A stretch of DNA of 64,000 bases from contig JAMFRP010000030.1 in NCBI GenBank assembly GCA_026224775.1, positions 10,013-74,012 on the forward strand, written 5' to 3'. The notes below the pieces were generated by a model, which had not been told where the DNA came from, made no database searches, and saw only the letters and a list, made by a program, of their open reading frames with translations. A program made the translations under genes and the position numbers. Positions 1 to 64,000 of this stretch are shown here, piece by piece. The DNA is from Bacteroidota bacterium. GTDB taxonomy: Bacteria > Bacteroidota > Bacteroidia > Sphingobacteriales > Sphingobacteriaceae. Each line of letters starts with the position of its first letter. The stretch's first letter is position 1.

Positions 1-54
1 AAAGCTGACTTCGGAAGCTTTTTGCCTGGACCGTGGCCGACTTCGGAGGTCGTG

Positions 55-157
55 GCAAGATTCGTTTGTATGACAAATGTACATCTTGCTAAACGCAGGC
101 GCGTTTTATTTTCGGCGGAGCCGCAAGATTCAATTGTGCCACAATTGTACATCTTGC
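55..157. repeat. Two 35-bp imperfect palindromic direct repeats (candidate oriT/relaxosome sites)
   Basis: GCAAGATTCGTTTGTATGACAAATGTACATCTTGC (55-89) and GCAAGATTCAATTGTGCCACAATTGTACATCTTGC (123-157); each has GCAAGAT/ATCTTGC arms and an inner TTGT/ACAA pair. The repeat is seen directly; the oriT role is inference. Confidence 0.6.
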
Positions 158-344
158 TGACTGCTGCGAAGCGGGCGGACTTATCCTGCTATCAGTGTTT
201 ATTTTCGGCATTTTTTTTTGTTTCATCCGATTTCGCCATATGGCTCAGATCATTTCACGAGGTTGAGTATTGCTGTTTTTTTAGTACCGTTTGAGTTTTT
301 AAAATGATCTTTTCCCCGATTTAAAAAACGGTCATCAAACCATC

Positions 345-570
345 ATTGCTAGCATTATAGCTTGCTATCCATATGACTTTTTTGATCCCGGCAAACGAAC
401 TTGCTATGATTATAGCATGATAGTTTTATAGCGTTCAATAACTATCAACTTAGGAATCTATCAAGATAGGTTGATAGCATCCTACTAAAATAACTTGCTA
501 TTAAATTATATCAAGCTAACAACCTATCAGCTTAGCTAATTATCATGCTATGATGATAGCTTGATAGCAA
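345..570. repeat. Low-complexity array of GATAG/CTATC and TAGCA/TGCTA units
   Basis: About ten GATAG/CTATC copies plus many TAGCA/TGCTA copies in both orientations, in a stretch with no ORF-track ORF before 561. Confidence 0.6.
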
Positions 571-603
571 CCTGCGCCGCTGATCTTGTCATCTCAACAA
601 ACC

Positions 604-705
604 CGCCCCGTGCTTTGCACCAACAATCAAATCAGTCTGCAAACACGGGGCGTTCTCCGGGGACGGCATCGCCGTCCCCCCGGGCGATTTTAAAATCCGC
701 CCGGG
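604..705. other. Three stacked GC-rich inverted repeats (terminator of ORF 748-1122 or ssDNA structure)
   Basis: CGCCCCGTG..CACGGGGCG (604-652), GGGGACGGC-ATC-GCCGTCCCC (659-679), CCCGGGCG-ATTTTAAAATC-CGCCCGGG (679-705). Confidence 0.6.
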
Positions 706-747
706 AGTCGGTTACCCGTAATTACAATATTCTTTCCATTCCGATAA

Positions 748-1122
748 TCAACCAAAAAACAGGTCCACTGCCGGTTTAAATTTCGGGTCAGTATGTTTGC
801 CAAGCGTGGTGTACTGTACCAAAGCATGCGCGGTAAACATGGCCATAAATCCGCCGAATAACTGGTCGGCAAATACGGCTGAACTTTTGTACAGGTCTTT
901 AGGGTATTTCGTCATTACCCGCTGCACTTCTGCCGCCAGTTCAAACCATAGCCCTGCGTCAAACATTTGATCTTTCCATTCAGCGGCGATCCGTTCCTTG
1001 TCATTCAAAACCGTTTCGGTAAATTCATTCAGATACCCTAAAAATCCCGGTATCTCGTTGGTCAGTAAGCTGTGCAAAAGCCTTGCTTTCTGCACGTTGT
1101 TCAATAGCTTTAATGGTTGCAT
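748..1122 (-). CDS. Hypothetical protein (124 aa), mobile-element associated
   Basis: Clean ORF with A-rich start context and globular helical composition; no recognisable motif. Confidence 0.65.
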   Translation of the reverse strand: MQPLKLLNNVQKARLLHSLLTNEIPGFLGYLNEFTETVLNDKERIAAEWKDQMFDAGLWFELAAEVQRVMTKYPKDLYKSSAVFADQLFGGFMAMFTAHALVQYTTLGKHTDPKFKPAVDLFFG

Positions 1123-1191
1123 GTCCTTAATTCTTTAATGTTGCTAAATAATAATCTGCTTTCCTTTTCACCTGTGCGACCCTCCCGGATA

Positions 1192-1366
1192 GCTATTTTT
1201 CAAAGAAAAAACGGTAAAAAAGAAAGTCAAAGGAGCGGTCGTAAGGCGGAGCGGGAGAACTATAAGTCCCCAAGGGTGGCCGCAGCGCAGCGGAGGACAT
1301 TATGCGTTCGTACGCGAGGACTGACCGAGATTGACGCCGCTTTTGTCCGTTTTCTTTGGAAATAGC
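1192..1366 (-). promoter_or_regulatory. Long nested stem-loop upstream of ORF 748-1122 (candidate ssDNA promoter)
   Basis: CAAAGAAAAAACGG (1201-1214) pairs with CCGTTTTCTTTG (1347-1358); AAAGGAGCGGTC (1229-1240) pairs with GACGCCGCTTTT (1333-1344); inner GTCC/GGAC and CCGC/GCGG stems. Confidence 0.4.
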
Positions 1367-1596
1367 GTTAGTGTCTAATTATAGCAGTCCCTATAAGTAT
1401 CAGACAAATACGGGGCATCCGTTTTTGTCCAAAACCAGAGGCTTTTGCAGCGCAGCAAAATGCCGGAGTCATGGTAGGGAACGCAACGGCATCCTGCCTG
1501 CAAGGCAGATATAGCGAAGTGCCCGGGCCGGAGGCACCGCCATTAACATCATAATACCCTAACTATAATCTACTGGAACCTGTTACCCAAGTGTTA

Positions 1597-3069
1597 TTAA
1601 GCTGATGTTTCCATTACCTGACCATATATCCCTTCGGCCGTAATAAACAGCTTGGCTACTTTGTCGCCTAAGGCTTTTACCATTTCCTGACCGGGATTAA
1701 AATCGTCCCTGTACCTTGCGGCTGAATAGGCATTTTGCAAAAGTTCAAACAGCCGTACGTCATCAACGCCCATATCAAACACATTTCTCAGATCATCTGT
1801 AAACATCAAGCTGATCCTTAACATTCTGTCCAGGTTATGAATAGCCAACCGGTAACCCAGATTGATACGAATTAGAGCACTTAAAGTACTTTCCACAGAC
1901 TGATGCATTAAAAATAAGGACAGGTTGTAGTTGCCCTCGTCATAACAATTTAAAGCTGTATCTAAGAAGTCCTTTCCCTGCCTGCCCCAACGTTTCCAGA
2001 TTGCTTCGTTTTGTGTCCGGATATTTTCATGATTAACAGGTTGCAATTCCGGCAAAATCAGATCAGCACATTGGTAGGCTACTGTACACTTAGTTAAGGC
2101 ATTATAAAAAAAGCGGCTGCCTTCATTGATGCCCCTGATCAAAGCATCCGACTTATGCACGATGGCGCAAACATTTATCAGGGGTTTACAGATGGTTTCA
2201 ATCCTATAGATAAGGTCATGTTCAAATGCCTTATCTTTCTCGTCGGTAATTATTAATAAATAATAAGCCTCCGGGTTTGGGTGTGTGCCCAGATGCACAA
2301 TTAGTTGTACGAAAGGAAGGCTGTCCAGTATGGTTTTAACCAACTCATTTAAGCCCAATCTTTCCGCTGTGGTCAGGGTATCATTGAAAGCACAATTCGA
2401 ATGAGCCAATGACAGTTTAGCAGATTGCGGGTGAGCAACCTCCACGACAGACTCTTCCACGTCATACGTTTTTATTATAGGCGGTTCAATTTCCCGCTGC
2501 CTGATGATCCAGGCCGCCTCATATAGTTTTTGCAAGTTTTCATAAACGTAAATGATGTCGCAGGCTTCTAGCGTCTCGTCCGGGGGACTGGCTGATAAAG
2601 CGGTTTCCAGCCACTCATTCAGGAATTCACGATATTGTTCTACCGTATAAGCTTTAAAGAATTGCTTAACCGCAAGGTATGGATTGATCAATTCTTCTTC
2701 TGAAAGGTGTGCCGGGTAATCCATCCACTGTGACTGTTCTAATTGTAATTGGGGGTTAAAATTCAGATGAATTTTATTTAAGCTTTGCTTAGCCGTTTTT
2801 GACAGGCTCAATACATACATGGCCTCGATCAACCGCAAGTTTAATTTATGCGCGAATAATAAGCTGACCGGACCGTTGTTCTTATCCTTAAAGTAAGTTT
2901 CTTCTATTACATATTTACGCCACCGCTGCAAATTCTCCAAGTGCCCCGGCAGCCAGTCCACAGAAAAGAAATCCTTTATTACCCATAGCGGATCGTTAAT
3001 TTCCTGTTCATTAATATACCGGGGATAAAAATCTGATGAACTTAATTGATAGATTTTCATTGGGATCAT
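1597..3069 (-). CDS. HEPN-domain protein with degenerate nucleotidyltransferase-like domain and duplicated N-terminal module
   Basis: C-terminal FLMHQSVE...GYRLAIHNL...AYSAARY is HEPN-like; likely start is ATG 3069 or 3060 rather than 3099. Confidence 0.8.
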   Translation of the reverse strand: MIPMKIYQLSSSDFYPRYINEQEINDPLWVIKDFFSVDWLPGHLENLQRWRKYVIEETYFKDKNNGPVSLLFAHKLNLRLIEAMYVLSLSKTAKQSLNKIHLNFNPQLQLEQSQWMDYPAHLSEEELINPYLAVKQFFKAYTVEQYREFLNEWLETALSASPPDETLEACDIIYVYENLQKLYEAAWIIRQREIEPPIIKTYDVEESVVEVAHPQSAKLSLAHSNCAFNDTLTTAERLGLNELVKTILDSLPFVQLIVHLGTHPNPEAYYLLIITDEKDKAFEHDLIYRIETICKPLINVCAIVHKSDALIRGINEGSRFFYNALTKCTVAYQCADLILPELQPVNHENIRTQNEAIWKRWGRQGKDFLDTALNCYDEGNYNLSLFLMHQSVESTLSALIRINLGYRLAIHNLDRMLRISLMFTDDLRNVFDMGVDDVRLFELLQNAYSAARYRDDFNPGQEMVKALGDKVAKLFITAEGIYGQVMETSA

Positions 3070-3186
3070 GTTAACCCGGCCCGCATTGACCGGCAACACA
3101 AAAGAATAGCAGGTCAGCGGCGTAGCGAACCATATCGAATTGTATTTTACAAATCATCGGTTGTTTTGTACATTTACCGTAAATAA

Positions 3187-3194
3187 TACTTTTG
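3187..3194 (+). promoter_or_regulatory. Bacteroidota housekeeping-sigma -7 box
   Basis: TACTTTTG matches TAnnTTTG just upstream of ATG 3199, with TTTG about 20 nt further upstream. Confidence 0.45.
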
Positions 3195-3198
3195 AATT

Positions 3199-3597
3199 AT
3201 GGCAGAACCAACTTTACATATCGGTAGAAAGATTAGCAAGATTCGCGAATTAAGAGGTATGAAACAGGAGTCTTTAGCTGCAGAACTCGGTATAAGTCAA
3301 CAAGCCATTTCAAAAATTGAGCAAAGCGTCGATGTTGAGGACGTGGCCCTAAATAAAATTGCTACTGCGTTAGGGATTACTTCCGAAGCGATAAGGAACT
3401 TCACAGAAGAGTCAATTTTCAATTACTTTAACACATTTAATGATAATAGTGGCGCTGGTGCTTGGAGTACGAATGGCACTTTTAACTTTAACCCAATTGA
3501 CAAACTGGTAGAAGTTTTTGAAGAAAACAAAAAATTGTATGAGCAGCTATTAGCAAGTGAACGCGAAAAAATAGAAATTTTAAGGAATAGTAAATAA
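3199..3597 (+). CDS. XRE-family HTH transcriptional regulator
   Basis: IRELRGMKQESLAAELGISQQAISKIE is an HTH_3 motif; C-terminal NPIDKLVE..YEQLL coiled coil typical of Bacteroidota XRE proteins. Confidence 0.92.
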   Translation: MAEPTLHIGRKISKIRELRGMKQESLAAELGISQQAISKIEQSVDVEDVALNKIATALGITSEAIRNFTEESIFNYFNTFNDNSGAGAWSTNGTFNFNPIDKLVEVFEENKKLYEQLLASEREKIEILRNSK

Positions 3598-3600
3598 ATT

Positions 3601-3840
3601 CTATTTGAAAGGATAAGGCGGGCCGCTTTTTTTGTCCTGTTCTTTTGATCCACCTTCAAACATTTGATGCAGTCGTTTTTCAATTTGATCAACCGATATT
3701 TCTATATGAACTCCTAAACTTTTGTCTTCCAACGATCTGAACCAGGTTTCCAGTTCATTTCTCTCAGCTTCGTTAAGTAAATCCATCCGCCACCTTTGAG
3801 CAAGGTCAAGAATTCGGATTTTATAATTTTCAAGTTGCAT
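3601..3840 (-). CDS. Small protein resembling the N-terminal (anti-sigma) segment of FecR
   Basis: LAQRWRMDLLNEAERNELETWFRSLED resembles Bacteroidota FecR N-termini; no TM or periplasmic domain follows. Confidence 0.4.
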   Translation of the reverse strand: MQLENYKIRILDLAQRWRMDLLNEAERNELETWFRSLEDKSLGVHIEISVDQIEKRLHQMFEGGSKEQDKKSGPPYPFK

Positions 3841-3990
3841 TTTCAGTATTATAATTTATTGGTATGCCTGAAGGTAAAAATCTTTTAGATCAGTTGTAAA
3901 AACATTACACTTTCAGCCCGGATATTTCGGCAGCCTTAACCGTCTGCCGCCGCTGTGGGGAATAATGATGTAGCAACCTTATAAACAGTC

Positions 3991-4410
3991 TTATTTTTTT
4001 TCACCCACTGCCAGTTGCAGTAGTTCCATGATTTTATCAAGCTTTTCGATCTCGATTGTATTAAGCTTCTTCAATAATTGTTCAATCTCTTTTTTTGCTT
4101 CTACATTTGTTTCAAAATCCTGTTCCGCATGATAACGGTCGCGCTCACTTTGGCGATTTTGCGCCATCATGATGATTGGAGCTGCATAAGCAGCTTGCGT
4201 AGAAAATACCAAGTTCAATAAAATAAAAGGGTAAACGTCCCAGTGATCGATAAAACCAATCACATTAGCGATCATCCAAACCAAAACAATTACTGTTTGT
4301 ATAATGATGAACCGCCAAGACCCCATACCGGTTGCTACCGAATCTGCCAGCCTTTCGCCGAATTTGGATCCTGATTTGTGTTTCTCGTGCCATGTACTTG
4401 TGTGTTTCAT
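3991..4410 (-). CDS. DUF1003 family membrane protein
   Basis: GERLAD..GMGSWRFIIIQ..DVYPFILLNLVFSTQAAYAAPIIMMAQNRQ..RDR signature; likely start ATG 4410. Confidence 0.9.
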   Translation of the reverse strand: MKHTSTWHEKHKSGSKFGERLADSVATGMGSWRFIIIQTVIVLVWMIANVIGFIDHWDVYPFILLNLVFSTQAAYAAPIIMMAQNRQSERDRYHAEQDFETNVEAKKEIEQLLKKLNTIEIEKLDKIMELLQLAVGEKK

Positions 4411-4654
4411 TGGGGTATATCTTAGTTGAATAAGTAATTTCATCTGGTCAGAATCATTTAACATCCAGGCATTTGACCTTATAATATTTTAAATCTTCAC
4501 AATATTCAACCGCTAAATCAACTCATTTTTCGTCCAATCGAAAACAAAAGGGCTATTTCCATACCCGATGCAGAACTGATAAATAATTTAGCCTTTAAGT
4601 TTTTACTTAACCCGGTAATTAAGTAGTGATCTTCTATAAGTTAATAAGGGCAAG

Positions 4655-5134
4655 CTAGGGCATTACAGAAGGCCGCTGGTTGAATATATACGTTATTCGT
4701 TTCTCCTGTTGCAGTGTATCTGGAGCCGAGTCAAGGTTTTTCCCTGTATACTTTTTATAAGAGACCAGGACGTTTTTTGCAGCGATCGCAGATTTAATTA
4801 TTTCTACAGATTGAAGATCACCCGGTACATCCGCACCAAAATAGTTACCATCCGCCTGTTGCTTCCAGGTCACTAAGGCAAGAACCTCCCCTGCCCGGTG
4901 ACTTTTATCGCCATCCAATGCGTTGGACAGCGCAAATGGATTGGCATACAGCGTTGACATTGTGCCTGATTTCTTATTAATATAGGACGACATCACCTTT
5001 AATCCCAGGGTATCAAACTTGAAAGTTTCCGGCAATTTAGCCTGCTCATTGAACAGCTCAATATTTTTACTTCCGCTTTGGCAAGAGGACAAGATGAATA
5101 TGCCGCCAAATAATATATAAATAATATTTCTCAT
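4655..5134 (-). CDS. Cytochrome P460-like lipoprotein lacking the haem-binding motif
   Basis: Lipobox ILSSC; GEVLALVTWKQ parallels GTVFAKVAWDE of the adjacent P460; no CxxCH; likely start ATG 5134. Confidence 0.65.
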   Translation of the reverse strand: MRNIIYILFGGIFILSSCQSGSKNIELFNEQAKLPETFKFDTLGLKVMSSYINKKSGTMSTLYANPFALSNALDGDKSHRAGEVLALVTWKQQADGNYFGADVPGDLQSVEIIKSAIAAKNVLVSYKKYTGKNLDSAPDTLQQEKRITYIFNQRPSVMP

Positions 5135-5141
5135 GATAGCT

Positions 5142-6080
5142 TTAGTGTTTAATTGGCTGTGTGAAAACGAAGTCCTCATTTTTCTGTGGACGGTGGCAGT
5201 TGATGCATTCAGTTGTAAATAGGGCATTTTTGCCGTATGGAATCATTTTGGGCGTCTTGAAACGCGCGTAGCCCCAGCCTTCTGTCGCGGCATACTTCTC
5301 TTTGTCTTTGATCATGAATTCAACCTGTTTAAAGGCACCGGTTTTGACATTTCCATCCTTATCCTCCACCTCGTCCCAGGCTACTTTTGCGAATACGGTT
5401 CCATCCGGCCATGGTTGAATATGGTGGGTCCGCACCGCAGCCGCAGCGATATTGTTGCCAAATATCACCCGCATTGTTCCATTATCGAACCTGGCGCTAG
5501 TGCTGATCGCCTGCCAGTTCTTATAATCAGGCATGTATCTTACACCATTAGGAGCAATAGGTACTTGTTTAATTAAGAACTGTTCTTTTCGCCATTGTGA
5601 ATATTGCCGGTCAGCGGCATTTATTTTTGCCGTGTCATCCGGCAAAGCTACCGCTGCCATACTGTTGACATAAGCTTTTAGCGTGGACAATTCATCTCTT
5701 GTAATTTTTGCGTTTTGATGAACCTCGGTGTAACTGCCAAGCGGCATAGCGCCAGCTGAGATCTGATAGACAATTTCCCATAGTTTACTTTTTTGGTCGG
5801 CAGGGGCCATTTTTTGCCAATCTGAAAAATTAAGGCTTTCCCGACCATGTTTAATATCAGCCGCTACCTGCCAATAGACTGGTACGATCTGGTCATACCA
5901 GCGAAGACTGGTTGCATTAGAGTGGCAGTCATAGCAGGCCCGTATCATAATCGCTTTCACATTGGGTGGTGCCTGAAAATCCGCACTAGCCGGTGAATTC
6001 ACGATTTTAGGCCTGAAAAATTGCATGAACAAAAAGCAGATCAGCAAGAAACTTAAGGTTAGAATAATTATTTTTTTCAT
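5142..6080 (-). CDS. Haem-binding domain plus cytochrome P460 fusion (two c-type haem motifs)
   Basis: N-terminal signal/TM; CYDCH with LNFSDW..MPL (Haem_bd); PDYKNW..WPDGTVFAK..QVEFMIKD..GWGY..CINCH (P460). Confidence 0.88.
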   Translation of the reverse strand: MKKIIILTLSFLLICFLFMQFFRPKIVNSPASADFQAPPNVKAIMIRACYDCHSNATSLRWYDQIVPVYWQVAADIKHGRESLNFSDWQKMAPADQKSKLWEIVYQISAGAMPLGSYTEVHQNAKITRDELSTLKAYVNSMAAVALPDDTAKINAADRQYSQWRKEQFLIKQVPIAPNGVRYMPDYKNWQAISTSARFDNGTMRVIFGNNIAAAAVRTHHIQPWPDGTVFAKVAWDEVEDKDGNVKTGAFKQVEFMIKDKEKYAATEGWGYARFKTPKMIPYGKNALFTTECINCHRPQKNEDFVFTQPIKH

Positions 6081-6109
6081 GTAAGTGACTATAAATGTAT
6101 TAACAGCTT

Positions 6110-6124
6110 ACGATTATCATTCCA
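6110..6124 (-). promoter_or_regulatory. Weak sigma54-like -24/-12 for the P460 operon
   Basis: TGGAATGATAATCGT; perfect IHF-like TATCAATTAATTA at 6142-6154, the same offset as in the stronger modules; only a degenerate palindrome near 6185. Confidence 0.35.
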
Positions 6125-6356
6125 ATATAATTGATGTTGAATATCAATTAATTATAATAACATATATGTAGATACTTTGCGACATTTAACCAATTGTGCC
6201 AGATCTCGCTTCCCGAAAAGATCCGTAGAGAATTATTTATCCGCTCCTAATCCATTTTCGAATCGCTAAACTACCTAAAGGCTATGCAGGCCCCCCTTTT
6301 TAATGACCAAGGTGAAGTCTCTGATTTGGCCGGCCGTGGAGTGCATCAGATCGTTG

Positions 6357-8315
6357 CTACATATTGAAAAACGATTCTCTTTTAATCCCTAACTTCTTTA
6401 TCTTGGAATTTAATGTGCTTGGTGGCAAACCAAGAATCTCGGCAGCACCGCCGGAACCACAGACCTTTCCATTACAATTTTTCAAAACACCGATGATATG
6501 CTCGGCCTCCATTTTTTCCAGTGTCATCAGCTGAAAAGGTCTGTTCATGTTATTACTTTCATCTTTTACCGTTCCGGCAAGATGAATTTCGTTAATGATA
6601 TCTCCGGTCGTCAGTACGAGACTCCTTTCCACAACATGGCCCAGTTCCCTGATGTTCCCAGGCCAGCCGTAGCTTTCTAATTGCTTTTGTGCGTTCGTGC
6701 TGAAACCTTTTACATCTTTGCCCATTTCCTTATTATAAACAGCTAAAAAATGCGCGGCGAGTAATGGTATATCGGCCTTACGATCCCGTAAAGAAGGCAA
6801 TTCTATCGGGAAAACATTAAGCCGGTAATATAAGTCGAGCCTGAAGCGCCCCTCGGCAACTTCTTTTTCCAATTTCCGGTTGGTTGCCGCAATAATTCGA
6901 ACATCAACTTTTACAGTGCGGGAGCCTCCAACGGATTCAATTTCACGCTCCTGTAAAACCCGAAGCAACTTGACTTGAGCGTCAAGGGGTAATTCCCCGA
7001 TCTCATCTAAAAATATAGTGCCGCCTTGTGCCAACTCGAACTTTCCAATCCGCTTTTCGGAAGCGCCTGTAAAGGCCCCTCTTTCGTGACCAAACAACTC
7101 TGATTCCACCAGTTCCCGCGGTATTGCGGCACAATTAACTGTGATGATCGGCTTATTCTTCCTCGCGGAAAGATTATGGATAGACTGCGCCACGCGTTCT
7201 TTGCCAGTCCCACTTTCACCAAGTATTAACACCGATACATTCGACCTAGCAACCAAACCAACATTATCCAGCACGCGTAATAAAACAGGGCTGTTTCCAA
7301 TTATCCCTTCAAATCCAGCCTGCGACAAATTTACTTCGGGGATTCTATTTATTGAACTGTCCGCTTTTCTAGCTGCCAGCCTCTTTTCCGGCGCATTTTT
7401 TACTTCATTTTGAAGTTGTCCGATCAATGCCTTTATGGGGATCGCCGATTTAGCTAATAAATTCAGATGAGATTGGGAATAATTCTCTGCTTTTCGGCTG
7501 TAAAATGTTAGCGTAGCAGTTTCTCCATTTTCCATTTTGATGGCATATAACACTTTTGATTCCAGGCGTAAATGGTCACTCAGCCGTTTTTCCCTGTAAT
7601 CGTCCAGTAAAAGTCGATGAAAATCCTTTCCATTGTAATATTCACTTTTTGAGCTGTCCGATAGTTTAGGCCTGAATTTATTTTGCTCCTGGGCAGTCAG
7701 ACCCATAATATTGGCAAGTCCAATATAATCGGTAATTTGGTATTCATCAAAACCTGTCCTTAGGAAACTCCATTCATCGATTTCGTCATTTTTTAAACAG
7801 GTAATCTTCATATAATCGAAAGGAACCAATGCCTGGAACGCCCCCGGAATAAGCTTTATCTTTTGTTCCGTATTGATTGAAGATTCGACAAGCAAGCCTA
7901 CCTGTTTCTGCAACAATAATTCCTTTTGCAAGGTTAACTCTGTCCCCTGCCGGTGTTTTTCCATTGCGATTTCCAACATAATCAGTAGATCTTTCTCTCG
8001 GAAAGGTTTCACCAGGAAGCCATAAGGCTGGGTTGCTTTTGCGGATTCCAATACACTTTGATTAGTATTTGCGGAAATGTAAATAAATCCAATATTTTTT
8101 GCGGTCAAGTAGCCCGATAGTTCTGTCCCCATTGATCCGTCCTGCAAAAAAATATCAAGAAGCACCCACGTCGGCTTTTTGGATTCGATCATTTCTCTTG
8201 CTTCTTTTACAGATGCGGCAATGCCGCAAACGCTATATCCCGCCTTTACCATCGTCAGCCGAAGATCATTTGCAACTATAAATTCATCCTCTACGATTAA
8301 GATATTTTCTTTCAT
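6357..8315 (-). CDS. Sigma54-dependent response regulator (REC + GAF-like + AAA+ + Fis HTH)
   Basis: REC (IVEDE, LLDI, KPF); Walker A GESGTGKE; [15 protein letters not shown]; FLDEIGE; WPGNIREL; C-terminal [22 protein letters not shown]. Confidence 0.95.
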
Positions 8316-8335
8316 TTTTTATTTATTACAATAGT

Positions 8336-9172
8336 TTATACATATTGATTATTTGTAAGTTCGGGTATTTCAAACTCGAGTTCAACTGTTACGCCATTAC
8401 TGTTTTTAAGGGTATAGAACGCTCCGATTTGCTTGGCCAGACCAGCCATAAGATTGGTACCTAATGAATTATCCGCGCCGGCAATAAAATCATTAGGGAG
8501 ACCAACACCGTTATCCGCCATACTTAATTTGTATTTACCATTATCTGCGTTGCCTCCTTTTATAGTGATCGCACCAGCCGGGGCGTTTGGAAATGCATAA
8601 AGCAGTGCATTGCTGATGGTCTCATTGATAATCAGTCCAACCGGCACCGCTACGGCCACATCAAGTACAAGCGGCTCAATACAAATGTCAAACCTAACTT
8701 TATGACTATTGTCATAGGTATCCTGCAAGTATTCCGATAACTCTTTTATATACCAGGCCATGTCAATTTTGGAAAGGCTTTCCGTTTGATATAGTTTTTG
8801 ATGGATCAGGGAAATAGCATACATACGTTGCTGACTGTTTCGGAGAGCCAAAATCGCTTCCCCGTTAGTTAAAAAAGCGGATTGGGTATTTAGCAGGCTA
8901 ATGATAATTTGAAGGTTATTTTTTACACGGTGATGAATTTCTTTAATTAACCACTCCTTTTCTTCATTAGCTTGTTCCAGGGAAAACGACCTATTACCCA
9001 GTTCTTTTTGCAGCTTGCTGATTAGTCGGCCGTCTTTTCGTTTTTGAAATAATATCATAAACAACATCGTCATAAACAGAAGAAGCAGAAAAGCGATATA
9101 TATATAGAAACTCAAAATAGCCTTGCATTGAAATATTTGATTTATGAATATAACCAGTGTTATATTTTTCAT
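8336..9172 (-). CDS. HisKA_2-type histidine kinase with essentially no sensor domain
   Basis: N-terminal hydrophobic segment, then EKEWLIKEIHHRVKNNLQ, GLIINETISNA, ADNGVGLP, SLGTNL. Confidence 0.9.
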   Translation of the reverse strand: MKNITLVIFINQIFQCKAILSFYIYIAFLLLLFMTMLFMILFQKRKDGRLISKLQKELGNRSFSLEQANEEKEWLIKEIHHRVKNNLQIIISLLNTQSAFLTNGEAILALRNSQQRMYAISLIHQKLYQTESLSKIDMAWYIKELSEYLQDTYDNSHKVRFDICIEPLVLDVAVAVPVGLIINETISNALLYAFPNAPAGAITIKGGNADNGKYKLSMADNGVGLPNDFIAGADNSLGTNLMAGLAKQIGAFYTLKNSNGVTVELEFEIPELTNNQYV

Positions 9173-9236
9173 AACAAGTGTAACACAACCTTTTACACTA
9201 CCAATTATTCAATAGCTCAGGATGATGCCCATACTT

Positions 9237-9252
9237 TGCAATATATAGACCA
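9237..9252 (-). promoter_or_regulatory. sigma54 -24/-12 promoter of kinase 8336-9172 and regulator 6357-8315
   Basis: TGGTCTATATATTGCA (GG-N10-GC); IHF-like AATCAACATCTTA at 9271-9283; palindrome at 9314-9331, 61 nt away. Confidence 0.65.
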
Positions 9253-9313
9253 CGTAAACAATTCATTAATAATCAACATCTTACATAAAAAGCAATTTAT
9301 CCAATCAACGGTA

Positions 9314-9331
9314 TTTCGCTGAACAGCGAAC
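9314..9331. promoter_or_regulatory. Palindromic enhancer-like site
   Basis: TTTCG-CTGAACAG-CGAAC. Confidence 0.65.
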
Positions 9332-9353
9332 GCATAGGCGATTTTGTCGATGA

Positions 9354-10994
9354 TTAACAGGGAATCTCTTTGATCAAAGCGCTCTTGTCAAATCTGTCGT
9401 TATCTTCGCTGATGAGGATTTTCTTTGAGAAGATGACCTGCATATAAAGCCCCTCTTCATTGCTAAGCTTGAGCTGTCCACCCAATTGCTTGCTTAACCC
9501 ACTCATTAAGCTCATGCCCAAAGAATTACAATCAGCTATATTAAAGTCATGCGGCAATCCTTTACCGTTGTCGGCAATCGACAGCTTTATATTCTCGTTG
9601 TCAATTCCATTAAGGCCGATAACTATCGTTCCTTTTATTTGGGGCGTAAATGCATGCTTAATTGCATTGGTAACCGCTTCGTTAAGGATGAGACCTATCG
9701 GTACAGCCTGTGCCACGTCCAAACAAATGGGTTCAACTTCGAGCATTATCAAGATATTCTTTGCGGTATCAAAACATTCCCTTAAATACCCAGTCAGGTC
9801 AGTGATATAATCGAACATGTCGATACAGGTGAGGTTCTCTGTCTGGTATAATTTCTGGTGGATAAGTGATATGGAAAACATTCGGTGCTGGCTTTCACGG
9901 ATCGCCTCAAGCGCTTTGTCATTATCTAAATATAACGATTGTGTATTCAACAGGCTGATCACGATCTGGAGGTTATTCTTCACCCGGTGATGAATTTCCT
10001 TCAACAGCCATTCTTTTTCACTTAACAGGTATTCCAGCGACAGATTTTTTTTGCTTATCTCCAGGTTAGCCTCTTGTTTTAAGCGATACCTGTTGTAGAG
10101 TAAACCGACGATGATGAGCAACAAAAGCACGCCCAGCAAAGTTACATTTCTGGTCATGTTTGATTTTTCGAGCGCATTTAACTGCAGTTTGTTACTGGTT
10201 CTCAATAATTGGATATCGCGTTCTTTTTTTTCCGTTTCAAACTGCATTTGTACGTTCCGAACCTTTTGTAAAACATTGGTTCGTGCAATGGAATCATACA
10301 TCAGCTTTACATTGGTCAGGTGCACAACTGCCGACTTATAATCTCTGGTGGCTGTGTCCACTTTAAAATAGCTCTCGAAAAGAATTCGCCGGTCTTGTAT
10401 AGTACCAGCCCTTATATTCATCGGAAGGGTGGATTCCAAATACTTTTTGGCCGCTGCATATTGCTTAGTTATAATAAAATAATTAATAATGATATGAAAC
10501 GGCTTTACTTTTAACCCTTCATTAATTTTTGCGTCGTTTACTAATAACAAAAGGAGCTCACAATAATGCTTCGCTTTGGTCAACTCGTTTTCCCCGGTAT
10601 AAAAGTCCAAAAGCTTACTATAAATATTAAGTCGGTCAGTTATGTTGTCCGGAACTTTATACCCTGCCACAATCCGGTCAACCAAGCGGGCTGCATCTTG
10701 TCTCTGATTCTTTTCATTCAGTGCATTGGCAATGGTTAGCGCCGTCATATAGGTTGCCTGGTCATTCCCTTTTTTCTCAGCAATTAAAAGTTCGTTCTGC
10801 AGATCACTTATCGCCGGGGATTCTGTGCCGTGACGGGCACCACCAACATCATTTTGTGTACGCGTCCTGTTTTGTGCAGTATCGTACAGGGGATGTGACT
10901 TGCCGGGCGATGCTAAAAGTTTCGACGCTAACGGCGGTGAAAATATTAAAAGAAAAATAAAAGAAATAGCCGGTTTCAGTAATATATTATTCAT
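9354..10994 (-). CDS. Membrane sensor histidine kinase (periplasmic helical repeats + HisKA_2 + HATPase)
   Basis: Signal peptide, helical repeats, FETEKKE..I..L coiled coil, TM, KEIHHRVKNNLQ, NEAVTNA, ADNGKG; likely start ATG 10994. Confidence 0.92.
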   Translation of the reverse strand: MNNILLKPAISFIFLLIFSPPLASKLLASPGKSHPLYDTAQNRTRTQNDVGGARHGTESPAISDLQNELLIAEKKGNDQATYMTALTIANALNEKNQRQDAARLVDRIVAGYKVPDNITDRLNIYSKLLDFYTGENELTKAKHYCELLLLLVNDAKINEGLKVKPFHIIINYFIITKQYAAAKKYLESTLPMNIRAGTIQDRRILFESYFKVDTATRDYKSAVVHLTNVKLMYDSIARTNVLQKVRNVQMQFETEKKERDIQLLRTSNKLQLNALEKSNMTRNVTLLGVLLLLIIVGLLYNRYRLKQEANLEISKKNLSLEYLLSEKEWLLKEIHHRVKNNLQIVISLLNTQSLYLDNDKALEAIRESQHRMFSISLIHQKLYQTENLTCIDMFDYITDLTGYLRECFDTAKNILIMLEVEPICLDVAQAVPIGLILNEAVTNAIKHAFTPQIKGTIVIGLNGIDNENIKLSIADNGKGLPHDFNIADCNSLGMSLMSGLSKQLGGQLKLSNEEGLYMQVIFSKKILISEDNDRFDKSALIKEIPC

Positions 10995-11077
10995 GGAATC
11001 TAAAATGATAAGGTAAAGCACCTTGCATGATAATATAAGGAAAAGGCCCCTGATGTAATTTGCATGACCTCCGGATA

Positions 11078-11092
11078 CGAAAATTCAAGCCA
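11078..11092 (-). promoter_or_regulatory. Candidate sigma54 promoter of kinase 9354-10994
   Basis: TGGCTTGAATTTTCG (weak -12); palindrome at 11154-11171, 61 nt away. Confidence 0.45.
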
Positions 11093-11153
11093 AAACTTAA
11101 TTATCTAAATATAAAGCACTTATGAATTTACCTCAATTATCATTTTAGTGATT

Positions 11154-11171
11154 TTTCGCTATTTTGCGAAA
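11154..11171. promoter_or_regulatory. Palindromic enhancer-like site
   Basis: TTTCG-CTATTTTG-CGAAA, overlapping the perfect palindrome GCGAAATTTCGC (11166-11177). Confidence 0.65.
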
Positions 11172-11440
11172 TTTCGCCAAAACGTAATTTATTCAAGCGG
11201 AGTTTATGGCGATCGTGCAATATTATCATATTAACCTTTGCTGTTCTGAGCGTCATTATTAATCATATTACGTGCAATCTTTCCCACGCTGACAGCAAGA
11301 TGATTTCCAGCCAGTTTACATCCACCAGTAAAAACCAATAGCATTATTCCGATAAGCTTTGATGCTGCACCTTTTGATAAGTTGCGTTCATGCCATATGA
11401 CAAGCTGATCAAGTTCAGTAATCGCACGACATAAATAGCT

Positions 11441-11668
11441 TTACTGTATAGTGAATTTATCAACCCACCGTTTTATCACCGGCACGAGAATAAAACCTAC
11501 CGGGATCGAAATACAGCAGCCGGTAATAAAATCCGGCCCCCACATTACCAGGAATTCATTATTCAATGGATGATGTGTCCACAAAATGCCGAAACTCAAT
11601 ATAGCCGTGGTAGCGATAGAAACAAGTACGATAAATACAGCGAAGCCCTGCCCTTTTGATAATTTCAT
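11441..11668 (-). CDS. DUF2798-like small membrane protein
   Basis: Two TM segments with FLVMWGPDFITGCCISIPVGFILVPVIKRWV pattern. Confidence 0.7.
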   Translation of the reverse strand: MKLSKGQGFAVFIVLVSIATTAILSFGILWTHHPLNNEFLVMWGPDFITGCCISIPVGFILVPVIKRWVDKFTIQ

Positions 11669-11694
11669 AGTAATCTTTTATGATATGCGGTAAA

Positions 11695-11709
11695 TCAAAC
11701 TAAATACCA
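11695..11709 (-). promoter_or_regulatory. Candidate sigma54 promoter of the DUF2798 gene
   Basis: TGGTATTTAGTTTGA; site TTTAA-AGAATTAG-CGAAG at 11772-11789, 62 nt away. Confidence 0.5.
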
Positions 11710-11884
11710 AGATTTTAAATACTAATTTACAACTAGTTAACCTAAAAAGCCTTCAATCAACATTTGCGACATTTAAAGAATTAGCGAAGCTTGCATAAAA
11801 TTTGTATGTTCATCTTCAGTCGGAATAATTGAAAAACCACTCAGCTATTTATTAGCGGGATTTGCGGTAACCAATATCTAACAA

Positions 11885-12442
11885 CTAAAATGGACAACCT
11901 GCTGCCGGATTTAATCGCTCTTTATCTTTTACTAGGGAGGGTACTTTATGAGAAAACGTCACAATCCATATGCTGTCAAAATCATTTCCCGGCCAGTTGA
12001 GTACGCTCGATGATATCCCCAAATATTCCAGAATAGGTGTTATACCCTGGTGATCCCAAATGATAAATACAGTACCATTTTCTTTCAATAACGCCTTTCC
12101 AATTCCTTCATAATCGTCTGAATCGAATTCGGAGTTAAGTGTCAAGTCATATTTAATTATAAAAGGGCTAATGGTTTGCAGCATCCGGGCATGTTTGGTT
12201 ACTGATCCGGGTTTCACCGAAGGAACGTAAATATTATCAGGTCTACCGAATCGTTTATAAAGTAATCCGGATAACTGCATCGATCGATTGAATCCCTGAC
12301 AAGTCAGATTATCGCCGTCAGCTGATTTTTCAGCATGTCTTATAAAAATCAATTTCAAAGTCTTGCTTTGAGCACTTAGGGCTGTATTGAATAATACCAA
12401 TATCACTACTAAGCTGATTAAAAATGTTTGTACTTGTTTCAT
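11885..12442 (-). CDS. Exported histidine phosphatase superfamily protein
   Basis: Signal peptide; LIFIRHAEK; RMLQTI; IIWDH. Confidence 0.85.
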   Translation of the reverse strand: MKQVQTFLISLVVILVLFNTALSAQSKTLKLIFIRHAEKSADGDNLTCQGFNRSMQLSGLLYKRFGRPDNIYVPSVKPGSVTKHARMLQTISPFIIKYDLTLNSEFDSDDYEGIGKALLKENGTVFIIWDHQGITPILEYLGISSSVLNWPGNDFDSIWIVTFSHKVPSLVKDKERLNPAAGCPF

Positions 12443-12465
12443 CTCTTATTAATTTAAAATTATTA

Positions 12466-12546
12466 TTACTTTTTTCCTGTTTGACCGCCAAATGGGCCAA
12501 TCTCCCATGCTACCTCAACAGAGTGGTAAGCATACTGATTAGCCAT
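12466..12546 (-). CDS. Candidate 26-aa small ORF
   Basis: Manual translation MANQYAYHSVEVAWEIGPFGGQTGKK; A-rich start context AAAAAACGAAATTAAA-ATG; co-oriented between two genes. Confidence 0.35.
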   Translation of the reverse strand: MANQYAYHSVEVAWEIGPFGGQTGKK

Positions 12547-12614
12547 TTTAATTTCGTTTTTTTATTTGACGTTTTTTGTAAACAAGCATTTTTATCATAG
12601 GAAGGAACTCGTTC

Positions 12615-13115
12615 TTATAATACTTCCACCTGATTGACGTTAACCAGCAAAAACCATGAATCCACCAGGCATTTAATAAACGAAATGCTAATTCCGGGCA
12701 ACAGGTAGTAAATTCCGTTTCCAGAACCCGATAGCAATACTGCTCCCGCCATAATAAATGGAATAATAGCCACCTGCGTAAAGAACAAGGTTTTAAAGTA
12801 TTGGGTCTTTAAGTTTTTTTCGACTCGTTTATAAGAAATAAAGTCAAGCCAGGTATTAATGACCCAAACCATGAGTCCTGTCGCCAAAATTTCGCTGCCC
12901 ATATACACCATCTGTTGCTTGGGAGCCAGGCAAAGTGATGACACTATCAGAATATTCGTCAACAGCAAAAGAGATCCCAAAGCCCTGCTTGGCACATGTA
13001 ATTTGGTGATCATTAAAATCTTTTGGAGATTAATGGATAGTCCTATAAAAATAAGGCCGGTTAATGTAGATGCCGCACCGGCTGTCGCTAAAAAATAATT
13101 GGCCCATTGTCCCAT
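12615..13115 (-). CDS. Hypothetical multi-pass membrane protein
   Basis: W.NYFLATAGAASTLTGLIFIGLSINL and 4-5 hydrophobic helices; likely start ATG 13115 because the TTG at 13172 lies in a promoter motif. Confidence 0.75.
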   Translation of the reverse strand: MGQWANYFLATAGAASTLTGLIFIGLSINLQKILMITKLHVPSRALGSLLLLTNILIVSSLCLAPKQQMVYMGSEILATGLMVWVINTWLDFISYKRVEKNLKTQYFKTLFFTQVAIIPFIMAGAVLLSGSGNGIYYLLPGISISFIKCLVDSWFLLVNVNQVEVL

Positions 13116-13156
13116 AGTTTTAAGTTCCTCTGAATAGTAACAGTGATCAGACCTAT

Positions 13157-13171
13157 TCAATTTAAGTTCCA
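13157..13171 (-). promoter_or_regulatory. Candidate sigma54 promoter of the membrane protein/phosphatase unit
   Basis: TGGAACTTAAATTGA; IHF-like TATCAGTTACTTA 13189-13201; TTTCG-TTAATTGT-CGAAA at 13233-13250, 61 nt away. Confidence 0.6.
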
Positions 13172-13232
13172 AGTCCTATTTCACACAATATCAGTTACTT
13201 ACACTTAACATTGGCAAAGGTCAATCTCTTCA

Positions 13233-13313
13233 TTTCGTTAATTGTCGAAAAATGACAATCTACATGGTACCGAGTGCGCATTCTTATTTGCGAAATTTCG
13301 AGTTTTGATGAAA
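13233..13313. promoter_or_regulatory. Two palindromic enhancer-like sites between divergent promoters
   Basis: TTTCG-TTAATTGT-CGAAA (13233-13250) and TTTCG-AGTTTTGA-TGAAA (13296-13313). Confidence 0.65.
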
Positions 13314-13374
13314 TATAAACACAGAAACCGGATCAATCATTCAATATACATCTAACTACCAGATAGTTAACAAA

Positions 13375-13390
13375 TGGCATTCACGTTGCA
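13375..13390 (+). promoter_or_regulatory. sigma54 -24/-12 promoter of the MBL hydrolase
   Basis: TGGCATTCACGTTGCA, near-consensus, 33 nt before ATG 13424; palindrome ends at 13313, 61 nt away. Confidence 0.8.
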
Positions 13391-13423
13391 CCATCGGCAA
13401 TTAACTATTAAAAATAAATTCTT

Positions 13424-14104
13424 ATGAACTTTACATACTATGGACATTCCTGCTTTTCAGTTGAAATACAGGGTAAACACATTCTCTTCGATCCTTTTAT
13501 TTCGCCAAACTCGTTGGCAAAAGATGTAAAAATTGATGAGATCCATGCAGACTATATTTTTGTTTCGCATGCACATTTCGACCATACTGCAGACCTGGTG
13601 TATCTGGCAAAGAAGACAGGTGCCAAAGTAGTATCCAATGTAGAAATTACCGGGTGGTGCGAAAAACAGGGAATCAATAGCACGCAGCTTTTAAACCCGG
13701 GTGGCAAGTGGGCATTTGACTTTGGTGTAGTCAAATGCTTCATCGCCATTCACTCCAGCAGTTTCCCAGATGGCGAATATGGCGGAGTCCCAAGCGGCTT
13801 CGTATTCAAGACAACTGAAGGCTGCTTTTATTATAGCGGAGACACGGCCCTCACTCTCGATATGCAATTAATTCCTAAATGGGCTAAGTTAGATTTTGCA
13901 GTTCTGCCAATTGGGGATGATGCCACGATGGGTGCAGAAGATGCTGCTGAAGTTGCAAAAATTGTCGATGTGAAGACGGTAATAGGCGTACACTATGACA
14001 CTTTTGAATTTATAAAAATCGATCATCAGGCGGCAATAGATCAATTCAGCAATAATGAACTTTCCCTGAAATTGCTGGAAATAGGATCTACCGTCGTTTT
14101 ATAA
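13424..14104 (+). CDS. Metal-dependent hydrolase, metallo-beta-lactamase fold (UPF0173-like)
   Basis: YYGHSCF, FDPF, SHAHFDH, AIHSSS, YYSGDT, VLPIGD, IGVHYDTF. Confidence 0.92.
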   Translation: MNFTYYGHSCFSVEIQGKHILFDPFISPNSLAKDVKIDEIHADYIFVSHAHFDHTADLVYLAKKTGAKVVSNVEITGWCEKQGINSTQLLNPGGKWAFDFGVVKCFIAIHSSSFPDGEYGGVPSGFVFKTTEGCFYYSGDTALTLDMQLIPKWAKLDFAVLPIGDDATMGAEDAAEVAKIVDVKTVIGVHYDTFEFIKIDHQAAIDQFSNNELSLKLLEIGSTVVL

Positions 14105-14180
14105 AGAGTAGGGTTTTTAATACAAAGAACCTAAACTGCCTCAAGACTGCCGACTTAGCTCTCCGCTAAAAAGAATACAG

Positions 14181-14222
14181 TTAACCCTATAATTGCCCGT
14201 ATACAGGTAATCATAGGGTTAA
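14181..14222. terminator. Intergenic hairpin
   Basis: TTAACCCTAT..ATAGGGTTAA 10-bp arms. Confidence 0.4.
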
Positions 14223-14266
14223 TTTAACACTTCAATAGTTTTACTTAATGCTAAATAATTAGTGAA

Positions 14267-15460
14267 ATGCTCCAAACTGAACTGACCAAGAAACAGACCT
14301 TGATAATGGCGGTTACCGCGGGCGTGTGCGTCGCCAATGTGTATTATAGCCAGCCGCTATTGAAAGATATCGCGATGTCTTTTCATATACAAAATAAAGA
14401 TGCCGGTTTGGTTTCTGTGTTGGCGCAAGCGGGATACGGCATTGGGTTATTCCTGATAACCCCGCTTGGGGATAAAATTGACAGGAAACGACTCTTGTTA
14501 TTCTTACAGTCAGCATTGATCTTATCACTTTTAAGTATTTCGGTCTTCAACAACATTTATGTACTCTATGGCTGCAGTCTTGCTATTGGCATATTTGCCA
14601 TAACGGCGCAGATCGTATTACCGATGGCAGCTGCAATGGTTACGAAGAACAGGGGCGCGGTGGTCGGAAAGATATTTACCGGGGTCTTGATAGGCGTTTT
14701 ATCAGCCAGGGTGATCAGCGGATTCATTGGTGAATATTTCGGCTGGAGAGCGGTTTATTTGATTTCATCTATTTTGGTGGCTGCCACCGCGGTACTGATG
14801 CAGCTAAATTTTAAATCCAAAAAAGAATCATTTGACGGCCATTACTTTAAATTACTCGAATCTGTTTTAAACCAGGTCGGAAGGTTCTCCGCATTAAGGA
14901 GATCAGCGCTTACCGGTGCGCTTATATTTGGTACGTTAAGTGCGTTTTGGACAACCCTTACTTTTCACCTGAGTTCTTCCCCCCTGAATCTGTCGACTGA
15001 TCAGATCGGTTTGTTCGGGTTGCTGGCAGTCATGGGAGCCCTGTTAGCGCCATTATTCGGGAGATTATCTGACAAAAGCAATAATCCTAAAAAGCCATTG
15101 TTACTGGCGGCCTTGTTGGTACTGATAAGCATTATCCTGCTACATCTGTTTCCATTATCCATACCGGTAATCAGCATTTCTGTTTTATTGCTTGACATTG
15201 GAGTGCAGGCAGCACAGGTAACCAATCTTGCCTTGATATATACCCTGGACACACAGGCAAGCAGCCGGATTAACACAGTCTATATGACGGCTTATTTCTT
15301 TGGCGGATCATTCGGGGCTTTTTGCGGTCTCAAATCCTTTCAATCCGGGGGTTGGAATGCTGTCACCTGGCAAATGATGATTTTTGTCTTACTGGCCATA
15401 CTGGTCATTTTGCTCGGCAGAACCTTTGCCAGCAAAAAAGCTAAGGTAATAACCCAATGA
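14267..15460 (+). CDS. MFS transporter (YnfM/PbuE-like)
   Basis: About 12 TM segments; ANVYYSQPLL, PLGDKIDRKRL, GEYFGWR, SRINTVYM. Confidence 0.9.
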   Translation: MLQTELTKKQTLIMAVTAGVCVANVYYSQPLLKDIAMSFHIQNKDAGLVSVLAQAGYGIGLFLITPLGDKIDRKRLLLFLQSALILSLLSISVFNNIYVLYGCSLAIGIFAITAQIVLPMAAAMVTKNRGAVVGKIFTGVLIGVLSARVISGFIGEYFGWRAVYLISSILVAATAVLMQLNFKSKKESFDGHYFKLLESVLNQVGRFSALRRSALTGALIFGTLSAFWTTLTFHLSSSPLNLSTDQIGLFGLLAVMGALLAPLFGRLSDKSNNPKKPLLLAALLVLISIILLHLFPLSIPVISISVLLLDIGVQAAQVTNLALIYTLDTQASSRINTVYMTAYFFGGSFGAFCGLKSFQSGGWNAVTWQMMIFVLLAILVILLGRTFASKKAKVITQ

Positions 15461-15674
15461 CCTTTCGGAATTGTGCAAACCGAAAGTGGTTAGCGACAGC
15501 AACTTTATAACAGCACGGCCAATATTTGTCAGGTTTGCTAATGCCGTTTTATACATACCCCTAGGCAGCCAGTTTTGCCACTGGCACTGCCCTTCCGATT
15601 GCTAAAAACTTAACCATGAAATAACGGCTACTTCATAGCCGACCATTAGAAAAATGGAAAAAAATTTCGCATTC

Positions 15675-15770
15675 ATTCGCTATTTAGCGGAATACAACTA
15701 AACTCCAGGCTCGATAGCTACCTTAAATATACTGATTTACAGTTATTTATAAATTGGCTTCGCATTTGGT
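15675..15770 (+). promoter_or_regulatory. Enhancer + IHF-like + sigma54 promoter module for 15860-18834
   Basis: ATTCG-CTATTTAG-CGGAA (15675-15692); AATCAGTATATTT on minus (15725-15737); TGGCTTCGCATTTGGT (15755-15770); spacer 62 nt. Confidence 0.6.
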
Positions 15771-15859
15771 AATCATTTTTAGGAGGATCATCAATTCGGT
15801 TAGAATTCAGTAGTCACTCCATTCACAGTATTGTATTATAACTTAAAACTAAGACAACA

Positions 15860-16216
15860 ATGAAAAATGATCAAAATCAAACGGAACTGATCATAGACCT
15901 CCAGGAACGAGGTTACGATCAGGATTTTATTCTTCAAAATGAAGGCATTCTCTGCGTTCAACAAAATGAGCTCGTCCCTCCGGAAGAATTCGAAATTGTG
16001 GAAACCCATCGTTTTGAAGGCAAGTTCCGACGCGACGATTTCATCATTTATGCCATTTCCCTCACGCATTGTGATGTAAAAGGAATTTTAATGACACCGG
16101 TTAGCACTTATACCAAAGGCGTCTCTATTCATTTATGGTCAAAGCTGGCTACCAATATTAAGAATACCGTGAAAGAGGTCCGCAACAATGCCTTTAGCGA
16201 ACTAGCATTCGCATGA
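15860..16216 (+). CDS. Conserved Bacteroidota hypothetical protein
   Basis: LQERGY..F..EFEIVETHRFEG..IIYAI..KGILM pattern of a common small Bacteroidota family; function unknown. Confidence 0.75.
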   Translation: MKNDQNQTELIIDLQERGYDQDFILQNEGILCVQQNELVPPEEFEIVETHRFEGKFRRDDFIIYAISLTHCDVKGILMTPVSTYTKGVSIHLWSKLATNIKNTVKEVRNNAFSELAFA

Positions 16217-16260
16217 TTTATTAATTGGTTCATCAAATAAATAGCTTACAACAGACCATC

Positions 16261-18834
16261 ATGTTAAAGAAAATACTTACCGGCGGACTATTTATACTCA
16301 CTACCGCTACCTGTCTTGCTCAAAATACCGGTGCGTTGCAGCAACAGGCATTCGCGGACAGTACCGTTATAAGTGTCCATGCTTCTTATGACAAAGGCAA
16401 TAAAATACATCGCTGGCTTTTTGGTGAGAATTTCCGTAAGGAATGGGCGGCGAAAGTAAAACTTCCGCTAATCGATATTAATAAAATCCAGGGAGGTTTA
16501 AACCCATTGCGGTATGGTGGAGGAATGGAGACGAAGGCTATACGGATGGAAGATAAAACCGGTAGAGAGTGGGTTATACGCAGCGTTGAGAAAACACCAG
16601 ATAAACTTTTACCGGAAGAATTGCGCCAGACATTTGCTTTAACCTGGGTGGACGATGAGTATAGCGGACAGCACCCTTATTCGGCATTGGTTGTTCCGCC
16701 CCTGGCTGAGGCGGTAAATGTCCCCCATGCTCATCCTGTTATCGGCGTACTCGTCGCCAATCCCAAACTGGGCGCTTTTGGCCAGGCATTTGCCGGTCGC
16801 GTGGTGTTACTGGAGGAACGTGAACCAACCGGAAAATCAGAGAACACGATTAATATGTTAAAAGGCCTTATAGCGAATAACTATAACCGGATCGACGGCG
16901 ATGAGTTCCTTCGTGCCCGGATGCTTGATCTGCTGGTTGGTGACTGGGACCGGCACGAGGATCAATGGCGATGGACCAGTGAAAAAAAAGGTAAAGAAAA
17001 AATCTACACAGCTGTTCCGCGAGACCGTGACCAGGTATTTCACGTGGATGAAGGTTTTTTCCCTAAGATGGCAGCCACTCCCTGGCTGGACCCGGTGCTG
17101 GGAAACTTTAATGACTCCATTTCGCATGTTAAATACGGGCTGTTCAAGACCCGTTTTATACAGCAATTTCCTGACGCGCAATTCAGCTATGCGCACTGGA
17201 TGAAAGTCGTTAACGATTTCACCAAAGCAGAAACAGATGCTGTCCTTGAGTTAAGTTTACAATGCCTTCCCAAAGAAATTTATCAAATGAAACACGATCG
17301 TTTACTGGCAGGTTTAAAAAAACGTCGTGACCGGATGCCAAAAGCAATGTCGGACTATTACTATTTTATAAACAGGATCGTTGATTTACGTACTAGCGAT
17401 CAGGACGAACAAGTGAATATCGAAGATGCGCCGGATAGCGGAACGCGGATCCTTATTACCCGGCTTAACAAAAACGGTAAGGAAAAAGATGATATACTGG
17501 ATATGATTTATCAGCCCTCGATCACCAAAGAAATCCGTCTTTATGTAGCTGCAGGTAATGATCATGTGGTGATCAACTGCAAAAACTCGCGAATAAAATT
17601 GAGAATTGTGGGCAGTAACGGAGCTAAATCCTATGACGTGCAGCAGGCCAGTAAAATTGTTGACATCTATGGACGGAAGGATAGTGTGAGAGTAACTGGA
17701 AAAGAGCGAAAAATACGGGTACATTTAGCTAATGACACCACAAACACCCGGTTTTTAGTAACTAATCCCTATAATATCTGGATGCCGTTAACTACAGGTG
17801 AAATAAACCGCGATGATGGTTTCCTTCTGGGCGTGGGATTTCGGTACACCGGTAAAGATGGGTTTCGTAAACTGCCCTACTCAACAGTACAGGAAGTAAT
17901 GTTGTACCACTCTTTTGAAACCAAAGCATTCCGCATCAATTATAATGGCCAGTGGATACAGGCAATTGGCAAGGCTGATATTACCCTTAACGCTCTAGTG
18001 GATGCCCCCGCTAACACGATGAACTTCTTTGGACAGGGTAATGACACGCGCCTTGACAAGACAGGTGATTATAAAAAGTACTACCGCACCCGCTTTGATT
18101 TCTATCAGTTGGATCCGGCGCTTCGCTGGCATACAGGTACAGGGTCCACGATAAGTGCAGGACCGTCATTTCAGTACTATCATTTTGACAACAGCGATAA
18201 CAATGGCAGGTCTATCGAACAGCCCGGCTTAATCAAGTCTTATGACAGTACCAACTATACGCAGGATAAACTTCATGTGGGTATAATCGTAAATTTTATC
18301 AGCAACAGACGAAATAATCAAATGCTTCCCTCAAAAGGCTTTTACCTGGCCATTAAAGGACAGGTTTATAGCGGTCTGAACAGCAATTCAAAAGGATTTA
18401 CGCAGATAGAACCTGAATTTACCTATTACCAGAAGATCGATACAGGCGCAAGACTCGTCCTGTCTGACCGAATCGGCGGAGGAGTGAGTTTCGGAAACCC
18501 GGCATATTATCAATCCCTGTTTTTAGGTGGCCAGGGAAACCTGCTTGGCTATTTGCAAAATAGGTTCGCGGGCAATCAATTGGCTTTTAATGACTTTCAG
18601 GCAAGATATAAACTCGCAAATATTGCTGGCTATATATTGCCCGGTGAACTGGGGTTAAGTGGATTTTATGATGTCGGTAGAGTTTGGATCAGTGGTGAAC
18701 ATTCCGATACCTGGCATCAGGGAACAGGGGGCGGCATATATTTCTGCCCCGCAAATCTGACGGTGATACAATTGCTTGCCGGGCACTCCAATGAAGGCTG
18801 GTATCCTTACATTTCTTTAAATTTTAAATTATAA
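16261..18834 (+). CDS. Omp85/BamA-TamA-like outer membrane protein with N-terminal kinase-like domain
   Basis: Signal peptide; YGGGMETKAIR..WVIRSVEK; RARMLDLLVGDWDRHEDQWRW; PRDRDQVF; C-terminal barrel with LGG..NLLGY..NRFAG and FYDVGRVW; likely start ATG 16261. Confidence 0.8.
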   Translation: MLKKILTGGLFILTTATCLAQNTGALQQQAFADSTVISVHASYDKGNKIHRWLFGENFRKEWAAKVKLPLIDINKIQGGLNPLRYGGGMETKAIRMEDKTGREWVIRSVEKTPDKLLPEELRQTFALTWVDDEYSGQHPYSALVVPPLAEAVNVPHAHPVIGVLVANPKLGAFGQAFAGRVVLLEEREPTGKSENTINMLKGLIANNYNRIDGDEFLRARMLDLLVGDWDRHEDQWRWTSEKKGKEKIYTAVPRDRDQVFHVDEGFFPKMAATPWLDPVLGNFNDSISHVKYGLFKTRFIQQFPDAQFSYAHWMKVVNDFTKAETDAVLELSLQCLPKEIYQMKHDRLLAGLKKRRDRMPKAMSDYYYFINRIVDLRTSDQDEQVNIEDAPDSGTRILITRLNKNGKEKDDILDMIYQPSITKEIRLYVAAGNDHVVINCKNSRIKLRIVGSNGAKSYDVQQASKIVDIYGRKDSVRVTGKERKIRVHLANDTTNTRFLVTNPYNIWMPLTTGEINRDDGFLLGVGFRYTGKDGFRKLPYSTVQEVMLYHSFETKAFRINYNGQWIQAIGKADITLNALVDAPANTMNFFGQGNDTRLDKTGDYKKYYRTRFDFYQLDPALRWHTGTGSTISAGPSFQYYHFDNSDNNGRSIEQPGLIKSYDSTNYTQDKLHVGIIVNFISNRRNNQMLPSKGFYLAIKGQVYSGLNSNSKGFTQIEPEFTYYQKIDTGARLVLSDRIGGGVSFGNPAYYQSLFLGGQGNLLGYLQNRFAGNQLAFNDFQARYKLANIAGYILPGELGLSGFYDVGRVWISGEHSDTWHQGTGGGIYFCPANLTVIQLLAGHSNEGWYPYISLNFKL

Positions 18835-19032
18835 CAATACATATAAATAGCGCAGGCCAGTTGTATGGGTCATGCGCCCGCCCCAATGTTGATTATCCAT
18901 CGTTTAATAAAAATCACCTGCTGGTGACGGAATCTTTTATTGTAATTACAGGTTCGGCACAACTCATCGGAGACTATGCCTTAATCAATGAATATTCTGC
19001 AACTAAACCTTATTCTTAAATATTTATATTTT

Positions 19033-19971
19033 ATGGAAACTAAAGTTAATGGCATTCACCATGTGACCGCCATCGCTACCAAAGCGAAACGCAATTTTTT
19101 ATTTTACACGCAGTTTTTTGGAAAGCGTCTGCTAAAGAAAACCGTAAATTTTGATGAGCCCGAGACGTATCACCTCTATTATGGCGATGAGATTGGGACA
19201 CCCGGAACTATACTTACCTTTTTCGCGTGGGATGACATCCCTCCCGGGATCAGTGGCCCGGAACAGGTGGCCCAGGTAGCCTATTCAATAAGCGAGGACA
19301 GCCTCGATTTTTGGTTGAAACGCTTAAAGAGTCACCATATTCAGGTTTCCAAACCCATCGAACGCTTTGATGAAACTTTTATCAGCTTTCAGGATCCGGA
19401 TGGCCTGAACATCGAATTGATAGCTCATAGTGCGCCACAGGTAAATCAGCCATGGGGAACCAATGATATTCCGAAAGGTATGGCTGCAACGGGTTTTCAT
19501 AGTGTTACTATTATTTCCCGCTGCCTGGAAAAAACTGCTGTTATTTTAACCGGCCTGCTGGGTTACCGGCTTGTTGACCGAAAGGATAATCGTTACCGTT
19601 TCATCAATCATCAGGCACAAAATGCGGCGATTATCGATCTGGTAGCTGCCAGCGGAGACGGCCGGGGACTTATTTCGGCAGGGTCAGTCCACCATGTTGC
19701 ATTCCGGGTGGAAAATGAAGCGGTCCTGATGCAGTGCCGGAAAAAAATCGTCGCGGCTGGCCTCAAAATCACTGAAAAAATTGACAGGAACTATTTTTAT
19801 TCGGTCTACTTTCGTGAACCAGGAGGTGTTCTTTTCGAACTGGCTACCGACAATCCCGGATTTACGGTAGATGAGCCATTAAAGCAACTCGGAACAAGGC
19901 TGCAGCTACCCCGGCAATTTGAATCAAGAAGAGCTGAATTGGAAAACCTGCTTCCGTCGTTAAACTCCTGA
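19033..19971 (+). CDS. VOC-family ring-cleaving dioxygenase (MhqO/PcpA-like)
   Basis: GIHHVTA, KKTVNFD, YHLYYGDE, VHHVAF, DRNYFYSVYFREPGGVLFELAT; likely start ATG 19033. Confidence 0.92.
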   Translation: METKVNGIHHVTAIATKAKRNFLFYTQFFGKRLLKKTVNFDEPETYHLYYGDEIGTPGTILTFFAWDDIPPGISGPEQVAQVAYSISEDSLDFWLKRLKSHHIQVSKPIERFDETFISFQDPDGLNIELIAHSAPQVNQPWGTNDIPKGMAATGFHSVTIISRCLEKTAVILTGLLGYRLVDRKDNRYRFINHQAQNAAIIDLVAASGDGRGLISAGSVHHVAFRVENEAVLMQCRKKIVAAGLKITEKIDRNYFYSVYFREPGGVLFELATDNPGFTVDEPLKQLGTRLQLPRQFESRRAELENLLPSLNS

Positions 19972-20039
19972 TTTTCCTTCTTAACCGCCTAAATAAATTT
20001 CATTGCTATATAATTTTACAATTTAACAATTACCACATC

Positions 20040-20393
20040 ATGGATTTCAAAGTAACCAAAGTTTACGCCGATGAAAACGGTGACAGCAGATTTGAAGAAA
20101 TCTTTTTTCCGCTAACAGATAAGGGTCCCATTGGCTCACTTTCAGAAAGCGTCAGTGTCAAAGAATTGCTTTTTAGAATAGTTCCGCCCACCTACGATGA
20201 TTTTCATAACGCGCCTGCAAAACAATTTGTTATCCTGCTGGACGGTGGCGTGGAAATAGAAACCTCCCTGCACGAAAAACGTCAATTTAAAACGGGCGAA
20301 GTGCTATTAATGATAGATACAAAAGGAAAAGGTCACAGAACTAAAAACTTGGAATTTGCAGAAAGGAGATCGCTTTTCATCACCATTGAATGA
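20040..20393 (+). CDS. Cupin-like protein
   Basis: YADENGDSRF..FHNAPAKQFVILLDG.VEIE..GE..L..DTKGKGH. Confidence 0.75.
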   Translation: MDFKVTKVYADENGDSRFEEIFFPLTDKGPIGSLSESVSVKELLFRIVPPTYDDFHNAPAKQFVILLDGGVEIETSLHEKRQFKTGEVLLMIDTKGKGHRTKNLEFAERRSLFITIE

Positions 20394-20416
20394 TTCCTGC
20401 CGTTCGACACGATCAG

Positions 20417-20446
20417 AAAACCCGTCAATACCTGGCGGGTTTTTTT
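20417..20446 (+). terminator. Rho-independent terminator
   Basis: AAAACCCG..CGGGTTTT followed by a T run, 23 nt after the stop. Confidence 0.75.
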
Positions 20447-20557
20447 ATTGCGATGCTCAAAGACCAAACGATAGTTAAAAAATGCCTGTTAACCACTGTC
20501 AAAATAACACAATTGTTCTCTAATCAACATTAACCGCAAAGCATCCTTTCTGTATGA

Positions 20558-20651
20558 ATTCGACTTTTAGCGGTATTTAAACGCGCTTTTTGCTTGTTAA
20601 AAATACAAACACCTCATTATAAGCAACTTAATACAGTGGCACATCTTATGT
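20558..20651 (+). promoter_or_regulatory. Enhancer + sigma54-like promoter module for 20682-21554
   Basis: ATTCG-ACTTTTAG-CGGTA (20558-20575); TGGCACATCTTATGT (20637-20651; perfect -24, weak -12); spacer 61 nt. Confidence 0.55.
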
Positions 20652-20681
20652 AAAATGGTAAATACATTAAAACATTAAGAT

Positions 20682-20927
20682 ATGAAAATCTTACAACAAT
20701 CATACGGGTCAATCATCATTCAAGGAAATGCCTTTGGGATCAGGGCAATACCTGAAGATGATTTTCTAAAGTCACCCGTCGCTTGTACCGGAAAGCATAT
20801 TGCTCAAGAGCAGGCCGGACCGATCCCTTTGTCAGAAAGGTTTCGCAGAAGATTGAATTATCTAAGCAACCGTCTCTTTTTCTTGTACCTCACAGCCATC
20901 GAAACTTTCTACATCATTTATAAATAA
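20682..20927 (+). CDS. Hypothetical small protein (81 aa)
   Basis: ATG 30 nt after a sigma54-like promoter; C-terminal hydrophobic stretch; no recognisable motif. Confidence 0.45.
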   Translation: MKILQQSYGSIIIQGNAFGIRAIPEDDFLKSPVACTGKHIAQEQAGPIPLSERFRRRLNYLSNRLFFLYLTAIETFYIIYK

Positions 20928-20969
20928 TCAATTCAATTAATAATTAACAATTAAAACAAATCAAAAATC

Positions 20970-21554
20970 ATGAAAACTTCAATTGCAATTCTATCAGTAG
21001 CTATAGCCTTGACAGGCTTAAGCCTGCGTGCCACAGCTCAAAGTTCATCTGCGGATTCGTTAAAAGCACGACCATCGTTTAGCATCGGCGCCGACGGCGG
21101 ATTTTCAGCCGGTAGCTTTAAGCATACAAATGGCTGGAATATTGGCGGATCTTTGCAAGCTGATATTCCGATTGTGCAGCAGCTCTATTTCAGCGCAAAC
21201 GCCTCCTACCTTAATTTTTACGGGAGAACAAACATTGATGGAACCGGCGTTTCATCTCCGGCTATTCATTTCCTTCCGGTGAAGGCTGGTTTAAAGTTAT
21301 TTGTTCTTAGCGACATCTATGTACAGGCGGATGCAGGCGCAGGCTTTATATTGAATAAAGATGAGGTTGGCTCTCAACGGACCGCCGCATTTATCTATTC
21401 ACCCCAGGTTGGTATAAAGCTACCGCTGACAGGGAACAGCTTCATTGATGCAAGTGCGCTGTATGAGGCATCAACTAAGTACACCAGCGGAGTTGATAAT
21501 ACTAAAGTCAATTTCTTTGGACTGCGCCTCGCCTATGGCTTATCGACCAAATAA
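20970..21554 (+). CDS. Outer membrane beta-barrel protein (8-stranded type)
   Basis: Signal peptide; amphipathic strands, LPVKAGLK, YVQADAGAGF, FFGLRLAYGL. Confidence 0.85.
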   Translation: MKTSIAILSVAIALTGLSLRATAQSSSADSLKARPSFSIGADGGFSAGSFKHTNGWNIGGSLQADIPIVQQLYFSANASYLNFYGRTNIDGTGVSSPAIHFLPVKAGLKLFVLSDIYVQADAGAGFILNKDEVGSQRTAAFIYSPQVGIKLPLTGNSFIDASALYEASTKYTSGVDNTKVNFFGLRLAYGLSTK

Positions 21555-21566
21555 TTATTTTGCTAT

Positions 21567-21598
21567 CCGGAGAGAGCAGCACCTTCTGTGCTCTCCGG
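21567..21598 (+). terminator. Hairpin after the OMP gene
   Basis: CCGGAGAG..CTCTCCGG arms; no clear T tract. Confidence 0.45.
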
Positions 21599-21670
21599 CT
21601 GGCAATTATTAAATCGTCCTGGAACTGCCGCTTTCTAGTCCATTTATAGCCAAAGAATAAATGAGATACA

Positions 21671-21766
21671 TTTCGATAATTAGCGAAATAAAACTAATAA
21701 AATTAAAATAAAACACCATTCATAATGCTAATTATCAGGTATTTACTCATTGGCATAACACTTGGC
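21671..21766 (+). promoter_or_regulatory. Enhancer + sigma54 promoter module for the esterase unit
   Basis: TTTCG-ATAATTAG-CGAAA (21671-21688); TGGCATAACACTTGGC (21751-21766); spacer 62 nt. Confidence 0.7.
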
Positions 21767-21851
21767 ATATACCAGATATCACATTCATATATTCTAAAAT
21801 CAGAACAATTAATTTATCATTTAAAATTATTCACATCTTAAAAACAATAAA

Positions 21852-22907
21852 ATGAAAACTAATCATAACCCGTTAAAAAAGGTTCTTATTTGTGGCGCAC
21901 TGGCATTCAGTCTGACGGCCGCAGTAAACGGCAAACTATATGCGCAGGGGCCGGCTGCGGATGATCCGCATATTTCACAAGCAGTAAAAAAATTCCTTGT
22001 GCCGTTAAATGCACCCGGCCCCGGTTTGGAGACGCTTGGTCCCAAAGCGGCAAGGCAGGCACTCGTTGACGCGCAGGCTTCTGTTAAATTCGATTACTCC
22101 AAAGTTGTTGAGTCCGAAAAAACAATAGTGGCCGATGGGCATACGATTAAGCTAAGCATCATGAGGCCAAAGGGTGTGACCGGTAAACTACCTGTATTTA
22201 TGTATATCCATGGCGGCGGCTGGGTTTTAGGCGACTATCCTACTCACAGGCGCATGGTACGAGACCTGGTTATGCTAACCGGCTTTGAAGCCGTGTTTGT
22301 TAACTATACGCCTTCGCCGGAAGCAAAATACCCTGTTGCTGTGAATGAAATTTATGCAGCCTCGAAATGGGTAAGCACTCATGGTAATGAAATTAATGCT
22401 GATGGTTCCAAGCTTGGTATTATCGGAAACAGCGTTGGTGGAAATATGTCAACGGCAACTGCATTAATGGCTAATGCTAAGGGCAAACAGATATTTAAAG
22501 TTGAAGTATTAATGTGGCCGGTAACGAATGCTGATTTTGAGGATGGTTCATGGAAAGCTTATGGAGATCAGCGCTTTTTAACTGCTCCATTAATGAAATG
22601 GATGTGGAATAATTATGCCACTCCAGAGCAGAGAAAAGAAATATATGCCTCTCCCCTTCAGGCAACCCCAGCTGACATGAAAGGCTTACCTCCAACACTG
22701 ATCATGGTTGCTGAAAATGATATTTTACGCGATGAAGGTGAAGCATATGGCCGTAAGCTGGATGAAGCCGGCATTGTTGTAACAACTATCCGGTTCAATG
22801 GTGTCATCCACGATTGGGGCTTGTTAAACGGACTGGCAGAAATTCCGCAAACGAAAGCATTGTTCCTTGAGGCATCTGCAACTTTGAAAAAATATCTTAA
22901 TAAATAA
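21852..22907 (+). CDS. Exported alpha/beta hydrolase, HSL-family esterase
   Basis: Signal peptide; HGGGW; GNSVG (Ser); ENDILRDE (Asp); IHDWG (His). Confidence 0.92.
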   Translation: MKTNHNPLKKVLICGALAFSLTAAVNGKLYAQGPAADDPHISQAVKKFLVPLNAPGPGLETLGPKAARQALVDAQASVKFDYSKVVESEKTIVADGHTIKLSIMRPKGVTGKLPVFMYIHGGGWVLGDYPTHRRMVRDLVMLTGFEAVFVNYTPSPEAKYPVAVNEIYAASKWVSTHGNEINADGSKLGIIGNSVGGNMSTATALMANAKGKQIFKVEVLMWPVTNADFEDGSWKAYGDQRFLTAPLMKWMWNNYATPEQRKEIYASPLQATPADMKGLPPTLIMVAENDILRDEGEAYGRKLDEAGIVVTTIRFNGVIHDWGLLNGLAEIPQTKALFLEASATLKKYLNK

Positions 22908-22998
22908 AAAAGCGTTACCTGTTTTTTAACAAAAAAAAATTAACGGCTGGTTGGTAATTACAATCAGCCGTTATTCATCTTCAAGCATTAAGAGTTAT

Positions 22999-23562
22999 AT
23001 GTATAAAATTGAGGAAATTGAACAAACTAAGCATAATAAGCTATCATCTTCCAGGGTTACCGCCATCATCAATGCGCCTATTGAAAAGGTGGACATCGCG
23101 GATTGGCTTTTAAACCTACCGGATAAGGAATATCAACGCTGTTCAACGCAGCATATTGCTGCGGGCGTTACGACCACAGATGATGGCCAGCCGATGAGCA
23201 TCAACGTTGAAACCATTGGCTCAGCACTGATGATTCAGCACTATGTCGCTGTTATTCATCAACCGCATTATTGTCGTATGCTTTCAATTTCAGATGCGAT
23301 AACGCCTTCCGGGCGTACTAAGGTACAGGTATTATGGGAACTCCGAGCAGTGAGCATTGACGGTCAAACGACCGAATTCAGCAATACGATACATGCAACA
23401 GCGACACCCGAATTTATGGACTATCTCGAGAAAAATAAAATGACCATTAGCCAGGCGTCCGAGGCAAGACAAGCGGCGTCGTCTGCGCACAATCTCGAAG
23501 AAACACCATTGTTTGCCAGTAGTATTGGAAGAAAAGCGCTTACAGGAAAATACGGATCATAG
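22999..23562 (+). CDS. Conserved hypothetical protein (possibly SRPBCC/START-like fold)
   Basis: INAPIEKVDIADWL..SINVETIG..MIQHY..WEL; likely start ATG 22999; fold is a guess. Confidence 0.65.
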   Translation: MYKIEEIEQTKHNKLSSSRVTAIINAPIEKVDIADWLLNLPDKEYQRCSTQHIAAGVTTTDDGQPMSINVETIGSALMIQHYVAVIHQPHYCRMLSISDAITPSGRTKVQVLWELRAVSIDGQTTEFSNTIHATATPEFMDYLEKNKMTISQASEARQAASSAHNLEETPLFASSIGRKALTGKYGS

Positions 23563-23753
23563 TAAATTGATTATAGATATTTAATTCTTAACAGGTTATC
23601 ATCATGGTACTCGACAGCTCTTTTTACTGGATTATAACTGTCTTTGCAGGCACCATCATATTTGGTGCAATTGCTTATCCTTCCTCCTACCTGGGCAGAA
23701 AAATAAGACGAAAAAATCCGAAGTCAAAATCTTTAAAAAACTCAATAATATCC

Positions 23754-23999
23754 ATGGAAAATAAATTAGAAGATAACGCGGTCCTATCCCATATCAAAAA
23801 GCTAACCGCCAGAGAAGAACATTTGTATGGAACTGAGCAGCTCAGTGATGAGGATATCAAAGAATTACATCACATTCAATCCGAGTTGGATCAGTATTGG
23901 GACCTGCTGCACCAAAGAAGAGCGTTACGGGATGCCGGAAGTGACCCTAAAAGGGCGGCCATGCGCACCACTGAAACCATAAAAAGCTATGTCAAATGA
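23754..23999 (+). CDS. DUF2630 family protein
   Basis: VLSHIKKL..EE..L..L..I..ELDQYWDLLHQRRALRDAG.DP..A..R...I..Y; in-frame upstream ATG at 23604 adds 50 aa with a TM segment. Confidence 0.8.
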   Translation: MENKLEDNAVLSHIKKLTAREEHLYGTEQLSDEDIKELHHIQSELDQYWDLLHQRRALRDAGSDPKRAAMRTTETIKSYVK

Positions 24000-24325
24000 C
24001 AAGCGGGTTCACAGTGATTAATGACACCTATCATTTAGCATTTGTTGTTGATCTGGACGGTGAACAAGCCACAATAGATTATCGGTATTATAAACATGAT
24101 ATTGCATTTCTGCATAGTTATGTACCTGAGCACTTCCGGGGAAAAGGAGTTGCGAAGGCACTTGCAGAAACCGCTTTAACCTTCGCCAGAAAAGAGAATA
24201 AAAAAATCATGCTGTATTGCCCCTTTATGTCGAAGTATGTCAGGGAACATCCGGAATATCACGACCTGGTCGACACTGAATTTCACCAAACATTCTTCAG
24301 TAAACCGCAAGATGATCCGCAGTAA
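23996..24325 (+). CDS. GNAT acetyltransferase-like protein (YjdJ type)
   Basis: IAFLHSYVPEHFRGKGVAKAL..CPFM.KY. Confidence 0.85.
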   Translation: MTSGFTVINDTYHLAFVVDLDGEQATIDYRYYKHDIAFLHSYVPEHFRGKGVAKALAETALTFARKENKKIMLYCPFMSKYVREHPEYHDLVDTEFHQTFFSKPQDDPQ

Positions 24326-24355
24326 ATTTGCCAACCCAGCCAACAAATAACAAAT

Positions 24356-25621
24356 ATGCATAACAGTTTAATGCCTTTAACCACGGTCAAGCTTTACGGT
24401 GAACTCGATTCCAGGGAGGCATATATTATCCGTGATTTTTTAAAACGGAGCGTTGTAGGGTATGAATGGGTTATCCTGGACGGCCCCGAACAGCTCAAAG
24501 AGCGTGCTCCGGTTAAGGAGGATGATGTTGTCAAACTTCCTGCATTAGTGTTGCCCGACGGAGTCATTCTTTACGATCCCTCAATCTCAGAGATTGCCAG
24601 TAAACTAGGCTGGCTGTTAAAGCCTCAACTGAATGAATATGATCTTTCTATTTATGGCGCAGGACCTGCCGGGCTCAGCGCTGCAGTTTATGCAGCCTCC
24701 GAAGGGCTAAGAACGATCATCATCGAGCGTGAAGCTATAGGCGGACAAGCAGGGACCAGTTCGCTCATTGAAAACTATCTCGGATTTCCCGATGGGGTCT
24801 CCGGAGCCGAACTTGCTGAGCGGGCCAGACAGCAGGCTGTTAAATTTGGAGCGGAAATTCTGTTGATCAGAAACGGTGTCAAGGCAATGTATTTTAATAA
24901 TAAACTGCACGTAGAACTTATTGATGGTAGCAAAGTAATCTCCAGATCGAATATTTGTGCCACAGGTGTTCAATACAGAAAGCTAAATATCAGCAATGAA
25001 GACAGGTTTCGCAACCTCGGTATTTTTTACGGGGCCGGGGCCAGTGAGGCACCCATGTGCATCAATTATACCGTCTACGTTGTCGGGGGCGGCAATTCCG
25101 CAGGTCAGGCCGCCATCTATTTTTCGGCATTTGCGGCTAAAGTTATCATGGTGGTCAGGGGGAGCGACCTGTCTTCTACATTATCCTCTTACCTTTTAAG
25201 CAGAATAGGAAAAAAGAAAAACATAACAGTGCTGTTTAACTCGGAGATTACAGCGCTTTACGGTGACATTGTTTTAAAAGAGATCGAGATAACTGACCAA
25301 AAGAAAAATATCAGTAAGAAATATGCTGCCCAAAAGGTATTCATCTGTATTGGGGGGATTCCAAATACAGACTGGGCGAAAAACACAAAAATCATCAGGG
25401 ACAATGGCGGATATTTCATTACAGGTGCCGATTTGCTGATAAATGGCATACCAGCCCAATGGGAACTGGAAAGGCCTCCATTTTATCTCGAAACAAGCGT
25501 TCCCGGTTCCTTTGCTGCCGGAGATGTCCGGCACAACTCGGTTAAACGTGTAGCCTCTGCTGTTGGTGAAGGCGCGATGGCGGTAACTTTTGTGCATAAA
25601 TATCTGCAAGAAACTTATTAA
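24356..25621 (+). CDS. FAD/NAD(P)-dependent oxidoreductase, thioredoxin-reductase-like, with glutaredoxin-like N-terminal domain
   Basis: IYGAGPAGLSAA, GGQAGTSSLIENYLGFP, VVGGGNSAGQAA, FAAGDVR..SAVGEG; no CxxC. Confidence 0.9.
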   Translation: MHNSLMPLTTVKLYGELDSREAYIIRDFLKRSVVGYEWVILDGPEQLKERAPVKEDDVVKLPALVLPDGVILYDPSISEIASKLGWLLKPQLNEYDLSIYGAGPAGLSAAVYAASEGLRTIIIEREAIGGQAGTSSLIENYLGFPDGVSGAELAERARQQAVKFGAEILLIRNGVKAMYFNNKLHVELIDGSKVISRSNICATGVQYRKLNISNEDRFRNLGIFYGAGASEAPMCINYTVYVVGGGNSAGQAAIYFSAFAAKVIMVVRGSDLSSTLSSYLLSRIGKKKNITVLFNSEITALYGDIVLKEIEITDQKKNISKKYAAQKVFICIGGIPNTDWAKNTKIIRDNGGYFITGADLLINGIPAQWELERPPFYLETSVPGSFAAGDVRHNSVKRVASAVGEGAMAVTFVHKYLQETY

Positions 25622-25626
25622 AAACC

Positions 25627-25893
25627 ATGGATATACCTACATGCGAACACCTTAAAGATTTTAAAATCATCCCAGCAAGCAAAGATTATTGTGAAGAGTG
25701 CATTAAAATCGGAAGCCCCTGGGTTCACTTACGCTGCTGTCAAACTTGCGGCGCTGTTCTGTGCTGTGATTCTTCTCCTAACAGGCATGCCTCAAAACAC
25801 GCTTTTAGTTTGCACCACCCGGTTATCATATCTGCGGAAGCTGATGAGAATTGGGCCTATTGCTACTTAGACGATCAGGCTATAGAAATTTAG
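25627..25893 (+). CDS. Stand-alone UBP-type zinc finger protein
   Basis: C.H..CEECIKIG..WVHLRCCQTCG.VLCCDSSPNRHASKH..WAYCY.D. Confidence 0.9.
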   Translation: MDIPTCEHLKDFKIIPASKDYCEECIKIGSPWVHLRCCQTCGAVLCCDSSPNRHASKHAFSLHHPVIISAEADENWAYCYLDDQAIEI

Positions 25894-25940
25894 CCGGATG
25901 TGATTAAAATATAAACCAATTAACTATTAAATTTAATATA

Positions 25941-26891
25941 ATGACAAAATTAATAAATGGGTTACACCATATCACCGCTTTAGCGGGCGACCCTCAAAAA
26001 AATCTGGATTTCTATACCGGTATCTTAGGTCTGAAACTGGTTAAAAAAACCATTAATTTCGATGCGCCGGATACTTATCATTTTTACTATGCCGATGATA
26101 GTGGCAGTCCGGGCACTATTCTCACTTTCTTTCCCTTTAAAGGTATACAACCCGGAAAAAACGGAAAAGGACAATTAACCCAGACCTCATTTTCAATACC
26201 GGAAAATAGCGTCGGTTACTGGCTCGAAAGATTAAAAAAGTATCAGGTTAAACACCAGCAGCCGCAGAACCGCTTTGAAGAGACTTATATTTCGCTGGAA
26301 GATCCTGACGGGCTGGGCATCGAACTTATTGCTACCGCACAGGATCGGAGGCCGGGATTCACCTACGGACATATACCCCTGGAAAATTCAGTCAAAGGCT
26401 TTCACTCTGTTTCTCTTTGCGAGGAAGGTTATGAAAAAACAGCAGGAATACTCACCAATTTACTGGATCACCATTTAGTTGCCGAATCAGGCAACCGCTT
26501 TCGCTATGGCGTTGAAGGAAACGACCTGCAATATGTAGATATTATCTGTATGCCGGATACCCAACGGGGGCTGAGCGGCTCGGGGACGGTACACCATATG
26601 GCGTTTTCCACTGATAACGATCAGACCCAACTTGAAATACGTAAAAAAGTAGAGTCCGCCGGTTTAAATATTTCACCCGTTCTTGATCGTGATTATTTCC
26701 ATTCCATCTACTTCCGCGAGCCCGGTGGCGTTCTGTTTGAGGTAGCTACAATTCCGCCGGGATTCGCTGTCGACGAATCGACTGATCACCTGGGCGAAGA
26801 ACTTAAGCTGCCTTCATGGGTGGAGATTCATCGCGAGGATATCGTTAAGGGGCTTACACCAGTAAGTTTAAATTTAAAAAACTATGAATAA
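25941..26891 (+). CDS. VOC-family ring-cleaving dioxygenase (MhqO/PcpA-like)
   Basis: GLHHITA, KKTINFD, VHHMAF, DRDYFHSIYFREPGGVLFEVAT. Confidence 0.93.
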   Translation: MTKLINGLHHITALAGDPQKNLDFYTGILGLKLVKKTINFDAPDTYHFYYADDSGSPGTILTFFPFKGIQPGKNGKGQLTQTSFSIPENSVGYWLERLKKYQVKHQQPQNRFEETYISLEDPDGLGIELIATAQDRRPGFTYGHIPLENSVKGFHSVSLCEEGYEKTAGILTNLLDHHLVAESGNRFRYGVEGNDLQYVDIICMPDTQRGLSGSGTVHHMAFSTDNDQTQLEIRKKVESAGLNISPVLDRDYFHSIYFREPGGVLFEVATIPPGFAVDESTDHLGEELKLPSWVEIHREDIVKGLTPVSLNLKNYE

Positions 26892-27519
26892 TTACGAGCA
26901 AATATTCTTTTCCGGGAAAAGATTTCCGGAAAGCAATCAAGCGATCGTTATGGTCCACGGGCGCGGGGGTACCGGAGAAGATATAATGAATTCCCTATCC
27001 AAAGCTTTACACCTTAACGATTTTTATATTGTCGCTCCGGATGCCGAGCATCAATCCTGGTACCCCTATAGTTTCTTGGAGCCAAAAAGTAAAAATGAAC
27101 CATATCTAACCAATTCACTAAACTTATTAAAAGATATCGTTGATAATCTAGTAAAAACAGGATACCCGACCGAGGCTATTTATCTGCTTGGGTTTTCACA
27201 GGGGGCCTGCCTGACGCTGGAATTTGCCGCTCAGCACGCGCGACGATACGGTGGTGTATTTGCATTGAGTGGCGGACTGATCGGTGACGAGCTCAACGTT
27301 TCGGACTATACCGGAAACTTCGAAGGCACGCCGGTATTCCTGGGCTGCAGCGACATTGACAGTCACATTCCACTGGGTCGGGTTAAAGACTCAACGGAGC
27401 TTCTTTTGGATAGGGGTGCGACAGTTTATGAGAAGATATATCCGGGAATGGGACACACGATCAATCAGGATGAAATCAAAATGGTGACCGAACTGATTAA
27501 GTACGGAAGGATTCAATAA
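26884..27519 (+). CDS. Phospholipase/carboxylesterase (MhqD-like alpha/beta hydrolase)
   Basis: HGRGG, GFSQG, DSHIP, GMGH; overlaps the dioxygenase stop. Confidence 0.9.
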   Translation: MNNYEQIFFSGKRFPESNQAIVMVHGRGGTGEDIMNSLSKALHLNDFYIVAPDAEHQSWYPYSFLEPKSKNEPYLTNSLNLLKDIVDNLVKTGYPTEAIYLLGFSQGACLTLEFAAQHARRYGGVFALSGGLIGDELNVSDYTGNFEGTPVFLGCSDIDSHIPLGRVKDSTELLLDRGATVYEKIYPGMGHTINQDEIKMVTELIKYGRIQ

Positions 27520-27562
27520 CTTTGTAAACAGCACCATTAAGATTTTTTTAGCCATTTTCAGG

Positions 27563-27604
27563 GCCTCATTAGCTGCCAAATAGTTTTTCGAAGGCTAATG
27601 AGGC
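27563..27604. terminator. Intergenic hairpin
   Basis: GCCTCATTAGC / GCTAATGAGGC 11-bp arms with a 20-nt loop. Confidence 0.45.
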
Positions 27605-27652
27605 TTCGATAAAATAGACCGTGGTAAACAGTTCAATTAAGTTAATCAACAC

Positions 27653-28156
27653 ATGACAAATAACAATAGCATGAGCCTCTATTTGAGCAGCATAAAAAGG
27701 CGCTTTCAAATTGAAAAGGATCTGGCCGAAAAGACTTTTGACCAGCTTGATAATGATGACTTATTTTGGCAATTTAATGAAGAAAGCAATAGTATCGCCA
27801 TCATTATCCAACACCTGTGGGGTAATATGCTATCGCGCTGGACAGACTTTTTAACCAGCGACGGCGAAAAGCCATGGCGGCAGCGGGATGCAGAATTTGA
27901 GTCCGTTATCCAAACTAAAGCACAACTGCTGGAAAAATGGTCGGCAGGATGGAAATGCCTGTTTGACTCCTTCAACCTGGTTGTTGAAGAAGATTTACCG
28001 AAAGAAATTCTTATTCGGAGCGAGCCGCATACGGTATTGGATGCCATCAACAGGCAATTGGTCCATGTTTCCTACCATGTCGGGCAGATCGTAATGTTGG
28101 GTAAAATGCGAGCCGGGAGTAACTGGAAAGCACTGACCATTCCAAAAGCCAAATAG
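27653..28156 (+). CDS. DUF1572 (DinB-like) protein
   Basis: NSIAIIIQHLWGNMLSRWTDFLTSDGEK.WR.RDAEF..H..YHVGQIV. Confidence 0.92.
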   Translation: MTNNNSMSLYLSSIKRRFQIEKDLAEKTFDQLDNDDLFWQFNEESNSIAIIIQHLWGNMLSRWTDFLTSDGEKPWRQRDAEFESVIQTKAQLLEKWSAGWKCLFDSFNLVVEEDLPKEILIRSEPHTVLDAINRQLVHVSYHVGQIVMLGKMRAGSNWKALTIPKAK

Positions 28157-28385
28157 TATACCCGTTGCAGCTGAAAAATACAAATCTAAAAATCATCAAA
28201 CAATTTCAGCACAAAAACGAATAACCTGTCACCTCTGATTATTTTTTCCCCATCAGTGGCTTCTTCCACCCTATCAATGTCATTACGGTGAGTGACCTTC
28301 CATTATGCATGCTGAATCCCCAATAAAAAGTACAGGAAGAAAATCCATATGCAATTCTGACCTGATATCTTGAGTGTAAAGACAC

Positions 28386-29669
28386 CTAAGCTGACTTTTG
28401 TTCAGGCAAAAGAATAGGCGCACTGCAGGCAACCCAGGCTGCAGGTTCTGACGATGGTTCTTCCATTGGAAAAAACACCAAAATTGCCGAAAATAACACC
28501 ATTGCAATACCTGAAACGGTCAGTACAGCAATTGAGCCAGTCTTAAGAGACAAGTATCCCCAAAACGCACTTGACAGGGCAAGTGATCCCTGAAAGACGG
28601 TAACATTGGTAGCCAGAAATCTGCCTTTCAGTTCTTTTGGGGAATACAATTGTGCCAGTATGTTCAGGGTTGAGGTCGCCCATATCCACCCGATTCCGAT
28701 AATGAACATCAATATATCAATAATCAGAACGCTGTTAATCTGACTGAGGATAATCATAGAAAGACCAACTAATGTGCAACTCCCCCAAACAACTTTATAG
28801 GATAAAAAAAAAGTGGTCACATTTTTATAAAACAAACTCCCTGTTAAAGCGCCTATACCGAGACTGACCCATAAACCGGTATAAGCTTTGCTGCTCTGAT
28901 GCCATTCATATTTTGATAAATGTGGAAGTATAGCGAATATAACACTGACAAAACAGGTAAAGGAGACGGTGCGCAATAGGAGGCTTTTGAAATTAGCCGA
29001 ACGACTGACTGCCTTTAAGCCTTCGGTAAAAGCTGATTTGAAAGGCTGTGGTTTTACTGCCATTCTAACGTTGTGCCAATTATACAAACCGACTACAAGA
29101 GCCAGGAAAGACACTGCATTGAATAAAAATATCGATTGGATACCACCATAAACCAGTAGTACGCCACCCAGTGCCGGGCCTACCGCCCTCGCCAGATTAA
29201 AATTGACCCCGTTCAAAGCGATAGCCTCTTTCATATTGTCCGCAGAAACGATTTCCGGAGTAATGGCCTGCCAAACGGGAACGGAAAAAGCGGAGCCCAG
29301 GCCGACGATGAAGCTAAAGACAATCAGGACAGTAATATTTAACAGGTGGATTTGTGTCAGTACAGAAAGTATAGCCAGCGCGACAAAAAGAAATAGCTGC
29401 AGGTATATCAACCACTTTCTCCTGTCTGTATAATCAGAAATAACGCCTGCCGGATAACTGCAAACCAAGGCGGGAAACGATGCCGCGACCGGGATGAGGG
29501 CGATCATTAGCGGCGAGGCTGACATGGTTGCTGCTACCCAGCTTACACCGATATTTTGCATCCATGTCCCAATATTGGATATGAATGAGCCAATCCATAA
29601 AGACCGGAAAATTTTCTCTTTGAATGGTGCAAATGAACTGTTTAACGGCGATTGTATAGTTGGTTTCAT
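28386..29669 (-). CDS. MFS transporter (DUF894/MFS_3-like)
   Basis: FRSLWIGSFISNIGTWMQ, PVWQAITPEIV, AIALNGVNFNLARAVGPALGG. Confidence 0.92.
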   Translation of the reverse strand: MKPTIQSPLNSSFAPFKEKIFRSLWIGSFISNIGTWMQNIGVSWVAATMSASPLMIALIPVAASFPALVCSYPAGVISDYTDRRKWLIYLQLFLFVALAILSVLTQIHLLNITVLIVFSFIVGLGSAFSVPVWQAITPEIVSADNMKEAIALNGVNFNLARAVGPALGGVLLVYGGIQSIFLFNAVSFLALVVGLYNWHNVRMAVKPQPFKSAFTEGLKAVSRSANFKSLLLRTVSFTCFVSVIFAILPHLSKYEWHQSSKAYTGLWVSLGIGALTGSLFYKNVTTFFLSYKVVWGSCTLVGLSMIILSQINSVLIIDILMFIIGIGWIWATSTLNILAQLYSPKELKGRFLATNVTVFQGSLALSSAFWGYLSLKTGSIAVLTVSGIAMVLFSAILVFFPMEEPSSEPAAWVACSAPILLPEQKSA

Positions 29670-29723
29670 GCCTAAATATAGTTACAGTTTATTGTAGATG
29701 ATCACTGATTCGTTTATAAAGAA

Positions 29724-29760
29724 GAAGCAGAAGTGAGCCAAACCTGGTTACTTCTGCTTC
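29724..29760 (-). terminator. Hairpin terminator after the alpha/beta hydrolase
   Basis: GAAGCAGAAGT / ACTTCTGCTTC 11-bp arms. Confidence 0.6.
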
Positions 29761-29815
29761 ACACAGCATAAGGCAACGAGTGATTAAATGGCCTTATGCA
29801 TTTCCGGGTGATTAT

Positions 29816-30595
29816 TTAGTTGTTTTTAGCTGCGTCTTCAATGACGGCAACTACCGCTTTAGGATCATCCATAAATAAAGTATGGCCTCCCTTGATCACC
29901 GTTACTTTCGCATTTGCCCTTTTATACATCATATCTTCCAAAGTGGGACTAATCGTGCCGTCATTTGAGGGTTTTATTGCATATACCGGCTTATTTTTCC
30001 AGGCGGCAATTGTTACTTTATCGGTAAAGGATTTTACGGTATATGGTATTTGAGACGCATACATGAATTCCGATTTTTCTTTTGTTTGGCCTGGCGTAAA
30101 GGTCTGTTGAAAAGTTGCTTCGGCTAGATAAACATTTCCTTTGGCATCTGGATTGAGAATCCCTTGTACCGGAAGTGGCTTGGCGTGGGAAGCCAGGTCT
30201 AGCGTTGATTCACCTGAATCCGGAATAAAAGCGCAAACATATACCAGGGCTTTTACTTGTGGCTCGTTCCCTGACTGGGTGATGACAGTACCTCCCCATG
30301 AATGGCCAACTAAAAGAACAGGGCCATCCATTCGCTCAATAGCCGCATTTGTCGCCGCGGTATCATCTGCAAGTGAAATCGTCGGGTTTTGTACCAACGT
30401 TACTTTATAGCCGTCTTTGGTCAGAATATCGTAAACTGGTTCCCATCCGGAAGCGTCGGCGAAAGAGCCGTGTACAATGACAATGTTTTTAATACCCTTC
30501 GGTGTTTGCGCCGATACCGGTAAAGTAAGTGCAATAAAACCGAATACGGCTATCACTCCTGTCGCGACTTTACTTAAAATAGATTTTGTTTTCAT
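29816..30595 (-). CDS. Exported alpha/beta hydrolase (Abhydrolase_6 type)
   Basis: Signal peptide; IVIVHGSFAD; VGHSWGG; GGHTLF; likely start ATG 30595. Confidence 0.9.
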   Translation of the reverse strand: MKTKSILSKVATGVIAVFGFIALTLPVSAQTPKGIKNIVIVHGSFADASGWEPVYDILTKDGYKVTLVQNPTISLADDTAATNAAIERMDGPVLLVGHSWGGTVITQSGNEPQVKALVYVCAFIPDSGESTLDLASHAKPLPVQGILNPDAKGNVYLAEATFQQTFTPGQTKEKSEFMYASQIPYTVKSFTDKVTIAAWKNKPVYAIKPSNDGTISPTLEDMMYKRANAKVTVIKGGHTLFMDDPKAVVAVIEDAAKNN

Positions 30596-30632
30596 TTTGT
30601 TTATTTTAATGTTTTGATATGCCAGGGTTAAA

Positions 30633-30726
30633 GCAAAGAAACACCCAAAAATTAAAACACTGAAATACAAACAAATACAATCAACCATCAGGCATTGCAC
30701 TATCTGTATTTCGCTAATTCATTAAG
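30633..30726 (-). promoter_or_regulatory. Enhancer + sigma54 promoter module for the hydrolase
   Basis: TGGGTGTTTCTTTGC on minus (30633-30647, GG-N10-GC); TTTCG-CTAATTCA-TTAAG (30709-30726); spacer 61 nt. Confidence 0.55.
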
Positions 30727-30779
30727 AAAGCAGATGAAATTATGATTTACCTACGACAGTATTTACCCCGGACGATCAT

Positions 30780-32864
30780 CTATTCAGACTTGCCCTGATA
30801 AACGGTAACGGCTTTTTGTATACCGAGTTTCTTTATCCGGGAATTCAGGGTAGAATAATGGATATCCAGGAGTTCAGCGGCCCCTCCGCTACCGTAGACT
30901 TTGCCATTGGTCTTTTTCAGAACAGACAGGATATGATCACGTTCGTTCTCATCAATGGTTTTTATTTTTTCATTTCGGGCAAACTCACTCAATTTCCTGC
31001 TCACAAAGCGAATGTCTACATGGCTTATATTATTGCCTTTAGTAAGCAATACGCTTCTTTCCATCAGATGCTCCAGTTCGCGCACGTTTCCGGGCCAGTC
31101 GTAACGCATCATTTTCTCCATGACGCCATCGGAGATACTTTCGATTTTTTTTCCAGCCAGCTTTGCAAATCTTAAAACAAATTGTTTTGCTAACACCGGA
31201 ATATCTGATTTTCTTTCTCTCAACGGCGGAACGGTAATCGGAAAAACGTTCAGCCGGTAATACAAATCCTCCCTGAACTTTCCTTCCTTTATTTCTTTTA
31301 ACAAATTCCGGTTAGTAGCGGCTATGATACGCACGTTTACATTAATACTGGCCTTGCCACCCACACGTTCTATCGTCTTTTCCTGAATTGCGCGTAGGAC
31401 CTTTACCTGTGATTCCAGTGGCATCTCTCCTATTTCATCTAAAAATAAGGTGCCGTTATGTGCGAGTTCAAATTTGCCGATGTGCCGTTCAGTCGCCCCG
31501 GTAAAACTCCCACGCTCATGTCCGAAGAGTTCACTCTCAATTAAGTGAACCGGTAAGGCCGCGCAATTTACCTTAACCATAATATTTCCGTTTCTTGGCG
31601 ACGCGTTATGGATAGCCCTCGCTGTTAATTCCTTGCCTGTCCCGGTTTCCCCGAGGATTAATACAGTGCTTCCGGATGGAGCAACCTGTTGGATTAACAA
31701 ATTTAAATGACCGATAGACTTACTCGCCCCAGTAATTTCATTGCTATTGTGCTTTTCGTCAATCTCTTTCAGCAGATATGAATTTTCTACCAACAACAAT
31801 TGTTTATACGCCTTCAGTTCATTCAATTGTTCAGTTAATTGTTCAATCTCAATGATATTCCAGAATGACTTCGACAACGCAGTCCCCAACTTTTTTATAA
31901 ACTCAGTATGGCCGCTCGCCGGGATTTCGTCAGGTTTCAGATAAATCCAAAGTATCGCCATGGTTTCGCCCTCACGTTGAAGCGGAAATGCAGCAACCGT
32001 TTTCATGCCGTTATTCTTATAATAGGACATATGCGCCGGAATGTCGTATTTAGTACTGAGTTCATTCAGATCAAAAAAAAGAACATCACCCGTTGCGATT
32101 ATCCCAGGGGCCAGTCTTTTGTTAAATTTATTCCGGGAAGCGGGTAATTTCCCTCCATCCAAAGTCTCAAATAATGCATAATTTCTAATGCTATGAATTA
32201 CCGATGGTATTGTCTCCGGGAGATCACCAATCGTAGTAATAAAAAACTCACCCCGTAATGGACTGGTTGATAAAACTTCGTCAATCACACTGACCAAACC
32301 TGAAATCGACCGGATGGCAATCATCTTAATATAAAACTCCGATAACAGTTTGTCCAGCCTGTTTTGTTCCTCTTCGTCGCCGGATTGCTTTTGCAGCCAG
32401 ATGTTCCGGTGGCCGCGCAAAAAACTGTTTAGTGCAAGCTTAAAAACTTCGGTATAATGCGGCAGCCATTCCGGCACTCGTTGCCCCGTTTCCGTTATTC
32501 CCCAATCGATAAATACTATACCAATTCTTTCATTTTCCAGTTTAAATGCACGGGTAAAATTCTCCTGCTGTGATTTAAACAGAGATACTGGAGGTACATT
32601 GTTAACTGCTTGCCCGGCGCGTCCGTCCTGCTGCTGTAAAAGTGTGATGGCATAATTATGTATCTCCCCGATCAGCAATGGCTGAAAAGAGGTTATAACC
32701 TCATGTTTAAATGACAGTATTGCTTTGTTCCTTAGAATAATGGACGATATAAGTGAGCCGCCATCTTCAAAAATATAAAGCCTGCCCGAATCAAAAACAA
32801 GCCCCATTGAAATCATAACGGATAGACTGGAATGTAGTTCGGAAAATTGCTTGGGGTCACTCAT
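30780..32864 (-). CDS. Sigma54 enhancer-binding protein (GAF-like + AAA+ + Fis HTH)
   Basis: GETGTGKE; [15 protein letters not shown]; FLDEIGE; WPGNVREL; [22 protein letters not shown]; likely start ATG 32864. Confidence 0.93.
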
Positions 32865-32918
32865 CGGATGAATATGGCGACCCAACCTATTTTTAATTAA
32901 ACCCGGATCAAACGAAAT

Positions 32919-33011
32919 TTAACACAATTTTCGAAATATCGATAATTAAATCAAGAGACACTGACTTAACTAATTGATTATCAATTAGTTTTTTATGGTT
33001 TAATAATTGCA
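32919..33011 (+). promoter_or_regulatory. Control region between divergent bEBP genes
   Basis: Half-site ..ACAATTTT-CGAAA (32919-32936); 23-bp palindrome AACTAATTGATTATCAATTAGTT (32968-32990); TGGTTTAATAATTGCA (32996-33011, GG-N10-GC), 22 nt before ATG 33034. Confidence 0.6.
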
Positions 33012-33033
33012 TACCCAATAGCAAACCACCGCT

Positions 33034-35709
33034 ATGGACGCAACTATACCTTATACAGTTGAAACTCAAAAAAAGCTCGTCAAAGCTGACGAGGAAAGAT
33101 CCATATTGCTATCCATCAGCAAAGAAGTGGCGGCAGTGAAAAATCAAGCTGATCTGTTTCCTATCATCAACAATACATTGAAGAAGCTTTTTTCATACGA
33201 TGACGGGGTTATTTGTATTGTCAACAATGACCAAGTTACCCATTCAGCCTACTTATATAATCCGGAAGAGGTGTTTGCAAAATACCCGGGCTGCGAACAA
33301 CTGGCAACCATGAAATTTCCGGTTAATGATGGCATTTATGATGTTATCGTGGCTTCTGAAAAGGTAATTGTCTTTGAACTGGATGAAGTAAAAAAATCCC
33401 CTAATGCATCGGTTTACATCCCGTTTTGGATAGAAAAAGGGATGAAGCAGCTAATTGGTGTACCATTAAAAGCCGGCTCGAATACCATCGGTTCATTTTC
33501 CTTTTACACCAAAAAACGAGACCCCATTCCGGTTGAACAATTCGGGTTATTACACGGCTTATGTTCACAGATCGCCATCGCTATTCAAAATGTGTTGATT
33601 AATGAACAGATCGAGAAAAGGGACTATGAGAAAACCGTCCTCCTGGAAATCGGAAATGACCTTGCTTTTTCCAAAGGCAAGGAGGATCTCCTCGCCGTAA
33701 TTGATGCCAAATTAAAAAAGATAATATCGTTCACCAAAGCAGTAATTGGATTGATAGATTCTACTCAGAATAAAATCACCGTGTTTTACCCCGAATCTTT
33801 TAAGTTAAATGGGCTCCTCCCTCAAAATAAGATTATAAACCGTGATATTTCGATTACCGATGAGTTGCAGTCACAATTGATGGTCACCAATTTTCCTGAA
33901 GTTATCGATCCGGTTATCCCTAACAGCAGTGGTTTTCCGCGTGAATTTATAAAAAGCATATCCATGCAAAACGCCAAAGAAATCGCGATTGTTGCATTAC
34001 GTGGAGAAAATGGACTCATCGGATTTGTCGCCCTCGTCAGTGATAATGAGAATCTGGCAAGAAACGGCGAATTGTCTTTATTGAAAGGAGTAGCAAGCCA
34101 GCTTTCTTCCGCTGCCAGTAATATCTTAGCCAAAGAGGATATTCTTAAAAAAGAACGGGAAAAAACGCTCCTCCTGTCTTTTAGTAACCACATTGCAACG
34201 GTAAGGGACCCTAATGGCCTGAAATTCATCCTCAAAAACTTTCTTAAAAAATTATTTCAAGTAAAAGAATACCTCATAACCATCCGAAATGACGAAAATA
34301 GCTATAGTTATTTTCTGCATGATCTTGATGACGAAGATCCAAACGATGAAGGTTTTAAAATCATTACCGGGTCAAAAATGCCGATAAAAGGTTCTCTTAC
34401 AGGTGCCGTGTTACAGTCGGAAGGACCTGTTGTCTTTAATATAAACAAGCTATTAAGAGAAAAAAAATATTCTTTTCCAGCGTTGTCATTCTGGAAAGCC
34501 GCCGGTGCGGAAAATATACTTGGCATAAGACTGAAGGTTGCTGACGAAGACATCGGTATTTTATGGACTCAACCAGGTCTGGTTAACGAACGCTTACTAA
34601 AAGGTATTTCTGCGCAGATAGCGATCGCCTTAGCCAATGCAATCGCCAATAAAGAAGTAGAGCGTCAATTCAATGAGATCCAGCGGTATAAACAACAACT
34701 ACTGAACGAAAAAAGCTATTTGCAAGAAGAAATTGAGACCAATTATATCCACAGCGAGATGGTCGGTTCTAGCCCGGCAATACAAAAGATCTATGAGCTT
34801 ATGTCGCAGGTTGCCTTTTCCAACAGTACGGTACTTATCCTTGGGGAGACAGGAACAGGAAAAGAGCTTATCGCACGTGCAATCCATAATGGTTCACCCA
34901 GAAAGGATAAAATGATGGTAAAAATCAATTGCGCGGCACTTCCGGTTCATTTAATTGAAAGCGAACTTTTCGGCCATGAAAAAGGCAGTTTCACCGGAGC
35001 CATAGACCAGAAGATAGGAAAGTTTGAACTCGCCCATAACGGCACCTTATTTTTAGATGAAATTGGCGAAATGCCGCTGGATCTGCAGGTAAAATTCCTC
35101 CGCGCCCTACAGGAACGTGAAATTGAAAGAGTTGGCGGTCAGAAAACAATCAAAGTAAATGTAAGAATAATTGCTGCAACCAACCGGAACCTCCAGAAAG
35201 AAGTAACTGAAGGGCGTTTCAGGAGTGATTTATTTTACCGGTTGAATGTATTTCCGATTGTCATGCCTCCGCTGAGAAATCGTCTCGAAGATATTCCGCT
35301 TTTAGCCAGTCATTTTATTAAGCGTTTAGCAAGAAGCACTGGGAAAAACGTGGAAGCGATATCACCAATGGCTTTACAGGACCTGATGGCTTATAACTGG
35401 CCCGGAAACATACGCGAACTGGAACACCTGATAGAACGGTCCTTATTATTAACCACCGGTGACACGATCAAACAGATTCAACTGCCTGTTGGTGACAAAA
35501 AAATAACAATCAATCCATCCGAAGAACCGGTCTACAAAACTATAGATGAAAATGAAAGGGATCATATCATTGCCATATTAAAAAAATGCAGCGGCAAGAT
35601 ATTCGGCACTGGTGGGGCCGCTGAGATTTTGGGCATTCCCCCATCTACGCTGAATTCTAAAATAAGAAAACTTAATATCAAAAAAGATCAGTCCTACAAA
35701 AATGCGTAA
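33034..35709 (+). CDS. Sigma54 enhancer-binding protein with multiple GAF domains (FhlA-like architecture)
   Basis: Three repeated EK..LL.I/S..L/IA coiled-coil/GAF modules; GETGTGKE; [15 protein letters not shown]; WPGNIREL; [22 protein letters not shown]. Confidence 0.93.
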
Positions 35710-35828
35710 CAAATATAAAACGTTCGAACCTCAAATTTATAAAACCCTACCGATCCTGTCCGTACTTATAATGCCTCAATTGTTTTGTTTTAGCCGAAGC
35801 AACATCACCGCAAAACTAATTTTCATTA

Positions 35829-38132
35829 TTGATTATGACTAAGATAATGCACCTTTTTTCCTGCTTTCCGGTCTGTCTGTTGTTCTTGCAATGTGTAGCA
35901 GCTAATGCGCAAACAACTCCAGGAATAGCCAAAAGATTGTATGTCCAAATTGCCAATGAGAACAACGATACTTTGAAATTGTACCGGATTCTGCAATTGG
36001 TAACATACCAAATAAAGAAACCCGGTGAATACAAGGCTGACCTCGACAGCGCAGAAATACTGATCAGGCGCGCAGAAAAGATAAACAGCCACTTAAATAA
36101 TGAAAAATATAAAGGGCTCATTGCTTTAAATAAATCATATTTCAATAAAAAACTGAATAATAGTGAAACAGGTAAAAAATTTGCCGAAAAGGCGGTCAGT
36201 GTTTTCAGCAAAATAAGAGGAGATTTTTCGCTATTGGGAGAATCCTACTTTGAGTTATCACAATTTTATAATGCAGATGAACCTGGAGGCTTCAAAGCAA
36301 AAGAAAAATATCTTGTAAAAGCAGCTTACAACTTCCAAAGAAGCGGCGATTATGAAAAAGAATCTATCAGCCATCGATACATGGGAAGTCTGTTAATGGA
36401 CCAGGGGAATAATATCAGTGGTAAGAAGGAAGTAGAACTGGCGTTGCAAATTGGCCTGAAGGCTCCTAACGCAAAACTCGAAGCTATCTATGACTTGCTG
36501 GCATCGGCGGAATGCCTTACGGAAAATTACCAGCGCGCAATTTACGATGAAAATGTGGCTATAAAGCAGGAGCAACACGATGCGGACACAGTGATGATGG
36601 AAACCAGTTATACCCGGCTTCTAATAATTTACGACCGCCTTAATGAATACAGGAAGGCATTATTTTATGGAAAGAAGGCATTGGTCATAGAAGAACATTT
36701 GAGAGATACAAATGCAGTTTATATAACAGCAAGCAATATAAACAGGGAATTATCAAGATTTAACAAGAATGTTGAAGCACTAAAATTCATTAGTGACATT
36801 GCCGCTACCTATCCGAAACCAAGCGACCCAGATTTAAAAGTATCCCTTTACATGCCTTTTCTTGCTGATTATACTGCCCTTTATCAAACCGCAAAGGCCC
36901 AACATTATCTTGATCTTTTGTTGCCTATGTTAAAGAAAAACTATGACGACGTATATGTTAAAGAAAGTGTATACAGGCTTGCAGTCAACTTTTATATAAG
37001 TAGTAAAAACTACCCCCTCTCTCAACGGTTCGAAATACTCTATTCAAATTTAGCCAAGCATTTTAACAATAAGATTTACCTAGCCAGAAACAGCCTGATG
37101 CAGTTCAGGATTGATTCTGCGCAGCAGCATCTTGAATCAGCAATGGATCATTTATTGAAATGGCATAAGCTGTCGACTGACATACAAAACGAGACGAACA
37201 CCAAAGCGATCAGTGACATAGAGGCTGAATACGAAGCCGATAAAAGAGAAATAGAACTTCAGCTCAAAGATCAGAACATTAAAGTATTAACCCAAAATGA
37301 ACAGTTGCAGAAGCTGAATTTAAAAAAAGCTGCATCGCTCAGTAATGAACTGATCGGAGGAAGTTGTTTATTACTGATCATACTTATTTTACTTATTTAC
37401 CAAAATCAGTTGAGAAAAAAGAACCAAAAGGCAATGGCTAAAAAAAACAAGTCCATGGAACTTTTACTTGTTGAAAAAGAAAGTTTGATTAAGGATAAAG
37501 AAAGTTTATTGGAGGACAAGGAAGTCCTTATACAGGAAATTCATCATCGGGTCAAGAACAACTTACACATGATTAGCAGCCTGCTGGAATCTCAATCAGC
37601 TTTTTTGGCAGATGATGCGCTATTGGCCATAAGAAAAAGCCAGAATCGTGTCCAGGCGTTATCTCTCATTCATCAAAAGCTATATGTTAATGATAATGTC
37701 ACTGATGTGTTGATGTCGGTCTACCTGCGGGAACTCATCAATTATTTGAAGGATAGCTTCGTCACAGATGAAAATATAATTTTTCACTTTGATCTTGATC
37801 CGATACAGCTGGATATCAAACAGGCGGTTCCGGTTGGATTGATTGTCAATGAGGTGCTTACCAATTCAATAAGATTCGCATTTCCGTCCAATTACGAGGG
37901 ACTGATTGAAATTTCATTAAAACAGAAATTCATTAACCAGATTGTATTGACCATCCGTGATAACGGCATAGGTCTTTCCGAAGATTTTAATATTGATGAA
38001 AGCCAAATAACTAACCACACACTGGGCATGAGCTTAATAAAGGGCCTGAGCAAAAGCTTACAAGGCACTGTAACTTTCAGCTCAGAGGGCGGTACCAAAA
38101 TAGAACTAATTTTCTTTAACGATCATGATTAG
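35829..38132 (+). CDS. TPR-like membrane sensor histidine kinase (HisKA_2)
   Basis: Signal peptide; helical repeats; TM; QEIHHRVKNNLH; NEVLTNS; RDNGIG. Confidence 0.93.
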   Translation: MIMTKIMHLFSCFPVCLLFLQCVAANAQTTPGIAKRLYVQIANENNDTLKLYRILQLVTYQIKKPGEYKADLDSAEILIRRAEKINSHLNNEKYKGLIALNKSYFNKKLNNSETGKKFAEKAVSVFSKIRGDFSLLGESYFELSQFYNADEPGGFKAKEKYLVKAAYNFQRSGDYEKESISHRYMGSLLMDQGNNISGKKEVELALQIGLKAPNAKLEAIYDLLASAECLTENYQRAIYDENVAIKQEQHDADTVMMETSYTRLLIIYDRLNEYRKALFYGKKALVIEEHLRDTNAVYITASNINRELSRFNKNVEALKFISDIAATYPKPSDPDLKVSLYMPFLADYTALYQTAKAQHYLDLLLPMLKKNYDDVYVKESVYRLAVNFYISSKNYPLSQRFEILYSNLAKHFNNKIYLARNSLMQFRIDSAQQHLESAMDHLLKWHKLSTDIQNETNTKAISDIEAEYEADKREIELQLKDQNIKVLTQNEQLQKLNLKKAASLSNELIGGSCLLLIILILLIYQNQLRKKNQKAMAKKNKSMELLLVEKESLIKDKESLLEDKEVLIQEIHHRVKNNLHMISSLLESQSAFLADDALLAIRKSQNRVQALSLIHQKLYVNDNVTDVLMSVYLRELINYLKDSFVTDENIIFHFDLDPIQLDIKQAVPVGLIVNEVLTNSIRFAFPSNYEGLIEISLKQKFINQIVLTIRDNGIGLSEDFNIDESQITNHTLGMSLIKGLSKSLQGTVTFSSEGGTKIELIFFNDHD

Positions 38133-38154
38133 CAGTCTTGGGTTATCGGGTATT

Positions 38155-38323
38155 TATCTTAATGGTAACTTTGTATCAGATGAAAATATTACATTTAATG
38201 TGGATGTTGACCCGGTTAGACTTGATATAGGCCGGGCGGTTCCTTTGGGGCTGATCATAAGTGAGTTGATTGCTAAACGGTTACCAAAATAGAATTGTTT
38301 TTTTTCAATGACAATGAACTTAA
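38155..38323 (+). pseudogene. Internally deleted remnant of a paralogous HisKA_2 kinase C-terminus
   Basis: YLNGNFVSDENITFNVDVDPVRLDIGRAVPLGLIISELI aligns to YLKDSFVTDENIIFHFDLDPIQLDIKQAVPVGLIVNEVL upstream, then jumps in another frame to TKIELFFFNDNE (compare TKIELIFFNDHD). Confidence 0.8.
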
Positions 38324-38353
38324 GCTTGTCATTGTTACTACATAGAATTTATT

Positions 38354-39730
38354 ATGAATAAGAAAATCCTAATAGTCGAAGATGGTTTTGTAGAAGCCAA
38401 TAACCTGAGTATCATCCTAGAGCGGGCCGGTTTTATCGTGTGTGATATCGCAGACTCTTACGACGAAGCGATACGTTGTATCCATAAAGAAACGCCTGAC
38501 CTGGTGCTCCTGGATATTTTCCTTAATGGCAAGAAAACAGGCATCGACCTAGCCAGGGTACTCAAAGAAAAAAAAATGGCATTCGTATACTTATCAGCGA
38601 ATTCCAACAAGGATACCTTGGCTGCTGCCAAGTTAACTGAGCCCTACGGTTTTCTCGTAAAGCCTTTCAGGGAAAAAGACATCCTGATTACGTTGGATAT
38701 TGCAAATTACTTGCACGAACAAAAACAGAAATTCCAACAAAATGAAGACAGTCTTTCTCATTTTACGAAGCCCCCTAAATTCGAAGGGGTCATCGGCAAT
38801 TCTGCAGGTTTGCAGGAAGTGCTTAAACTGGTAAAGATCGTAGCGCCAACGGAGACCTCTGTGTTGATTCTCGGCGAAAGCGGTACGGGTAAAGAAAGAA
38901 TTGTTGACAGCATCCACGCTAACTCCCAGCGTAGCAAAAAACCACTCATTAAGGTAAATTGTGCCGCCTTACCTGCTAACCTTATCGAAACTGAACTTTT
39001 CGGACATGAACGTGGCGCATTCACCGGGGCAAGCGAACAACGAATCGGAAAATTCGAACAGGCTCATACGGGAACCATCTTTTTGGACGAAATTGGCGAG
39101 ATGCCGATTGACCTTCAGGTCAAACTCCTAAGGGTCTTACAGGAAAAAGAAATAGAGCGTATAGGCGGTAAAGGTTCCTTTAAAGTGGATGTGCGGATAA
39201 TTGCGGCCACTAACAGAAGCCTGGAGAAGGAAGTATCGGAGGGCAGGTTCAGAATAGATCTTTATTACCGGCTTAACGTTTTTCCGATATCGCTACCACC
39301 GTTGCGGGAGCGGGCGGGCGATATTCCGCTGCTGGCAGCCCACTTTGTACAGCATTTCTGTAAGATGAACAATTTACCGGTTAAAGAAATATCGGAGAAG
39401 GTAATGAAAACACTACAGTCCTATTCCTGGCCGGGCAACATCCGAGAACTCGAACACCTTATTGAGCGCAGTATACTACTTAATCCCGATCAGGTCATTA
39501 CGCAAATTGCTCTCCCGCAAATGGCTGGCAATACCTCGGTCATTAATGATGACAAAAAAGTAAAGACCATCAAAGAAATGGAAATCGACCATATCAAATC
39601 CGTACTTGAAAAGTGCAACGGAAAAGTTTCCGGACCTGGTGGTGCAGCTGAGCTTCTGGAACTTCCTTACAGTACATTAATCTCCCGAATCAAAAAGCTG
39701 GGTATAAAAACTGATAAGTATTTTCATTGA
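38354..39730 (+). CDS. Sigma54-dependent response regulator (REC + AAA+ + Fis HTH)
   Basis: IVEDG, LLDI, KPF; GESGTGKE; [15 protein letters not shown]; [22 protein letters not shown]. Confidence 0.95.
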   Translation: MNKKILIVEDGFVEANNLSIILERAGFIVCDIADSYDEAIRCIHKETPDLVLLDIFLNGKKTGIDLARVLKEKKMAFVYLSANSNKDTLAAAKLTEPYGFLVKPFREKDILITLDIANYLHEQKQKFQQNEDSLSHFTKPPKFEGVIGNSAGLQEVLKLVKIVAPTETSVLILGESGTGKERIVDSIHANSQRSKKPLIKVNCAALPANLIETELFGHERGAFTGASEQRIGKFEQAHTGTIFLDEIGEMPIDLQVKLLRVLQEKEIERIGGKGSFKVDVRIIAATNRSLEKEVSEGRFRIDLYYRLNVFPISLPPLRERAGDIPLLAAHFVQHFCKMNNLPVKEISEKVMKTLQSYSWPGNIRELEHLIERSILLNPDQVITQIALPQMAGNTSVINDDKKVKTIKEMEIDHIKSVLEKCNGKVSGPGGAAELLELPYSTLISRIKKLGIKTDKYFH

Positions 39731-39771
39731 TTCTTACTGACACTTTTTAATGACTACCACCAACATCCCGG

Positions 39772-41400
39772 CTATCCCAGGTGACATTGGCGATCAGCTA
39801 TCGATACGAGGGCCTTTTTATGAGTGACCATAACAATTGTCTTTTTACCTTTCCATGTCGTCAACAAATTCATAAAGTTGGCTTCAGCTTTTGTATCCAG
39901 ACCTTCGGTTGGTTCATCCAACAATAATACCGGTGCATCTTTGAGAATTATCCTGGCAAGGGCGACCATTCTCGCCTGTCCACCGGAAATATTTTTTCCC
40001 AATTCTCCGGCAATATTATCGAGGAATTTGGGGTTATGTCGAATTTCAGGACCCAGACCGGCACGTATAGCCGCATCTGTCACTTCGCGCTCAGTAGCAT
40101 CAGTCCGGGCCAGGGCAATGTTCTCAAATAAGCTGATATTAAACAACGTGGCATGCTGTTCCATATAGGCAATGTGGTTATTTAATTGTTCGGGATTGAA
40201 AAAATGGGCAGCCTTACCGTTTATGCCTGCTATGCCCGAATCAGGGCACCGGAGCCCGGACAACATGTCCAGCAAAGTTGTTTTACCACTGCCGTTGCAA
40301 CCTGTCACTGCCGTAATTAGACCCGCCTGAAATTTGAAGTTAAAATCCGTCAGTACATCCCGGCCCTTATAGGCAACGTTAACGTTTTTCACCTCCAGGT
40401 CATAAATCGCGGGCAAACTTAGATTCTCAGCTAATGTTGTATCTTTTGTTTTGTCCCATTCAGCCAGGCTATTGCCTGACCAATTGGTTCGCGATAATTG
40501 CTGGGCGGCAGCGGGCAGCAGATAAAGTATTTCAGCTAGAGCCAGCCAGGTGACGACGATCAAAACAATAGTCGTCATTTCAATTTGGCCACGCTGTTTT
40601 TCTGCTAAAAAAATTATTGCAATTAGACCGAGCTGCAGGATAAATTGCTGAAGCAGTTGCCAGTATGCGAGCTTCATTTTGGACGCTGATCTGATATACT
40701 GTTCGCATACCAGTTTACTTTCTATAAGCATGCGGTTACCATTCAACAGTCCGAACTGACGGAGATCCCGGAATCCTCTCAACCAGGTCATTATGTCGAT
40801 GTGGGCCTGCCGCCTGATCAGCAGGCTTTCTTCTTCCGGACCGGTTGTGGCTCTAAATGACAGGTATGGAATTATAATTCCGGCAATTGAAAACAGCCCT
40901 GCCAATAAAACAGCAACGGTCGGCAACAGAAAGTAGGCTACAGATCCGGCCAGTAAGAATAATATGGCTGCAGTGATCCATGGCAATATAACGGCTTGGT
41001 AAAGCTGATCCATATCTTCCAGATCATTGATCAGCTCGCTGAGCAATCGGGAAGAACGGAATTTGACCAGTTCCGCCTTTTTAAACATCAATATTTTGTC
41101 GAACACCCATGCCCTGGCTAAACTTAATTTATCCAGCGTAACCCGGTGCGTATACCTGTTTTCAAAATATTTGTTCACCGGCCGGGCCAGCGCCAGAAAA
41201 CGTATGACCGAACTTGGCAAAAATATATTATATCCTTGTAGGCCGATTATTCCGAGACCCGTAAGGGCGGTCGCCGTTATAAACCAGGCCGAACAGCTTA
41301 CCAGCAACAGCCCGCATGAAAGTGCCGAAACGGCAAGAAATATTCCTACCCACTGAGCCCGGCTCAGTTTTTTATAAATACCTGGTATTTTAGTCAGCAT
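39772..41400 (-). CDS. cydC: Thiol-reductant ABC exporter subunit CydC
   Basis: SAWFITATALTG, RFLALARPVNKYFENRYTHRVTL, GCNGSGKTT, ISGGQARMVALAR, LLLDEPTEGLD; downstream of cydD. Confidence 0.85.
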   Translation of the reverse strand: MLTKIPGIYKKLSRAQWVGIFLAVSALSCGLLLVSCSAWFITATALTGLGIIGLQGYNIFLPSSVIRFLALARPVNKYFENRYTHRVTLDKLSLARAWVFDKILMFKKAELVKFRSSRLLSELINDLEDMDQLYQAVILPWITAAILFLLAGSVAYFLLPTVAVLLAGLFSIAGIIIPYLSFRATTGPEEESLLIRRQAHIDIMTWLRGFRDLRQFGLLNGNRMLIESKLVCEQYIRSASKMKLAYWQLLQQFILQLGLIAIIFLAEKQRGQIEMTTIVLIVVTWLALAEILYLLPAAAQQLSRTNWSGNSLAEWDKTKDTTLAENLSLPAIYDLEVKNVNVAYKGRDVLTDFNFKFQAGLITAVTGCNGSGKTTLLDMLSGLRCPDSGIAGINGKAAHFFNPEQLNNHIAYMEQHATLFNISLFENIALARTDATEREVTDAAIRAGLGPEIRHNPKFLDNIAGELGKNISGGQARMVALARIILKDAPVLLLDEPTEGLDTKAEANFMNLLTTWKGKKTIVMVTHKKALVSIADRQCHLG

Positions 41401-43153
41401 ATGCAGTTAACTTAATTTCACGATACTCTTCAAATGCGCCGTAAGCTTCCCCATGACCTGTTACCACGATGGTCTTGTGATGCCCCACCTTACTGATCAT
41501 TATGGCGAAATTTTCAGCGCTGGCCGGATCTAGGTGTGTCAGCGGTTCATCCAGTATGATGATACGTGACTTACGTACCAGGGCCCGCGCCAGAGCTATT
41601 TTTTGACGCTCTCCCCCGGATATGGATTTCCCATCCTCGGCGAGGTAAGTATCTAATCCCATCGGCAATTTTTCCAATAGCATGTGCAAACCTGCAGGTA
41701 TTATTACATCTTCCCATAATTCAGTATCCGGAAGTGATGCCCCCATGAGGATATTGGACCTGATTGTTCCCTGAAAAATACTCGTTTGCTGGTTGATGAC
41801 TGAGATCTCCCGGAATAATTCTGCTTCGCTAAGGCTTTCTATGCGTTGTTTCCCGAGCAGGATAATACCACCCCGTGGTTTTTGCCAACCCAGTAGCAGT
41901 GCTACCAATGTTGATTTTCCAGATCCATTCGGACCCGTAATCCTGACTTTGTCGCAGGGGCCTACGACCAAACTGAAATTTTTAAATAATTGCTTCTTTT
42001 CTGAATAAGCGAAGTCTACATTTTTGAAAATCAGGGGAAGTGGCAGAAAAATATCCTCCTCCCCTGCGGGCTTGCCATTTGGTGTAAATATCTTGTCCCT
42101 TAACTCTTCACCCGGTGCTTGTTTCCCGATGTCCGGAATAGTATTAAAGAAACCTGCCTCCTGCAGACTGATGACGGCTCCTAAGGCATGCCCACGATCA
42201 TGATAATAGTTACCAAGCGTCTTAAATGCAATAAAATATTCAGGAATCAAAAGTAGGATGATAAGGCCACTCCGCAGCGATGCACCACCCTGCGGGCCAT
42301 AATTGATATAATGGATCATGTTGAGCCCTATAAAAATGGCACAGCCGGCAATAATGATCGCACTGAGAAACTCTAGTACAGCTGAAGAAAGAAATGCTAT
42401 TTTTAGCACTTTTAGCACCTGATCACCATAGGATTTGGCAAAATACTTTACTTGTTCTGACTGCTTTCCGAGTTGGTTGAACAGGTACAATGTTGTGATT
42501 CCTTGTAGCCGATCCATAAAATATCCCCCCATCTGCGCCAGCGAGTCCCATTGTTCCCTGCTTTTTTCTTCTGAACCACGACCGATGATAATCATGAATA
42601 TCGGAATAGCGGGTGACATGACTAAAATCAGCAATGCGCAAACCCAGTTAATGGTCATTAAATAAACCAAAACGGCTAAAGGCATCATAATACAAAGGAT
42701 CATTTGTGGAATGTAACGGGTGAAATACGGTGCGATTACTTCTGTTTTATTTAACAGACCCAATGTAATGCCGGCAGGCGATTTATCCTGGTGAACAGGC
42801 AGATAACCCCTTTGAATTTCTTCAAACAGGTCACTGCGAAGCGTTACGGTAATTTTTTCTGTAAGCCCCGCGCTTTGGCAATTGCTGAAATAATTCATCA
42901 GGGGCCTGCCTGCCCCGGCGAGCGCTATGCAGACTAATCCAGCATAGAAATCATGTATTGACAGGTTATGCAATGCCATTCCGCTAATGAGACCTGCAAT
43001 TAAAATAAGCTGGATATTAACCAAAACAAATGCGGTGAATTTTAAAGCTGTTATGCCAATGATCGCTCTTTTCCATGGGTCAAGAAAATCATTTAGTAAA
43101 ACATTTGCTTTTGAAGCAGCAGCTTTATCGTATTGAGGACTGGCGTTTGACAT
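41390..43153 (-). CDS. cydD: Thiol-reductant ABC exporter subunit CydD
   Basis: YFTRYIPQ, F.DRLQGITTL, VLKIAFLSSAVLEF, LLIPEYF..LGNYYHDR, GPNGSGKST, ISGGERQKIALAR. Confidence 0.88.
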   Translation of the reverse strand: MSNASPQYDKAAASKANVLLNDFLDPWKRAIIGITALKFTAFVLVNIQLILIAGLISGMALHNLSIHDFYAGLVCIALAGAGRPLMNYFSNCQSAGLTEKITVTLRSDLFEEIQRGYLPVHQDKSPAGITLGLLNKTEVIAPYFTRYIPQMILCIMMPLAVLVYLMTINWVCALLILVMSPAIPIFMIIIGRGSEEKSREQWDSLAQMGGYFMDRLQGITTLYLFNQLGKQSEQVKYFAKSYGDQVLKVLKIAFLSSAVLEFLSAIIIAGCAIFIGLNMIHYINYGPQGGASLRSGLIILLLIPEYFIAFKTLGNYYHDRGHALGAVISLQEAGFFNTIPDIGKQAPGEELRDKIFTPNGKPAGEEDIFLPLPLIFKNVDFAYSEKKQLFKNFSLVVGPCDKVRITGPNGSGKSTLVALLLGWQKPRGGIILLGKQRIESLSEAELFREISVINQQTSIFQGTIRSNILMGASLPDTELWEDVIIPAGLHMLLEKLPMGLDTYLAEDGKSISGGERQKIALARALVRKSRIIILDEPLTHLDPASAENFAIMISKVGHHKTIVVTGHGEAYGAFEEYREIKLTAYAD

Positions 43154-43163
43154 AAATACCGGG

Positions 43164-44405
43164 TTATATACGCTGATATTTAAAACAGGCAGCCAAAAAT
43201 ATAACGATGAAAACCGCTATAGCAAACTGCGCCGTCAGATCGCCAAAAAATCCAAGTACCACAAAAAAGAAGAAGATACCACCCAACGAAATCGCAATGC
43301 GCCATGGCCATGCCATGGTGAGTACCTTGAAGCCAGCGTGATCATTCCCGTTTACCTTTACCTTGCTTTTTAATAGTTCGGATTCTGCCAGCGAGGGTTC
43401 ATAATTATCCTTTCCACTGACCTTGCCCTTGAAAACGATATAGGAATAAATAAAATAGGCCAGTATTATCGGGACGATAACAAGAGAACAGATGAGCAAT
43501 ATACGATTACCGTAAGCGGGAGAGCCGGCATCGAATATGGTCAGATCAGGCGGAACAATATAAGGCCAGAAGCCGGACACGATGTAAAGCGCAGATCCGG
43601 CTGTCATCAATATATTCAGCACAAAAGGCAAAATATCATTTTTCCTGTCAACCGTAAAATAAATGGCGGCGGTTAAAATCACTGTTGCTATATACCATAC
43701 GATCGAGGGTAATGACAGTATCCTGCCAATGCCAAAAGCGCCGAACCTTGGGATAAATATTTCTAAGTAAAAACGCCCGAATACGACAAGTATTAATAAG
43801 AGCAGCAAGCAAAAAATTATTCTTTTAACAAAGCGTTTGAATGTTGCCTGGAGCTTTCCGCTTGTCTTAAAGTTCAACCAGGTCGCGCCGATAAGCGCAT
43901 AGGTCACAATGAGCACCAAGCCTATTAAGATAGTAAAGGGACTTAAAAAATTGAAGGTAATGTCGCGGTACGCAATATCCTTATATACCTTTATCCCTTC
44001 CATGAGGTTACCTAAAACTAATCCCTGGCAAAAGACAGCCATTACAGACCCAAAGGAAAATGCCGCATCCCACCATGATTTCCTGTGTACCGACACAAAA
44101 CGGAATTCCATGGCGACCCCGCGAAGGATCAGGCCTATGACCATAACAATCAGCGGCAGGTATAATGCGGGCAGCAGTACGCTGTAAGCCTTAGGAAATC
44201 CGCCGAATAAGCCGACTCCTAAGAGGATCAGCCATGTTTCATTTCCGTCCCACACCGGTGTAATTGAATCGACCATGGTATCCCGGGAGGATTCATTCTT
44301 AATAAATGGAAAGAGTATCCCTACCCCGAGATCAAATCCGTCGAAGATGGTATACATTACAGCGGCAAAACATATGACCAATGCAAATAAAATGTGAATA
44401 TCCAT
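43164..44405 (-). CDS. cydB: Cytochrome bd ubiquinol oxidase subunit II with C-terminal extension
   Basis: FDGFDLGVGIL, ITPVWDGNETWL, LRGVAMEFR, WPYIVPP.LTIFDAGSP, Y.Y.VFKGKV, then about 80 extra aa with hydrophobic helices. Confidence 0.92.
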   Translation of the reverse strand: MDIHILFALVICFAAVMYTIFDGFDLGVGILFPFIKNESSRDTMVDSITPVWDGNETWLILLGVGLFGGFPKAYSVLLPALYLPLIVMVIGLILRGVAMEFRFVSVHRKSWWDAAFSFGSVMAVFCQGLVLGNLMEGIKVYKDIAYRDITFNFLSPFTILIGLVLIVTYALIGATWLNFKTSGKLQATFKRFVKRIIFCLLLLLILVVFGRFYLEIFIPRFGAFGIGRILSLPSIVWYIATVILTAAIYFTVDRKNDILPFVLNILMTAGSALYIVSGFWPYIVPPDLTIFDAGSPAYGNRILLICSLVIVPIILAYFIYSYIVFKGKVSGKDNYEPSLAESELLKSKVKVNGNDHAGFKVLTMAWPWRIAISLGGIFFFFVVLGFFGDLTAQFAIAVFIVIFLAACFKYQRI

Positions 44406-44412
44406 AGCTCAA

Positions 44413-45807
44413 TTATTTAACATTTAATTTAATCCCTTCAGGAAGCCCGGAAATAAAGTTATCGGTCTTTCTTTCATCTGTTTTTAATGTATTTTGAATC
44501 TCTTCCGGACCCTTTTGTACTATCTTACAAATGAATTTAATATACGCCGCCAATAAGATAATATAGGTAATCAGGAAAAGGCTGAATGAGAAAACAACCT
44601 GAAAATTACTCAGGGAAGATGCTGCCGCCTCTGTCCGGAGCAAGCCATAAATTACATAGGGTTGCCTTCCTGTTTCAGAAGTAATTCAACCGGCTATTGT
44701 CGCAATAACACCCGCCGGTGTCATGAAAATACTCATTTTTAAAAACCATCGTTTAACGAATAAGTTTCCTGTAAATCTCAGTGCAATGCTAGTTAATGCG
44801 GTAAAAAACATGAGGATGGCAATTAAAAACATTACCCTGAAGAAGTAAAAGGTAAGGGCCATATTCGGTTGATTTTCCGGAGGTGTCCTTTTCAAACCTT
44901 GTACCGTACCATGCAGGCTATGGGTTATTAATATACTGCCCATATATGGAATACCGACCTGAACATCGTTCCGTTGATTTTTAAAATCAGGATTGACAAA
45001 AAGAAGGTAAGGCGCTGTTGGTGTATCTTCCCAAAAACCTTCCAGCGCTTCGGTTTTCGCGGGCTGATAAACAGCCATTTTTGCGTATAGCGTATCTCCT
45101 ACCCATAATTGAACCGGTATTAAAACAGTTATAATCGCCAGGGAAATGGAGTAAGTGGTTTTCGCAAAGCTGAGATACCGGTTTTTCAACAAGTACCATG
45201 CAGAAATACCGGCAACGAGGAAGCTGGAGGCGAACATCGAAGCCAGTAACATATGGGGATATCTGATATAGAAAGACGGATTGAAAACGGCGTGCCACCA
45301 TTCAGTAATGAAATATTGCCCATTACTGAATTTATAACCCGCGGGTGTATGCAGCCAGGAATTCGCACCCAGAATCCAGGTTGCCGAAATCAGGGTACCT
45401 ACGGCAACCATCAGCGTTGCAAAGAAATGTACTTTCTTATTTACCCGGTTCCATCCCAATAACATGATCCCTAAAAAACCTGCTTCAAGGAAAAATGCGG
45501 TCATTACCTCCAGTCCAATGATACTGCCTAAAACCGGTCCTGCCGCATAAGAGAATTTTGACCAGTTAAGGCCAAACTGAAAAGACATAAAAATACCGGT
45601 CACCACACCTATCGAGAAGTTCAAGGCAAAAATTGATGTCCAGAATTTGTATATCCGGAAATATTCTACTTTTCCCGTTTTAAGATACATGCCATGAATC
45701 AGCACCAGAAACCACGACAAGCCGATAGAAAGCGCGGGAAACATAATGTGGTAACTGGCGGTAAAACCAAATTGAAAACGAGAAAGAAATTCTGCAAAAT
45801 TATTCAT
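44413..45807 (-). pseudogene. cydA: Cytochrome bd oxidase subunit I (short Q-loop), interrupted by in-frame TGA at 44686-44688
   Basis: SRFQFGFT..YHIMFP, EVMTAFFLEAGFLG, PHMLLAS, KTEALEG, FRVM; frame reads AG*ITSETGRQPY across the stop (conserved AGWxxxExGRQPW) and continues to TAA 44413, 464 codons in total. Confidence 0.9.
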
Positions 45808-45827
45808 GACTTTATCATGTTTAAAGT

Positions 45828-46532
45828 TTATGGATGTAAGTTGAGATCAACTGCCGGTTCGTTTTTACGTCTGGCCAGGGCGTAACCCAATAATGCAAGA
45901 CCCGGAAAAAGCACAGCGGTCAGTCCGATTAATTTTGCTAAAATGCCACCGCAGAGGCATCCCACCAAAAACCCAATGATCGTGACCAAACCATGTATTA
46001 AACTATTCCTGACATCCATATCCTGAAAGCCAGCTGTTATCACCTTGCCCAGATCCAATGCCGCCTGAGTTACATTCCCCGTCATCATTGTGGTTGGCCC
46101 ATAAGTCTCCTTTCCATACAGCTTTCCAAAAGCATTCTGAAGCCCCATCGCAAAAACTATACACATGGCCATGACCAGGCTTACCCATTCCATCCCTTGC
46201 TGTCCGGTCATTAAAAGGATCAGGCAGATTACGCCGGTTGCGGTCAAAATAGCACCCTGTAACAGTAATAAGGTGCACGCCTGCACCTGCCGGGAGGCAA
46301 TTGCCCCACCGGTGATAACAGCCAGAATAAATACCGGGAAGCTTAACAGTTTAAGCCAGGCTTCAGTATCTGCGTGTTTGATGATATCGTACGCGAAGAC
46401 AATAAAGTTTCCCGTTACATGTGCTGAAAATAGCTCATTAACGGAGACGAAGGTTACCGTGTCACAGTAGCCGGCAGTTATTGCGAGCAAAATCGTGATG
46501 TACACGATCGTTTTTGGCCGTTCCATATTCAT
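45828..46532 (-). CDS. YoaK/DUF1275 family membrane protein
   Basis: AGYCDTVTF..LFSAHVTGNF, AMGLQNA, TTMMTGNVTQ. Confidence 0.92.
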   Translation of the reverse strand: MNMERPKTIVYITILLAITAGYCDTVTFVSVNELFSAHVTGNFIVFAYDIIKHADTEAWLKLLSFPVFILAVITGGAIASRQVQACTLLLLQGAILTATGVICLILLMTGQQGMEWVSLVMAMCIVFAMGLQNAFGKLYGKETYGPTTMMTGNVTQAALDLGKVITAGFQDMDVRNSLIHGLVTIIGFLVGCLCGGILAKLIGLTAVLFPGLALLGYALARRKNEPAVDLNLHP

Positions 46533-47006
46533 TTACTTTAAATGCGCTCTTAACATCCAGGCCATTTTCTCATGATCTTCCATCAGTCCGGTTACATAGT
46601 CGCTCGTTCCAAGATCTTTAAGCTCGTTTGCGAAAATGTTGATATTTTCTCTGAGGTGTATGATGAGGCTTTCATGATCAGCCAGCAGTTCACGGATATA
46701 GGACAAGCTGTCATTTGTATTTTCCTGGCGTTCAGAAAAATGCGTCAGGTCAAGGAATATTTTTAGCGTGCCGGTTGCAAAATGGCCCAATGAACGGACA
46801 CGTTCCGCCACACTATCCATGATCTCATCCAACTGCTGATACTGGCTTTCAAAAAACACATGTTTGGTATGAAAATCCGGCCCTTCAATATTCCAGTGCG
46901 CATTGCGGGTTTTGGTGTACAGCACGTATTCATCTGCCAGAATAATGTTCAGTGCCTGTGCGACTTTGCTTAGATTTTCTGTGGAAATGCCAATGTTAGG
47001 TTTCAT
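46533..47006 (-). CDS. dps: DNA starvation/stationary phase protection protein Dps
   Basis: LADEYVLYTKTRNAHWNIEGPDFHTKHVFFESQY..D..AERVRSLG..HEKMAWMLRA; start ATG 47006 (the 47162 start overlaps DoxX). Confidence 0.95.
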   Translation of the reverse strand: MKPNIGISTENLSKVAQALNIILADEYVLYTKTRNAHWNIEGPDFHTKHVFFESQYQQLDEIMDSVAERVRSLGHFATGTLKIFLDLTHFSERQENTNDSLSYIRELLADHESLIIHLRENINIFANELKDLGTSDYVTGLMEDHEKMAWMLRAHLK

Positions 47007-47022
47007 TTTTTTATAGTATAGA

Positions 47023-47457
47023 TTAGTTTTTAAATAAGTTGAGATAGATGTAGTGATCGGCTGAGATACTCCCCGGTCCCATAAAAAGCAGAAACAGGAA
47101 ACACACGGTATAGGTGTAAGGAACATCCCTGATTGCGATAGGGTCGTCGCGGTGGACCACAAAATAGCCGATGGAAGTCACCCCGATTGTTGGCAAAATA
47201 GCCAGTCGCGTACCGATACCCAAAATAACCAGCGCCGGGACAACCGTATCGGAAAATGTGGCTACGAGATTGTTAAGTGCTTGCGGTAAGCCAAGTGGAT
47301 TAGGTACCACTTCAGGCTTACCATTGTTTCCGCGAAACTTTTTCAGCCCGTGTACCCGAAAAAGCTCAACTGCAAGCAATACCCTGAAGCCGAACACTGC
47401 CCAGTTGTTGATTGAGCTGCCCGCATCGGTGAAAAGTATTATTTTTAAGATTTCCAT
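47023..47457 (-). CDS. DoxX family membrane protein
   Basis: FRVLLAVELFRVHGLKK..LVILGIGTRLA..GPGSISAD. Confidence 0.88.
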   Translation of the reverse strand: MEILKIILFTDAGSSINNWAVFGFRVLLAVELFRVHGLKKFRGNNGKPEVVPNPLGLPQALNNLVATFSDTVVPALVILGIGTRLAILPTIGVTSIGYFVVHRDDPIAIRDVPYTYTVCFLFLLFMGPGSISADHYIYLNLFKN

Positions 47458-47474
47458 GTCGGTGTGTTAAAGGA

Positions 47475-49394
47475 TTAAAATGCAAAGCAGGAGCAACCCA
47501 GGGCACCCCAGAACGCGCTGAAGTTATTAATAGGCACGTCACTCATGCGGGCGGCATTGTGATTATGACCGTGCACGCCGCAGCTGCCGATACACTGGTG
47601 AATTGCAGTGACGATGTTCAGCTTTTGTATCGCTTCCTGTTCCTTTCGCTGAACTGCAATCGCTTGTTTTGATCTTGCCAATTCCAGATTATTGCTCCCC
47701 GGGTAATAGCCGTTATAAATTTTTACAGGAGACCAGTCGGGCAGTATAGGTATAACCGGAGGGGTATGACTTTTAAAATCGCCTATCGCGTAAACAATCT
47801 TTCCATCGACTACCGTCAATTCAGCTTCAATGGACTTAATTTCTTCATCGGTAACCGTAAAGTAGTCTTTGTTTAACACAACAAGATCTGCCAGCTGACC
47901 GACCTTAATGCTGCCCTTCTTATGTTGCTCATTGGAAAACCAGGCGCTCCCCCTGGTATATAGCTCCAATGCCGTTTCCCGGCTTATTCTTGAATTTTGG
48001 TGAAACAGTTCCATGCCCCCCACTGTTTTTCCGGAAGAGAGCCAATACAGCGCAACCCATGGATTATAGCTGGAAACGCGGGTAGCATCAGTTCCTCCGC
48101 CGACAGGTATTTCCATATCGAGCATTTGTTTAACGGGAGGCGTGGCACCTGCCGCCTCAAGGCCATATCGGCCTGCGAAATTCTCCCCCTGGAAAGCCAT
48201 CCGGTTCTGAATAGCGATACCTCCCCCAAGCGCTTTTACCCGCTCCATATTTTTTTCATCTATGGTTTCTGCGTGATCAAATATCCAGGGCAACCCATCA
48301 AAAGGGATTTCCCGGTTAATTTTTTCAAATACATTTAAAAAACGAGTGATACTTTCATTATAGGTGGCGTGCAGGCGAAAAGGCCACCGGTTTTCAACCA
48401 ATAAATTAACTACCCTTTCCAGTTCTTCTTCCATAAGTTCGGGCAAATCCGGGCGGGGCTGAACAAAGTCTTCGAAATCGGCAGCTGAAAATACCAGCAT
48501 TTCCCCTGCCCCGTTATGGCGGTACATGTCATCACCCTGATAGAGCTTTACAGTCTTTGTCCAATTGTCAAAATCCTCCTTTTCCTGGTTAGGATGCTGG
48601 GTGAAAAGATTATATGCAATACGCACGGTAAGCTGGCCCTGCTCATTTAGCTCCTCGACGATTTTGTAGTCATCCGGGAAATTTTGAAAACCACCACCTG
48701 CGTCAATAACGCTGGTAATTCCAAGGCGATTCATTTCCCGCATATAGTGCCGGGTAGAGTTCACCTGGTGTTCATAGGATAATTTAGGCCCCTTAGCCAG
48801 GGTCGAATACAGTATCATCGCATTCGGCGTGGCCAAAATAAGCCCGGTAGGTTCGCCATTGGCATCATATTCAATCTGACCACCTTTTGGCGAGGGTGTA
48901 TCTTTATTAAAACCCACCACTTTTAAAGCAGCCCGGTTCAAAAAAGCCCGGTCGTAAAGATGCAGTATAAAGACCGGGGTATCCGGTGAAAGGTCGTTAA
49001 TCTCCTTTAGAGTGGGCATTCTGCGTTCGGCGAATTGGAATTCGGTCCAGCCGCCTACTACCCTCACCCATTGGGGCGAAGGTGTACGATCTACCTGTTC
49101 TTTAAGCATCCGGAGCGCATCCGCCAGCGACGGCACGCCGTCCCACCGCAGCTCCAGATTATAATTCAGGCCGCCACGGATTAAATGAGTGTGTGAGTCA
49201 TTAATTCCCGGAACCACAGTTTTCTTTTTGAGGTCGATCTTTATAGTAGTATCTGCCGCGAGCAGCATTACACTCGCGTCATCTCCAACGGCTATAAATT
49301 TGCCGTCACTAATCGCCACCGCTGTAGCTTTAGGCGCATCTCTGTCAACGGTATGAATTGCACCATTGTAAAGGATCATATCAGCTTTTTTCAT
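47475..49394 (-). CDS. Amidohydrolase 3 family metallohydrolase (YtcJ-like)
   Basis: VVPGINDSHTH, FRLHATY, FDHAET, GGTDATRV, GSIKVGQLADLVVL. Confidence 0.93.
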   Translation of the reverse strand: MKKADMILYNGAIHTVDRDAPKATAVAISDGKFIAVGDDASVMLLAADTTIKIDLKKKTVVPGINDSHTHLIRGGLNYNLELRWDGVPSLADALRMLKEQVDRTPSPQWVRVVGGWTEFQFAERRMPTLKEINDLSPDTPVFILHLYDRAFLNRAALKVVGFNKDTPSPKGGQIEYDANGEPTGLILATPNAMILYSTLAKGPKLSYEHQVNSTRHYMREMNRLGITSVIDAGGGFQNFPDDYKIVEELNEQGQLTVRIAYNLFTQHPNQEKEDFDNWTKTVKLYQGDDMYRHNGAGEMLVFSAADFEDFVQPRPDLPELMEEELERVVNLLVENRWPFRLHATYNESITRFLNVFEKINREIPFDGLPWIFDHAETIDEKNMERVKALGGGIAIQNRMAFQGENFAGRYGLEAAGATPPVKQMLDMEIPVGGGTDATRVSSYNPWVALYWLSSGKTVGGMELFHQNSRISRETALELYTRGSAWFSNEQHKKGSIKVGQLADLVVLNKDYFTVTDEEIKSIEAELTVVDGKIVYAIGDFKSHTPPVIPILPDWSPVKIYNGYYPGSNNLELARSKQAIAVQRKEQEAIQKLNIVTAIHQCIGSCGVHGHNHNAARMSDVPINNFSAFWGALGCSCFAF

Positions 49395-49412
49395 AGCAGG
49401 AAGTTTAATAGT

Positions 49413-50162
49413 TTAATTATGACGGTCTTTCAAATACTGTTTAATAGCAACCCCTGAAGGATCGTAGAATGCCTGACCGGCTAACATGGTGATCTTCACC
49501 AGCGGCTTTTTCGATGTAGCATGTTTGCTCTGCAGGTAGAGGTCTGTTTCATAAGCCTCAAAAGCGCCTTTCACCACATTCGTAGCCACTAATCCGGTAG
49601 GTGAATCAATTCCGCCATCTTTCAGGTCACTGCCATGCGCATAACTGCTTACACCCAGCACTAAAGCTTCCCGCATCCCGATACGGCCGATATCAATCAT
49701 CAGGTCAGGCGTAAACTTGGTACGGTCACCAAGACCTATTAATAGCAAACGTTTCGCGCCTATTGTCCCTTTCGGAGGAGTGATAAGCAGCGTTTCCCGC
49801 AAATGGCCTGAAAACTTTCCGCTTTTTCTCAGGTCCTGGATTAGCCCGTTCAATTGCTTATCTACATGTACAATACCATTTGCCGCTGCCGGTAACGCCG
49901 GTGGGGAGGTAAAAATATCATTCTCTGTATATTCAAATAAGCAAATCACCTGTAATGGCGTCACTTCGTTAGAAGGACTTTGCACCATGCCTTCAATGGC
50001 TATACCGTCTATCTTTCCGAAAATGCTGTGCGTCCCGACAGGTTCTAATGTCACTGGGTGAGTACTAGGAGTCTGGGCCATAGCCGTTGCCGATAATAGC
50101 AAGCAGACAAATAAAATATAATGCGTTTTAAAGCGATTAAATAATCCTTGATTTGATTTCAT
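49413..50162 (-). CDS. Exported stand-alone M17 aminopeptidase N-terminal-like domain protein
   Basis: Signal peptide; VDKQLNGLIQDLRKSGKFSG..ETLLITPP..KRLLLIGLGD; no catalytic domain follows. Confidence 0.75.
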   Translation of the reverse strand: MKSNQGLFNRFKTHYILFVCLLLSATAMAQTPSTHPVTLEPVGTHSIFGKIDGIAIEGMVQSPSNEVTPLQVICLFEYTENDIFTSPPALPAAANGIVHVDKQLNGLIQDLRKSGKFSGHLRETLLITPPKGTIGAKRLLLIGLGDRTKFTPDLMIDIGRIGMREALVLGVSSYAHGSDLKDGGIDSPTGLVATNVVKGAFEAYETDLYLQSKHATSKKPLVKITMLAGQAFYDPSGVAIKQYLKDRHN

Positions 50163-50180
50163 GATGGTTCTTATTAGTTT

Positions 50181-51584
50181 TTAAAATTTAAATGATATTC
50201 TTGAGTTGGTTTCTACTGCATTTTTATGATTCGGTATTTCCGCATTTATATATGGCCCGGTTTTGAAGTACTGCAGGCCGAAATCCACGCTAAGAAATGC
50301 GTTAAAGACATAACTGACTTTTGCCAGGTAATCCGTTCCGATGTACTTTTGTGTGGTTCCGTCCCCGGTAAGATTAAATGCGCCGCTGGGACGATAGATA
50401 CCATCATTGACCGAATAACGCCAGTTGTAAACGATATCTGCCAGGAAAGTCAAACCGGGACAAACCTGAATAGAAGCGTAAGGGTGAATATCTATTAGGT
50501 TGACCGGGCCGATTTGCGGATCAAAACCAAAATAGCCACCTTTCGGATAGATCGGGTTAAAGGTCTCCAGGTCACCGCCGCTTTTATTGCCGCCACCTGA
50601 GATATAGTCGTTCCTTAACCCAAAAGCTGGCCTAGATTTAAGATCAGCGAAGATATAGCCCAGGTCAAAAGAAGCCGTCCAGGCGCTAATGCTCTGACCA
50701 CTGAATTTGCCAAACTGATAGGCGGCTTCAATGTCATAAACGAATCCGTTATTATTTTTCCAGAGCCTGCCGCCTATGGTATGTCTGACCTCGTTACCCG
50801 TACCCTCATTATAAACAACACTGTCCTTCCGGTTGCCGATGTAATAGAAGTCCACGTTCTTATTCCCCTCCAGGTTTAGCGTTGAGTAGAAGCCCCAAAG
50901 ATTGACCTGTTTGGTCATTTGATTATCAAATACCCCCGGTTTCACCTGATCGGCCTCCATCGCGAAAGCGTCGACTGACAGGTTCTGATATTTGTAAATT
51001 GCTTTTAATCCCGTAAAATAAAGCCGGACATTGGGGCCCTCCCTAACGGATATCAGTCTTCCGGCACCGTAATTCAGTTCCTGTCTTCCCGCCCTGATAA
51101 TCAGGGAGTCTTTACTGCTGCGCCATATCTTCAGATCGGCAAAAAGATTTTGGACATTCAGCTGGTCTTCATCAATTGGCCTCGGCCCCATCGGGCGACC
51201 ATTCTCCAGGGCGCTCCTGAGCTGGAAAAAGATTCTGAAGTCGTTTCCAAATTCCCAGTCGGTATGCAGGTCATAGCGTTGCAGATAAAAATTGTCGTGA
51301 CCCGCATCAACTTTGCCCCAGTCCTCATTGTCAAAAGCATCAAATTCTTGTCGTGCTTCACCACCTATTGATAGAAAATCATTGCCATTAGCCGACAGTG
51401 GTATAAATTTAATATGATTATAAAAGCTCAGCGTAGTATCCGTTTTAAGATTGCTGTAATTTTCATCATACCGCATCAATTGAAAATTTTGCCCAAAAGC
51501 CGAACCCGCCGTCGATAGGGATAGGATCAAAAAGAGCCAAATAAAACAGGTGAAAAAATTCGTCGAAGTAAGTTTGGAAAACAT
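50181..51584 (-). CDS. Alginate-export-family (AlgE-like) outer membrane porin
   Basis: Signal peptide; RYDENY..KFIPL; LIIRAGRQELNYGAGRLISVREGPNVR; FNPIYPKG; ends RISFKF; likely start ATG 51584. Confidence 0.88.
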   Translation of the reverse strand: MFSKLTSTNFFTCFIWLFLILSLSTAGSAFGQNFQLMRYDENYSNLKTDTTLSFYNHIKFIPLSANGNDFLSIGGEARQEFDAFDNEDWGKVDAGHDNFYLQRYDLHTDWEFGNDFRIFFQLRSALENGRPMGPRPIDEDQLNVQNLFADLKIWRSSKDSLIIRAGRQELNYGAGRLISVREGPNVRLYFTGLKAIYKYQNLSVDAFAMEADQVKPGVFDNQMTKQVNLWGFYSTLNLEGNKNVDFYYIGNRKDSVVYNEGTGNEVRHTIGGRLWKNNNGFVYDIEAAYQFGKFSGQSISAWTASFDLGYIFADLKSRPAFGLRNDYISGGGNKSGGDLETFNPIYPKGGYFGFDPQIGPVNLIDIHPYASIQVCPGLTFLADIVYNWRYSVNDGIYRPSGAFNLTGDGTTQKYIGTDYLAKVSYVFNAFLSVDFGLQYFKTGPYINAEIPNHKNAVETNSRISFKF

Positions 51585-51633
51585 TAGCTGAATAATTAAC
51601 GGAGACAGACAAATGCCTGCCTCCTTGGATAAT

Positions 51634-52266
51634 TTAGTGAGCAAGCATTTTTTGAGCGTATTGAATACCATTTCCATAGGCTCCGCCATATCTTTTCATC
51701 AGGTCATTAACCGGATAATAGGTATCTAACCTGGCCCAGTCACGTTGAAGTTCAAGGCAATATTGTATGGCAGTCACTGGTTGTGCTCCCGCCTGAATCA
51801 TCCGTTGTACTGCGCGTTCATGTGCCTCTACACTCACGTCTCCGCAAGCATCTGTAATCACATAAACTTCGTATCCTTCGTCTATGGCAGATAAAGCGGG
51901 CCCGACAATACACACGCCTGTCCATAAGCCGGCCATGACGATTTTTTTATTCCCTTTGCCGGTTATAGCCTTATAGGCGGCTGCATCTTCCCAGGTATTC
52001 ATCGTTGTACGATCCAGGTAATTGCTGCTTGACTTGGGGTAAATATCTTCCACTTCCTGAAATACCGGCCCACTAAAAATCTCCTCCTTAACAGTGGTCA
52101 CTATTGTCGGAACGTTAAATATTTTCGAAGCCCCCGCAACAATAGCAGTGTTCGTCCTTAGTTCGCTCATCGCTATGCTATTGGTAGCAAAGCCCATTTG
52201 ACCTTCGAAGTCAATAAGTACAAGGGTGTGATTTCCCGGCGTTAAAAGTTTCTCTGATGGTTTCAT
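51634..52266 (-). CDS. ycaC: YcaC-like isochorismatase-family cysteine hydrolase
   Basis: LVLIDFEGQM (Asp), RTTMNTWED, AGLWTGVC (Cys), TDACGD..AHE.A..RM.QAGA..ELQRDWAR; likely start ATG 52266. Confidence 0.88.
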   Translation of the reverse strand: MKPSEKLLTPGNHTLVLIDFEGQMGFATNSIAMSELRTNTAIVAGASKIFNVPTIVTTVKEEIFSGPVFQEVEDIYPKSSSNYLDRTTMNTWEDAAAYKAITGKGNKKIVMAGLWTGVCIVGPALSAIDEGYEVYVITDACGDVSVEAHERAVQRMIQAGAQPVTAIQYCLELQRDWARLDTYYPVNDLMKRYGGAYGNGIQYAQKMLAH

Positions 52267-52296
52267 ATTTAAAAGCAATTAATTTCACGGCACAGA

Positions 52297-52392
52297 ACCA
52301 AGTAAAATGCCAAGCATATAAAATGCTTTATATCAACTATTTATAAAATAAAAACCTTATCTACTTTAGTCATATTTAAAGAATTAGCGATT
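52297..52392 (-). promoter_or_regulatory. Enhancer + IHF-like + sigma54 promoter module for the ycaC-cyd operon
   Basis: TGGCATTTTACTTGGT on minus (52297-52312); TATCAACTATTTA (52331-52343); TTTAA-AGAATTAG-CGATT (52375-52392); spacer 62 nt. Confidence 0.7.
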
Positions 52393-52570
52393 TTTACTAA
52401 CGAAAAGGCTCCTTTGCGGAGCTATAATACCGGGATTAAATTCTATGATTTCTACCTGTTTTAGATAACCTTAAGTATACTATTAAGTACCAATTCATGT
52501 TTGGGCTACAGGTTTACCGGACAAAAAACAGCACGGGCAAAGAATACCAAAAGATTGCTTCACACAGATA

Positions 52571-52664
52571 TATCGCAAAAAAGCGAAATATGACTAAACC
52601 CAGCAATTACGAAAATTCACAACAAACTGATTAACTGATATTTAGTCAACGGGCATGAGATTGG
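52571..52664 (+). promoter_or_regulatory. Enhancer + IHF-like + sigma54-like promoter module for the sORF and HD-Pycsar gene
   Basis: TATCG-CAAAAAAG-CGAAA (52571-52588); AATCAGTTTGTTG on minus (52620-52632); CGGGCATGAGATTGG (52650-52664); spacer 61 nt. Confidence 0.55.
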
Positions 52665-52689
52665 ACTATCGTTCCAAAATAATTAAGAG

Positions 52690-52791
52690 ATGGAAAATTT
52701 ATTATTTTATACGACACGGGTTATCCTTTTTTGCTGCATGCTGATTATTATTTATATCACCACCCAGCCGGAATTAGATCCATTCGAATGA
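52690..52791 (+). CDS. Candidate 33-aa single-TM small protein (not in ORF track)
   Basis: Manual translation MENLLFYTTRVILFCCMLIIIYITTQPELDPFE; ATG 25 nt after the promoter module. Confidence 0.5.
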   Translation: MENLLFYTTRVILFCCMLIIIYITTQPELDPFE

Positions 52792-52887
52792 TCGATACAG
52801 CGGCGGCGCAGCCATCGGAGCAATATAATAGCAGGTAAACTTTCGTTTTTCCACCTATCAGGTAATGGTTCAAAACTTAAAAAAACT

Positions 52888-54123
52888 ATGACAAATTTTA
52901 CAAAACTCAATAAGCAACTTGCCAAATTTATCGGCACTTACTATAAGGAGCATAAGCGTCCTGGGATAATTTTTCATACGGAAGCCCGGACCACTTCTGT
53001 TGTTAAATACGCGCTAAAAGCAGGCAAATTCTATGAGCTGCCCGCCGAAGAGCTTTTCACAATTGCCGCAGCCTGCTGGTTTCATGCCATAGGCTATCTG
53101 CATAAAGGAGATGATCCTTTGGCCAAAAGCACTGAGATAGCAGTAACCTGCCTGACAAAGTTGGAAGTAGCGCCGACTATCATAAAATCTGTCGGTCACC
53201 TGATCACATCCACCAGAGATGGGGTAATTCCTTTGACTTTATCAGAAGAAATCATTTCAGATGCTATACTTTCTTATTTTGCCGGCAAAATATTCCTCAA
53301 AACAAACGAACTCAGGAGAAAAGAAACCGAGATTTTAGAAAACAGGACGATCACCAAAAAAGACTGGCTTTCAGAAACACTCAACCTACTAAAAGAAAAG
53401 GAGTTCTTCACCGACTATTCCCGGTCACTGTCTGGAAAGAAATATGGTGATAACCTCACCGTTCTTGAATTCAAGGTAAATAAGAACAAGGCAGTGGAGC
53501 CCGTTGCCAGTAAAGACGAACCTGGTTTAGCCATAAGCAATGAGGGAAAAAAGAAAAAGGAAATGCCCGAGAAAGGGATTGAAACCATGTTCAGGATACT
53601 TTCTGGAAACAACCAACGATTGAGAAGCCTGGCGGATAATAAAGCGCACATCCTGATTACGGTAAATTCGATCCTGCTGTCAGCAATTATCAGCCTGTTG
53701 CTGCGAAAAGTTGGAGATAATGCCTATTTAATTGTACCAACCATTATAACACTAACGGTCAGCCTGGTATCAATGACATTTGCCATTATGGCGACTCGTC
53801 CTAAGGTGCCAATCGTTCATTCTTTACGCACCAAAGACGGAAAGATTGATGACCTGATGTTTTTTGGCATTTACTACAAAATGGACGTTGAAGAATACAC
53901 CAATCAAATGTTCAAGGTAATGGGTGACTGGAATTTACTGTACAGGACAATGATCATGGATATTCATTCACAGGGAATGATGGTAAGGACAAAATTTCAG
54001 TTTTTGAAATGGGCTTATAATGTTTTTTTGTTTGGGCTTGTTGTAGGGGTGCTTGGTTTTATCATTGCAATATTAATCCATTCCCCAACTACTGTTCCAC
54101 CTATTACCGGCGTTAATAAATGA
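52888..54123 (+). CDS. Degenerate HD domain fused to a Pycsar-effector-like (DUF5706/PycTM) membrane domain
   Basis: C-terminal GIETMFR..LADNKAHILITVNSILLS..ATRP..LMFFG..L.R.M..DI..G..K..L..AYNVFLFG with three TM segments; N-terminal HD fold reads WFHAIGY instead of WFHDxGY. Confidence 0.85.
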   Translation: MTNFTKLNKQLAKFIGTYYKEHKRPGIIFHTEARTTSVVKYALKAGKFYELPAEELFTIAAACWFHAIGYLHKGDDPLAKSTEIAVTCLTKLEVAPTIIKSVGHLITSTRDGVIPLTLSEEIISDAILSYFAGKIFLKTNELRRKETEILENRTITKKDWLSETLNLLKEKEFFTDYSRSLSGKKYGDNLTVLEFKVNKNKAVEPVASKDEPGLAISNEGKKKKEMPEKGIETMFRILSGNNQRLRSLADNKAHILITVNSILLSAIISLLLRKVGDNAYLIVPTIITLTVSLVSMTFAIMATRPKVPIVHSLRTKDGKIDDLMFFGIYYKMDVEEYTNQMFKVMGDWNLLYRTMIMDIHSQGMMVRTKFQFLKWAYNVFLFGLVVGVLGFIIAILIHSPTTVPPITGVNK

Positions 54124-54167
54124 GTATCGGCAAATTAATGGTCATTGCTCAAAGATTTGCAGATCGC

Positions 54168-56618
54168 TTATGAATGTTCTAAATTTTCACCGGAAAATTT
54201 CACTGTAATGATCGTTCCTCCATTATTTTCAATATTGAACTCAGCTTTAATTTCCTTGCAAAGTCCTTTCATTAAAGTCATACCCAGCGAGGCAGCAGGT
54301 TTATTCTGCGGTAAATTAGTCGAAAAACCGATTCCATTGTCCGCTATCGTCAAAAAGTAGTATGACACTTTTTTAACAAATGCTATGGTAATTTCACCAC
54401 CGGGTTTATTAAATGCGTATTTTATTGAATTGGTAATCGCTTCATTTAGGATTAGTCCTATAGGTATAGCTATGGAAACGTCAAGTTCAATTAGTTCAAT
54501 ATTTAAATTGAAATGAATCGCGTTGTCAGTTTTGAAACTGTCTTTTAAATACCCAACCAACTCGCGAATATAGACCGACATGTTCACTGAGGAGGTATTC
54601 TCAGTTAAATACAATTTCTGGTGAATTAATGACATGGCATGGATCCGGTGCTGGCTGTCGCGTACAGCTGCCAATGCATCATTCCCCAAATAAGCAGTCT
54701 GGGACTCGAGCAGGCTTACAATAGTATGCAGGTTATTTTTTACCCGATGATGGATTTCCCTTACCAGCCATTCTTTTTCCTGTACCAGATGCTCTAATTC
54801 ATCATTTTTATCGGTTATGATCTTTTGTTGATTGGTTAATTGAATATTACTGTTTTGTTTGGACCGATACAGGTAGTAAAGTAAACCTGCAATAATCGTT
54901 ATTAAGGTAATTCCTCCAAGAATGATGTTCCGTAAATAGGTGGCATGCCTGAGATTTGTTTTTTGAATTTCACTGCTCTGTTGTAAATTTTTTATGCTAC
55001 GGTCTTTTGTTTCTGTTTGGTATTTGACCACCAATGCTGCATACTGCTGCCTTTGTTTGTTATTCTCGGCCGAGTCGTCAATCATTTTAAACATTTTTAA
55101 ATCTGCAATAGCAGATTTGAGATTTCCGGATGCTGAATCAACTTGGTAAAGCACGAGATAGTCCAGCGATGAAACTCCTGGTGTTTTTAGCTGGGTTGAG
55201 ACCAAGATTGATTTTTGAGCCAATTCTCTAGCGGCAGCAAATTTTCTATTTTGAACATAAAATTCAGCTATCCTTCCATAAGCACTCGGCAGCTCACCAT
55301 GAACATACTGTGGCGGAAAATGTTTAGCGAGGTCGATAAATTGGTTATAATCTAATTCAGCCATTGTTTTTTGCCCAGTGTGTTGGTAATAGCTCCCTTC
55401 TATTAAGGCAATATACATCTGATCAAAGGTTGTCTTTGGAGGGAACGGCTTAGTGATTTTTTGAATAAGTTCGTATTCTTGTTTATACTGACCAAATTGG
55501 TCGTACCAAAATATTTCTGCCAAAAAGCTTTTATACCAAAAAACCTGATTCTGTTTCGTTTTGTAACCATTTAATGCTTTATCATACCAGCGAAAACCTT
55601 CCTTGATCTGATTAAGCTTCATAATAATATCGGCGTTTCTTATGTAGTAGACGCTGGCCAAGGCAAAATCACCAGTGGCTTGCAAGTCTTTAATTGATTG
55701 TTGATTATAGCTAAGAGCCTTCATAAAATCGTACTTCAATGAATATATGTAGGCCAATGTATTTTCAACAAATTGAAGATGTCTGAATCCGACAGCTTTT
55801 TGTAAGGCAAGAACGCTTATCAGTTCGTCTGTCGCTCTATCCATATTTGTCGCAAAATGCACAGTCAATATCCCTGTCAGAGCTTCTATCTCTCCGATAT
55901 TCTCATGGTATTGCCGGCTGAGACTTAAAGACTTCTCTAAAATTTCCAGCTTCCCGGGACTATTGTATGGAAGGTAAGATGCCTGGCAAAGCAGTGTTGA
56001 TATCAACACTGGGATATCATTCTTTTTTGACAGCGAATTTATAGCGCTGGAAAAATACGCCTGCCCTTCTTTTATATTTCCTGTACGACAGTAATACTGC
56101 CCGTAAAGTACCATGCATTCGTCGTGCCAATGTTGTTGGGGTCCAACATTCGTCGCTACATCTGCATACTTTATATATTTTTGCGCGCTATCAAGGCTGG
56201 GTTGGCCACCGCCGGGCTTAAACAAATAATAGCTGCCCAACTCGAATAAGGTCCTGATTTTATCTTCCGGTTTTTGGATTAGTAGGAGTTCCCGGGTTTG
56301 CTTTATTTTTCCTGCATCAATTAGCTTCATACCCGGCGTAACCGAGTCTCCGTCATAATTTTCATTGTAGGGTACCAGGCGGTTGATATGATAGATTTGA
56401 CAAGCCATTATAACAGCACTGTCCTGATCGATTTGTCCCTGCGTGACCTGGTTGATATAGTTCCCTGCTGAAAGTACCAGCAAGCGTTTCATTGATGTAT
56501 TATAGTATTCCACTGGCGAACTGTAGACTATCTGCGCCCGGGAATTATTGCCAACTAACAACAATAGCAGGATGGAGAGATATAGTTTGGTCGCTGATAT
56601 GTTAAGTTTTTCGGTCAT
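54168..56618 (-). CDS. TPR-like membrane sensor histidine kinase (HisKA_2)
   Basis: Signal peptide; long helical-repeat domain; TM; REIHHRVKNNLH; NEAITNS; ADNGIG. Confidence 0.93.
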   Translation of the reverse strand: MTEKLNISATKLYLSILLLLLVGNNSRAQIVYSSPVEYYNTSMKRLLVLSAGNYINQVTQGQIDQDSAVIMACQIYHINRLVPYNENYDGDSVTPGMKLIDAGKIKQTRELLLIQKPEDKIRTLFELGSYYLFKPGGGQPSLDSAQKYIKYADVATNVGPQQHWHDECMVLYGQYYCRTGNIKEGQAYFSSAINSLSKKNDIPVLISTLLCQASYLPYNSPGKLEILEKSLSLSRQYHENIGEIEALTGILTVHFATNMDRATDELISVLALQKAVGFRHLQFVENTLAYIYSLKYDFMKALSYNQQSIKDLQATGDFALASVYYIRNADIIMKLNQIKEGFRWYDKALNGYKTKQNQVFWYKSFLAEIFWYDQFGQYKQEYELIQKITKPFPPKTTFDQMYIALIEGSYYQHTGQKTMAELDYNQFIDLAKHFPPQYVHGELPSAYGRIAEFYVQNRKFAAARELAQKSILVSTQLKTPGVSSLDYLVLYQVDSASGNLKSAIADLKMFKMIDDSAENNKQRQQYAALVVKYQTETKDRSIKNLQQSSEIQKTNLRHATYLRNIILGGITLITIIAGLLYYLYRSKQNSNIQLTNQQKIITDKNDELEHLVQEKEWLVREIHHRVKNNLHTIVSLLESQTAYLGNDALAAVRDSQHRIHAMSLIHQKLYLTENTSSVNMSVYIRELVGYLKDSFKTDNAIHFNLNIELIELDVSIAIPIGLILNEAITNSIKYAFNKPGGEITIAFVKKVSYYFLTIADNGIGFSTNLPQNKPAASLGMTLMKGLCKEIKAEFNIENNGGTIITVKFSGENLEHS

Positions 56619-56710
56619 TCTGGTAATTTTTTAATTTTCAAGTATCGGATATAAGGACCAATGGAAACGGTGGAATATTGGAGATAGTAATACAATAAAA
56701 AGACGATGAA

Positions 56711-59179
56711 TCAGTGTTCTAAATTCTTCCCGCTGAATTTTATAATAATGATCGTTCCTTTATCGGCTTTGATGTGAAATTCAGCACCGATTTCCTTGCA
56801 AAGCCCTTTCATTAATGTCATTCCCAGTGAGGTAACCGGCGTAGCTTGCTGAAAATCTGTCGATATCCCAATACCGTTATCTGCTATAGTAAGCAAGTAA
56901 AAGGATTCTTTTTTAATAAGTTGAAGGGTCACTTCTCCCCCAGCCTCACCGAATGCATATTTTATCGAATTGGTGATGGCCTCATTTAAAATTAACCCGA
57001 GCGGGATGGCCGTAGCTACATCCAGTTCGATAGATTCAACTTCTAAATTGAAATAAATAGTATTATCTGTTTTAAAGCTTTCCTTTAAATATCCGGTAAG
57101 TTCGCGGATATAAACGGACATATTCACCGAAGAAACATTCTCAGACAAATATAATTTCTGGTGAATAAGCGACATGGCGTGAATCCTGTGCTGGCTGTCT
57201 CGTACCGCGGCTAGTGCATCATTTCCAAGATAAGCGGTTTGGGATTCCAGAAGGCTTACAATGGTATGCAAATTATTTTTTACCCGGTGATGGATCTCCT
57301 TTACCAGCCATTCCTTTTCTTTAACCAAATGTTCTAAATCGATATTTTTTTCAGTGATTTCTGATTGCTGAACCTGTAATAAGCGGTTACTTTTCTGTTT
57401 CGTTTGAAATAAGTAATAAAGTAACGCGGCAATTATGGCGAAAAGGATCGCCCCAATTAAAATTATATTTTTAATAAAGTCCGATTGTTTGAGCTTGTTA
57501 GTTTTTAATTGATCATTCTTAGTAAGTATCTTAATATCCTTGTCCTTTCCTTCAGCGTCATATTGAATACGAAGCTCATTGTATTTAAAAGCCTGTGACA
57601 CGTTGATCGCAGAATCATACAGCTTTTGATATATTTTATAATTTTGAAGAGCGGATTGAAATTTCCCTGCAGCAGAATCTAACTGGTACTGATTATAATA
57701 TACGCCTGATAGCGAAGATCTCCATTCCGGCGTGGAAGCCGTTTGCCTTGCAAGTCTATTCGAAGCCTCTGCTTCTTTAAATTTACGCTCCTTGATATAG
57801 ACTTTCGTGATATAATAATATCCCACAGGAAGTCCGGTAACGTGGCTATATTCAGGAGGATATTTTGAAGCAGAATCCAAAAATAACTTTATTTGCTGCT
57901 CTGCTTTTGAAAACGCGCCAATGCCAAGATAACATTCTCCGGTATGGAACTCCAACTGCATTCTATCGAAGGCATTTGCCGGAGGGTATTTGACATTTAT
58001 CTCGTTGATTAATGCGAGTGCCTGGCCAATACGATTTAACCATATTAAGTTGGTTAGCTCTTGAAGAAAACAAACATACCAAAATACTTGGGTTTGCTTA
58101 CTCTTTGGGCCATCCAATCCTTTTTGAAGCCACTGCAATCCGGTATCAAATTGCCCTAAATCGTGATAATTCTGCCCCATGCGCAAATAGAACACACTCG
58201 ATAGCGCCCGGTCTCCGGTTGCTTGCATACATTGCAAAGCCATGTGCGAGTAATTTAAGGAAACTTGATATTTACTCTGATTGTTGGTGATAAATGCAAG
58301 TACATCGTAAACATATTGGCGATGCCGGAAGCCGATCTTTTTCTGCAAATCTCCCACTTGTATGACGTATGACATTGCTTTTTGAAAATCTACCGGAAAA
58401 AGAACCGTGGCCAAAGCTGTTAACACACGAATCTCGATTATGGGCAGGTTGTACTGTTTGCAAAGGTCAAGTGAACTATTTAAAGTTTTGAATTTTAGCG
58501 GATCGTTATAAGGCAGGAATGTAGCCTGCTCTAATAAGGCGGTGGCCAGCTCTCGGCTCTCATTTGCTGATGCCAAAGAATTTACAATCGTTTTAAAATA
58601 AGTTTCGCTAGTCTTTACATCGCCTTTTTTAAAGTAATATTGGCCATATAAATTCAGCACGCTGTTCTTCATTTTCTTTGAATTAAGTGTCTTGACCAAT
58701 TCTGCCGCTTGTGAAATATAACCCAGTGCAGTATCAAGATTGGCACTTACCGGCTGAGGTTTATATAAATAATAACAACTTAACTCTTCCAGCGTCCTCA
58801 GTTTATTGATAGGTTGCTGGTTTTTTAGCAGCATTTTCACCTCATTGATCTTACCCTGGTCTATAAGCGCCATACCCGGAGTCTGCAAGTCACCATCATA
58901 CCCTTCGTTATAGGGTAACAGCCTGTTAATATGATAAATCTTGCAGGCCATAGCTGACGAGCTGTCGGGATCGAGCTGATTTTGTGTTATCTGATTAATA
59001 TAATTTCCGGCACTAATGGCTAACAAGCGCTTCATAGGAACGTTATAGTAGTCAACCGGTGAATTATAAATTTCCTGAGCGCTGGCTGTCGTATACGAGA
59101 ATGTTACGACGCAGAAGATGGTGAATAGTTTTGCAAGAAATAAAAGGTTCAACTTGTTGCCCATTCTTTGAATTAACAT
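56711..59179 (-). CDS. TPR-like membrane sensor histidine kinase (HisKA_2), tandem paralogue of 54168-56618
   Basis: Same architecture; KEIHHRVKNNLH; shared N-terminal MKRLL..SAGNYINQ motif. Confidence 0.93.
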   Translation of the reverse strand: MLIQRMGNKLNLLFLAKLFTIFCVVTFSYTTASAQEIYNSPVDYYNVPMKRLLAISAGNYINQITQNQLDPDSSSAMACKIYHINRLLPYNEGYDGDLQTPGMALIDQGKINEVKMLLKNQQPINKLRTLEELSCYYLYKPQPVSANLDTALGYISQAAELVKTLNSKKMKNSVLNLYGQYYFKKGDVKTSETYFKTIVNSLASANESRELATALLEQATFLPYNDPLKFKTLNSSLDLCKQYNLPIIEIRVLTALATVLFPVDFQKAMSYVIQVGDLQKKIGFRHRQYVYDVLAFITNNQSKYQVSLNYSHMALQCMQATGDRALSSVFYLRMGQNYHDLGQFDTGLQWLQKGLDGPKSKQTQVFWYVCFLQELTNLIWLNRIGQALALINEINVKYPPANAFDRMQLEFHTGECYLGIGAFSKAEQQIKLFLDSASKYPPEYSHVTGLPVGYYYITKVYIKERKFKEAEASNRLARQTASTPEWRSSLSGVYYNQYQLDSAAGKFQSALQNYKIYQKLYDSAINVSQAFKYNELRIQYDAEGKDKDIKILTKNDQLKTNKLKQSDFIKNIILIGAILFAIIAALLYYLFQTKQKSNRLLQVQQSEITEKNIDLEHLVKEKEWLVKEIHHRVKNNLHTIVSLLESQTAYLGNDALAAVRDSQHRIHAMSLIHQKLYLSENVSSVNMSVYIRELTGYLKESFKTDNTIYFNLEVESIELDVATAIPLGLILNEAITNSIKYAFGEAGGEVTLQLIKKESFYLLTIADNGIGISTDFQQATPVTSLGMTLMKGLCKEIGAEFHIKADKGTIIIIKFSGKNLEH

Positions 59180-59367
59180 CCTTCCGGCATTTTGAAAGTA
59201 ATATTTACTGACTCTTTTCGATTAAAAACATCAAAGTTGAATACCTTTTTGAGATTGCTAACCACATCAATATTATACAATAAAATCTAATTAATCAAGC
59301 TCTTACAAAAGGATTAGCTTAAAGACTATCACTATCTTGATTTGGTCTACGGTCTATTTTTATAGAT

Positions 59368-59462
59368 TTTAACGTTTTAGCGGTATTTAACCAAAGCGCC
59401 GTACGCCACCGCATCATAATTACCTTTAAATCAAATACTTGTGATTAAGGTACATCATTTGC
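59368..59462 (+). promoter_or_regulatory. Enhancer + sigma54-like promoter module for the efflux operon
   Basis: TTTAA-CGTTTTAG-CGGTA (59368-59385); AATCAAATACTTG (59429-59441); AGGTACATCATTTGC (59448-59462, GG-N10-GC); spacer 62 nt. Confidence 0.55.
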
Positions 59463-59488
59463 CAACTGCTTCATATTAAAATCGTCAA

Positions 59489-60868
59489 ATGTTGATCCAT
59501 TATTTACCAAAGAAAGTAAGTTTCACCGCTATTCTCCTTAACCTGGGGATTATTTTGACCAGCATATTATTCTTTCTATGCCCGGTAATTAGTTTGGCTC
59601 AGAGTACCGCTACTGATACAAGCGGTTCTGTAACTACGCTGGATTCAGTCTGGCAAATGGTCGCAGTTCACAATAAATCGGTTATTCTTCAGAACCTAAA
59701 TGTTGATATCAGCCAGGAGCAGGTTAAAGATACCCGGGCATCCCGACTGCCGGAAATTAGTATAAACGGCGAGTTGGACGGTTATACTAATTTACCTGAG
59801 TATGAACATGGATTATTTAATACGCCTGCTCAATATCCCATACCAAAGACGTTTTACAGCCTGGGTACCAATGTTTATTTTAACATTTACAATGGCAACA
59901 AAACAAACATCAACCTGGCCTACCAAAAGACAACTAATGCAAAGGAACAGGAACAAACAAAACTAACCATAGCTGAAGCAAAGCTCTTAGCGGCAGCTTT
60001 CTATCTTGATCTGCAAAGAGGTATAATTTTCAAGCAATTATTATTAAGAGATATCGAGGAACAGCAAAAACAACTATTGAAAATTGAAACACTCAAGAAA
60101 AACGGCGTCGTTTTAAAAAGCGATGTCTTAAGAGCTCAGCTGAAGCTCTCAGATCAGGACCTGGAACTCGTTCAGGTGGAAAATAATATTCGTATCGCAA
60201 CACAAAAGTTAAACATTCTTACCGGCAGGCCAGATGAATACGGCATCGTGCCAGTTGAGCTTTTTAACCCTGATACGATTGCACTTAAGTCTTACCAAGA
60301 TTACGTCTCCAATGCTTCAAGCCGCTCCTATGAAATAAATATAGTCCGAAAGGAGATGGAAATGAGACAACTGAAATTAAAGAGCATTAAAGCAAACCAG
60401 TTGCCTTCAATCGGCTTTTATGCAAGTTATGCTTACAGTTATCCCCAGGGAGAGTATTACCCCTACTCATTGTCCGTTTTTAGTTTAGGATCGGCCGGAA
60501 TCAAGGCATCCTTTCCACTTTCCGCAGCTTACCTTAATAAACATAAAATAAAAGTTGCTGCAATTGAATTGGAATCAGCGATGACTGAGCAGCAGGATAC
60601 CCAGGACAAATTCAGGGAAAACGTGAATACAGCGTATTTACGTTTCAAGGAATACTTGATCAGACTGAGCGTTGCCAAAGAGAATATCGTACTGGCAACT
60701 GAAAACCAGCGGGTATTACGAAACAGCTATTTTAATCAAACATCGTTGATCACCGATCTCCTGGATGCAGACACCCAACTTTTACAGTCACGCTTTGAAT
60801 ATGTTGCGGCCAAAACAGCCGCCCAGTTACAATACTTTCAACTACAAAAAACTTTAGGAAACCTTTAA
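59489..60868 (+). CDS. TolC family outer membrane efflux protein
   Basis: SRLPEISING, KSDVLRAQL, NQLPSIG, TDLLDADTQLLQS. Confidence 0.9.
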   Translation: MLIHYLPKKVSFTAILLNLGIILTSILFFLCPVISLAQSTATDTSGSVTTLDSVWQMVAVHNKSVILQNLNVDISQEQVKDTRASRLPEISINGELDGYTNLPEYEHGLFNTPAQYPIPKTFYSLGTNVYFNIYNGNKTNINLAYQKTTNAKEQEQTKLTIAEAKLLAAAFYLDLQRGIIFKQLLLRDIEEQQKQLLKIETLKKNGVVLKSDVLRAQLKLSDQDLELVQVENNIRIATQKLNILTGRPDEYGIVPVELFNPDTIALKSYQDYVSNASSRSYEINIVRKEMEMRQLKLKSIKANQLPSIGFYASYAYSYPQGEYYPYSLSVFSLGSAGIKASFPLSAAYLNKHKIKVAAIELESAMTEQQDTQDKFRENVNTAYLRFKEYLIRLSVAKENIVLATENQRVLRNSYFNQTSLITDLLDADTQLLQSRFEYVAAKTAAQLQYFQLQKTLGNL

Positions 60869-60869
60869 C

Positions 60870-61928
60870 ATGAGTGACAACATTGACAATTACACAGCTA
60901 CTGATAAAATAATAGCCAAGGTTACGGCATGGCTGTCTGCGATCATCGTATCTCTGCTATTAATTTTCGGGATTATTTATTTGTGGAATTATTTTCGTTT
61001 TGAAGAAACCAATGACGCACAGGTTCAGGAATATATCAACCCTCTTGTAACGCGCATTAGCGGGTATATTAGCCAGATCAGGTACGAAGAAAATCAGCAG
61101 GTAAAAAAAGGGGATACGTTAGTAATCATAGATAAAAGTCAGTATCTGTTACAGCAGGATGAATCGCAGCAGGCACTGCTTAATGCGAAATCCCAGATTG
61201 ATGTATTGGTAAGCACAATCAGGACGAATATGGAAAGCGCTGCTGTTGTCAAGACACAGATTTCAGCGGCACGCGCAAAGTTAACGAGGGAGAATCAGGA
61301 ATTTGCGCGTTACAGCAAACTTTATGAGGCCGAATCTGCTACACAGCAGCAGTTGGAAAATGTAAAAGCAGCGCTGGACGTCGCAACTGCGGATTATAAC
61401 TCATCACTGGCAAATTATCAGGCTGCACTATCACGTGTAGAGGATTTTCGCAAACAAAAAGCCGGATTAACTGCGGAAATCAGGCAAAGGGAATCACTTC
61501 TTGCCGGTGCAAATTTGGAATTATCCTATACGGTAATAACTGCCCCTTATAATGGAAAGATGGGTAAAAAAACCATTCAGATAGGCCAGTATATCCAGGC
61601 TAACCAAAGCCTCGCATTTATTGTCAATGAGGATGCTGGAAAGTGGGTGATAGCCAATTTCAAGGAAACACAAGTGGGGCAAATGCGTATAGGGCAGGAT
61701 GTGAGGATCGAAGCGGATGCGTTTCCCGATCAAATATTTCATGGACGTATTCAGTCGCTTTCCCCCGCCACAGGCTCCAGCTTCTCTATTCTTCCTCCGG
61801 ATAATTCAACAGGTAACTTTGTAAAGGTTGTTCAGCGAATTCCTGTCCGGATAAACATTATTAGCGACAATTCAAAAACCAGCGGGTTAGAAAGCGGGAT
61901 GAATGTTGTTGTAAAAGTTAAAAAATAG
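60870..61928 (+). CDS. HlyD/EmrA family membrane fusion protein
   Basis: ETNDAQV, RISGYI..VKKGDTL, YTVITAPYNG, ANFKETQV, PPDNSTGNFVKVVQRIPV. Confidence 0.95.
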   Translation: MSDNIDNYTATDKIIAKVTAWLSAIIVSLLLIFGIIYLWNYFRFEETNDAQVQEYINPLVTRISGYISQIRYEENQQVKKGDTLVIIDKSQYLLQQDESQQALLNAKSQIDVLVSTIRTNMESAAVVKTQISAARAKLTRENQEFARYSKLYEAESATQQQLENVKAALDVATADYNSSLANYQAALSRVEDFRKQKAGLTAEIRQRESLLAGANLELSYTVITAPYNGKMGKKTIQIGQYIQANQSLAFIVNEDAGKWVIANFKETQVGQMRIGQDVRIEADAFPDQIFHGRIQSLSPATGSSFSILPPDNSTGNFVKVVQRIPVRINIISDNSKTSGLESGMNVVVKVKK

Positions 61929-61933
61929 AGCAG

Positions 61934-63538
61934 ATGATCGAACAAGTATCCTTATTTAAAAATTGGGTTAGTGGCTGGACCATCAGGGTGGCAATTTTCA
62001 TGTTGTTTTTGCCAAACCTGTTGCTTTTTGGAATTTCCACTGCAAACGTGAATGTCGCCTGCGGATTCTATGGAATCGAACCTAATGACGCGCAGTACTC
62101 GCTCATCGCTTTATACGCCGGACTGGTTAGTTTCTTTCCGCTCGAAAAGAGACTTGCCCAATTTTTTGTAACCAAAGATTACCTATTCATTAGTCTGATC
62201 ATGGAAGTCATTTCAGCTTTTGCATGCTATAAGGCTCAAAATTTATATTTTCTGATTTTCTTTAGATTTTTGGAGGGTTTGGCGAATTGTAGCCTCGCAA
62301 GTATATGTATTGTGTTGATCTTTAGTCAGCTTAAATCTGAGCGCTCCAAAGAAATTGGCTATTCAGTTGTTTTCGGGATTTTATTAAGCACATTTCCATT
62401 TATAACCTTTTTGTCAGCGCCATTTCTTGATTCTATCAACTTTAACAATTTGTATATTTTGGTTATGTACACATTCCTGCCGGGGGGTATTGTGTTTCTG
62501 ATCATAATGAGAAGAACACGCATTAACCGAAAAATACCTTTATACCAATTTGATTGGAGAAGCTTTTCCTTATATGCGCTTTCGCTTATGCTGATTTCGT
62601 ATTGCCTTATATACGGGCAACAGTTTAACTGGTTTTCTGATAGGAGGATCTGGTGGGCGGTTTCACTTTTTGTGGTTTCATTCAGCACCTATATATTGAG
62701 GCAATTGCATGTGAAACGGCCATATATTAACCTGAAAATTTTTACTTATAGCAATTATGTTACTGGTTTCCTTTTAATTATGGTGTTATATATCGCAAGA
62801 GGTGCATTAAGTTTGACGACTGCCTTTTTTACAAACGTGCTGGGCATGGACCCCATTTATATCGGTTATATTCTACTATTTAATATCGGTGGAATTATTT
62901 TCGGAATACTTATTTCTTCAAGATTATTGATCTATAAATTACCTGTAATGCTGATCTGGATTTTAGGCTTCAGCTTGTTGCTGATGCACTCCATATGGAT
63001 GACGTTACTATTTGATGCTTCCACAGAATACAGTGCCTTCATTATCCCGCTTATTATCCAGGGCCTTGGGACAGGCATACTATTGGCACCAATCATAATT
63101 TTTATGATCACCGCCGTCCCGCCTGATTTAGGCCCCTCAGCAGCAGCTACTGCTGTTGCCTTCAGACTTTTGGGAACAAGTTTAAGCATAGCTCTGATCA
63201 ATTTCTTTCAGTTATATGATCAGCAAAATCACTTTAACCGCTTCCAGGACAGTCTTTATAGTGCAGATCCACTTGTTGACCAGCGCGTACAAACCTATCG
63301 AAAATTGCTTTCGAACAGCGGTTTAAGTGGAGAAAGAACCCTTTTACTGGCAAATAAGTTATTAAAAAATACGGTTGACCAGCAAGCACAGATCAGAGCA
63401 ACCATTGACTACTATTATTTAATGTGCTGGTTACTCATATTGACATTGATTTTGATTATCTGTATCCCAGCCATTAAACAGTACAAAATACTAATTGATC
63501 CGATTGCAGACGTAAACGGAATGCGTACAAATTTATAA
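61934..63538 (+). CDS. EmrB-like MFS efflux transporter (DHA2 type)
   Basis: About 14 TM segments; PLIIQGLGTGIL..; large loop before the last TM; third gene of a TolC-HlyD-MFS operon. Confidence 0.85.
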   Translation: MIEQVSLFKNWVSGWTIRVAIFMLFLPNLLLFGISTANVNVACGFYGIEPNDAQYSLIALYAGLVSFFPLEKRLAQFFVTKDYLFISLIMEVISAFACYKAQNLYFLIFFRFLEGLANCSLASICIVLIFSQLKSERSKEIGYSVVFGILLSTFPFITFLSAPFLDSINFNNLYILVMYTFLPGGIVFLIIMRRTRINRKIPLYQFDWRSFSLYALSLMLISYCLIYGQQFNWFSDRRIWWAVSLFVVSFSTYILRQLHVKRPYINLKIFTYSNYVTGFLLIMVLYIARGALSLTTAFFTNVLGMDPIYIGYILLFNIGGIIFGILISSRLLIYKLPVMLIWILGFSLLLMHSIWMTLLFDASTEYSAFIIPLIIQGLGTGILLAPIIIFMITAVPPDLGPSAAATAVAFRLLGTSLSIALINFFQLYDQQNHFNRFQDSLYSADPLVDQRVQTYRKLLSNSGLSGERTLLLANKLLKNTVDQQAQIRATIDYYYLMCWLLILTLILIICIPAIKQYKILIDPIADVNGMRTNL

Positions 63539-63626
63539 TTATCAGGCCGGTGTGCTTGTAGCCGTATTTCAGACGAAGAACCTTAATCGTCTTCTCTACA
63601 GGTAAAATTTTCAAACAAAGAACACA

Positions 63627-64000
63627 ATGAAAGAGCTACGCGCTGTGATTTTCCTATTATTTACAATCCATTTAAATGGGGTCAGCCAAATTGCCACAGT
63701 TAAATCGCCCGTTATACCGATAGAGGAATCACAAATGCTTTCAGATCTAAAAAAAGCTAAAACAGAACATGAGCTGCTTAATTCATCGCTAAAGCTCGGA
63801 AGTTATTATCTATATAAGCCAGGTGAAGAAAAAAGTGACCTCGACAACGCAGACCATTTTTTAAACCAGGCAATGGCGCTAAGTACAAAATTAAAAGTTG
63901 ACAGCTTGAAAAATAAAGCCCGTTTTGTTTTGGCTGAAGTATTGTTTGAAAGGGGGAAATACCAGCAAGCCCGGAGCGCTTACCTGAAAGCTATTGATAG
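63627..64000 (+). CDS. 5' part of a probable further TPR-like sensor kinase (runs off window; not in ORF track)
   Basis: Manual translation MKELRAVIFLLFT..LGSYYLYKPGEEKSDLDNADHFL..; same YY.KPG..LD.A motif as the kinases at 35829, 54168 and 56711; kinase domain not in window. Confidence 0.75.
   Translation, partial: MKELRAVIFLLFTIHLNGVSQIATVKSPVIPIEESQMLSDLKKAKTEHELLNSSLKLGSYYLYKPGEEKSDLDNADHFLNQAMALSTKLKVDSLKNKARFVLAEVLFERGKYQQARSAYLKAID

Follow-up and report, generated by a model that had tools for sequence, protein, structure and literature searches.

A conserved sigma-54 promoter cassette of fixed geometry and its probable activators on one Mucilaginibacter contig

The locus studied here raises the question of why one palindrome should stand at a nearly constant distance from sigma-54-type promoters at so many genes, and of which proteins would read it. 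The window, i.e. the whole stretch of 64,000 nucleotides analyzed, corresponds to bases 10013–74012 of the 96-kb contig C45 (JAMFRP010000030.1) of a Mucilaginibacter genome, whose assembly is 94.7% complete. An earlier interpretation, made from the letters of the window (the sequence-only reading), had listed 12 promoter/site pairs and attributed them to one island-wide regulon of sigma-54 and bEBPs, with an unusually short and rigid geometry. The explanation that we favor, with a probability of about 0.78, is that of a conserved ~100-bp sigma-54 cassette, in which a dyad, an IHF-type box and a -24/-12 promoter are kept at fixed distances, and which is read by one clade of bEBPs.

Architecture of the cassette in the window

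All the 12 pairs were recovered where the sequence-only reading had placed them, each facing an ORF. The spacing given there as 61–62 nt is the edge-to-edge measure of the 71–72 nt that separate the palindrome centre from the first G of the -24 GG (71 nt at seven window sites and 72 nt at five). The 18-mer described as TTTCG-N8-CGAAA is indeed a palindrome, although it is better written, for the 12 window sites, as TTCG(C)-N6-(G)CGAAAT; the dyad TTCG-N8-CGAA(AT) is usually followed by ACYAAA. Five further C45 modules align with 70–73 nt between dyad centre and GG, and the dyad TTCG-N8-CGAA occurs at 17–18 promoters of the study genome. About 18 operons within one 70-kb stretch carry the ~100-bp cassette, with the spacing fixed to 1–2 bases. 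The observation being confirmed, the regulon and the rigid spacing (±1 nt across the 12 window sites) are therefore supported. An unusually short spacing is not supported, because the palindrome centre, ~96 nt before the expected start, fits the usual proximal-enhancer range of 80–150 nt (NtrC, PspF and FlbD sites).

The promoter element has the consensus TGGCA-N6-TTGN. GG and TTG are correctly spaced in 15 of 17 modules, the other two being degenerate, while the C of the -12 box is present in only 7–8 of the 17 and the remainder read TTGG or TTGA. So, the -12 variants pointed out by the sequence-only reading are real, TTGG, TTGA and others being as frequent as TTGC. That this C is often missing counts against the explanation by a sigma-54 cassette, and so does the occurrence of a single dyad per promoter, since many bEBPs use more sites to build their hexamer. 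A box of the IHF type, WATCAR-N4-TTR, is perfect (in either orientation) at 9 of 17 modules, with its core ~21 nt upstream of GG; the alignment consensus, TAAnnAnCTGATTATCAGnTATTTA, is dyad-like. The boxes of the sequence-only reading are thus sustained in part, as some of the listed positions fail the strict consensus, and the restriction of the perfect box to 9 of the 17 modules is also counted against the explanation. Sigma-54-like canonical promoters elsewhere in the genome have neither dyad nor box.

Concerning the individual modules, module 1 (9236–9332, minus strand, from palindrome to -12; UAS 21.4 bits, promoter 14.4 bits) precedes the operon encoding a 278-aa HisKA_2 kinase and bEBP A, which it would drive, with the ATG ~54 nt past the expected start site. 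Autoregulation of this operon, as suggested by the position of module 1, is counted in support of the favored explanation. The following three modules are also on the minus strand: module 2 (11076–11172), with a second, weaker palindrome 18 bp further upstream, precedes a 555-aa HisKA_2 kinase gene; module 3 (11693–11790), with the right half-site TTTAAAT, a 75-aa ORF; and module 4 (13155–13251) the gene for a hypothetical protein of 166/185 aa. Divergent from module 4, module 5 (13295–13391) is on the plus strand upstream of genes for a metallo-beta-lactamase-fold hydrolase and an MFS transporter. Three more plus-strand modules are module 6 (15674–15771), upstream of a 118-aa ORF and of genes for an Omp85-domain and a glyoxalase-fold protein; module 7 (20557–20653), with the right half-site GCGGTAT, upstream of ORFs of 81 and 194 aa; and module 8 (21670–21767), with the top UAS score (27.6 bits), upstream of co-directional genes running from an alpha/beta hydrolase to a DinB-family gene (21852–28156).

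Module 9 (30631–30727, minus strand) is upstream of genes for an alpha/beta hydrolase and an MFS_3 transporter. Module 10 (52296–52393, minus strand) precedes an isochorismatase-family gene and co-directional genes down to 39772, among them those for a porin, an amidohydrolase, a Dps-like protein, cytochrome bd and a CydDC-like ABC transporter. On the plus strand, module 11 (52570–52666) is followed by a 33-aa ORF and a gene for a PycTM-domain protein, and module 12 (59367–59464) by a TolC-like/HlyD-like/MFS efflux set. All modules face an ORF, which starts 8–98 nt past the expected start site. The sequence-only reading had mentioned two weaker cases. The one at 32996 has a sigma-54-type promoter (11.1 bits) and belongs to a variant module (32928–33012, plus strand) upstream of bEBP C, whose site is the variant CGAAATATCG, which starts 65 nt upstream of GG and is 2 nt closer (UAS 7.7 bits with the island matrix). 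The one at 6124, with no promoter match and a spacing ~20 nt shorter, is not a member.

Specificity and conservation of the cassette

The sequence-only reading had proposed to scan with the composite matrix against a randomized control. The scan was run with thresholds of at least 12 bits for the UAS PWM and at least 8 bits for the promoter PWM, at an offset of 77–80, and gave 16 matches within the 96 kb of C45, whereas the remaining 5.33 Mb of the genome gave none. As the training set of the PWMs consisted of the 12 window sites, four of the 16 C45 matches, located outside the window, are independent of it. With eight control offset windows, 0–3 matches were obtained genome-wide, and none was obtained in 100 first-order Markov resamples of C45. 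A profile model (R1), trained on the study genome only, gave 18 matches there, all of them on C45. Immediately past the right end of the window, the contig carries five or six additional modules. As to a possible mobile genomic island, a tyrosine-recombinase-like ORF was read by eye at C45:581–1798, with a fragment at C45:91235–91633, and the GC content is not distinctive.

Other search strategies were discarded. Genome-wide counting of the exact palindrome TTCG-N8-CGAA showed no enrichment over other spacings and, the motif being both local and degenerate, this kind of counting was abandoned. Generic patterns of a looser kind (up to 2–3 mismatches, GG-N8-nT[GC]) were swamped by noise genome-wide, and the 71–72 peak on C45 was visible only with a strict version of the pattern. 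With a strict composite pattern in IUPAC code, only 3 of the 17 own sites were recovered, versus a background of 1–5 per genome, and the profile model was used instead.

R1 was applied to 150 Mucilaginibacter genomes and to as many genomes taken at random from the phylum. At E ≤ 0.01, 138 of the 150 Mucilaginibacter genomes gave a match, the best ones in the genus showing TTCG-N8-CGAWAT, the box and TGGCA in the same layout; at E ≤ 1e-4, none of the 150 random phylum genomes did. In Pedobacter, Flavobacterium and Chitinophagaceae, the half-site CGAWAT starts 67–68 nt upstream of GG, before orthologous targets and before the activator gene. With an untrained promoter pattern, 80 loci from other genera gave 23 cases of CGAWAT at -67/-68 from GG versus a mean of 0.5 per offset; these loci were picked through homology to bEBP A, so the link of the module to the bEBP A clade is partly built in, and related genomes are non-independent samples. 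Within the study genome, a regulon confined to one contig is supported. The description as island-wide is incomplete, as the cassette is genus-wide and present in other Bacteroidota families.

About 12 Pedobacter loci have the module immediately before the gene for the bEBP A homologue, and isochorismatase-family, alpha/beta-hydrolase and glyoxalase orthologues keep it. The Pedobacter orthologue of the module 10 target (72–75% identity) has the same module, and the M. lappiensis homologue of the module 11 target likewise has one. The 1.5-kb flanks of bEBP A homologues contained no modules, longer flanks being needed. Among genomes G001–G036, the best R1 match reached E ≤ 1e-5 in 12 of 16 with an island-type bEBP versus 2 of 20 without it, and the median number of R1 matches was 13.5 versus 4.5. 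The correlation has exceptions: genome G020 has a full-length bEBP A homologue and no R1 match, and some genomes without island-type bEBPs show weak R1 matches.

Candidate activators, mechanism and rival explanations

The study genome has one rpoN gene (contig C32; 188.7 bits versus Sigma54_DBD), along with 11 genes for bEBPs. The four bEBPs encoded in the window combine four different sensory N-termini with an AAA+ domain and an FhlA-like HTH. bEBP A (6357–8315, minus strand) has a receiver plus an unassigned domain of 220 aa, in which no Pfam domain was found at E ≤ 1, and the GAFTGA motif; bEBP B (30780–32885, minus strand) an unassigned N-terminus of 380 aa, with only a faint GAF hint (Pfam, E ≤ 1), and GSFTGA; bEBP C (33034–35709, plus strand) a GAF-containing N-terminus and GSFTGA; and bEBP D (38354–39730, plus strand) a receiver alone and GAFTGA. 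All four conserve the Walker A and B motifs. They share the helix signature GxGGAAE-(I/L)L...STL(N/I)S(K/R)I(K/R)KL(G/N)I(K/Q), which is missing from the other seven bEBPs of the genome and retained in homologues from Pedobacter, Flavobacterium, Chitinophaga and Spirosoma. Compared with the named NCBIfam bEBP equivalogs (NtrC, NifA, FhlA, NorR, ZraR, AtoC and others), all four score below the cut-off.

Five HisKA_2 kinases are encoded in the window: the 278-aa one (8336–9172, minus strand) in the same operon as bEBP A, the 555-aa one (9354–11021, minus strand) behind module 2, a TPR plus HisKA_2 kinase of 767 aa (35829–38132, plus strand) upstream of the bEBP D gene, and two TPR plus HisKA_2 kinases of 816 and 822 aa (54168–59179, minus strand), upstream of which no module was found. 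Given the different sensory N-termini and the five adjoining kinases, several signals probably feed the ~18 operons.

It seems reasonable to propose that the clade of bEBPs with FhlA-like HTH, with A–D as its window members, binds the dyad, whose centre lies 71–72 bp upstream of the -24 GG and about -96 from the expected start. A bending protein bound to the IHF-consensus box, centered ~21 bp upstream of GG, would fold the short intervening DNA, the activator would then contact the sigma-54 holoenzyme, and its ATPase would open the promoter. In a short loop bent by a protein only one helical phase would work, and this would explain the constancy of the spacing to ~1 base. Concerning the putative bending protein, no HU/IHF-family gene was found in the 94.7% complete study assembly (PF00216, PF18291 and tblastn), a result which counts against the explanation. 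A PF00216 gene is present in 24 of 25 sampled Mucilaginibacter genomes (one copy in 23 and two in one). No IHF alpha/beta pair was found among the sampled genomes of the genus.

Whether there is one regulon, as the sequence-only reading proposed, is uncertain: the four island bEBPs share the helix, and the right half-sites fall into sub-classes (GCGAAAT, GCGGTAT and TTTAAAT). Each of the four could read its own right half-site variant (GCGAAAT, GCGGTAT, TTTAAAT or GTYAAAT) and control only some operons, a tentative proposal which is a refinement of the favored explanation rather than its exclusion. In agreement with such sub-regulons, two promoter pairs share exact 16–17-mers over the dyad, these being the exact repeats already noticed in the sequence-only reading (ATTTAAAGAATTAGCGA at 11771 and 52374, and TTTTAGCGGTATTTAA at 20565 and 59375). 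The DNA-binding helices of A–D are near-identical, but the recognition helices differ at a few positions (e.g. PYSTLISRIKKL), and other Mucilaginibacter islands have the variants TCGAG-N6-CTCGA or ACCGATATATCGT at a nearly equal distance. On the other hand, the helices vary much less within the island than among the non-island bEBPs, the half-site variants intergrade, and one matrix captures every module.

It is improbable that the palindrome belongs to some other regulator (such as a repressor or co-activator), with the bEBPs acting from solution or from other sites. The assignment of the palindrome to the bEBPs comes from sequence, and the conserved ACYAAA past the dyad, together with the dyad-like character of the bending box, leaves room for another factor. 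However, the dyad is found only with sigma-54-type promoters and at one distance, it accompanies the bEBP clade from genus to genus and precedes bEBP genes themselves, and no other regulator gene is consistently linked to it in the window, where only one Cro/C1-type HTH gene (3199–3597) was seen, outside the module stretch. Finally, an absence of regulatory meaning, either by chance in AT-rich intergenic DNA (36% GC at the locus) or as a remnant of promoter-segment duplication (modules 11092 and C45:81635 have common spacer sequence), is already contradicted by the lack of composite matches in resampled sequence and in 5.33 Mb of the same genome, by spacers which in all other pairs are unrelated (identity 0.29–0.31, the random level, so that modules are not mutual copies) and by the conservation before orthologous genes in other genera.

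Relation to known systems and significance

The favored cassette resembles the sigma-54 promoters that are assisted by IHF and served by activators of the NtrC family (e.g. nifH with NifA, or Pu with XylR) in having an activator dyad, a bending-protein site and a -24/-12 promoter, with activators displaying a GAFTGA loop and a C-terminal HTH. The differences are that here the distance is held to ~1 base over 17–18 promoters and kept in other genera, there is usually one evident dyad, the -12 C is not conserved, and no IHF alpha/beta pair was found in the sampled genomes of the genus. FhlA, the formate hydrogenlyase activator of Escherichia coli, is the best or near-best NCBIfam match of bEBPs B and C, and its HTH is of the same type (GxxGAA...TL.SR.K.LGI). 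However, the scores (375–428 bits, and 358–428 bits over bEBPs A–D) are far under the equivalog cut-off of 830, and the sensory domains and target genes of the island bEBPs differ. A site like that of FhlA might be expected from the FhlA-like HTH, but this idea was abandoned, as FhlA is reported to have the site TGT-N10-12-ACA (PMC6615313), unlike the TTCG-N8-CGAA found here.

Computed bEBP regulons of Desulfovibrio vulgaris (PMC4641369) and Clostridiales (PMC6615313) are alike in having a bEBP-specific dyad upstream of sigma-54 promoters, often adjoining the bEBP gene. In them, unlike here, the distances are spread (most predicted sites within 100 nt of the promoter in the former, and 100–250 bp in the latter), and the regulons are usually small, often with several sites per promoter; neither study includes Bacteroidota. 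In this phylum, the motif SM4 of Flavobacterium psychrophilum contains typical sigma-54 -24/-12 elements, validated by start-site mapping and mutagenesis (PMC9723704). Sigma-54 promoters of Bacteroidota have been mapped but activator sites have not; that study names none, and its targets (chaperones and gliding genes) are unlike those found here (PMC9723704). The literature searches gave no description of the motif or regulon and, to their extent, neither an activator-binding motif nor a defined activator regulon had been proposed for sigma-54 of Bacteroidota before the present one.

A parallel, by analogy only, can be drawn to the PhyK/PhyR general stress pathway of Alphaproteobacteria, which also uses kinases of the HisKA_2 type. 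Two island kinases have PhyK as their top NCBIfam match, with scores (123–131 bits) far under the cut-off of 750, and the receiver of bEBP A resembles those of PhyR, but the output here would be sigma-54 and a bEBP, while there it is an anti-anti-sigma factor with an ECF sigma. No counterpart of RpoS, SigB or EcfG is known in Bacteroidota. The products of the regulon (hydrolases, glyoxalase-fold proteins, oxidoreductases, efflux and MFS transporters, Dps-like protein, cytochrome bd, YceI and DinB-family proteins) look like a detoxification or stress programme. A broader and rather doubtful extension is that the cassette, with dedicated activators of FhlA-like HTH, is an undescribed Bacteroidota-wide device of fixed geometry, expanded in Mucilaginibacter into islands where several activators, near-identical in DNA-binding helix and unlike in sensor, converge on one enhancer, perhaps as mixed hexamers, in a general stress/detoxification response fed by PhyK-like HisKA_2 kinases.

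The constancy of the spacing to ~1 base at 17–18 promoters, together with the recurrence of the module in most genomes of the genus, provides a natural series for studying how enhancer-dependent activation is limited by the length of the loop and its helical phase. The four activators, with their common DNA-binding helix, constitute a tractable system in which to ask whether different bEBPs can share an enhancer, and the composite model is usable to predict, from sequence alone, a stress/detoxification regulon in soil Sphingobacteriaceae.

Composite promoter modules on contig C45

The twelve pairs of a sigma-54-type promoter and an upstream palindrome claimed by the sequence-only reading were all found in the sequence, and the two exact repeats it quoted were also confirmed. 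Aligned on the GG of the -24 element, the upstream elements of the 12 window sites took the form TTCG(C)-N6-(G)CGAAAT(A), with the dyad centre 71 nt upstream of the first G at seven sites and 72 nt at the other five; the 61–62 nt reported earlier is the same spacing, counted edge to edge. All the modules are intergenic, and each points at an ORF that starts 8–98 nt past the expected start site.

The consensus of the module alignment was ATTTCGCnAATTAGCGAAATATAACnAAA ... TAAnnAnCTGATTATCAGnTATTTA ... TTGGCATnTnATTTG. The right half of the dyad was conserved more strongly than the left and was often followed by ACYAAA. At some promoters there was also an extra half-site or a second, weaker dyad 18 bp further upstream. 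Of the 17 modules, 9 had a perfect match to the IHF consensus WATCAR-N4-TTR between dyad and promoter, in either orientation and with its TGAT/ATCA core some 21 nt upstream of the GG. The -12 element across the 17 modules was TTGC (7–8 cases), TTGG (five), TTGA (two) or degenerate (two). Two weaker cases had also been proposed. The one at 32996 stands in part: there is a good promoter (11.1 bits) before the activator gene bEBP C, but the upstream site is a variant, CGAAATATCG, starting 65 nt upstream of the GG. At 6124, the promoter match was absent and the candidate dyad lay about 20 nt too near, and the case was dropped.

The genome is a Mucilaginibacter draft of 5.43 Mb (40% GC), in which contig C45 accounts for 96,187 bp; the window corresponds to bases 10013–74012 of that contig. 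Enhancer and promoter position matrices were built from the 12 window sites and scanned genome-wide. The enhancer matrix at a threshold of at least 17 bits gave 24 matches, 19 of them on C45. The composite criterion (enhancer at least 12 bits, promoter at least 8 bits, offset 77–80) gave 16 matches on C45 and none in the remaining 5.33 Mb; with the offset moved to eight other windows, the genome-wide count was 0–3. There were no matches in 100 first-order Markov resamples of C45, nor in 40 resamples of intergenic composition. Neither dyad nor box was seen at canonical sigma-54-like promoters in other parts of the genome (a small, partly intragenic sample).

Four of the 16 composite matches lie to the right of the window end and were outside the training set of the matrices. 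With a fifth extra-window site, weaker in score (C45:75968), C45 totals 17 modules; an 18th (C45:84870–84954) was detected only by a profile model. These five or six extra modules, at C45:75968(+), 81635(-), 81741(+), 82731(+), 84870(+) and 88880(-), fall within C45:74013–89000 (window-equivalent 64001–78988), so the island extends beyond the right end of the window. The genes behind them are MaoC-like, alpha/beta-hydrolase, quinone-oxidoreductase-like, PAP2, HisKA kinase, SDR, YceI and hydrolase genes. Behind the 18th module (C45:84870–85508), no long ORF with an ATG start occurs for about 550 nt; the ORF that follows (204 aa) had no Pfam match, and the gene may be broken or mis-started.

The spacers between the conserved blocks are unrelated from module to module (pairwise identity 0.29–0.31), which argues against recent copying of one segment. 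The exception is one pair, 11076–11172 and C45:81539–81635, each preceding a kinase gene and with the common spacer sequence AATTGAGGTAAAT(T)CATAAG; they are probably paralogous promoters. To the left of the window (C45:581–9630) are a tyrosine-recombinase-like ORF and four large defence-system-like ORFs, P-loop NTPase-like and one with a nucleoside-phosphorylase-like N-terminus, and at the far right (C45:91235–91633) is an integrase fragment. These features hint that the C45 region is a present or former integrated element.

Activators, kinases and target genes

Besides a single rpoN, the genome carries 11 genes for proteins with a complete sigma-54 interaction domain, and four of these genes lie in the window. 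They encode bEBP A (6357–8315; receiver, unassigned 220-aa domain, AAA+ and HTH), bEBP B (30780–32885; N-terminus unassigned), bEBP C (33034–35709; N-terminus with GAF) and bEBP D (38354–39730; receiver only). Walker motifs and a GAFTGA or GSFTGA loop are present in each of the four, and their scores all fell short of the curated cut-offs for named activator families. Their C-terminal HTH is near-identical, GxGGAAE(I/L)L..(P/H)xSTL(N/I)S(K/R)I(K/R)KL(G/N)I(K/Q), and includes a three-residue insertion; the other seven bEBPs of the genome have an HTH unlike this one. The window also encodes five HisKA_2 kinases, whose top named match was PhyK, well under its cut-off. The location of module 1 (9236–9332, minus strand) ahead of the kinase–bEBP A operon points to positive autoregulation.

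The targets comprise enzymes (hydrolases of several folds, glyoxalase-fold, isochorismatase-family, amidohydrolase, oxidoreductases and GNAT), stress-associated proteins (DinB-family, Dps-like ferritin, cytochrome bd with a CydDC-like ABC pair, and YceI), transporters (MFS and TolC/HlyD efflux sets), an Omp85-domain protein and a PycTM-domain protein. From this set we infer a detoxification or stress programme. The ORFs at 11441–11668 (minus strand, 75 aa) and 52690–52791 (plus strand, 33 aa) start about 15 nt past the expected starts of modules 3 and 11, respectively, and are shorter than the usual gene-calling length. The ORF of cytochrome bd subunit I (44406–45807, minus strand) covers only profile positions 1–357 of 418, and a gap of 280 nt separates it from subunit II.

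Distribution in Mucilaginibacter and in other genera

A profile built from the sequences of the 17 modules alone (R1, 98 positions) gave 18 matches in this genome, all on C45. It matched 138 of 150 other Mucilaginibacter genomes at E ≤ 0.01 and, by our own tally, about two thirds of them at E ≤ 1e-4, the large genomes yielding at least 27 candidates each; the layout of TTCG-N8-CGAWAT dyad, box and TGGCA was present in 18 of the 20 top matches inspected. In 150 random genomes of the phylum, which double as a specificity control, there were no matches at E ≤ 1e-4. Among 36 genomes tallied by us (G001–G036), the best R1 match reached E ≤ 1e-5 in 12 of 16 with an island-type bEBP versus 2 of 20 without, and the median number of matches was 13.5 versus 4.5; since bEBP and R1 numbers are both higher in larger genomes, and the genomes are related to one another, this co-occurrence is supportive only. 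Other Mucilaginibacter islands have alternative dyads (ATCGAG-N4-CTCGAA, ACCGATATATCGT and TTGACGAAATTTCGTCAA; loci L034, L035 (G019), L045 (G002), L049, L050 (G014)) at a nearly unchanged distance, which suggests that paralogous activators diverged in specificity with the geometry retained.

Full-length homologues of bEBP A (45–58% identity) are present in the larger Mucilaginibacter genomes, frequently several to a genome and in clusters with other bEBPs, and also in Pedobacter, Flavobacterium, Chitinophaga, Spirosoma and Hymenobacter; the HTH signature is retained in homologues of the first four of these genera. The matrices from this genome, applied to 80 loci of such homologues, gave 42 composite sites at offsets 76–81, mostly 77–80. 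A footprint, in which hexamer positions relative to the GG were counted with a promoter pattern untrained on these data, placed CGAWAT at -67 in 17 cases and at -68 in six, versus a mean of 0.5 per offset, and this is its position in this genome. In place of a partner half-site 12 bp upstream, some families have one downstream (CGAAATATCG); the position of CGAWAT is the constant part. About 12 Pedobacter loci have the module immediately before the bEBP A homologue. Other modules stand before orthologues of island targets, namely the isochorismatase-family gene (72–75% identity), the alpha/beta hydrolase gene at C45:87903–88724 (74–75%), the glyoxalase-fold gene (50–52%), a kinase gene and the PycTM-domain gene. 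As many of the loci occupy orthologous positions in related species, all of these counts exceed the number of independent observations.

Proposed mechanism and relation to known systems

An activator dimer of the FhlA-like-HTH clade would bind the dyad at about -96, and a bending protein at about -46 would fold the short loop; activator assembly would then be followed by ATP-driven opening of the sigma-54 closed complex. With so short a loop, a single helical phase would be tolerated, which would explain the fixed spacing; in synthetic sigma-54 enhancers from the Amit laboratory, activity reportedly oscillates with loop length. The four activators may be common to all promoters, or the promoters may be split among them by half-site variant.

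Concerning the bending protein, no HU/IHF-family gene was detected in the assembly, 94.7% complete, with PF00216, PF18291 or tblastn. Such a gene is present in 24 of 25 sampled genomes of the genus (one copy in 23, two in one), so the copy of this strain is probably in the missing 5% of the draft. An IHF alpha/beta pair is therefore absent from the genus, as sampled in these 25 genomes.

The three-part layout is the same as in classical IHF-assisted sigma-54 promoters, and with the dyad at about -96 the earlier description of the geometry as unusually short was not upheld. The feature is real, and its likely mechanism is an ordinary one. In reconstructed bEBP regulons of Desulfovibrio and Clostridiales, by contrast, the distances are spread out, whereas here they are fixed. 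The mapping of sigma-54 promoters in Flavobacterium psychrophilum defined no activator sites (PMC9723704), and promoters alone were scored in a 2025 survey of sigma-54 regulons across phyla. No description of the motif was found in open-access papers. The novelty lies in the motif, in the activator clade, in a spacing fixed to about one base and kept across genera, and in the clustering of four activators that share one DNA-binding helix.

Follow-up and report, generated by a model that had tools for sequence, protein, structure and literature searches.

A conserved hydrolase module followed by a cytochrome bd cassette in a soil Mucilaginibacter: a possible lineage-specific operon fusion

The stretch of DNA analysed here (64,000 nucleotides, referred to below as the window) belongs to a soil Mucilaginibacter and carries on its minus strand an array of eleven genes, in which a widely conserved seven-gene module is followed by cydA, cydB, cydD, and cydC. 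The reading that we favour, with a probability of roughly 0.55, is a lineage-specific operon fusion, by which cydABDC was joined 3' of an inducible conserved module responding to an amide-type compound or to stress, so that the oxidase would act as a respiratory bypass. The eleven-gene fusion was seen nowhere but in this species and in one relative, whose contig is 97.5% identical in DNA and has the same gene order with an intact cydA.

Gene content of the array

The gene content, common orientation, and tight packing reported in the first-pass annotation were confirmed, the identities by Pfam and the packing by gaps of 0–49 nt or overlap. From ycaC to cydD the intergenic gaps are 49, 18, 18, 17, 16, 0, 20, 7, and 10 nt, and cydD and cydC overlap by 11 nt. 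The genes are as follows, in the order of transcription.

51634..52266, minus strand: YcaC-like cysteine hydrolase of the isochorismatase family, without signal peptide (Pfam E = 1.5e-23)
50181..51584, minus strand: AlgE-type (Alginate_exp) outer-membrane porin with signal peptide (Pfam E = 1.2e-56)
49413..50162, minus strand: exported protein with M17_N (leucyl-aminopeptidase N-terminal-like) as sole domain (Pfam Peptidase_M17_N E = 2.5e-10)
47475..49394, minus strand: YtcJ-like metallo-amidohydrolase (Amidohydro_3, Pfam E = 1.7e-125)
47023..47457, minus strand: DoxX-family inner-membrane protein (Pfam)
46533..47006, minus strand: Dps-like ferritin (Pfam E = 1.5e-23)
45828..46532, minus strand: DUF1275 (YoaK-like) membrane protein (Pfam), closing the module conserved in Bacteroidota
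44413..45807, minus strand: cydA with short Q-loop (Cyt_bd_oxida_I), interrupted by TGA at 44686-44688
43164..44405, minus strand: cydB (Cyt_bd_oxida_II), extended by about 80 aa at the C-terminus
41390..43153, minus strand: cydD, ABC exporter subunit (TIGR02857 E = 2.8e-122; score 409, cut-off 435)
39772..41400, minus strand: cydC, ABC exporter subunit

The conserved unit consists of the first seven genes, from ycaC to DUF1275, and was found in 20 Bacteroidota loci, often with a kinase and a sigma54 regulator downstream, while the pair of YcaC and amidohydrolase is present in Proteobacteria too. The amidohydrolase is 65–82% identical across both phyla and ends with an invariant, Cys/His-rich tail terminating in GCSCFAF. 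The signal peptide of the M17_N protein was read from the sequence, and the Dps-like ferritin scores under the NCBIfam Dps cut-off. The hydrolases are too far from any characterised enzyme for a substrate to be named. The nearest structures to the YcaC-like protein (E about 1e-27) are those of Escherichia coli YcaC (1YAC) and Pseudomonas aeruginosa PA1202 (4WGF), which share its isochorismatase-like cysteine-hydrolase fold; against the NCBIfam YcaC equivalog it reaches 122 bits, with a cut-off of 310. E. coli carries ycaC as a single gene, with LysR as its neighbour (PMC9068703), and there, unlike in the window, it has no amidohydrolase partner. The amidohydrolase may be likened at the family level to P. 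aeruginosa PA2699, a YtcJ-like enzyme of similar size and of the same family PF07969, which is Tat-exported from an upstream start codon (PMC4899797), whereas the window enzyme lacks a signal peptide and lies 18 nt from the previous gene, which leaves no space for such a start.

The cydA gene, described earlier as part of a "full" cytochrome bd system, is cut by an in-frame TGA as the sequence stands. This codon replaces the invariant Trp of the GW...E.GRQP motif, which is common to the window CydA and the E. coli cyd/app oxidases; the intact cydA of the 97.5% relative (locus L081) has TGG at this site. Barring an error in the TGA or its readthrough, the oxidase arm is predicted to be inactive in this genome. 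Purifying selection acts on the cyd genes, whose pN/pS values of 0.04–0.23 are similar to those of neighbouring genes. Compared with E. coli bd-II the window CydA is missing about 60 residues, and it scores below the NCBIfam equivalog cut-offs, while the extension of CydB is similar to a small ORF that precedes cydA in the proteobacterial members of its clade. A housekeeping bd oxidase (C50) is also encoded in this genome.

Promoter, hairpin, and regulators

The following elements and genes are considered as candidates for control of the array.

52298..52312, minus strand: sigma54-type -24/-12 element TGGCAT-N5-TTGG, TGGCATTTTACTTGG, upstream of ycaC
52374..52391, minus strand: degenerate TTTCG-N8-CGAAA palindrome, about 6/10 positions matching, at the canonical 61 nt from the -24 element
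52571..52588, no strand: one-mismatch palindrome TATCGCAAAAAAGCGAAA, lying 259 nt ahead of the ycaC promoter
51601..51624, minus strand: 10-bp G+C-rich hairpin with a poor T-tract, starting 10 nt past the ycaC stop codon (z = -4.5)
38354..39730, plus strand: NtrC-type response regulator (REC, sigma54 AAA+ with GAFTGA, HTH), convergent with cydC
35829..38132, plus strand: TPR-HisKA_2 histidine kinase

The promoter module proposed previously stands in its sigma54-type element, which lies between 46 nt (5' end) and 31 nt (3' end) before the ycaC ATG, has TTGG and not TTGC as its -12 part, and has a counterpart 38–50 nt ahead of the ycaC gene in 13 of 21 Bacteroidota loci (0.34 expected from shuffles); its palindrome, by contrast, is degenerate at the canonical distance. 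Good palindrome copies at canonical spacing are present elsewhere in the window (11154, 13296, and 21671) and in loci L001 and L086, and the better copy at 52571..52588 may be either a distal enhancer or an element serving the divergent gene. The genome encodes rpoN. The NtrC-type regulator, homologues of which come after the seven-gene module in many Bacteroidota loci, is likely the activator of the cluster, and the kinase is likely its sensor partner; judging from domain content and gene position, this activator would act on the sigma54 promoter.

That the array is a single operon, as the first-pass annotation had it, agrees with the tight co-orientation but is put in doubt by the terminator-like hairpin between ycaC and the remaining genes. 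A hairpin of different sequence, with a T-run (z = -6.1), occupies the same place in L001, and none was found after ycaC in loci more distant than L001. The hairpin is a candidate attenuator or 3'-end stabiliser, and most transcripts may be terminated there; we infer that all eleven genes are co-transcribed, probably with partial termination after ycaC. In G119 cydABDC is a separate unit behind its own element TGGTATCCTTTTTGCA, with a palindrome 62 nt upstream and a cydA upstream region of 195 nt, for which the 20 nt between DUF1275 and cydA leave no space here.

The CydA clade and its link to the module

In trees that included ordinary short-Q-loop CydA of Alphaproteobacteria and 61 metagenome loci, all module-linked cydA fell into one separate, well-supported clade (100*/98*). 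Accordingly placed by its CydA in this distinct short-Q-loop clade, the cassette is not the housekeeping oxidase, and it was probably gained by horizontal transfer. Among metagenome loci flanked by 5 kb or more, a module gene accompanies cydA in 9 of 12 clade members and in 0 of 50 other short-Q-loop loci (p about 1e-8, a value that overstates the significance as kin loci are not independent samples).

The linkage is not unique to this genome. Members of the clade were found in only 3 of 150 other Mucilaginibacter species, and in all three the amidohydrolase orthologue lies on the same contig 7–26 kb from cydA; the module, too, is patchy in the genus (12–13 of 150 species). The arrangement varies among species: in M. 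celer and another MAG cydABDC is upstream of ycaC, in Bosea the order is Dps-YcaC-DUF1427-amidohydrolase-DoxX-small ORF-CydAB-...-porin, in B. cepacia cydAB is followed by a YcaC-like gene, and in two metagenome contigs the module adjoins cydAB. Since the clade oxidase adjoins the module also in unrelated bacteria, the pairing is probably functional. Seen from the side of the module, extension of ycaC clusters into cyd is exceptional: no cyd gene was found within 10 kb in any of the 79 other amidohydrolase-centred loci, and among 11 sampled Alphaproteobacteria holding both genes these are within 15 kb in 1. According to these counts the oxidase is dispensable for the module and is to be regarded as an accessory to it, not as core.

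Proposed function, alternatives, and known systems

In the favoured operon fusion a small amide-type compound or stress would induce the module via the sigma54 promoter and the neighbouring TPR-kinase/NtrC-type two-component system, the two cytoplasmic C-N hydrolases would deal with the compound, and Dps would restrain iron-driven oxidative damage. The quinol oxidase, being independent of heme-copper oxidases and bc1 and aided in its assembly by CydDC, would sustain respiration in the presence of the compound or its product. All these biochemical steps, as well as the nature of the compound, are proposed from gene content and comparison of sequences.

A different role was considered earlier, in which an amide- or hydroxamate-like nutrient is imported and hydrolysed, its product (for example hydroxylamine, cyanide, or sulfide) poisons the heme-copper oxidases, the tolerant oxidase and Dps give protection, and P460 completes the pathway. 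The presence of a porin, an exported protein, and two C-N hydrolases in one cluster, the small-solute channels of relatives (MIP in locus L128; SLAC1/TDT in Bosea and M. celer), and the recurring link of the bd clade with the module are consistent with it. It is nevertheless unlikely, as an inherently respiration-toxic product should make protection a core function while most copies of the module have no cyd nearby, and there is no conserved inner-membrane importer. The neighbours of the module elsewhere suggest detoxification rather than nutrition (VOC dioxygenases, ABM, GST, OYE, alpha/beta hydrolases, and DinB), and the claimed co-regulation of P460 was not borne out, no copy of the promoter module being present upstream of the P460 genes.

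DoxX is related to DoxD, a subunit of quinone oxidoreductase, and the hydrolases could instead free a reduced product (such as a hydroquinone, aminophenol, or thiol) for a dedicated electron-transfer branch leading through DoxX and the quinone pool to the clade bd oxidase, which with its own small subunit would be the terminal acceptor and a part of the pathway rather than a bypass. The clade indeed comes with a small subunit-like peptide of its own, DoxX is found after the amidohydrolase in nearly all Bacteroidota and several proteobacterial loci, and in Bosea DoxX, the small ORF, and cydA directly follow one another, with stops and starts that overlap. We consider such a branch improbable, because DoxX is swapped for the MIP channel in L128, most DoxX-bearing modules are without a dedicated oxidase, and the quinol could be oxidised by the housekeeping bd oxidase (C50) that the window's genome encodes.

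That the adjacency is meaningless, with both gene sets as hitch-hiking island cargo, the tight spacing as chance deletion, and the nonsense codon as decay, could be argued from the patchiness of both sets in the genus, the differing arrangements, the broken cydA, and a Sphingomonas clade member that lies without the module amid mobile and defence genes, but it is very doubtful given that the adjacency occurs in at least two phyla in varied order and orientation, several times with gaps of a few nt or overlaps, is limited to one cydA clade, and goes together with purifying selection on the cyd genes and with the same sigma54 promoter type and palindrome at the G119 cassette.

The bypass role assumed in the operon fusion has a counterpart in CioAB of P. 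aeruginosa and other short-Q-loop bd oxidases, which offer the cell an inducible alternative branch upon inhibition of the main oxidases and are likewise two-subunit CydA/CydB quinol oxidases. The window oxidase differs from CioAB by its separate CydA clade, by its physical tie to the hydrolase module (in Mucilaginibacter also to cydDC), and by the small-subunit-like tail fused to CydB; the literature offers no sequence signature for CIO (bioRxiv 10.1101/2021.01.16.426971). The E. coli cydABX with cydDC and appCBX provide the same four functions (oxidase subunits I and II and the CydDC exporter for assembly). In E. coli, however, cydDC is unlinked and control is by ArcA/FNR, while in the window the four genes directly follow one another, are fused to the end of a row of seven unrelated genes, and have a sigma54 stress promoter as their apparent control; the identity of CydA is low.

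Quinone stress in Bacillus subtilis is controlled by the MhqR and CatR/YodB regulons (mhqNOP, mhqED, catDE), in which a toxic aromatic compound co-induces DoxX-like membrane proteins together with two-domain VOC dioxygenases and esterases of the Abhydrolase_2 family. These regulons are governed by MarR-type repressors and not by sigma54, and they are not known to include a YcaC/YtcJ pair or a dedicated oxidase. The resemblance is one of domain content only: the window island holds a VOC/Abhydrolase_2 pair at 25941-27519 in addition to DoxX.

Gene cluster and integrity of its oxidase

Eleven consecutive, co-oriented genes make up the cluster, all on the minus strand, and the ORF list and Pfam confirmed the identities which the first-pass annotation had ascribed to them. 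Seven of these genes form the hydrolase module, followed by a cydABDC cassette.

Genes of the cluster in 5' to 3' order (ORF list and Pfam)
51634-52266, minus strand, isochorismatase-family hydrolase, nearest YcaC
50181-51584, minus strand, Alginate_exp (AlgE-type) porin
49413-50162, minus strand, exported protein with a Peptidase_M17_N domain only
47475-49394, minus strand, Amidohydro_3 (YtcJ-like) enzyme, 639 aa
47023-47457, minus strand, DoxX
46533-47006, minus strand, Dps-like ferritin
45828-46532, minus strand, DUF1275 protein
44413-45807, minus strand, cydA (subunit I domain, PF01654)
43164-44405, minus strand, cydB (subunit II domain, PF02322)
41390-43153, minus strand, cydD
39772-41400, minus strand, cydC

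The host organism is a Mucilaginibacter; proteins named from this genus share 77-82% identity with its amidohydrolase. The YcaC-like protein belongs to the isochorismatase superfamily with 1YAC and 4WGF as the nearest structures and scores 122 bits, below the NCBIfam NF041461 equivalog cut-off of 310. The Dps-like protein possesses a ferritin-like domain with an NCBIfam Dps score of 83.8, below the cut-off of 114. CydD reaches 409 bits in TIGR02857 (cut-off 435), the cydC product gives an ABC_tran match and a weak ABC_membrane match, and no second cydDC-like pair was found elsewhere in the genome.

With the most plausible starts the gaps between the genes are 49, 18, 18, 17, 16, 0, 20, 7, and 10 nt, with cydD and cydC overlapping by 11 nt, and from this spacing alone we infer that all eleven genes would be carried on one transcript. 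The single operon proposed earlier is consistent with the spacing of 0-49 nt and the overlap, while a hairpin after ycaC may end most transcripts, and one sigma54 transcript spanning ycaC to cydC is considered only somewhat better than an even chance. This G+C-rich hairpin of 10 bp begins 10 nt past the ycaC stop codon (z = -4.5) and is the sole terminator-like site standing out. L001/G119, the closest other species, has at this position a hairpin that differs in sequence and precedes a T-run (z = -6.1), and more distant relatives showed no hairpin 3' of ycaC; it may act as a transcription attenuator or as a stabiliser of the ycaC 3' end. Apart from it, consensus scans for internal terminators (21 versus 14.4) and internal promoters (33 versus 29.5) remained at chance level.

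The only Bacteroidota-type TTTG...TAnnTTTG match on the operon strand lies at 43194-43226 (minus strand), 40 nt before cydD, and over the window as a whole this motif occurs as often as chance predicts, so that the match is taken as no more than a candidate internal promoter. In several Flavobacterium species (loci L007-L010, ~7500-7760) the ycaC-porin spacer contains tandem GAAAC(T/C)T-type repeats instead of a hairpin.

An in-frame TGA at 44686-44688 breaks the reading frame of cydA (the product reads ...TIAG*ITSETGRQPY) with the loss of the last 91 residues, and the "full" cytochrome bd system described earlier could therefore not be upheld. The codon replaces W374, the Trp of the GW...E.GRQP motif; this residue is invariant in 25 diverse relatives of the distinct short-Q-loop CydA clade holding this protein, and in E. 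coli bd-II it is matched by AGWFMTEFGRQPW (alignment to 7OSE); H20, E100, H185/M186, E378, and R381 are likewise invariant in 25 clade members. A metagenome contig (L081), 97.5% identical over 19 kb, carries the same eleven genes with an intact cydA and TGG at the stop codon position, the pN/pS of the cyd genes between the window and this contig is 0.04-0.23, like that of neighbouring genes, and the incomplete assembly yielded 34 tRNAs, none of which was recognised as a suppressor or Sec tRNA. According to these data the TGA is a nonsense mutation of very recent origin or else an error, and as read the oxidase is predicted to be dead in this genome. Decay of the cyd genes is not supported by their pN/pS, and recoding of TGA was rejected because of the TGG in the relative, the tRNA result and the stop codons of the eleven genes (TAA in 10, TAG in 1). 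A second, housekeeping cydAB is located on another contig (C50) and is 33-34% identical to the copy of the cluster.

In the same comparison with L081, ycaC (93.2% identity, with indels) and dps (95.1%) both show a pS of 0.23, far above the 0.01-0.12 of their neighbours, which suggests recombination patches inside the operon.

Linkage of the module to one CydA clade

The module was surveyed around the amidohydrolase in 80 species-representative genomes with 10-kb flanks. The arrangement ycaC-porin-(M17_N)-amidohydrolase-doxX-(dps)-DUF1275 was present in 20 Bacteroidota of the genera Mucilaginibacter, Flavobacterium, Chitinophaga, Chryseobacterium, Larkinella, Fibrisoma, Filimonas, Niastella, Hufsiella, and Sporocytophaga, and many Proteobacteria contain YcaC and the amidohydrolase, at times with DoxX and DUF1275, beside LysR regulators, an ABM protein or an alpha/beta hydrolase. 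At none of the 79 other loci was cydA found within 10 kb of the amidohydrolase. The resulting view of the cyd link as private to this genome, an outcome which the first-pass annotation had named as counting against its proposal, was overturned by later cydA-centred surveys, where the same CydA clade adjoins the module in other Mucilaginibacter, in Bosea, and in metagenome contigs.

When 141 CydA sequences were placed in a tree with the housekeeping copy as root, all module-linked CydA fell into one clade (support 100) together with the 120 best database matches, and the ordinary short-Q-loop CydA of 20 Alphaproteobacteria sampled at random fell outside it. From metagenome contigs a scan centred on cydA gave 80 loci, namely 17 of the clade (support 98 in a second tree), an eighteenth, partial sequence counted with them because it is 55% identical to the query, L081, and 61 outside. 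When metagenome loci with at least 5 kb of flank were counted for linkage (12 clade, 50 outside), at least one module gene was present in 9 of the 12 clade loci versus 0 of the 50 others (Fisher p ~1e-8, a value that overstates the case because the loci are kin), and YcaC and the amidohydrolase were both present in 5 of the 12. Among 300 sampled Alphaproteobacteria the ordinary short-Q-loop cydA was found in 55, the amidohydrolase in 20 and both in 11, in only one of which the two genes lie within 15 kb (13 kb apart), with a cydA outside the clade. Since the ordinary short-Q-loop cydA is, apart from this one case, not module-adjacent in the sampled Alphaproteobacteria, the link is specific to one clade.

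The closest CydA relatives are a few Mucilaginibacter sequences (70-85%), followed by a 50-56% group in which all named sequences come from Proteobacteria; among the clade members examined, Mucilaginibacter was the sole named representative of the Bacteroidota. The cluster-type cydA was detected in 3 of 150 other Mucilaginibacter species and the orthologous amidohydrolase in 12-13 of the 150, including all three, where both genes share a contig at distances of 7, 19, and 26 kb. In M. celer cydABDC is followed by ycaC-porin-M17_N-amidohydrolase-doxX, and in an ENA MAG two other genes stand between cydABDC and ycaC. The closest other species (G119) has a separate small ORF-YceI-cydABDC unit behind a canonical TGGTAT-N5-TTGC element, with the palindrome TTTCG-N8-CGAAA 62 nt upstream. 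Outside the genus five relatives with long contigs were inspected, and one further locus (L128) is listed with them.

Surroundings of cydA in clade members outside Mucilaginibacter
Bosea eneae: Abhydrolase_3-Dps-YcaC-DUF1427-Amidohydro_3-DoxX-57 aa ORF-CydA-CydB-SLAC1-AlgE porin-MFS
JGI contig 1: CydAB convergent with MFS-isochorismatase-DUF1275-porin-DUF1427-Amidohydro_3-isochorismatase
JGI contig 2: isochorismatase-M17_N-ABM-Amidohydro_3-...-60 aa ORF-CydAB
Burkholderia cepacia: CydAB, then isochorismatase
Sphingomonas: module genes absent around its cydAB
L128: ECH-YcaC-Amidohydro_3-MIP channel-63 aa ORF-CydA-CydB-?-VOC-AlgE porin-DUF1275

In proteobacterial clade members a hydrophobic ORF of 52-63 aa overlaps the cydA start, and an ORF of 37-67 aa follows cydB.

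Small ORF upstream of cydA in relatives' loci
L087, 6826-6999
L089, 8820-8999
L090, 8826-9008
L092, 8846-9004
L128, 4965-5156

The Mucilaginibacter CydB is 411-422 aa long versus ~330 aa, its extension being the C-terminal ~80 residues (window 43164-43400), and the motif FF..(I/V)(I/L)G(V/F)FG is common to this extension and to the upstream small peptide, which is probably a clade-specific small subunit fused to CydB in Mucilaginibacter.

The adjacency recurs across phyla, in variable order and for one clade only, and on this basis the oxidase is accepted as belonging with the hydrolase module. Recurrent cross-phylum adjacency in variable arrangement is a standard signature of functional coupling, and we consider such coupling of the cydA clade with the module likely (probability about 0.8). 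The core of the pairing proposed earlier is thus retained at the level of the clade, while its specifics are not: the oxidase is an optional accessory, since most modules lack it, the fusion of eleven genes was seen solely in this species and its 97.5% relative, and cydA is broken here. The Mucilaginibacter amidohydrolase is 73-82% identical to those of other Bacteroidota versus 58-63% to the cyd-linked ones in other lineages. Most simply, an ancestor within Mucilaginibacter would have received by transfer a cydAB(DC) belonging to a clade that was associated with the module beforehand; the cassette would next have come to lie close to the resident module and, in this species, have been joined to its 3' end. 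Re-attachment of the oxidase to the resident module in several arrangements within Mucilaginibacter is, with the repeated adjacency of the clade, a concrete functional hint, and the target of the module seems to be tied to respiration or to the quinone pool. For further work, several Flavobacterium species carry the seven-gene module, and Bosea carries a fused version with an intact oxidase.

Proposed promoter and possible local regulon

The sigma54 consensus was taken as TGGCAC-N5-TTGCW, with GG at -24 and GC at -12 at fixed spacing, just upstream of the first gene. The element before ycaC (TGGCAT-N5-TTGG, 52312-52298) possesses the correct GG and spacing, and its -12 position reads GG instead of GC; this base is also variable among the ycaC elements of Bacteroidota relatives. 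Of 21 Bacteroidota loci from different species, 13 carry a TGGCA-type element 38-50 nt upstream of the ycaC start codon, versus a mean of 0.34 and a maximum of 3 in the shuffled control. The genome contains rpoN (Sigma54_DBD at 74916-75392 of contig C32), and the response regulator adjoining cydC (38354-39730) includes a Sigma54_activat domain (E = 5e-72) with the sequence GAFTGA and is preceded by a TPR-HisKA_2 kinase gene; in many other Bacteroidota the seven-gene module has homologues of this kinase and regulator immediately behind it. Taken together, the conserved position, rpoN, and the adjacent GAFTGA regulator lend good support to the putative sigma54 promoter before ycaC.

Within the window TGGCAY-N5-TTGS has three exact matches, each just upstream of a correctly oriented gene. 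At ycaC the palindrome TTTCG-N8-CGAAA, spaced by 61 nt, is matched at ~6 of 10 positions, and a better copy with one mismatch lies 259 nt upstream of the promoter. Good palindromes precede sigma54-like sites by 61-62 nt at 13296 and 21671 and also, before a fourth, more degenerate site, at 11154; the same spacing recurs in relatives.

Positions of further units combining the palindrome with a sigma54-like element (61-62 nt spacing), each with the genes that it precedes
11078-11171, minus strand, HisKA_2 kinase gene
13233-13389, plus strand, MBL-fold hydrolase and MFS pair
21671-21765, plus strand, Abhydrolase_3...DUF2630-GNAT-Pyr_redox run

The genome-wide search for palindrome and promoter together returned only two clear sites, both within the window, and the island therefore looks like one local regulon. 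The P460 genes, which had been proposed as a possible co-regulated completion of the pathway, have no copy of the promoter module upstream, and their co-regulation is not supported.

Paralogous TPR-HisKA_2 kinases surround the island (9354-11021, 35829-38132, 54168-56618, 56711-59179), by which its sensory input may have been diversified; in G119 three such kinases stand in tandem beside cydABDC (L086, 1897-9507).

Amidohydrolase and possible role of the oxidase

The amidohydrolase is unusually conserved, with 65-82% identity between phyla, and covers profile positions 3-472 of 472 of PF07969 (E = 1.7e-125), the DSHTHL (HxH metal) motif being kept in all aligned orthologues. After a variable linker its last ~45 residues (47475-47612) read H.C.G.C.VH.H.H..AR.S..P.......FWG..GCSCFAF-COOH, a Cys/His-rich tail which is invariant from Bacteroidota to Proteobacteria and whose ...WG.LGC.CFAF end is retained in the cyd-linked enzymes. 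The tail may be a metal- or redox-active module. Database searches found no characterised close relative, and the sole studied relative traced is P. aeruginosa PA2699, a Tat-dependent exoprotein without known function, which aggregated when a C-terminal His tag was added (PMC4899797). If PA2699 is an orthologue, this aggregation could be explained by the Cys/His tail.

The short Q-loop of CydA is seen by alignment. Cyanide-insensitive oxidases (CIO) are defined by b-type hemes only together with cyanide resistance. The YcaC crystal structure dates from the 1990s, while to our knowledge neither YcaC nor the YtcJ amidohydrolases of PA2699 type, which rank with the best-conserved bacterial hydrolases of this study, have a substrate assigned. 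According to a preprint on bd classification, CIO-type enzymes possess no separating sequence signature (bioRxiv 10.1101/2021.01.16.426971). No account of a linkage between a bd oxidase and YcaC, YtcJ, DoxX, DUF1275 or amidohydrolase genes turned up in the paper library searched. The cluster is classed as an alternative oxidase of the inducible kind that has been added to an operon for stress response or detoxification, and the finding points to a separate, unstudied branch of cytochrome bd, possibly with its own small subunit.

Confidence in any particular substrate is low. The company of VOC dioxygenases, Abhydrolase_2, ABM, GST, OYE, DinB, and YceI points more to handling of a toxic compound than to nutrition, whereas the presence of a porin and of MIP and SLAC1-type channels hints at a solute that is small and polar. 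A hitherto undescribed two-part system made up of the clade CydA, its small subunit, DoxX, and the YcaC/YtcJ pair, of which one part would destroy a small amide-type respiratory poison by enzymatic action and the other would be a dedicated oxidase insensitive to it, is a speculative and rather unlikely proposal, although, if true, YcaC, PA2699-type amidohydrolases, and a new bd-oxidase subfamily would each gain a function by it. As an attractive alternative, DoxX may hand electrons to the quinone pool, from which they would reach the oxidase. In its stronger variant the two-part system would have the oxidase burn electrons of the hydrolysis product via DoxX and the quinone pool and, if true, would amount to a branch of aerobic respiration specific for one substrate.

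A two-domain VOC (glyoxalase-type) protein is encoded directly before an Abhydrolase_2 esterase in the window (25941-27519) and also near cydAB-YcaC in Burkholderia cepacia (L091, 16703-18360); the same two domain types are encoded by mhqE and mhqD, the quinone-resistance genes of Bacillus subtilis.
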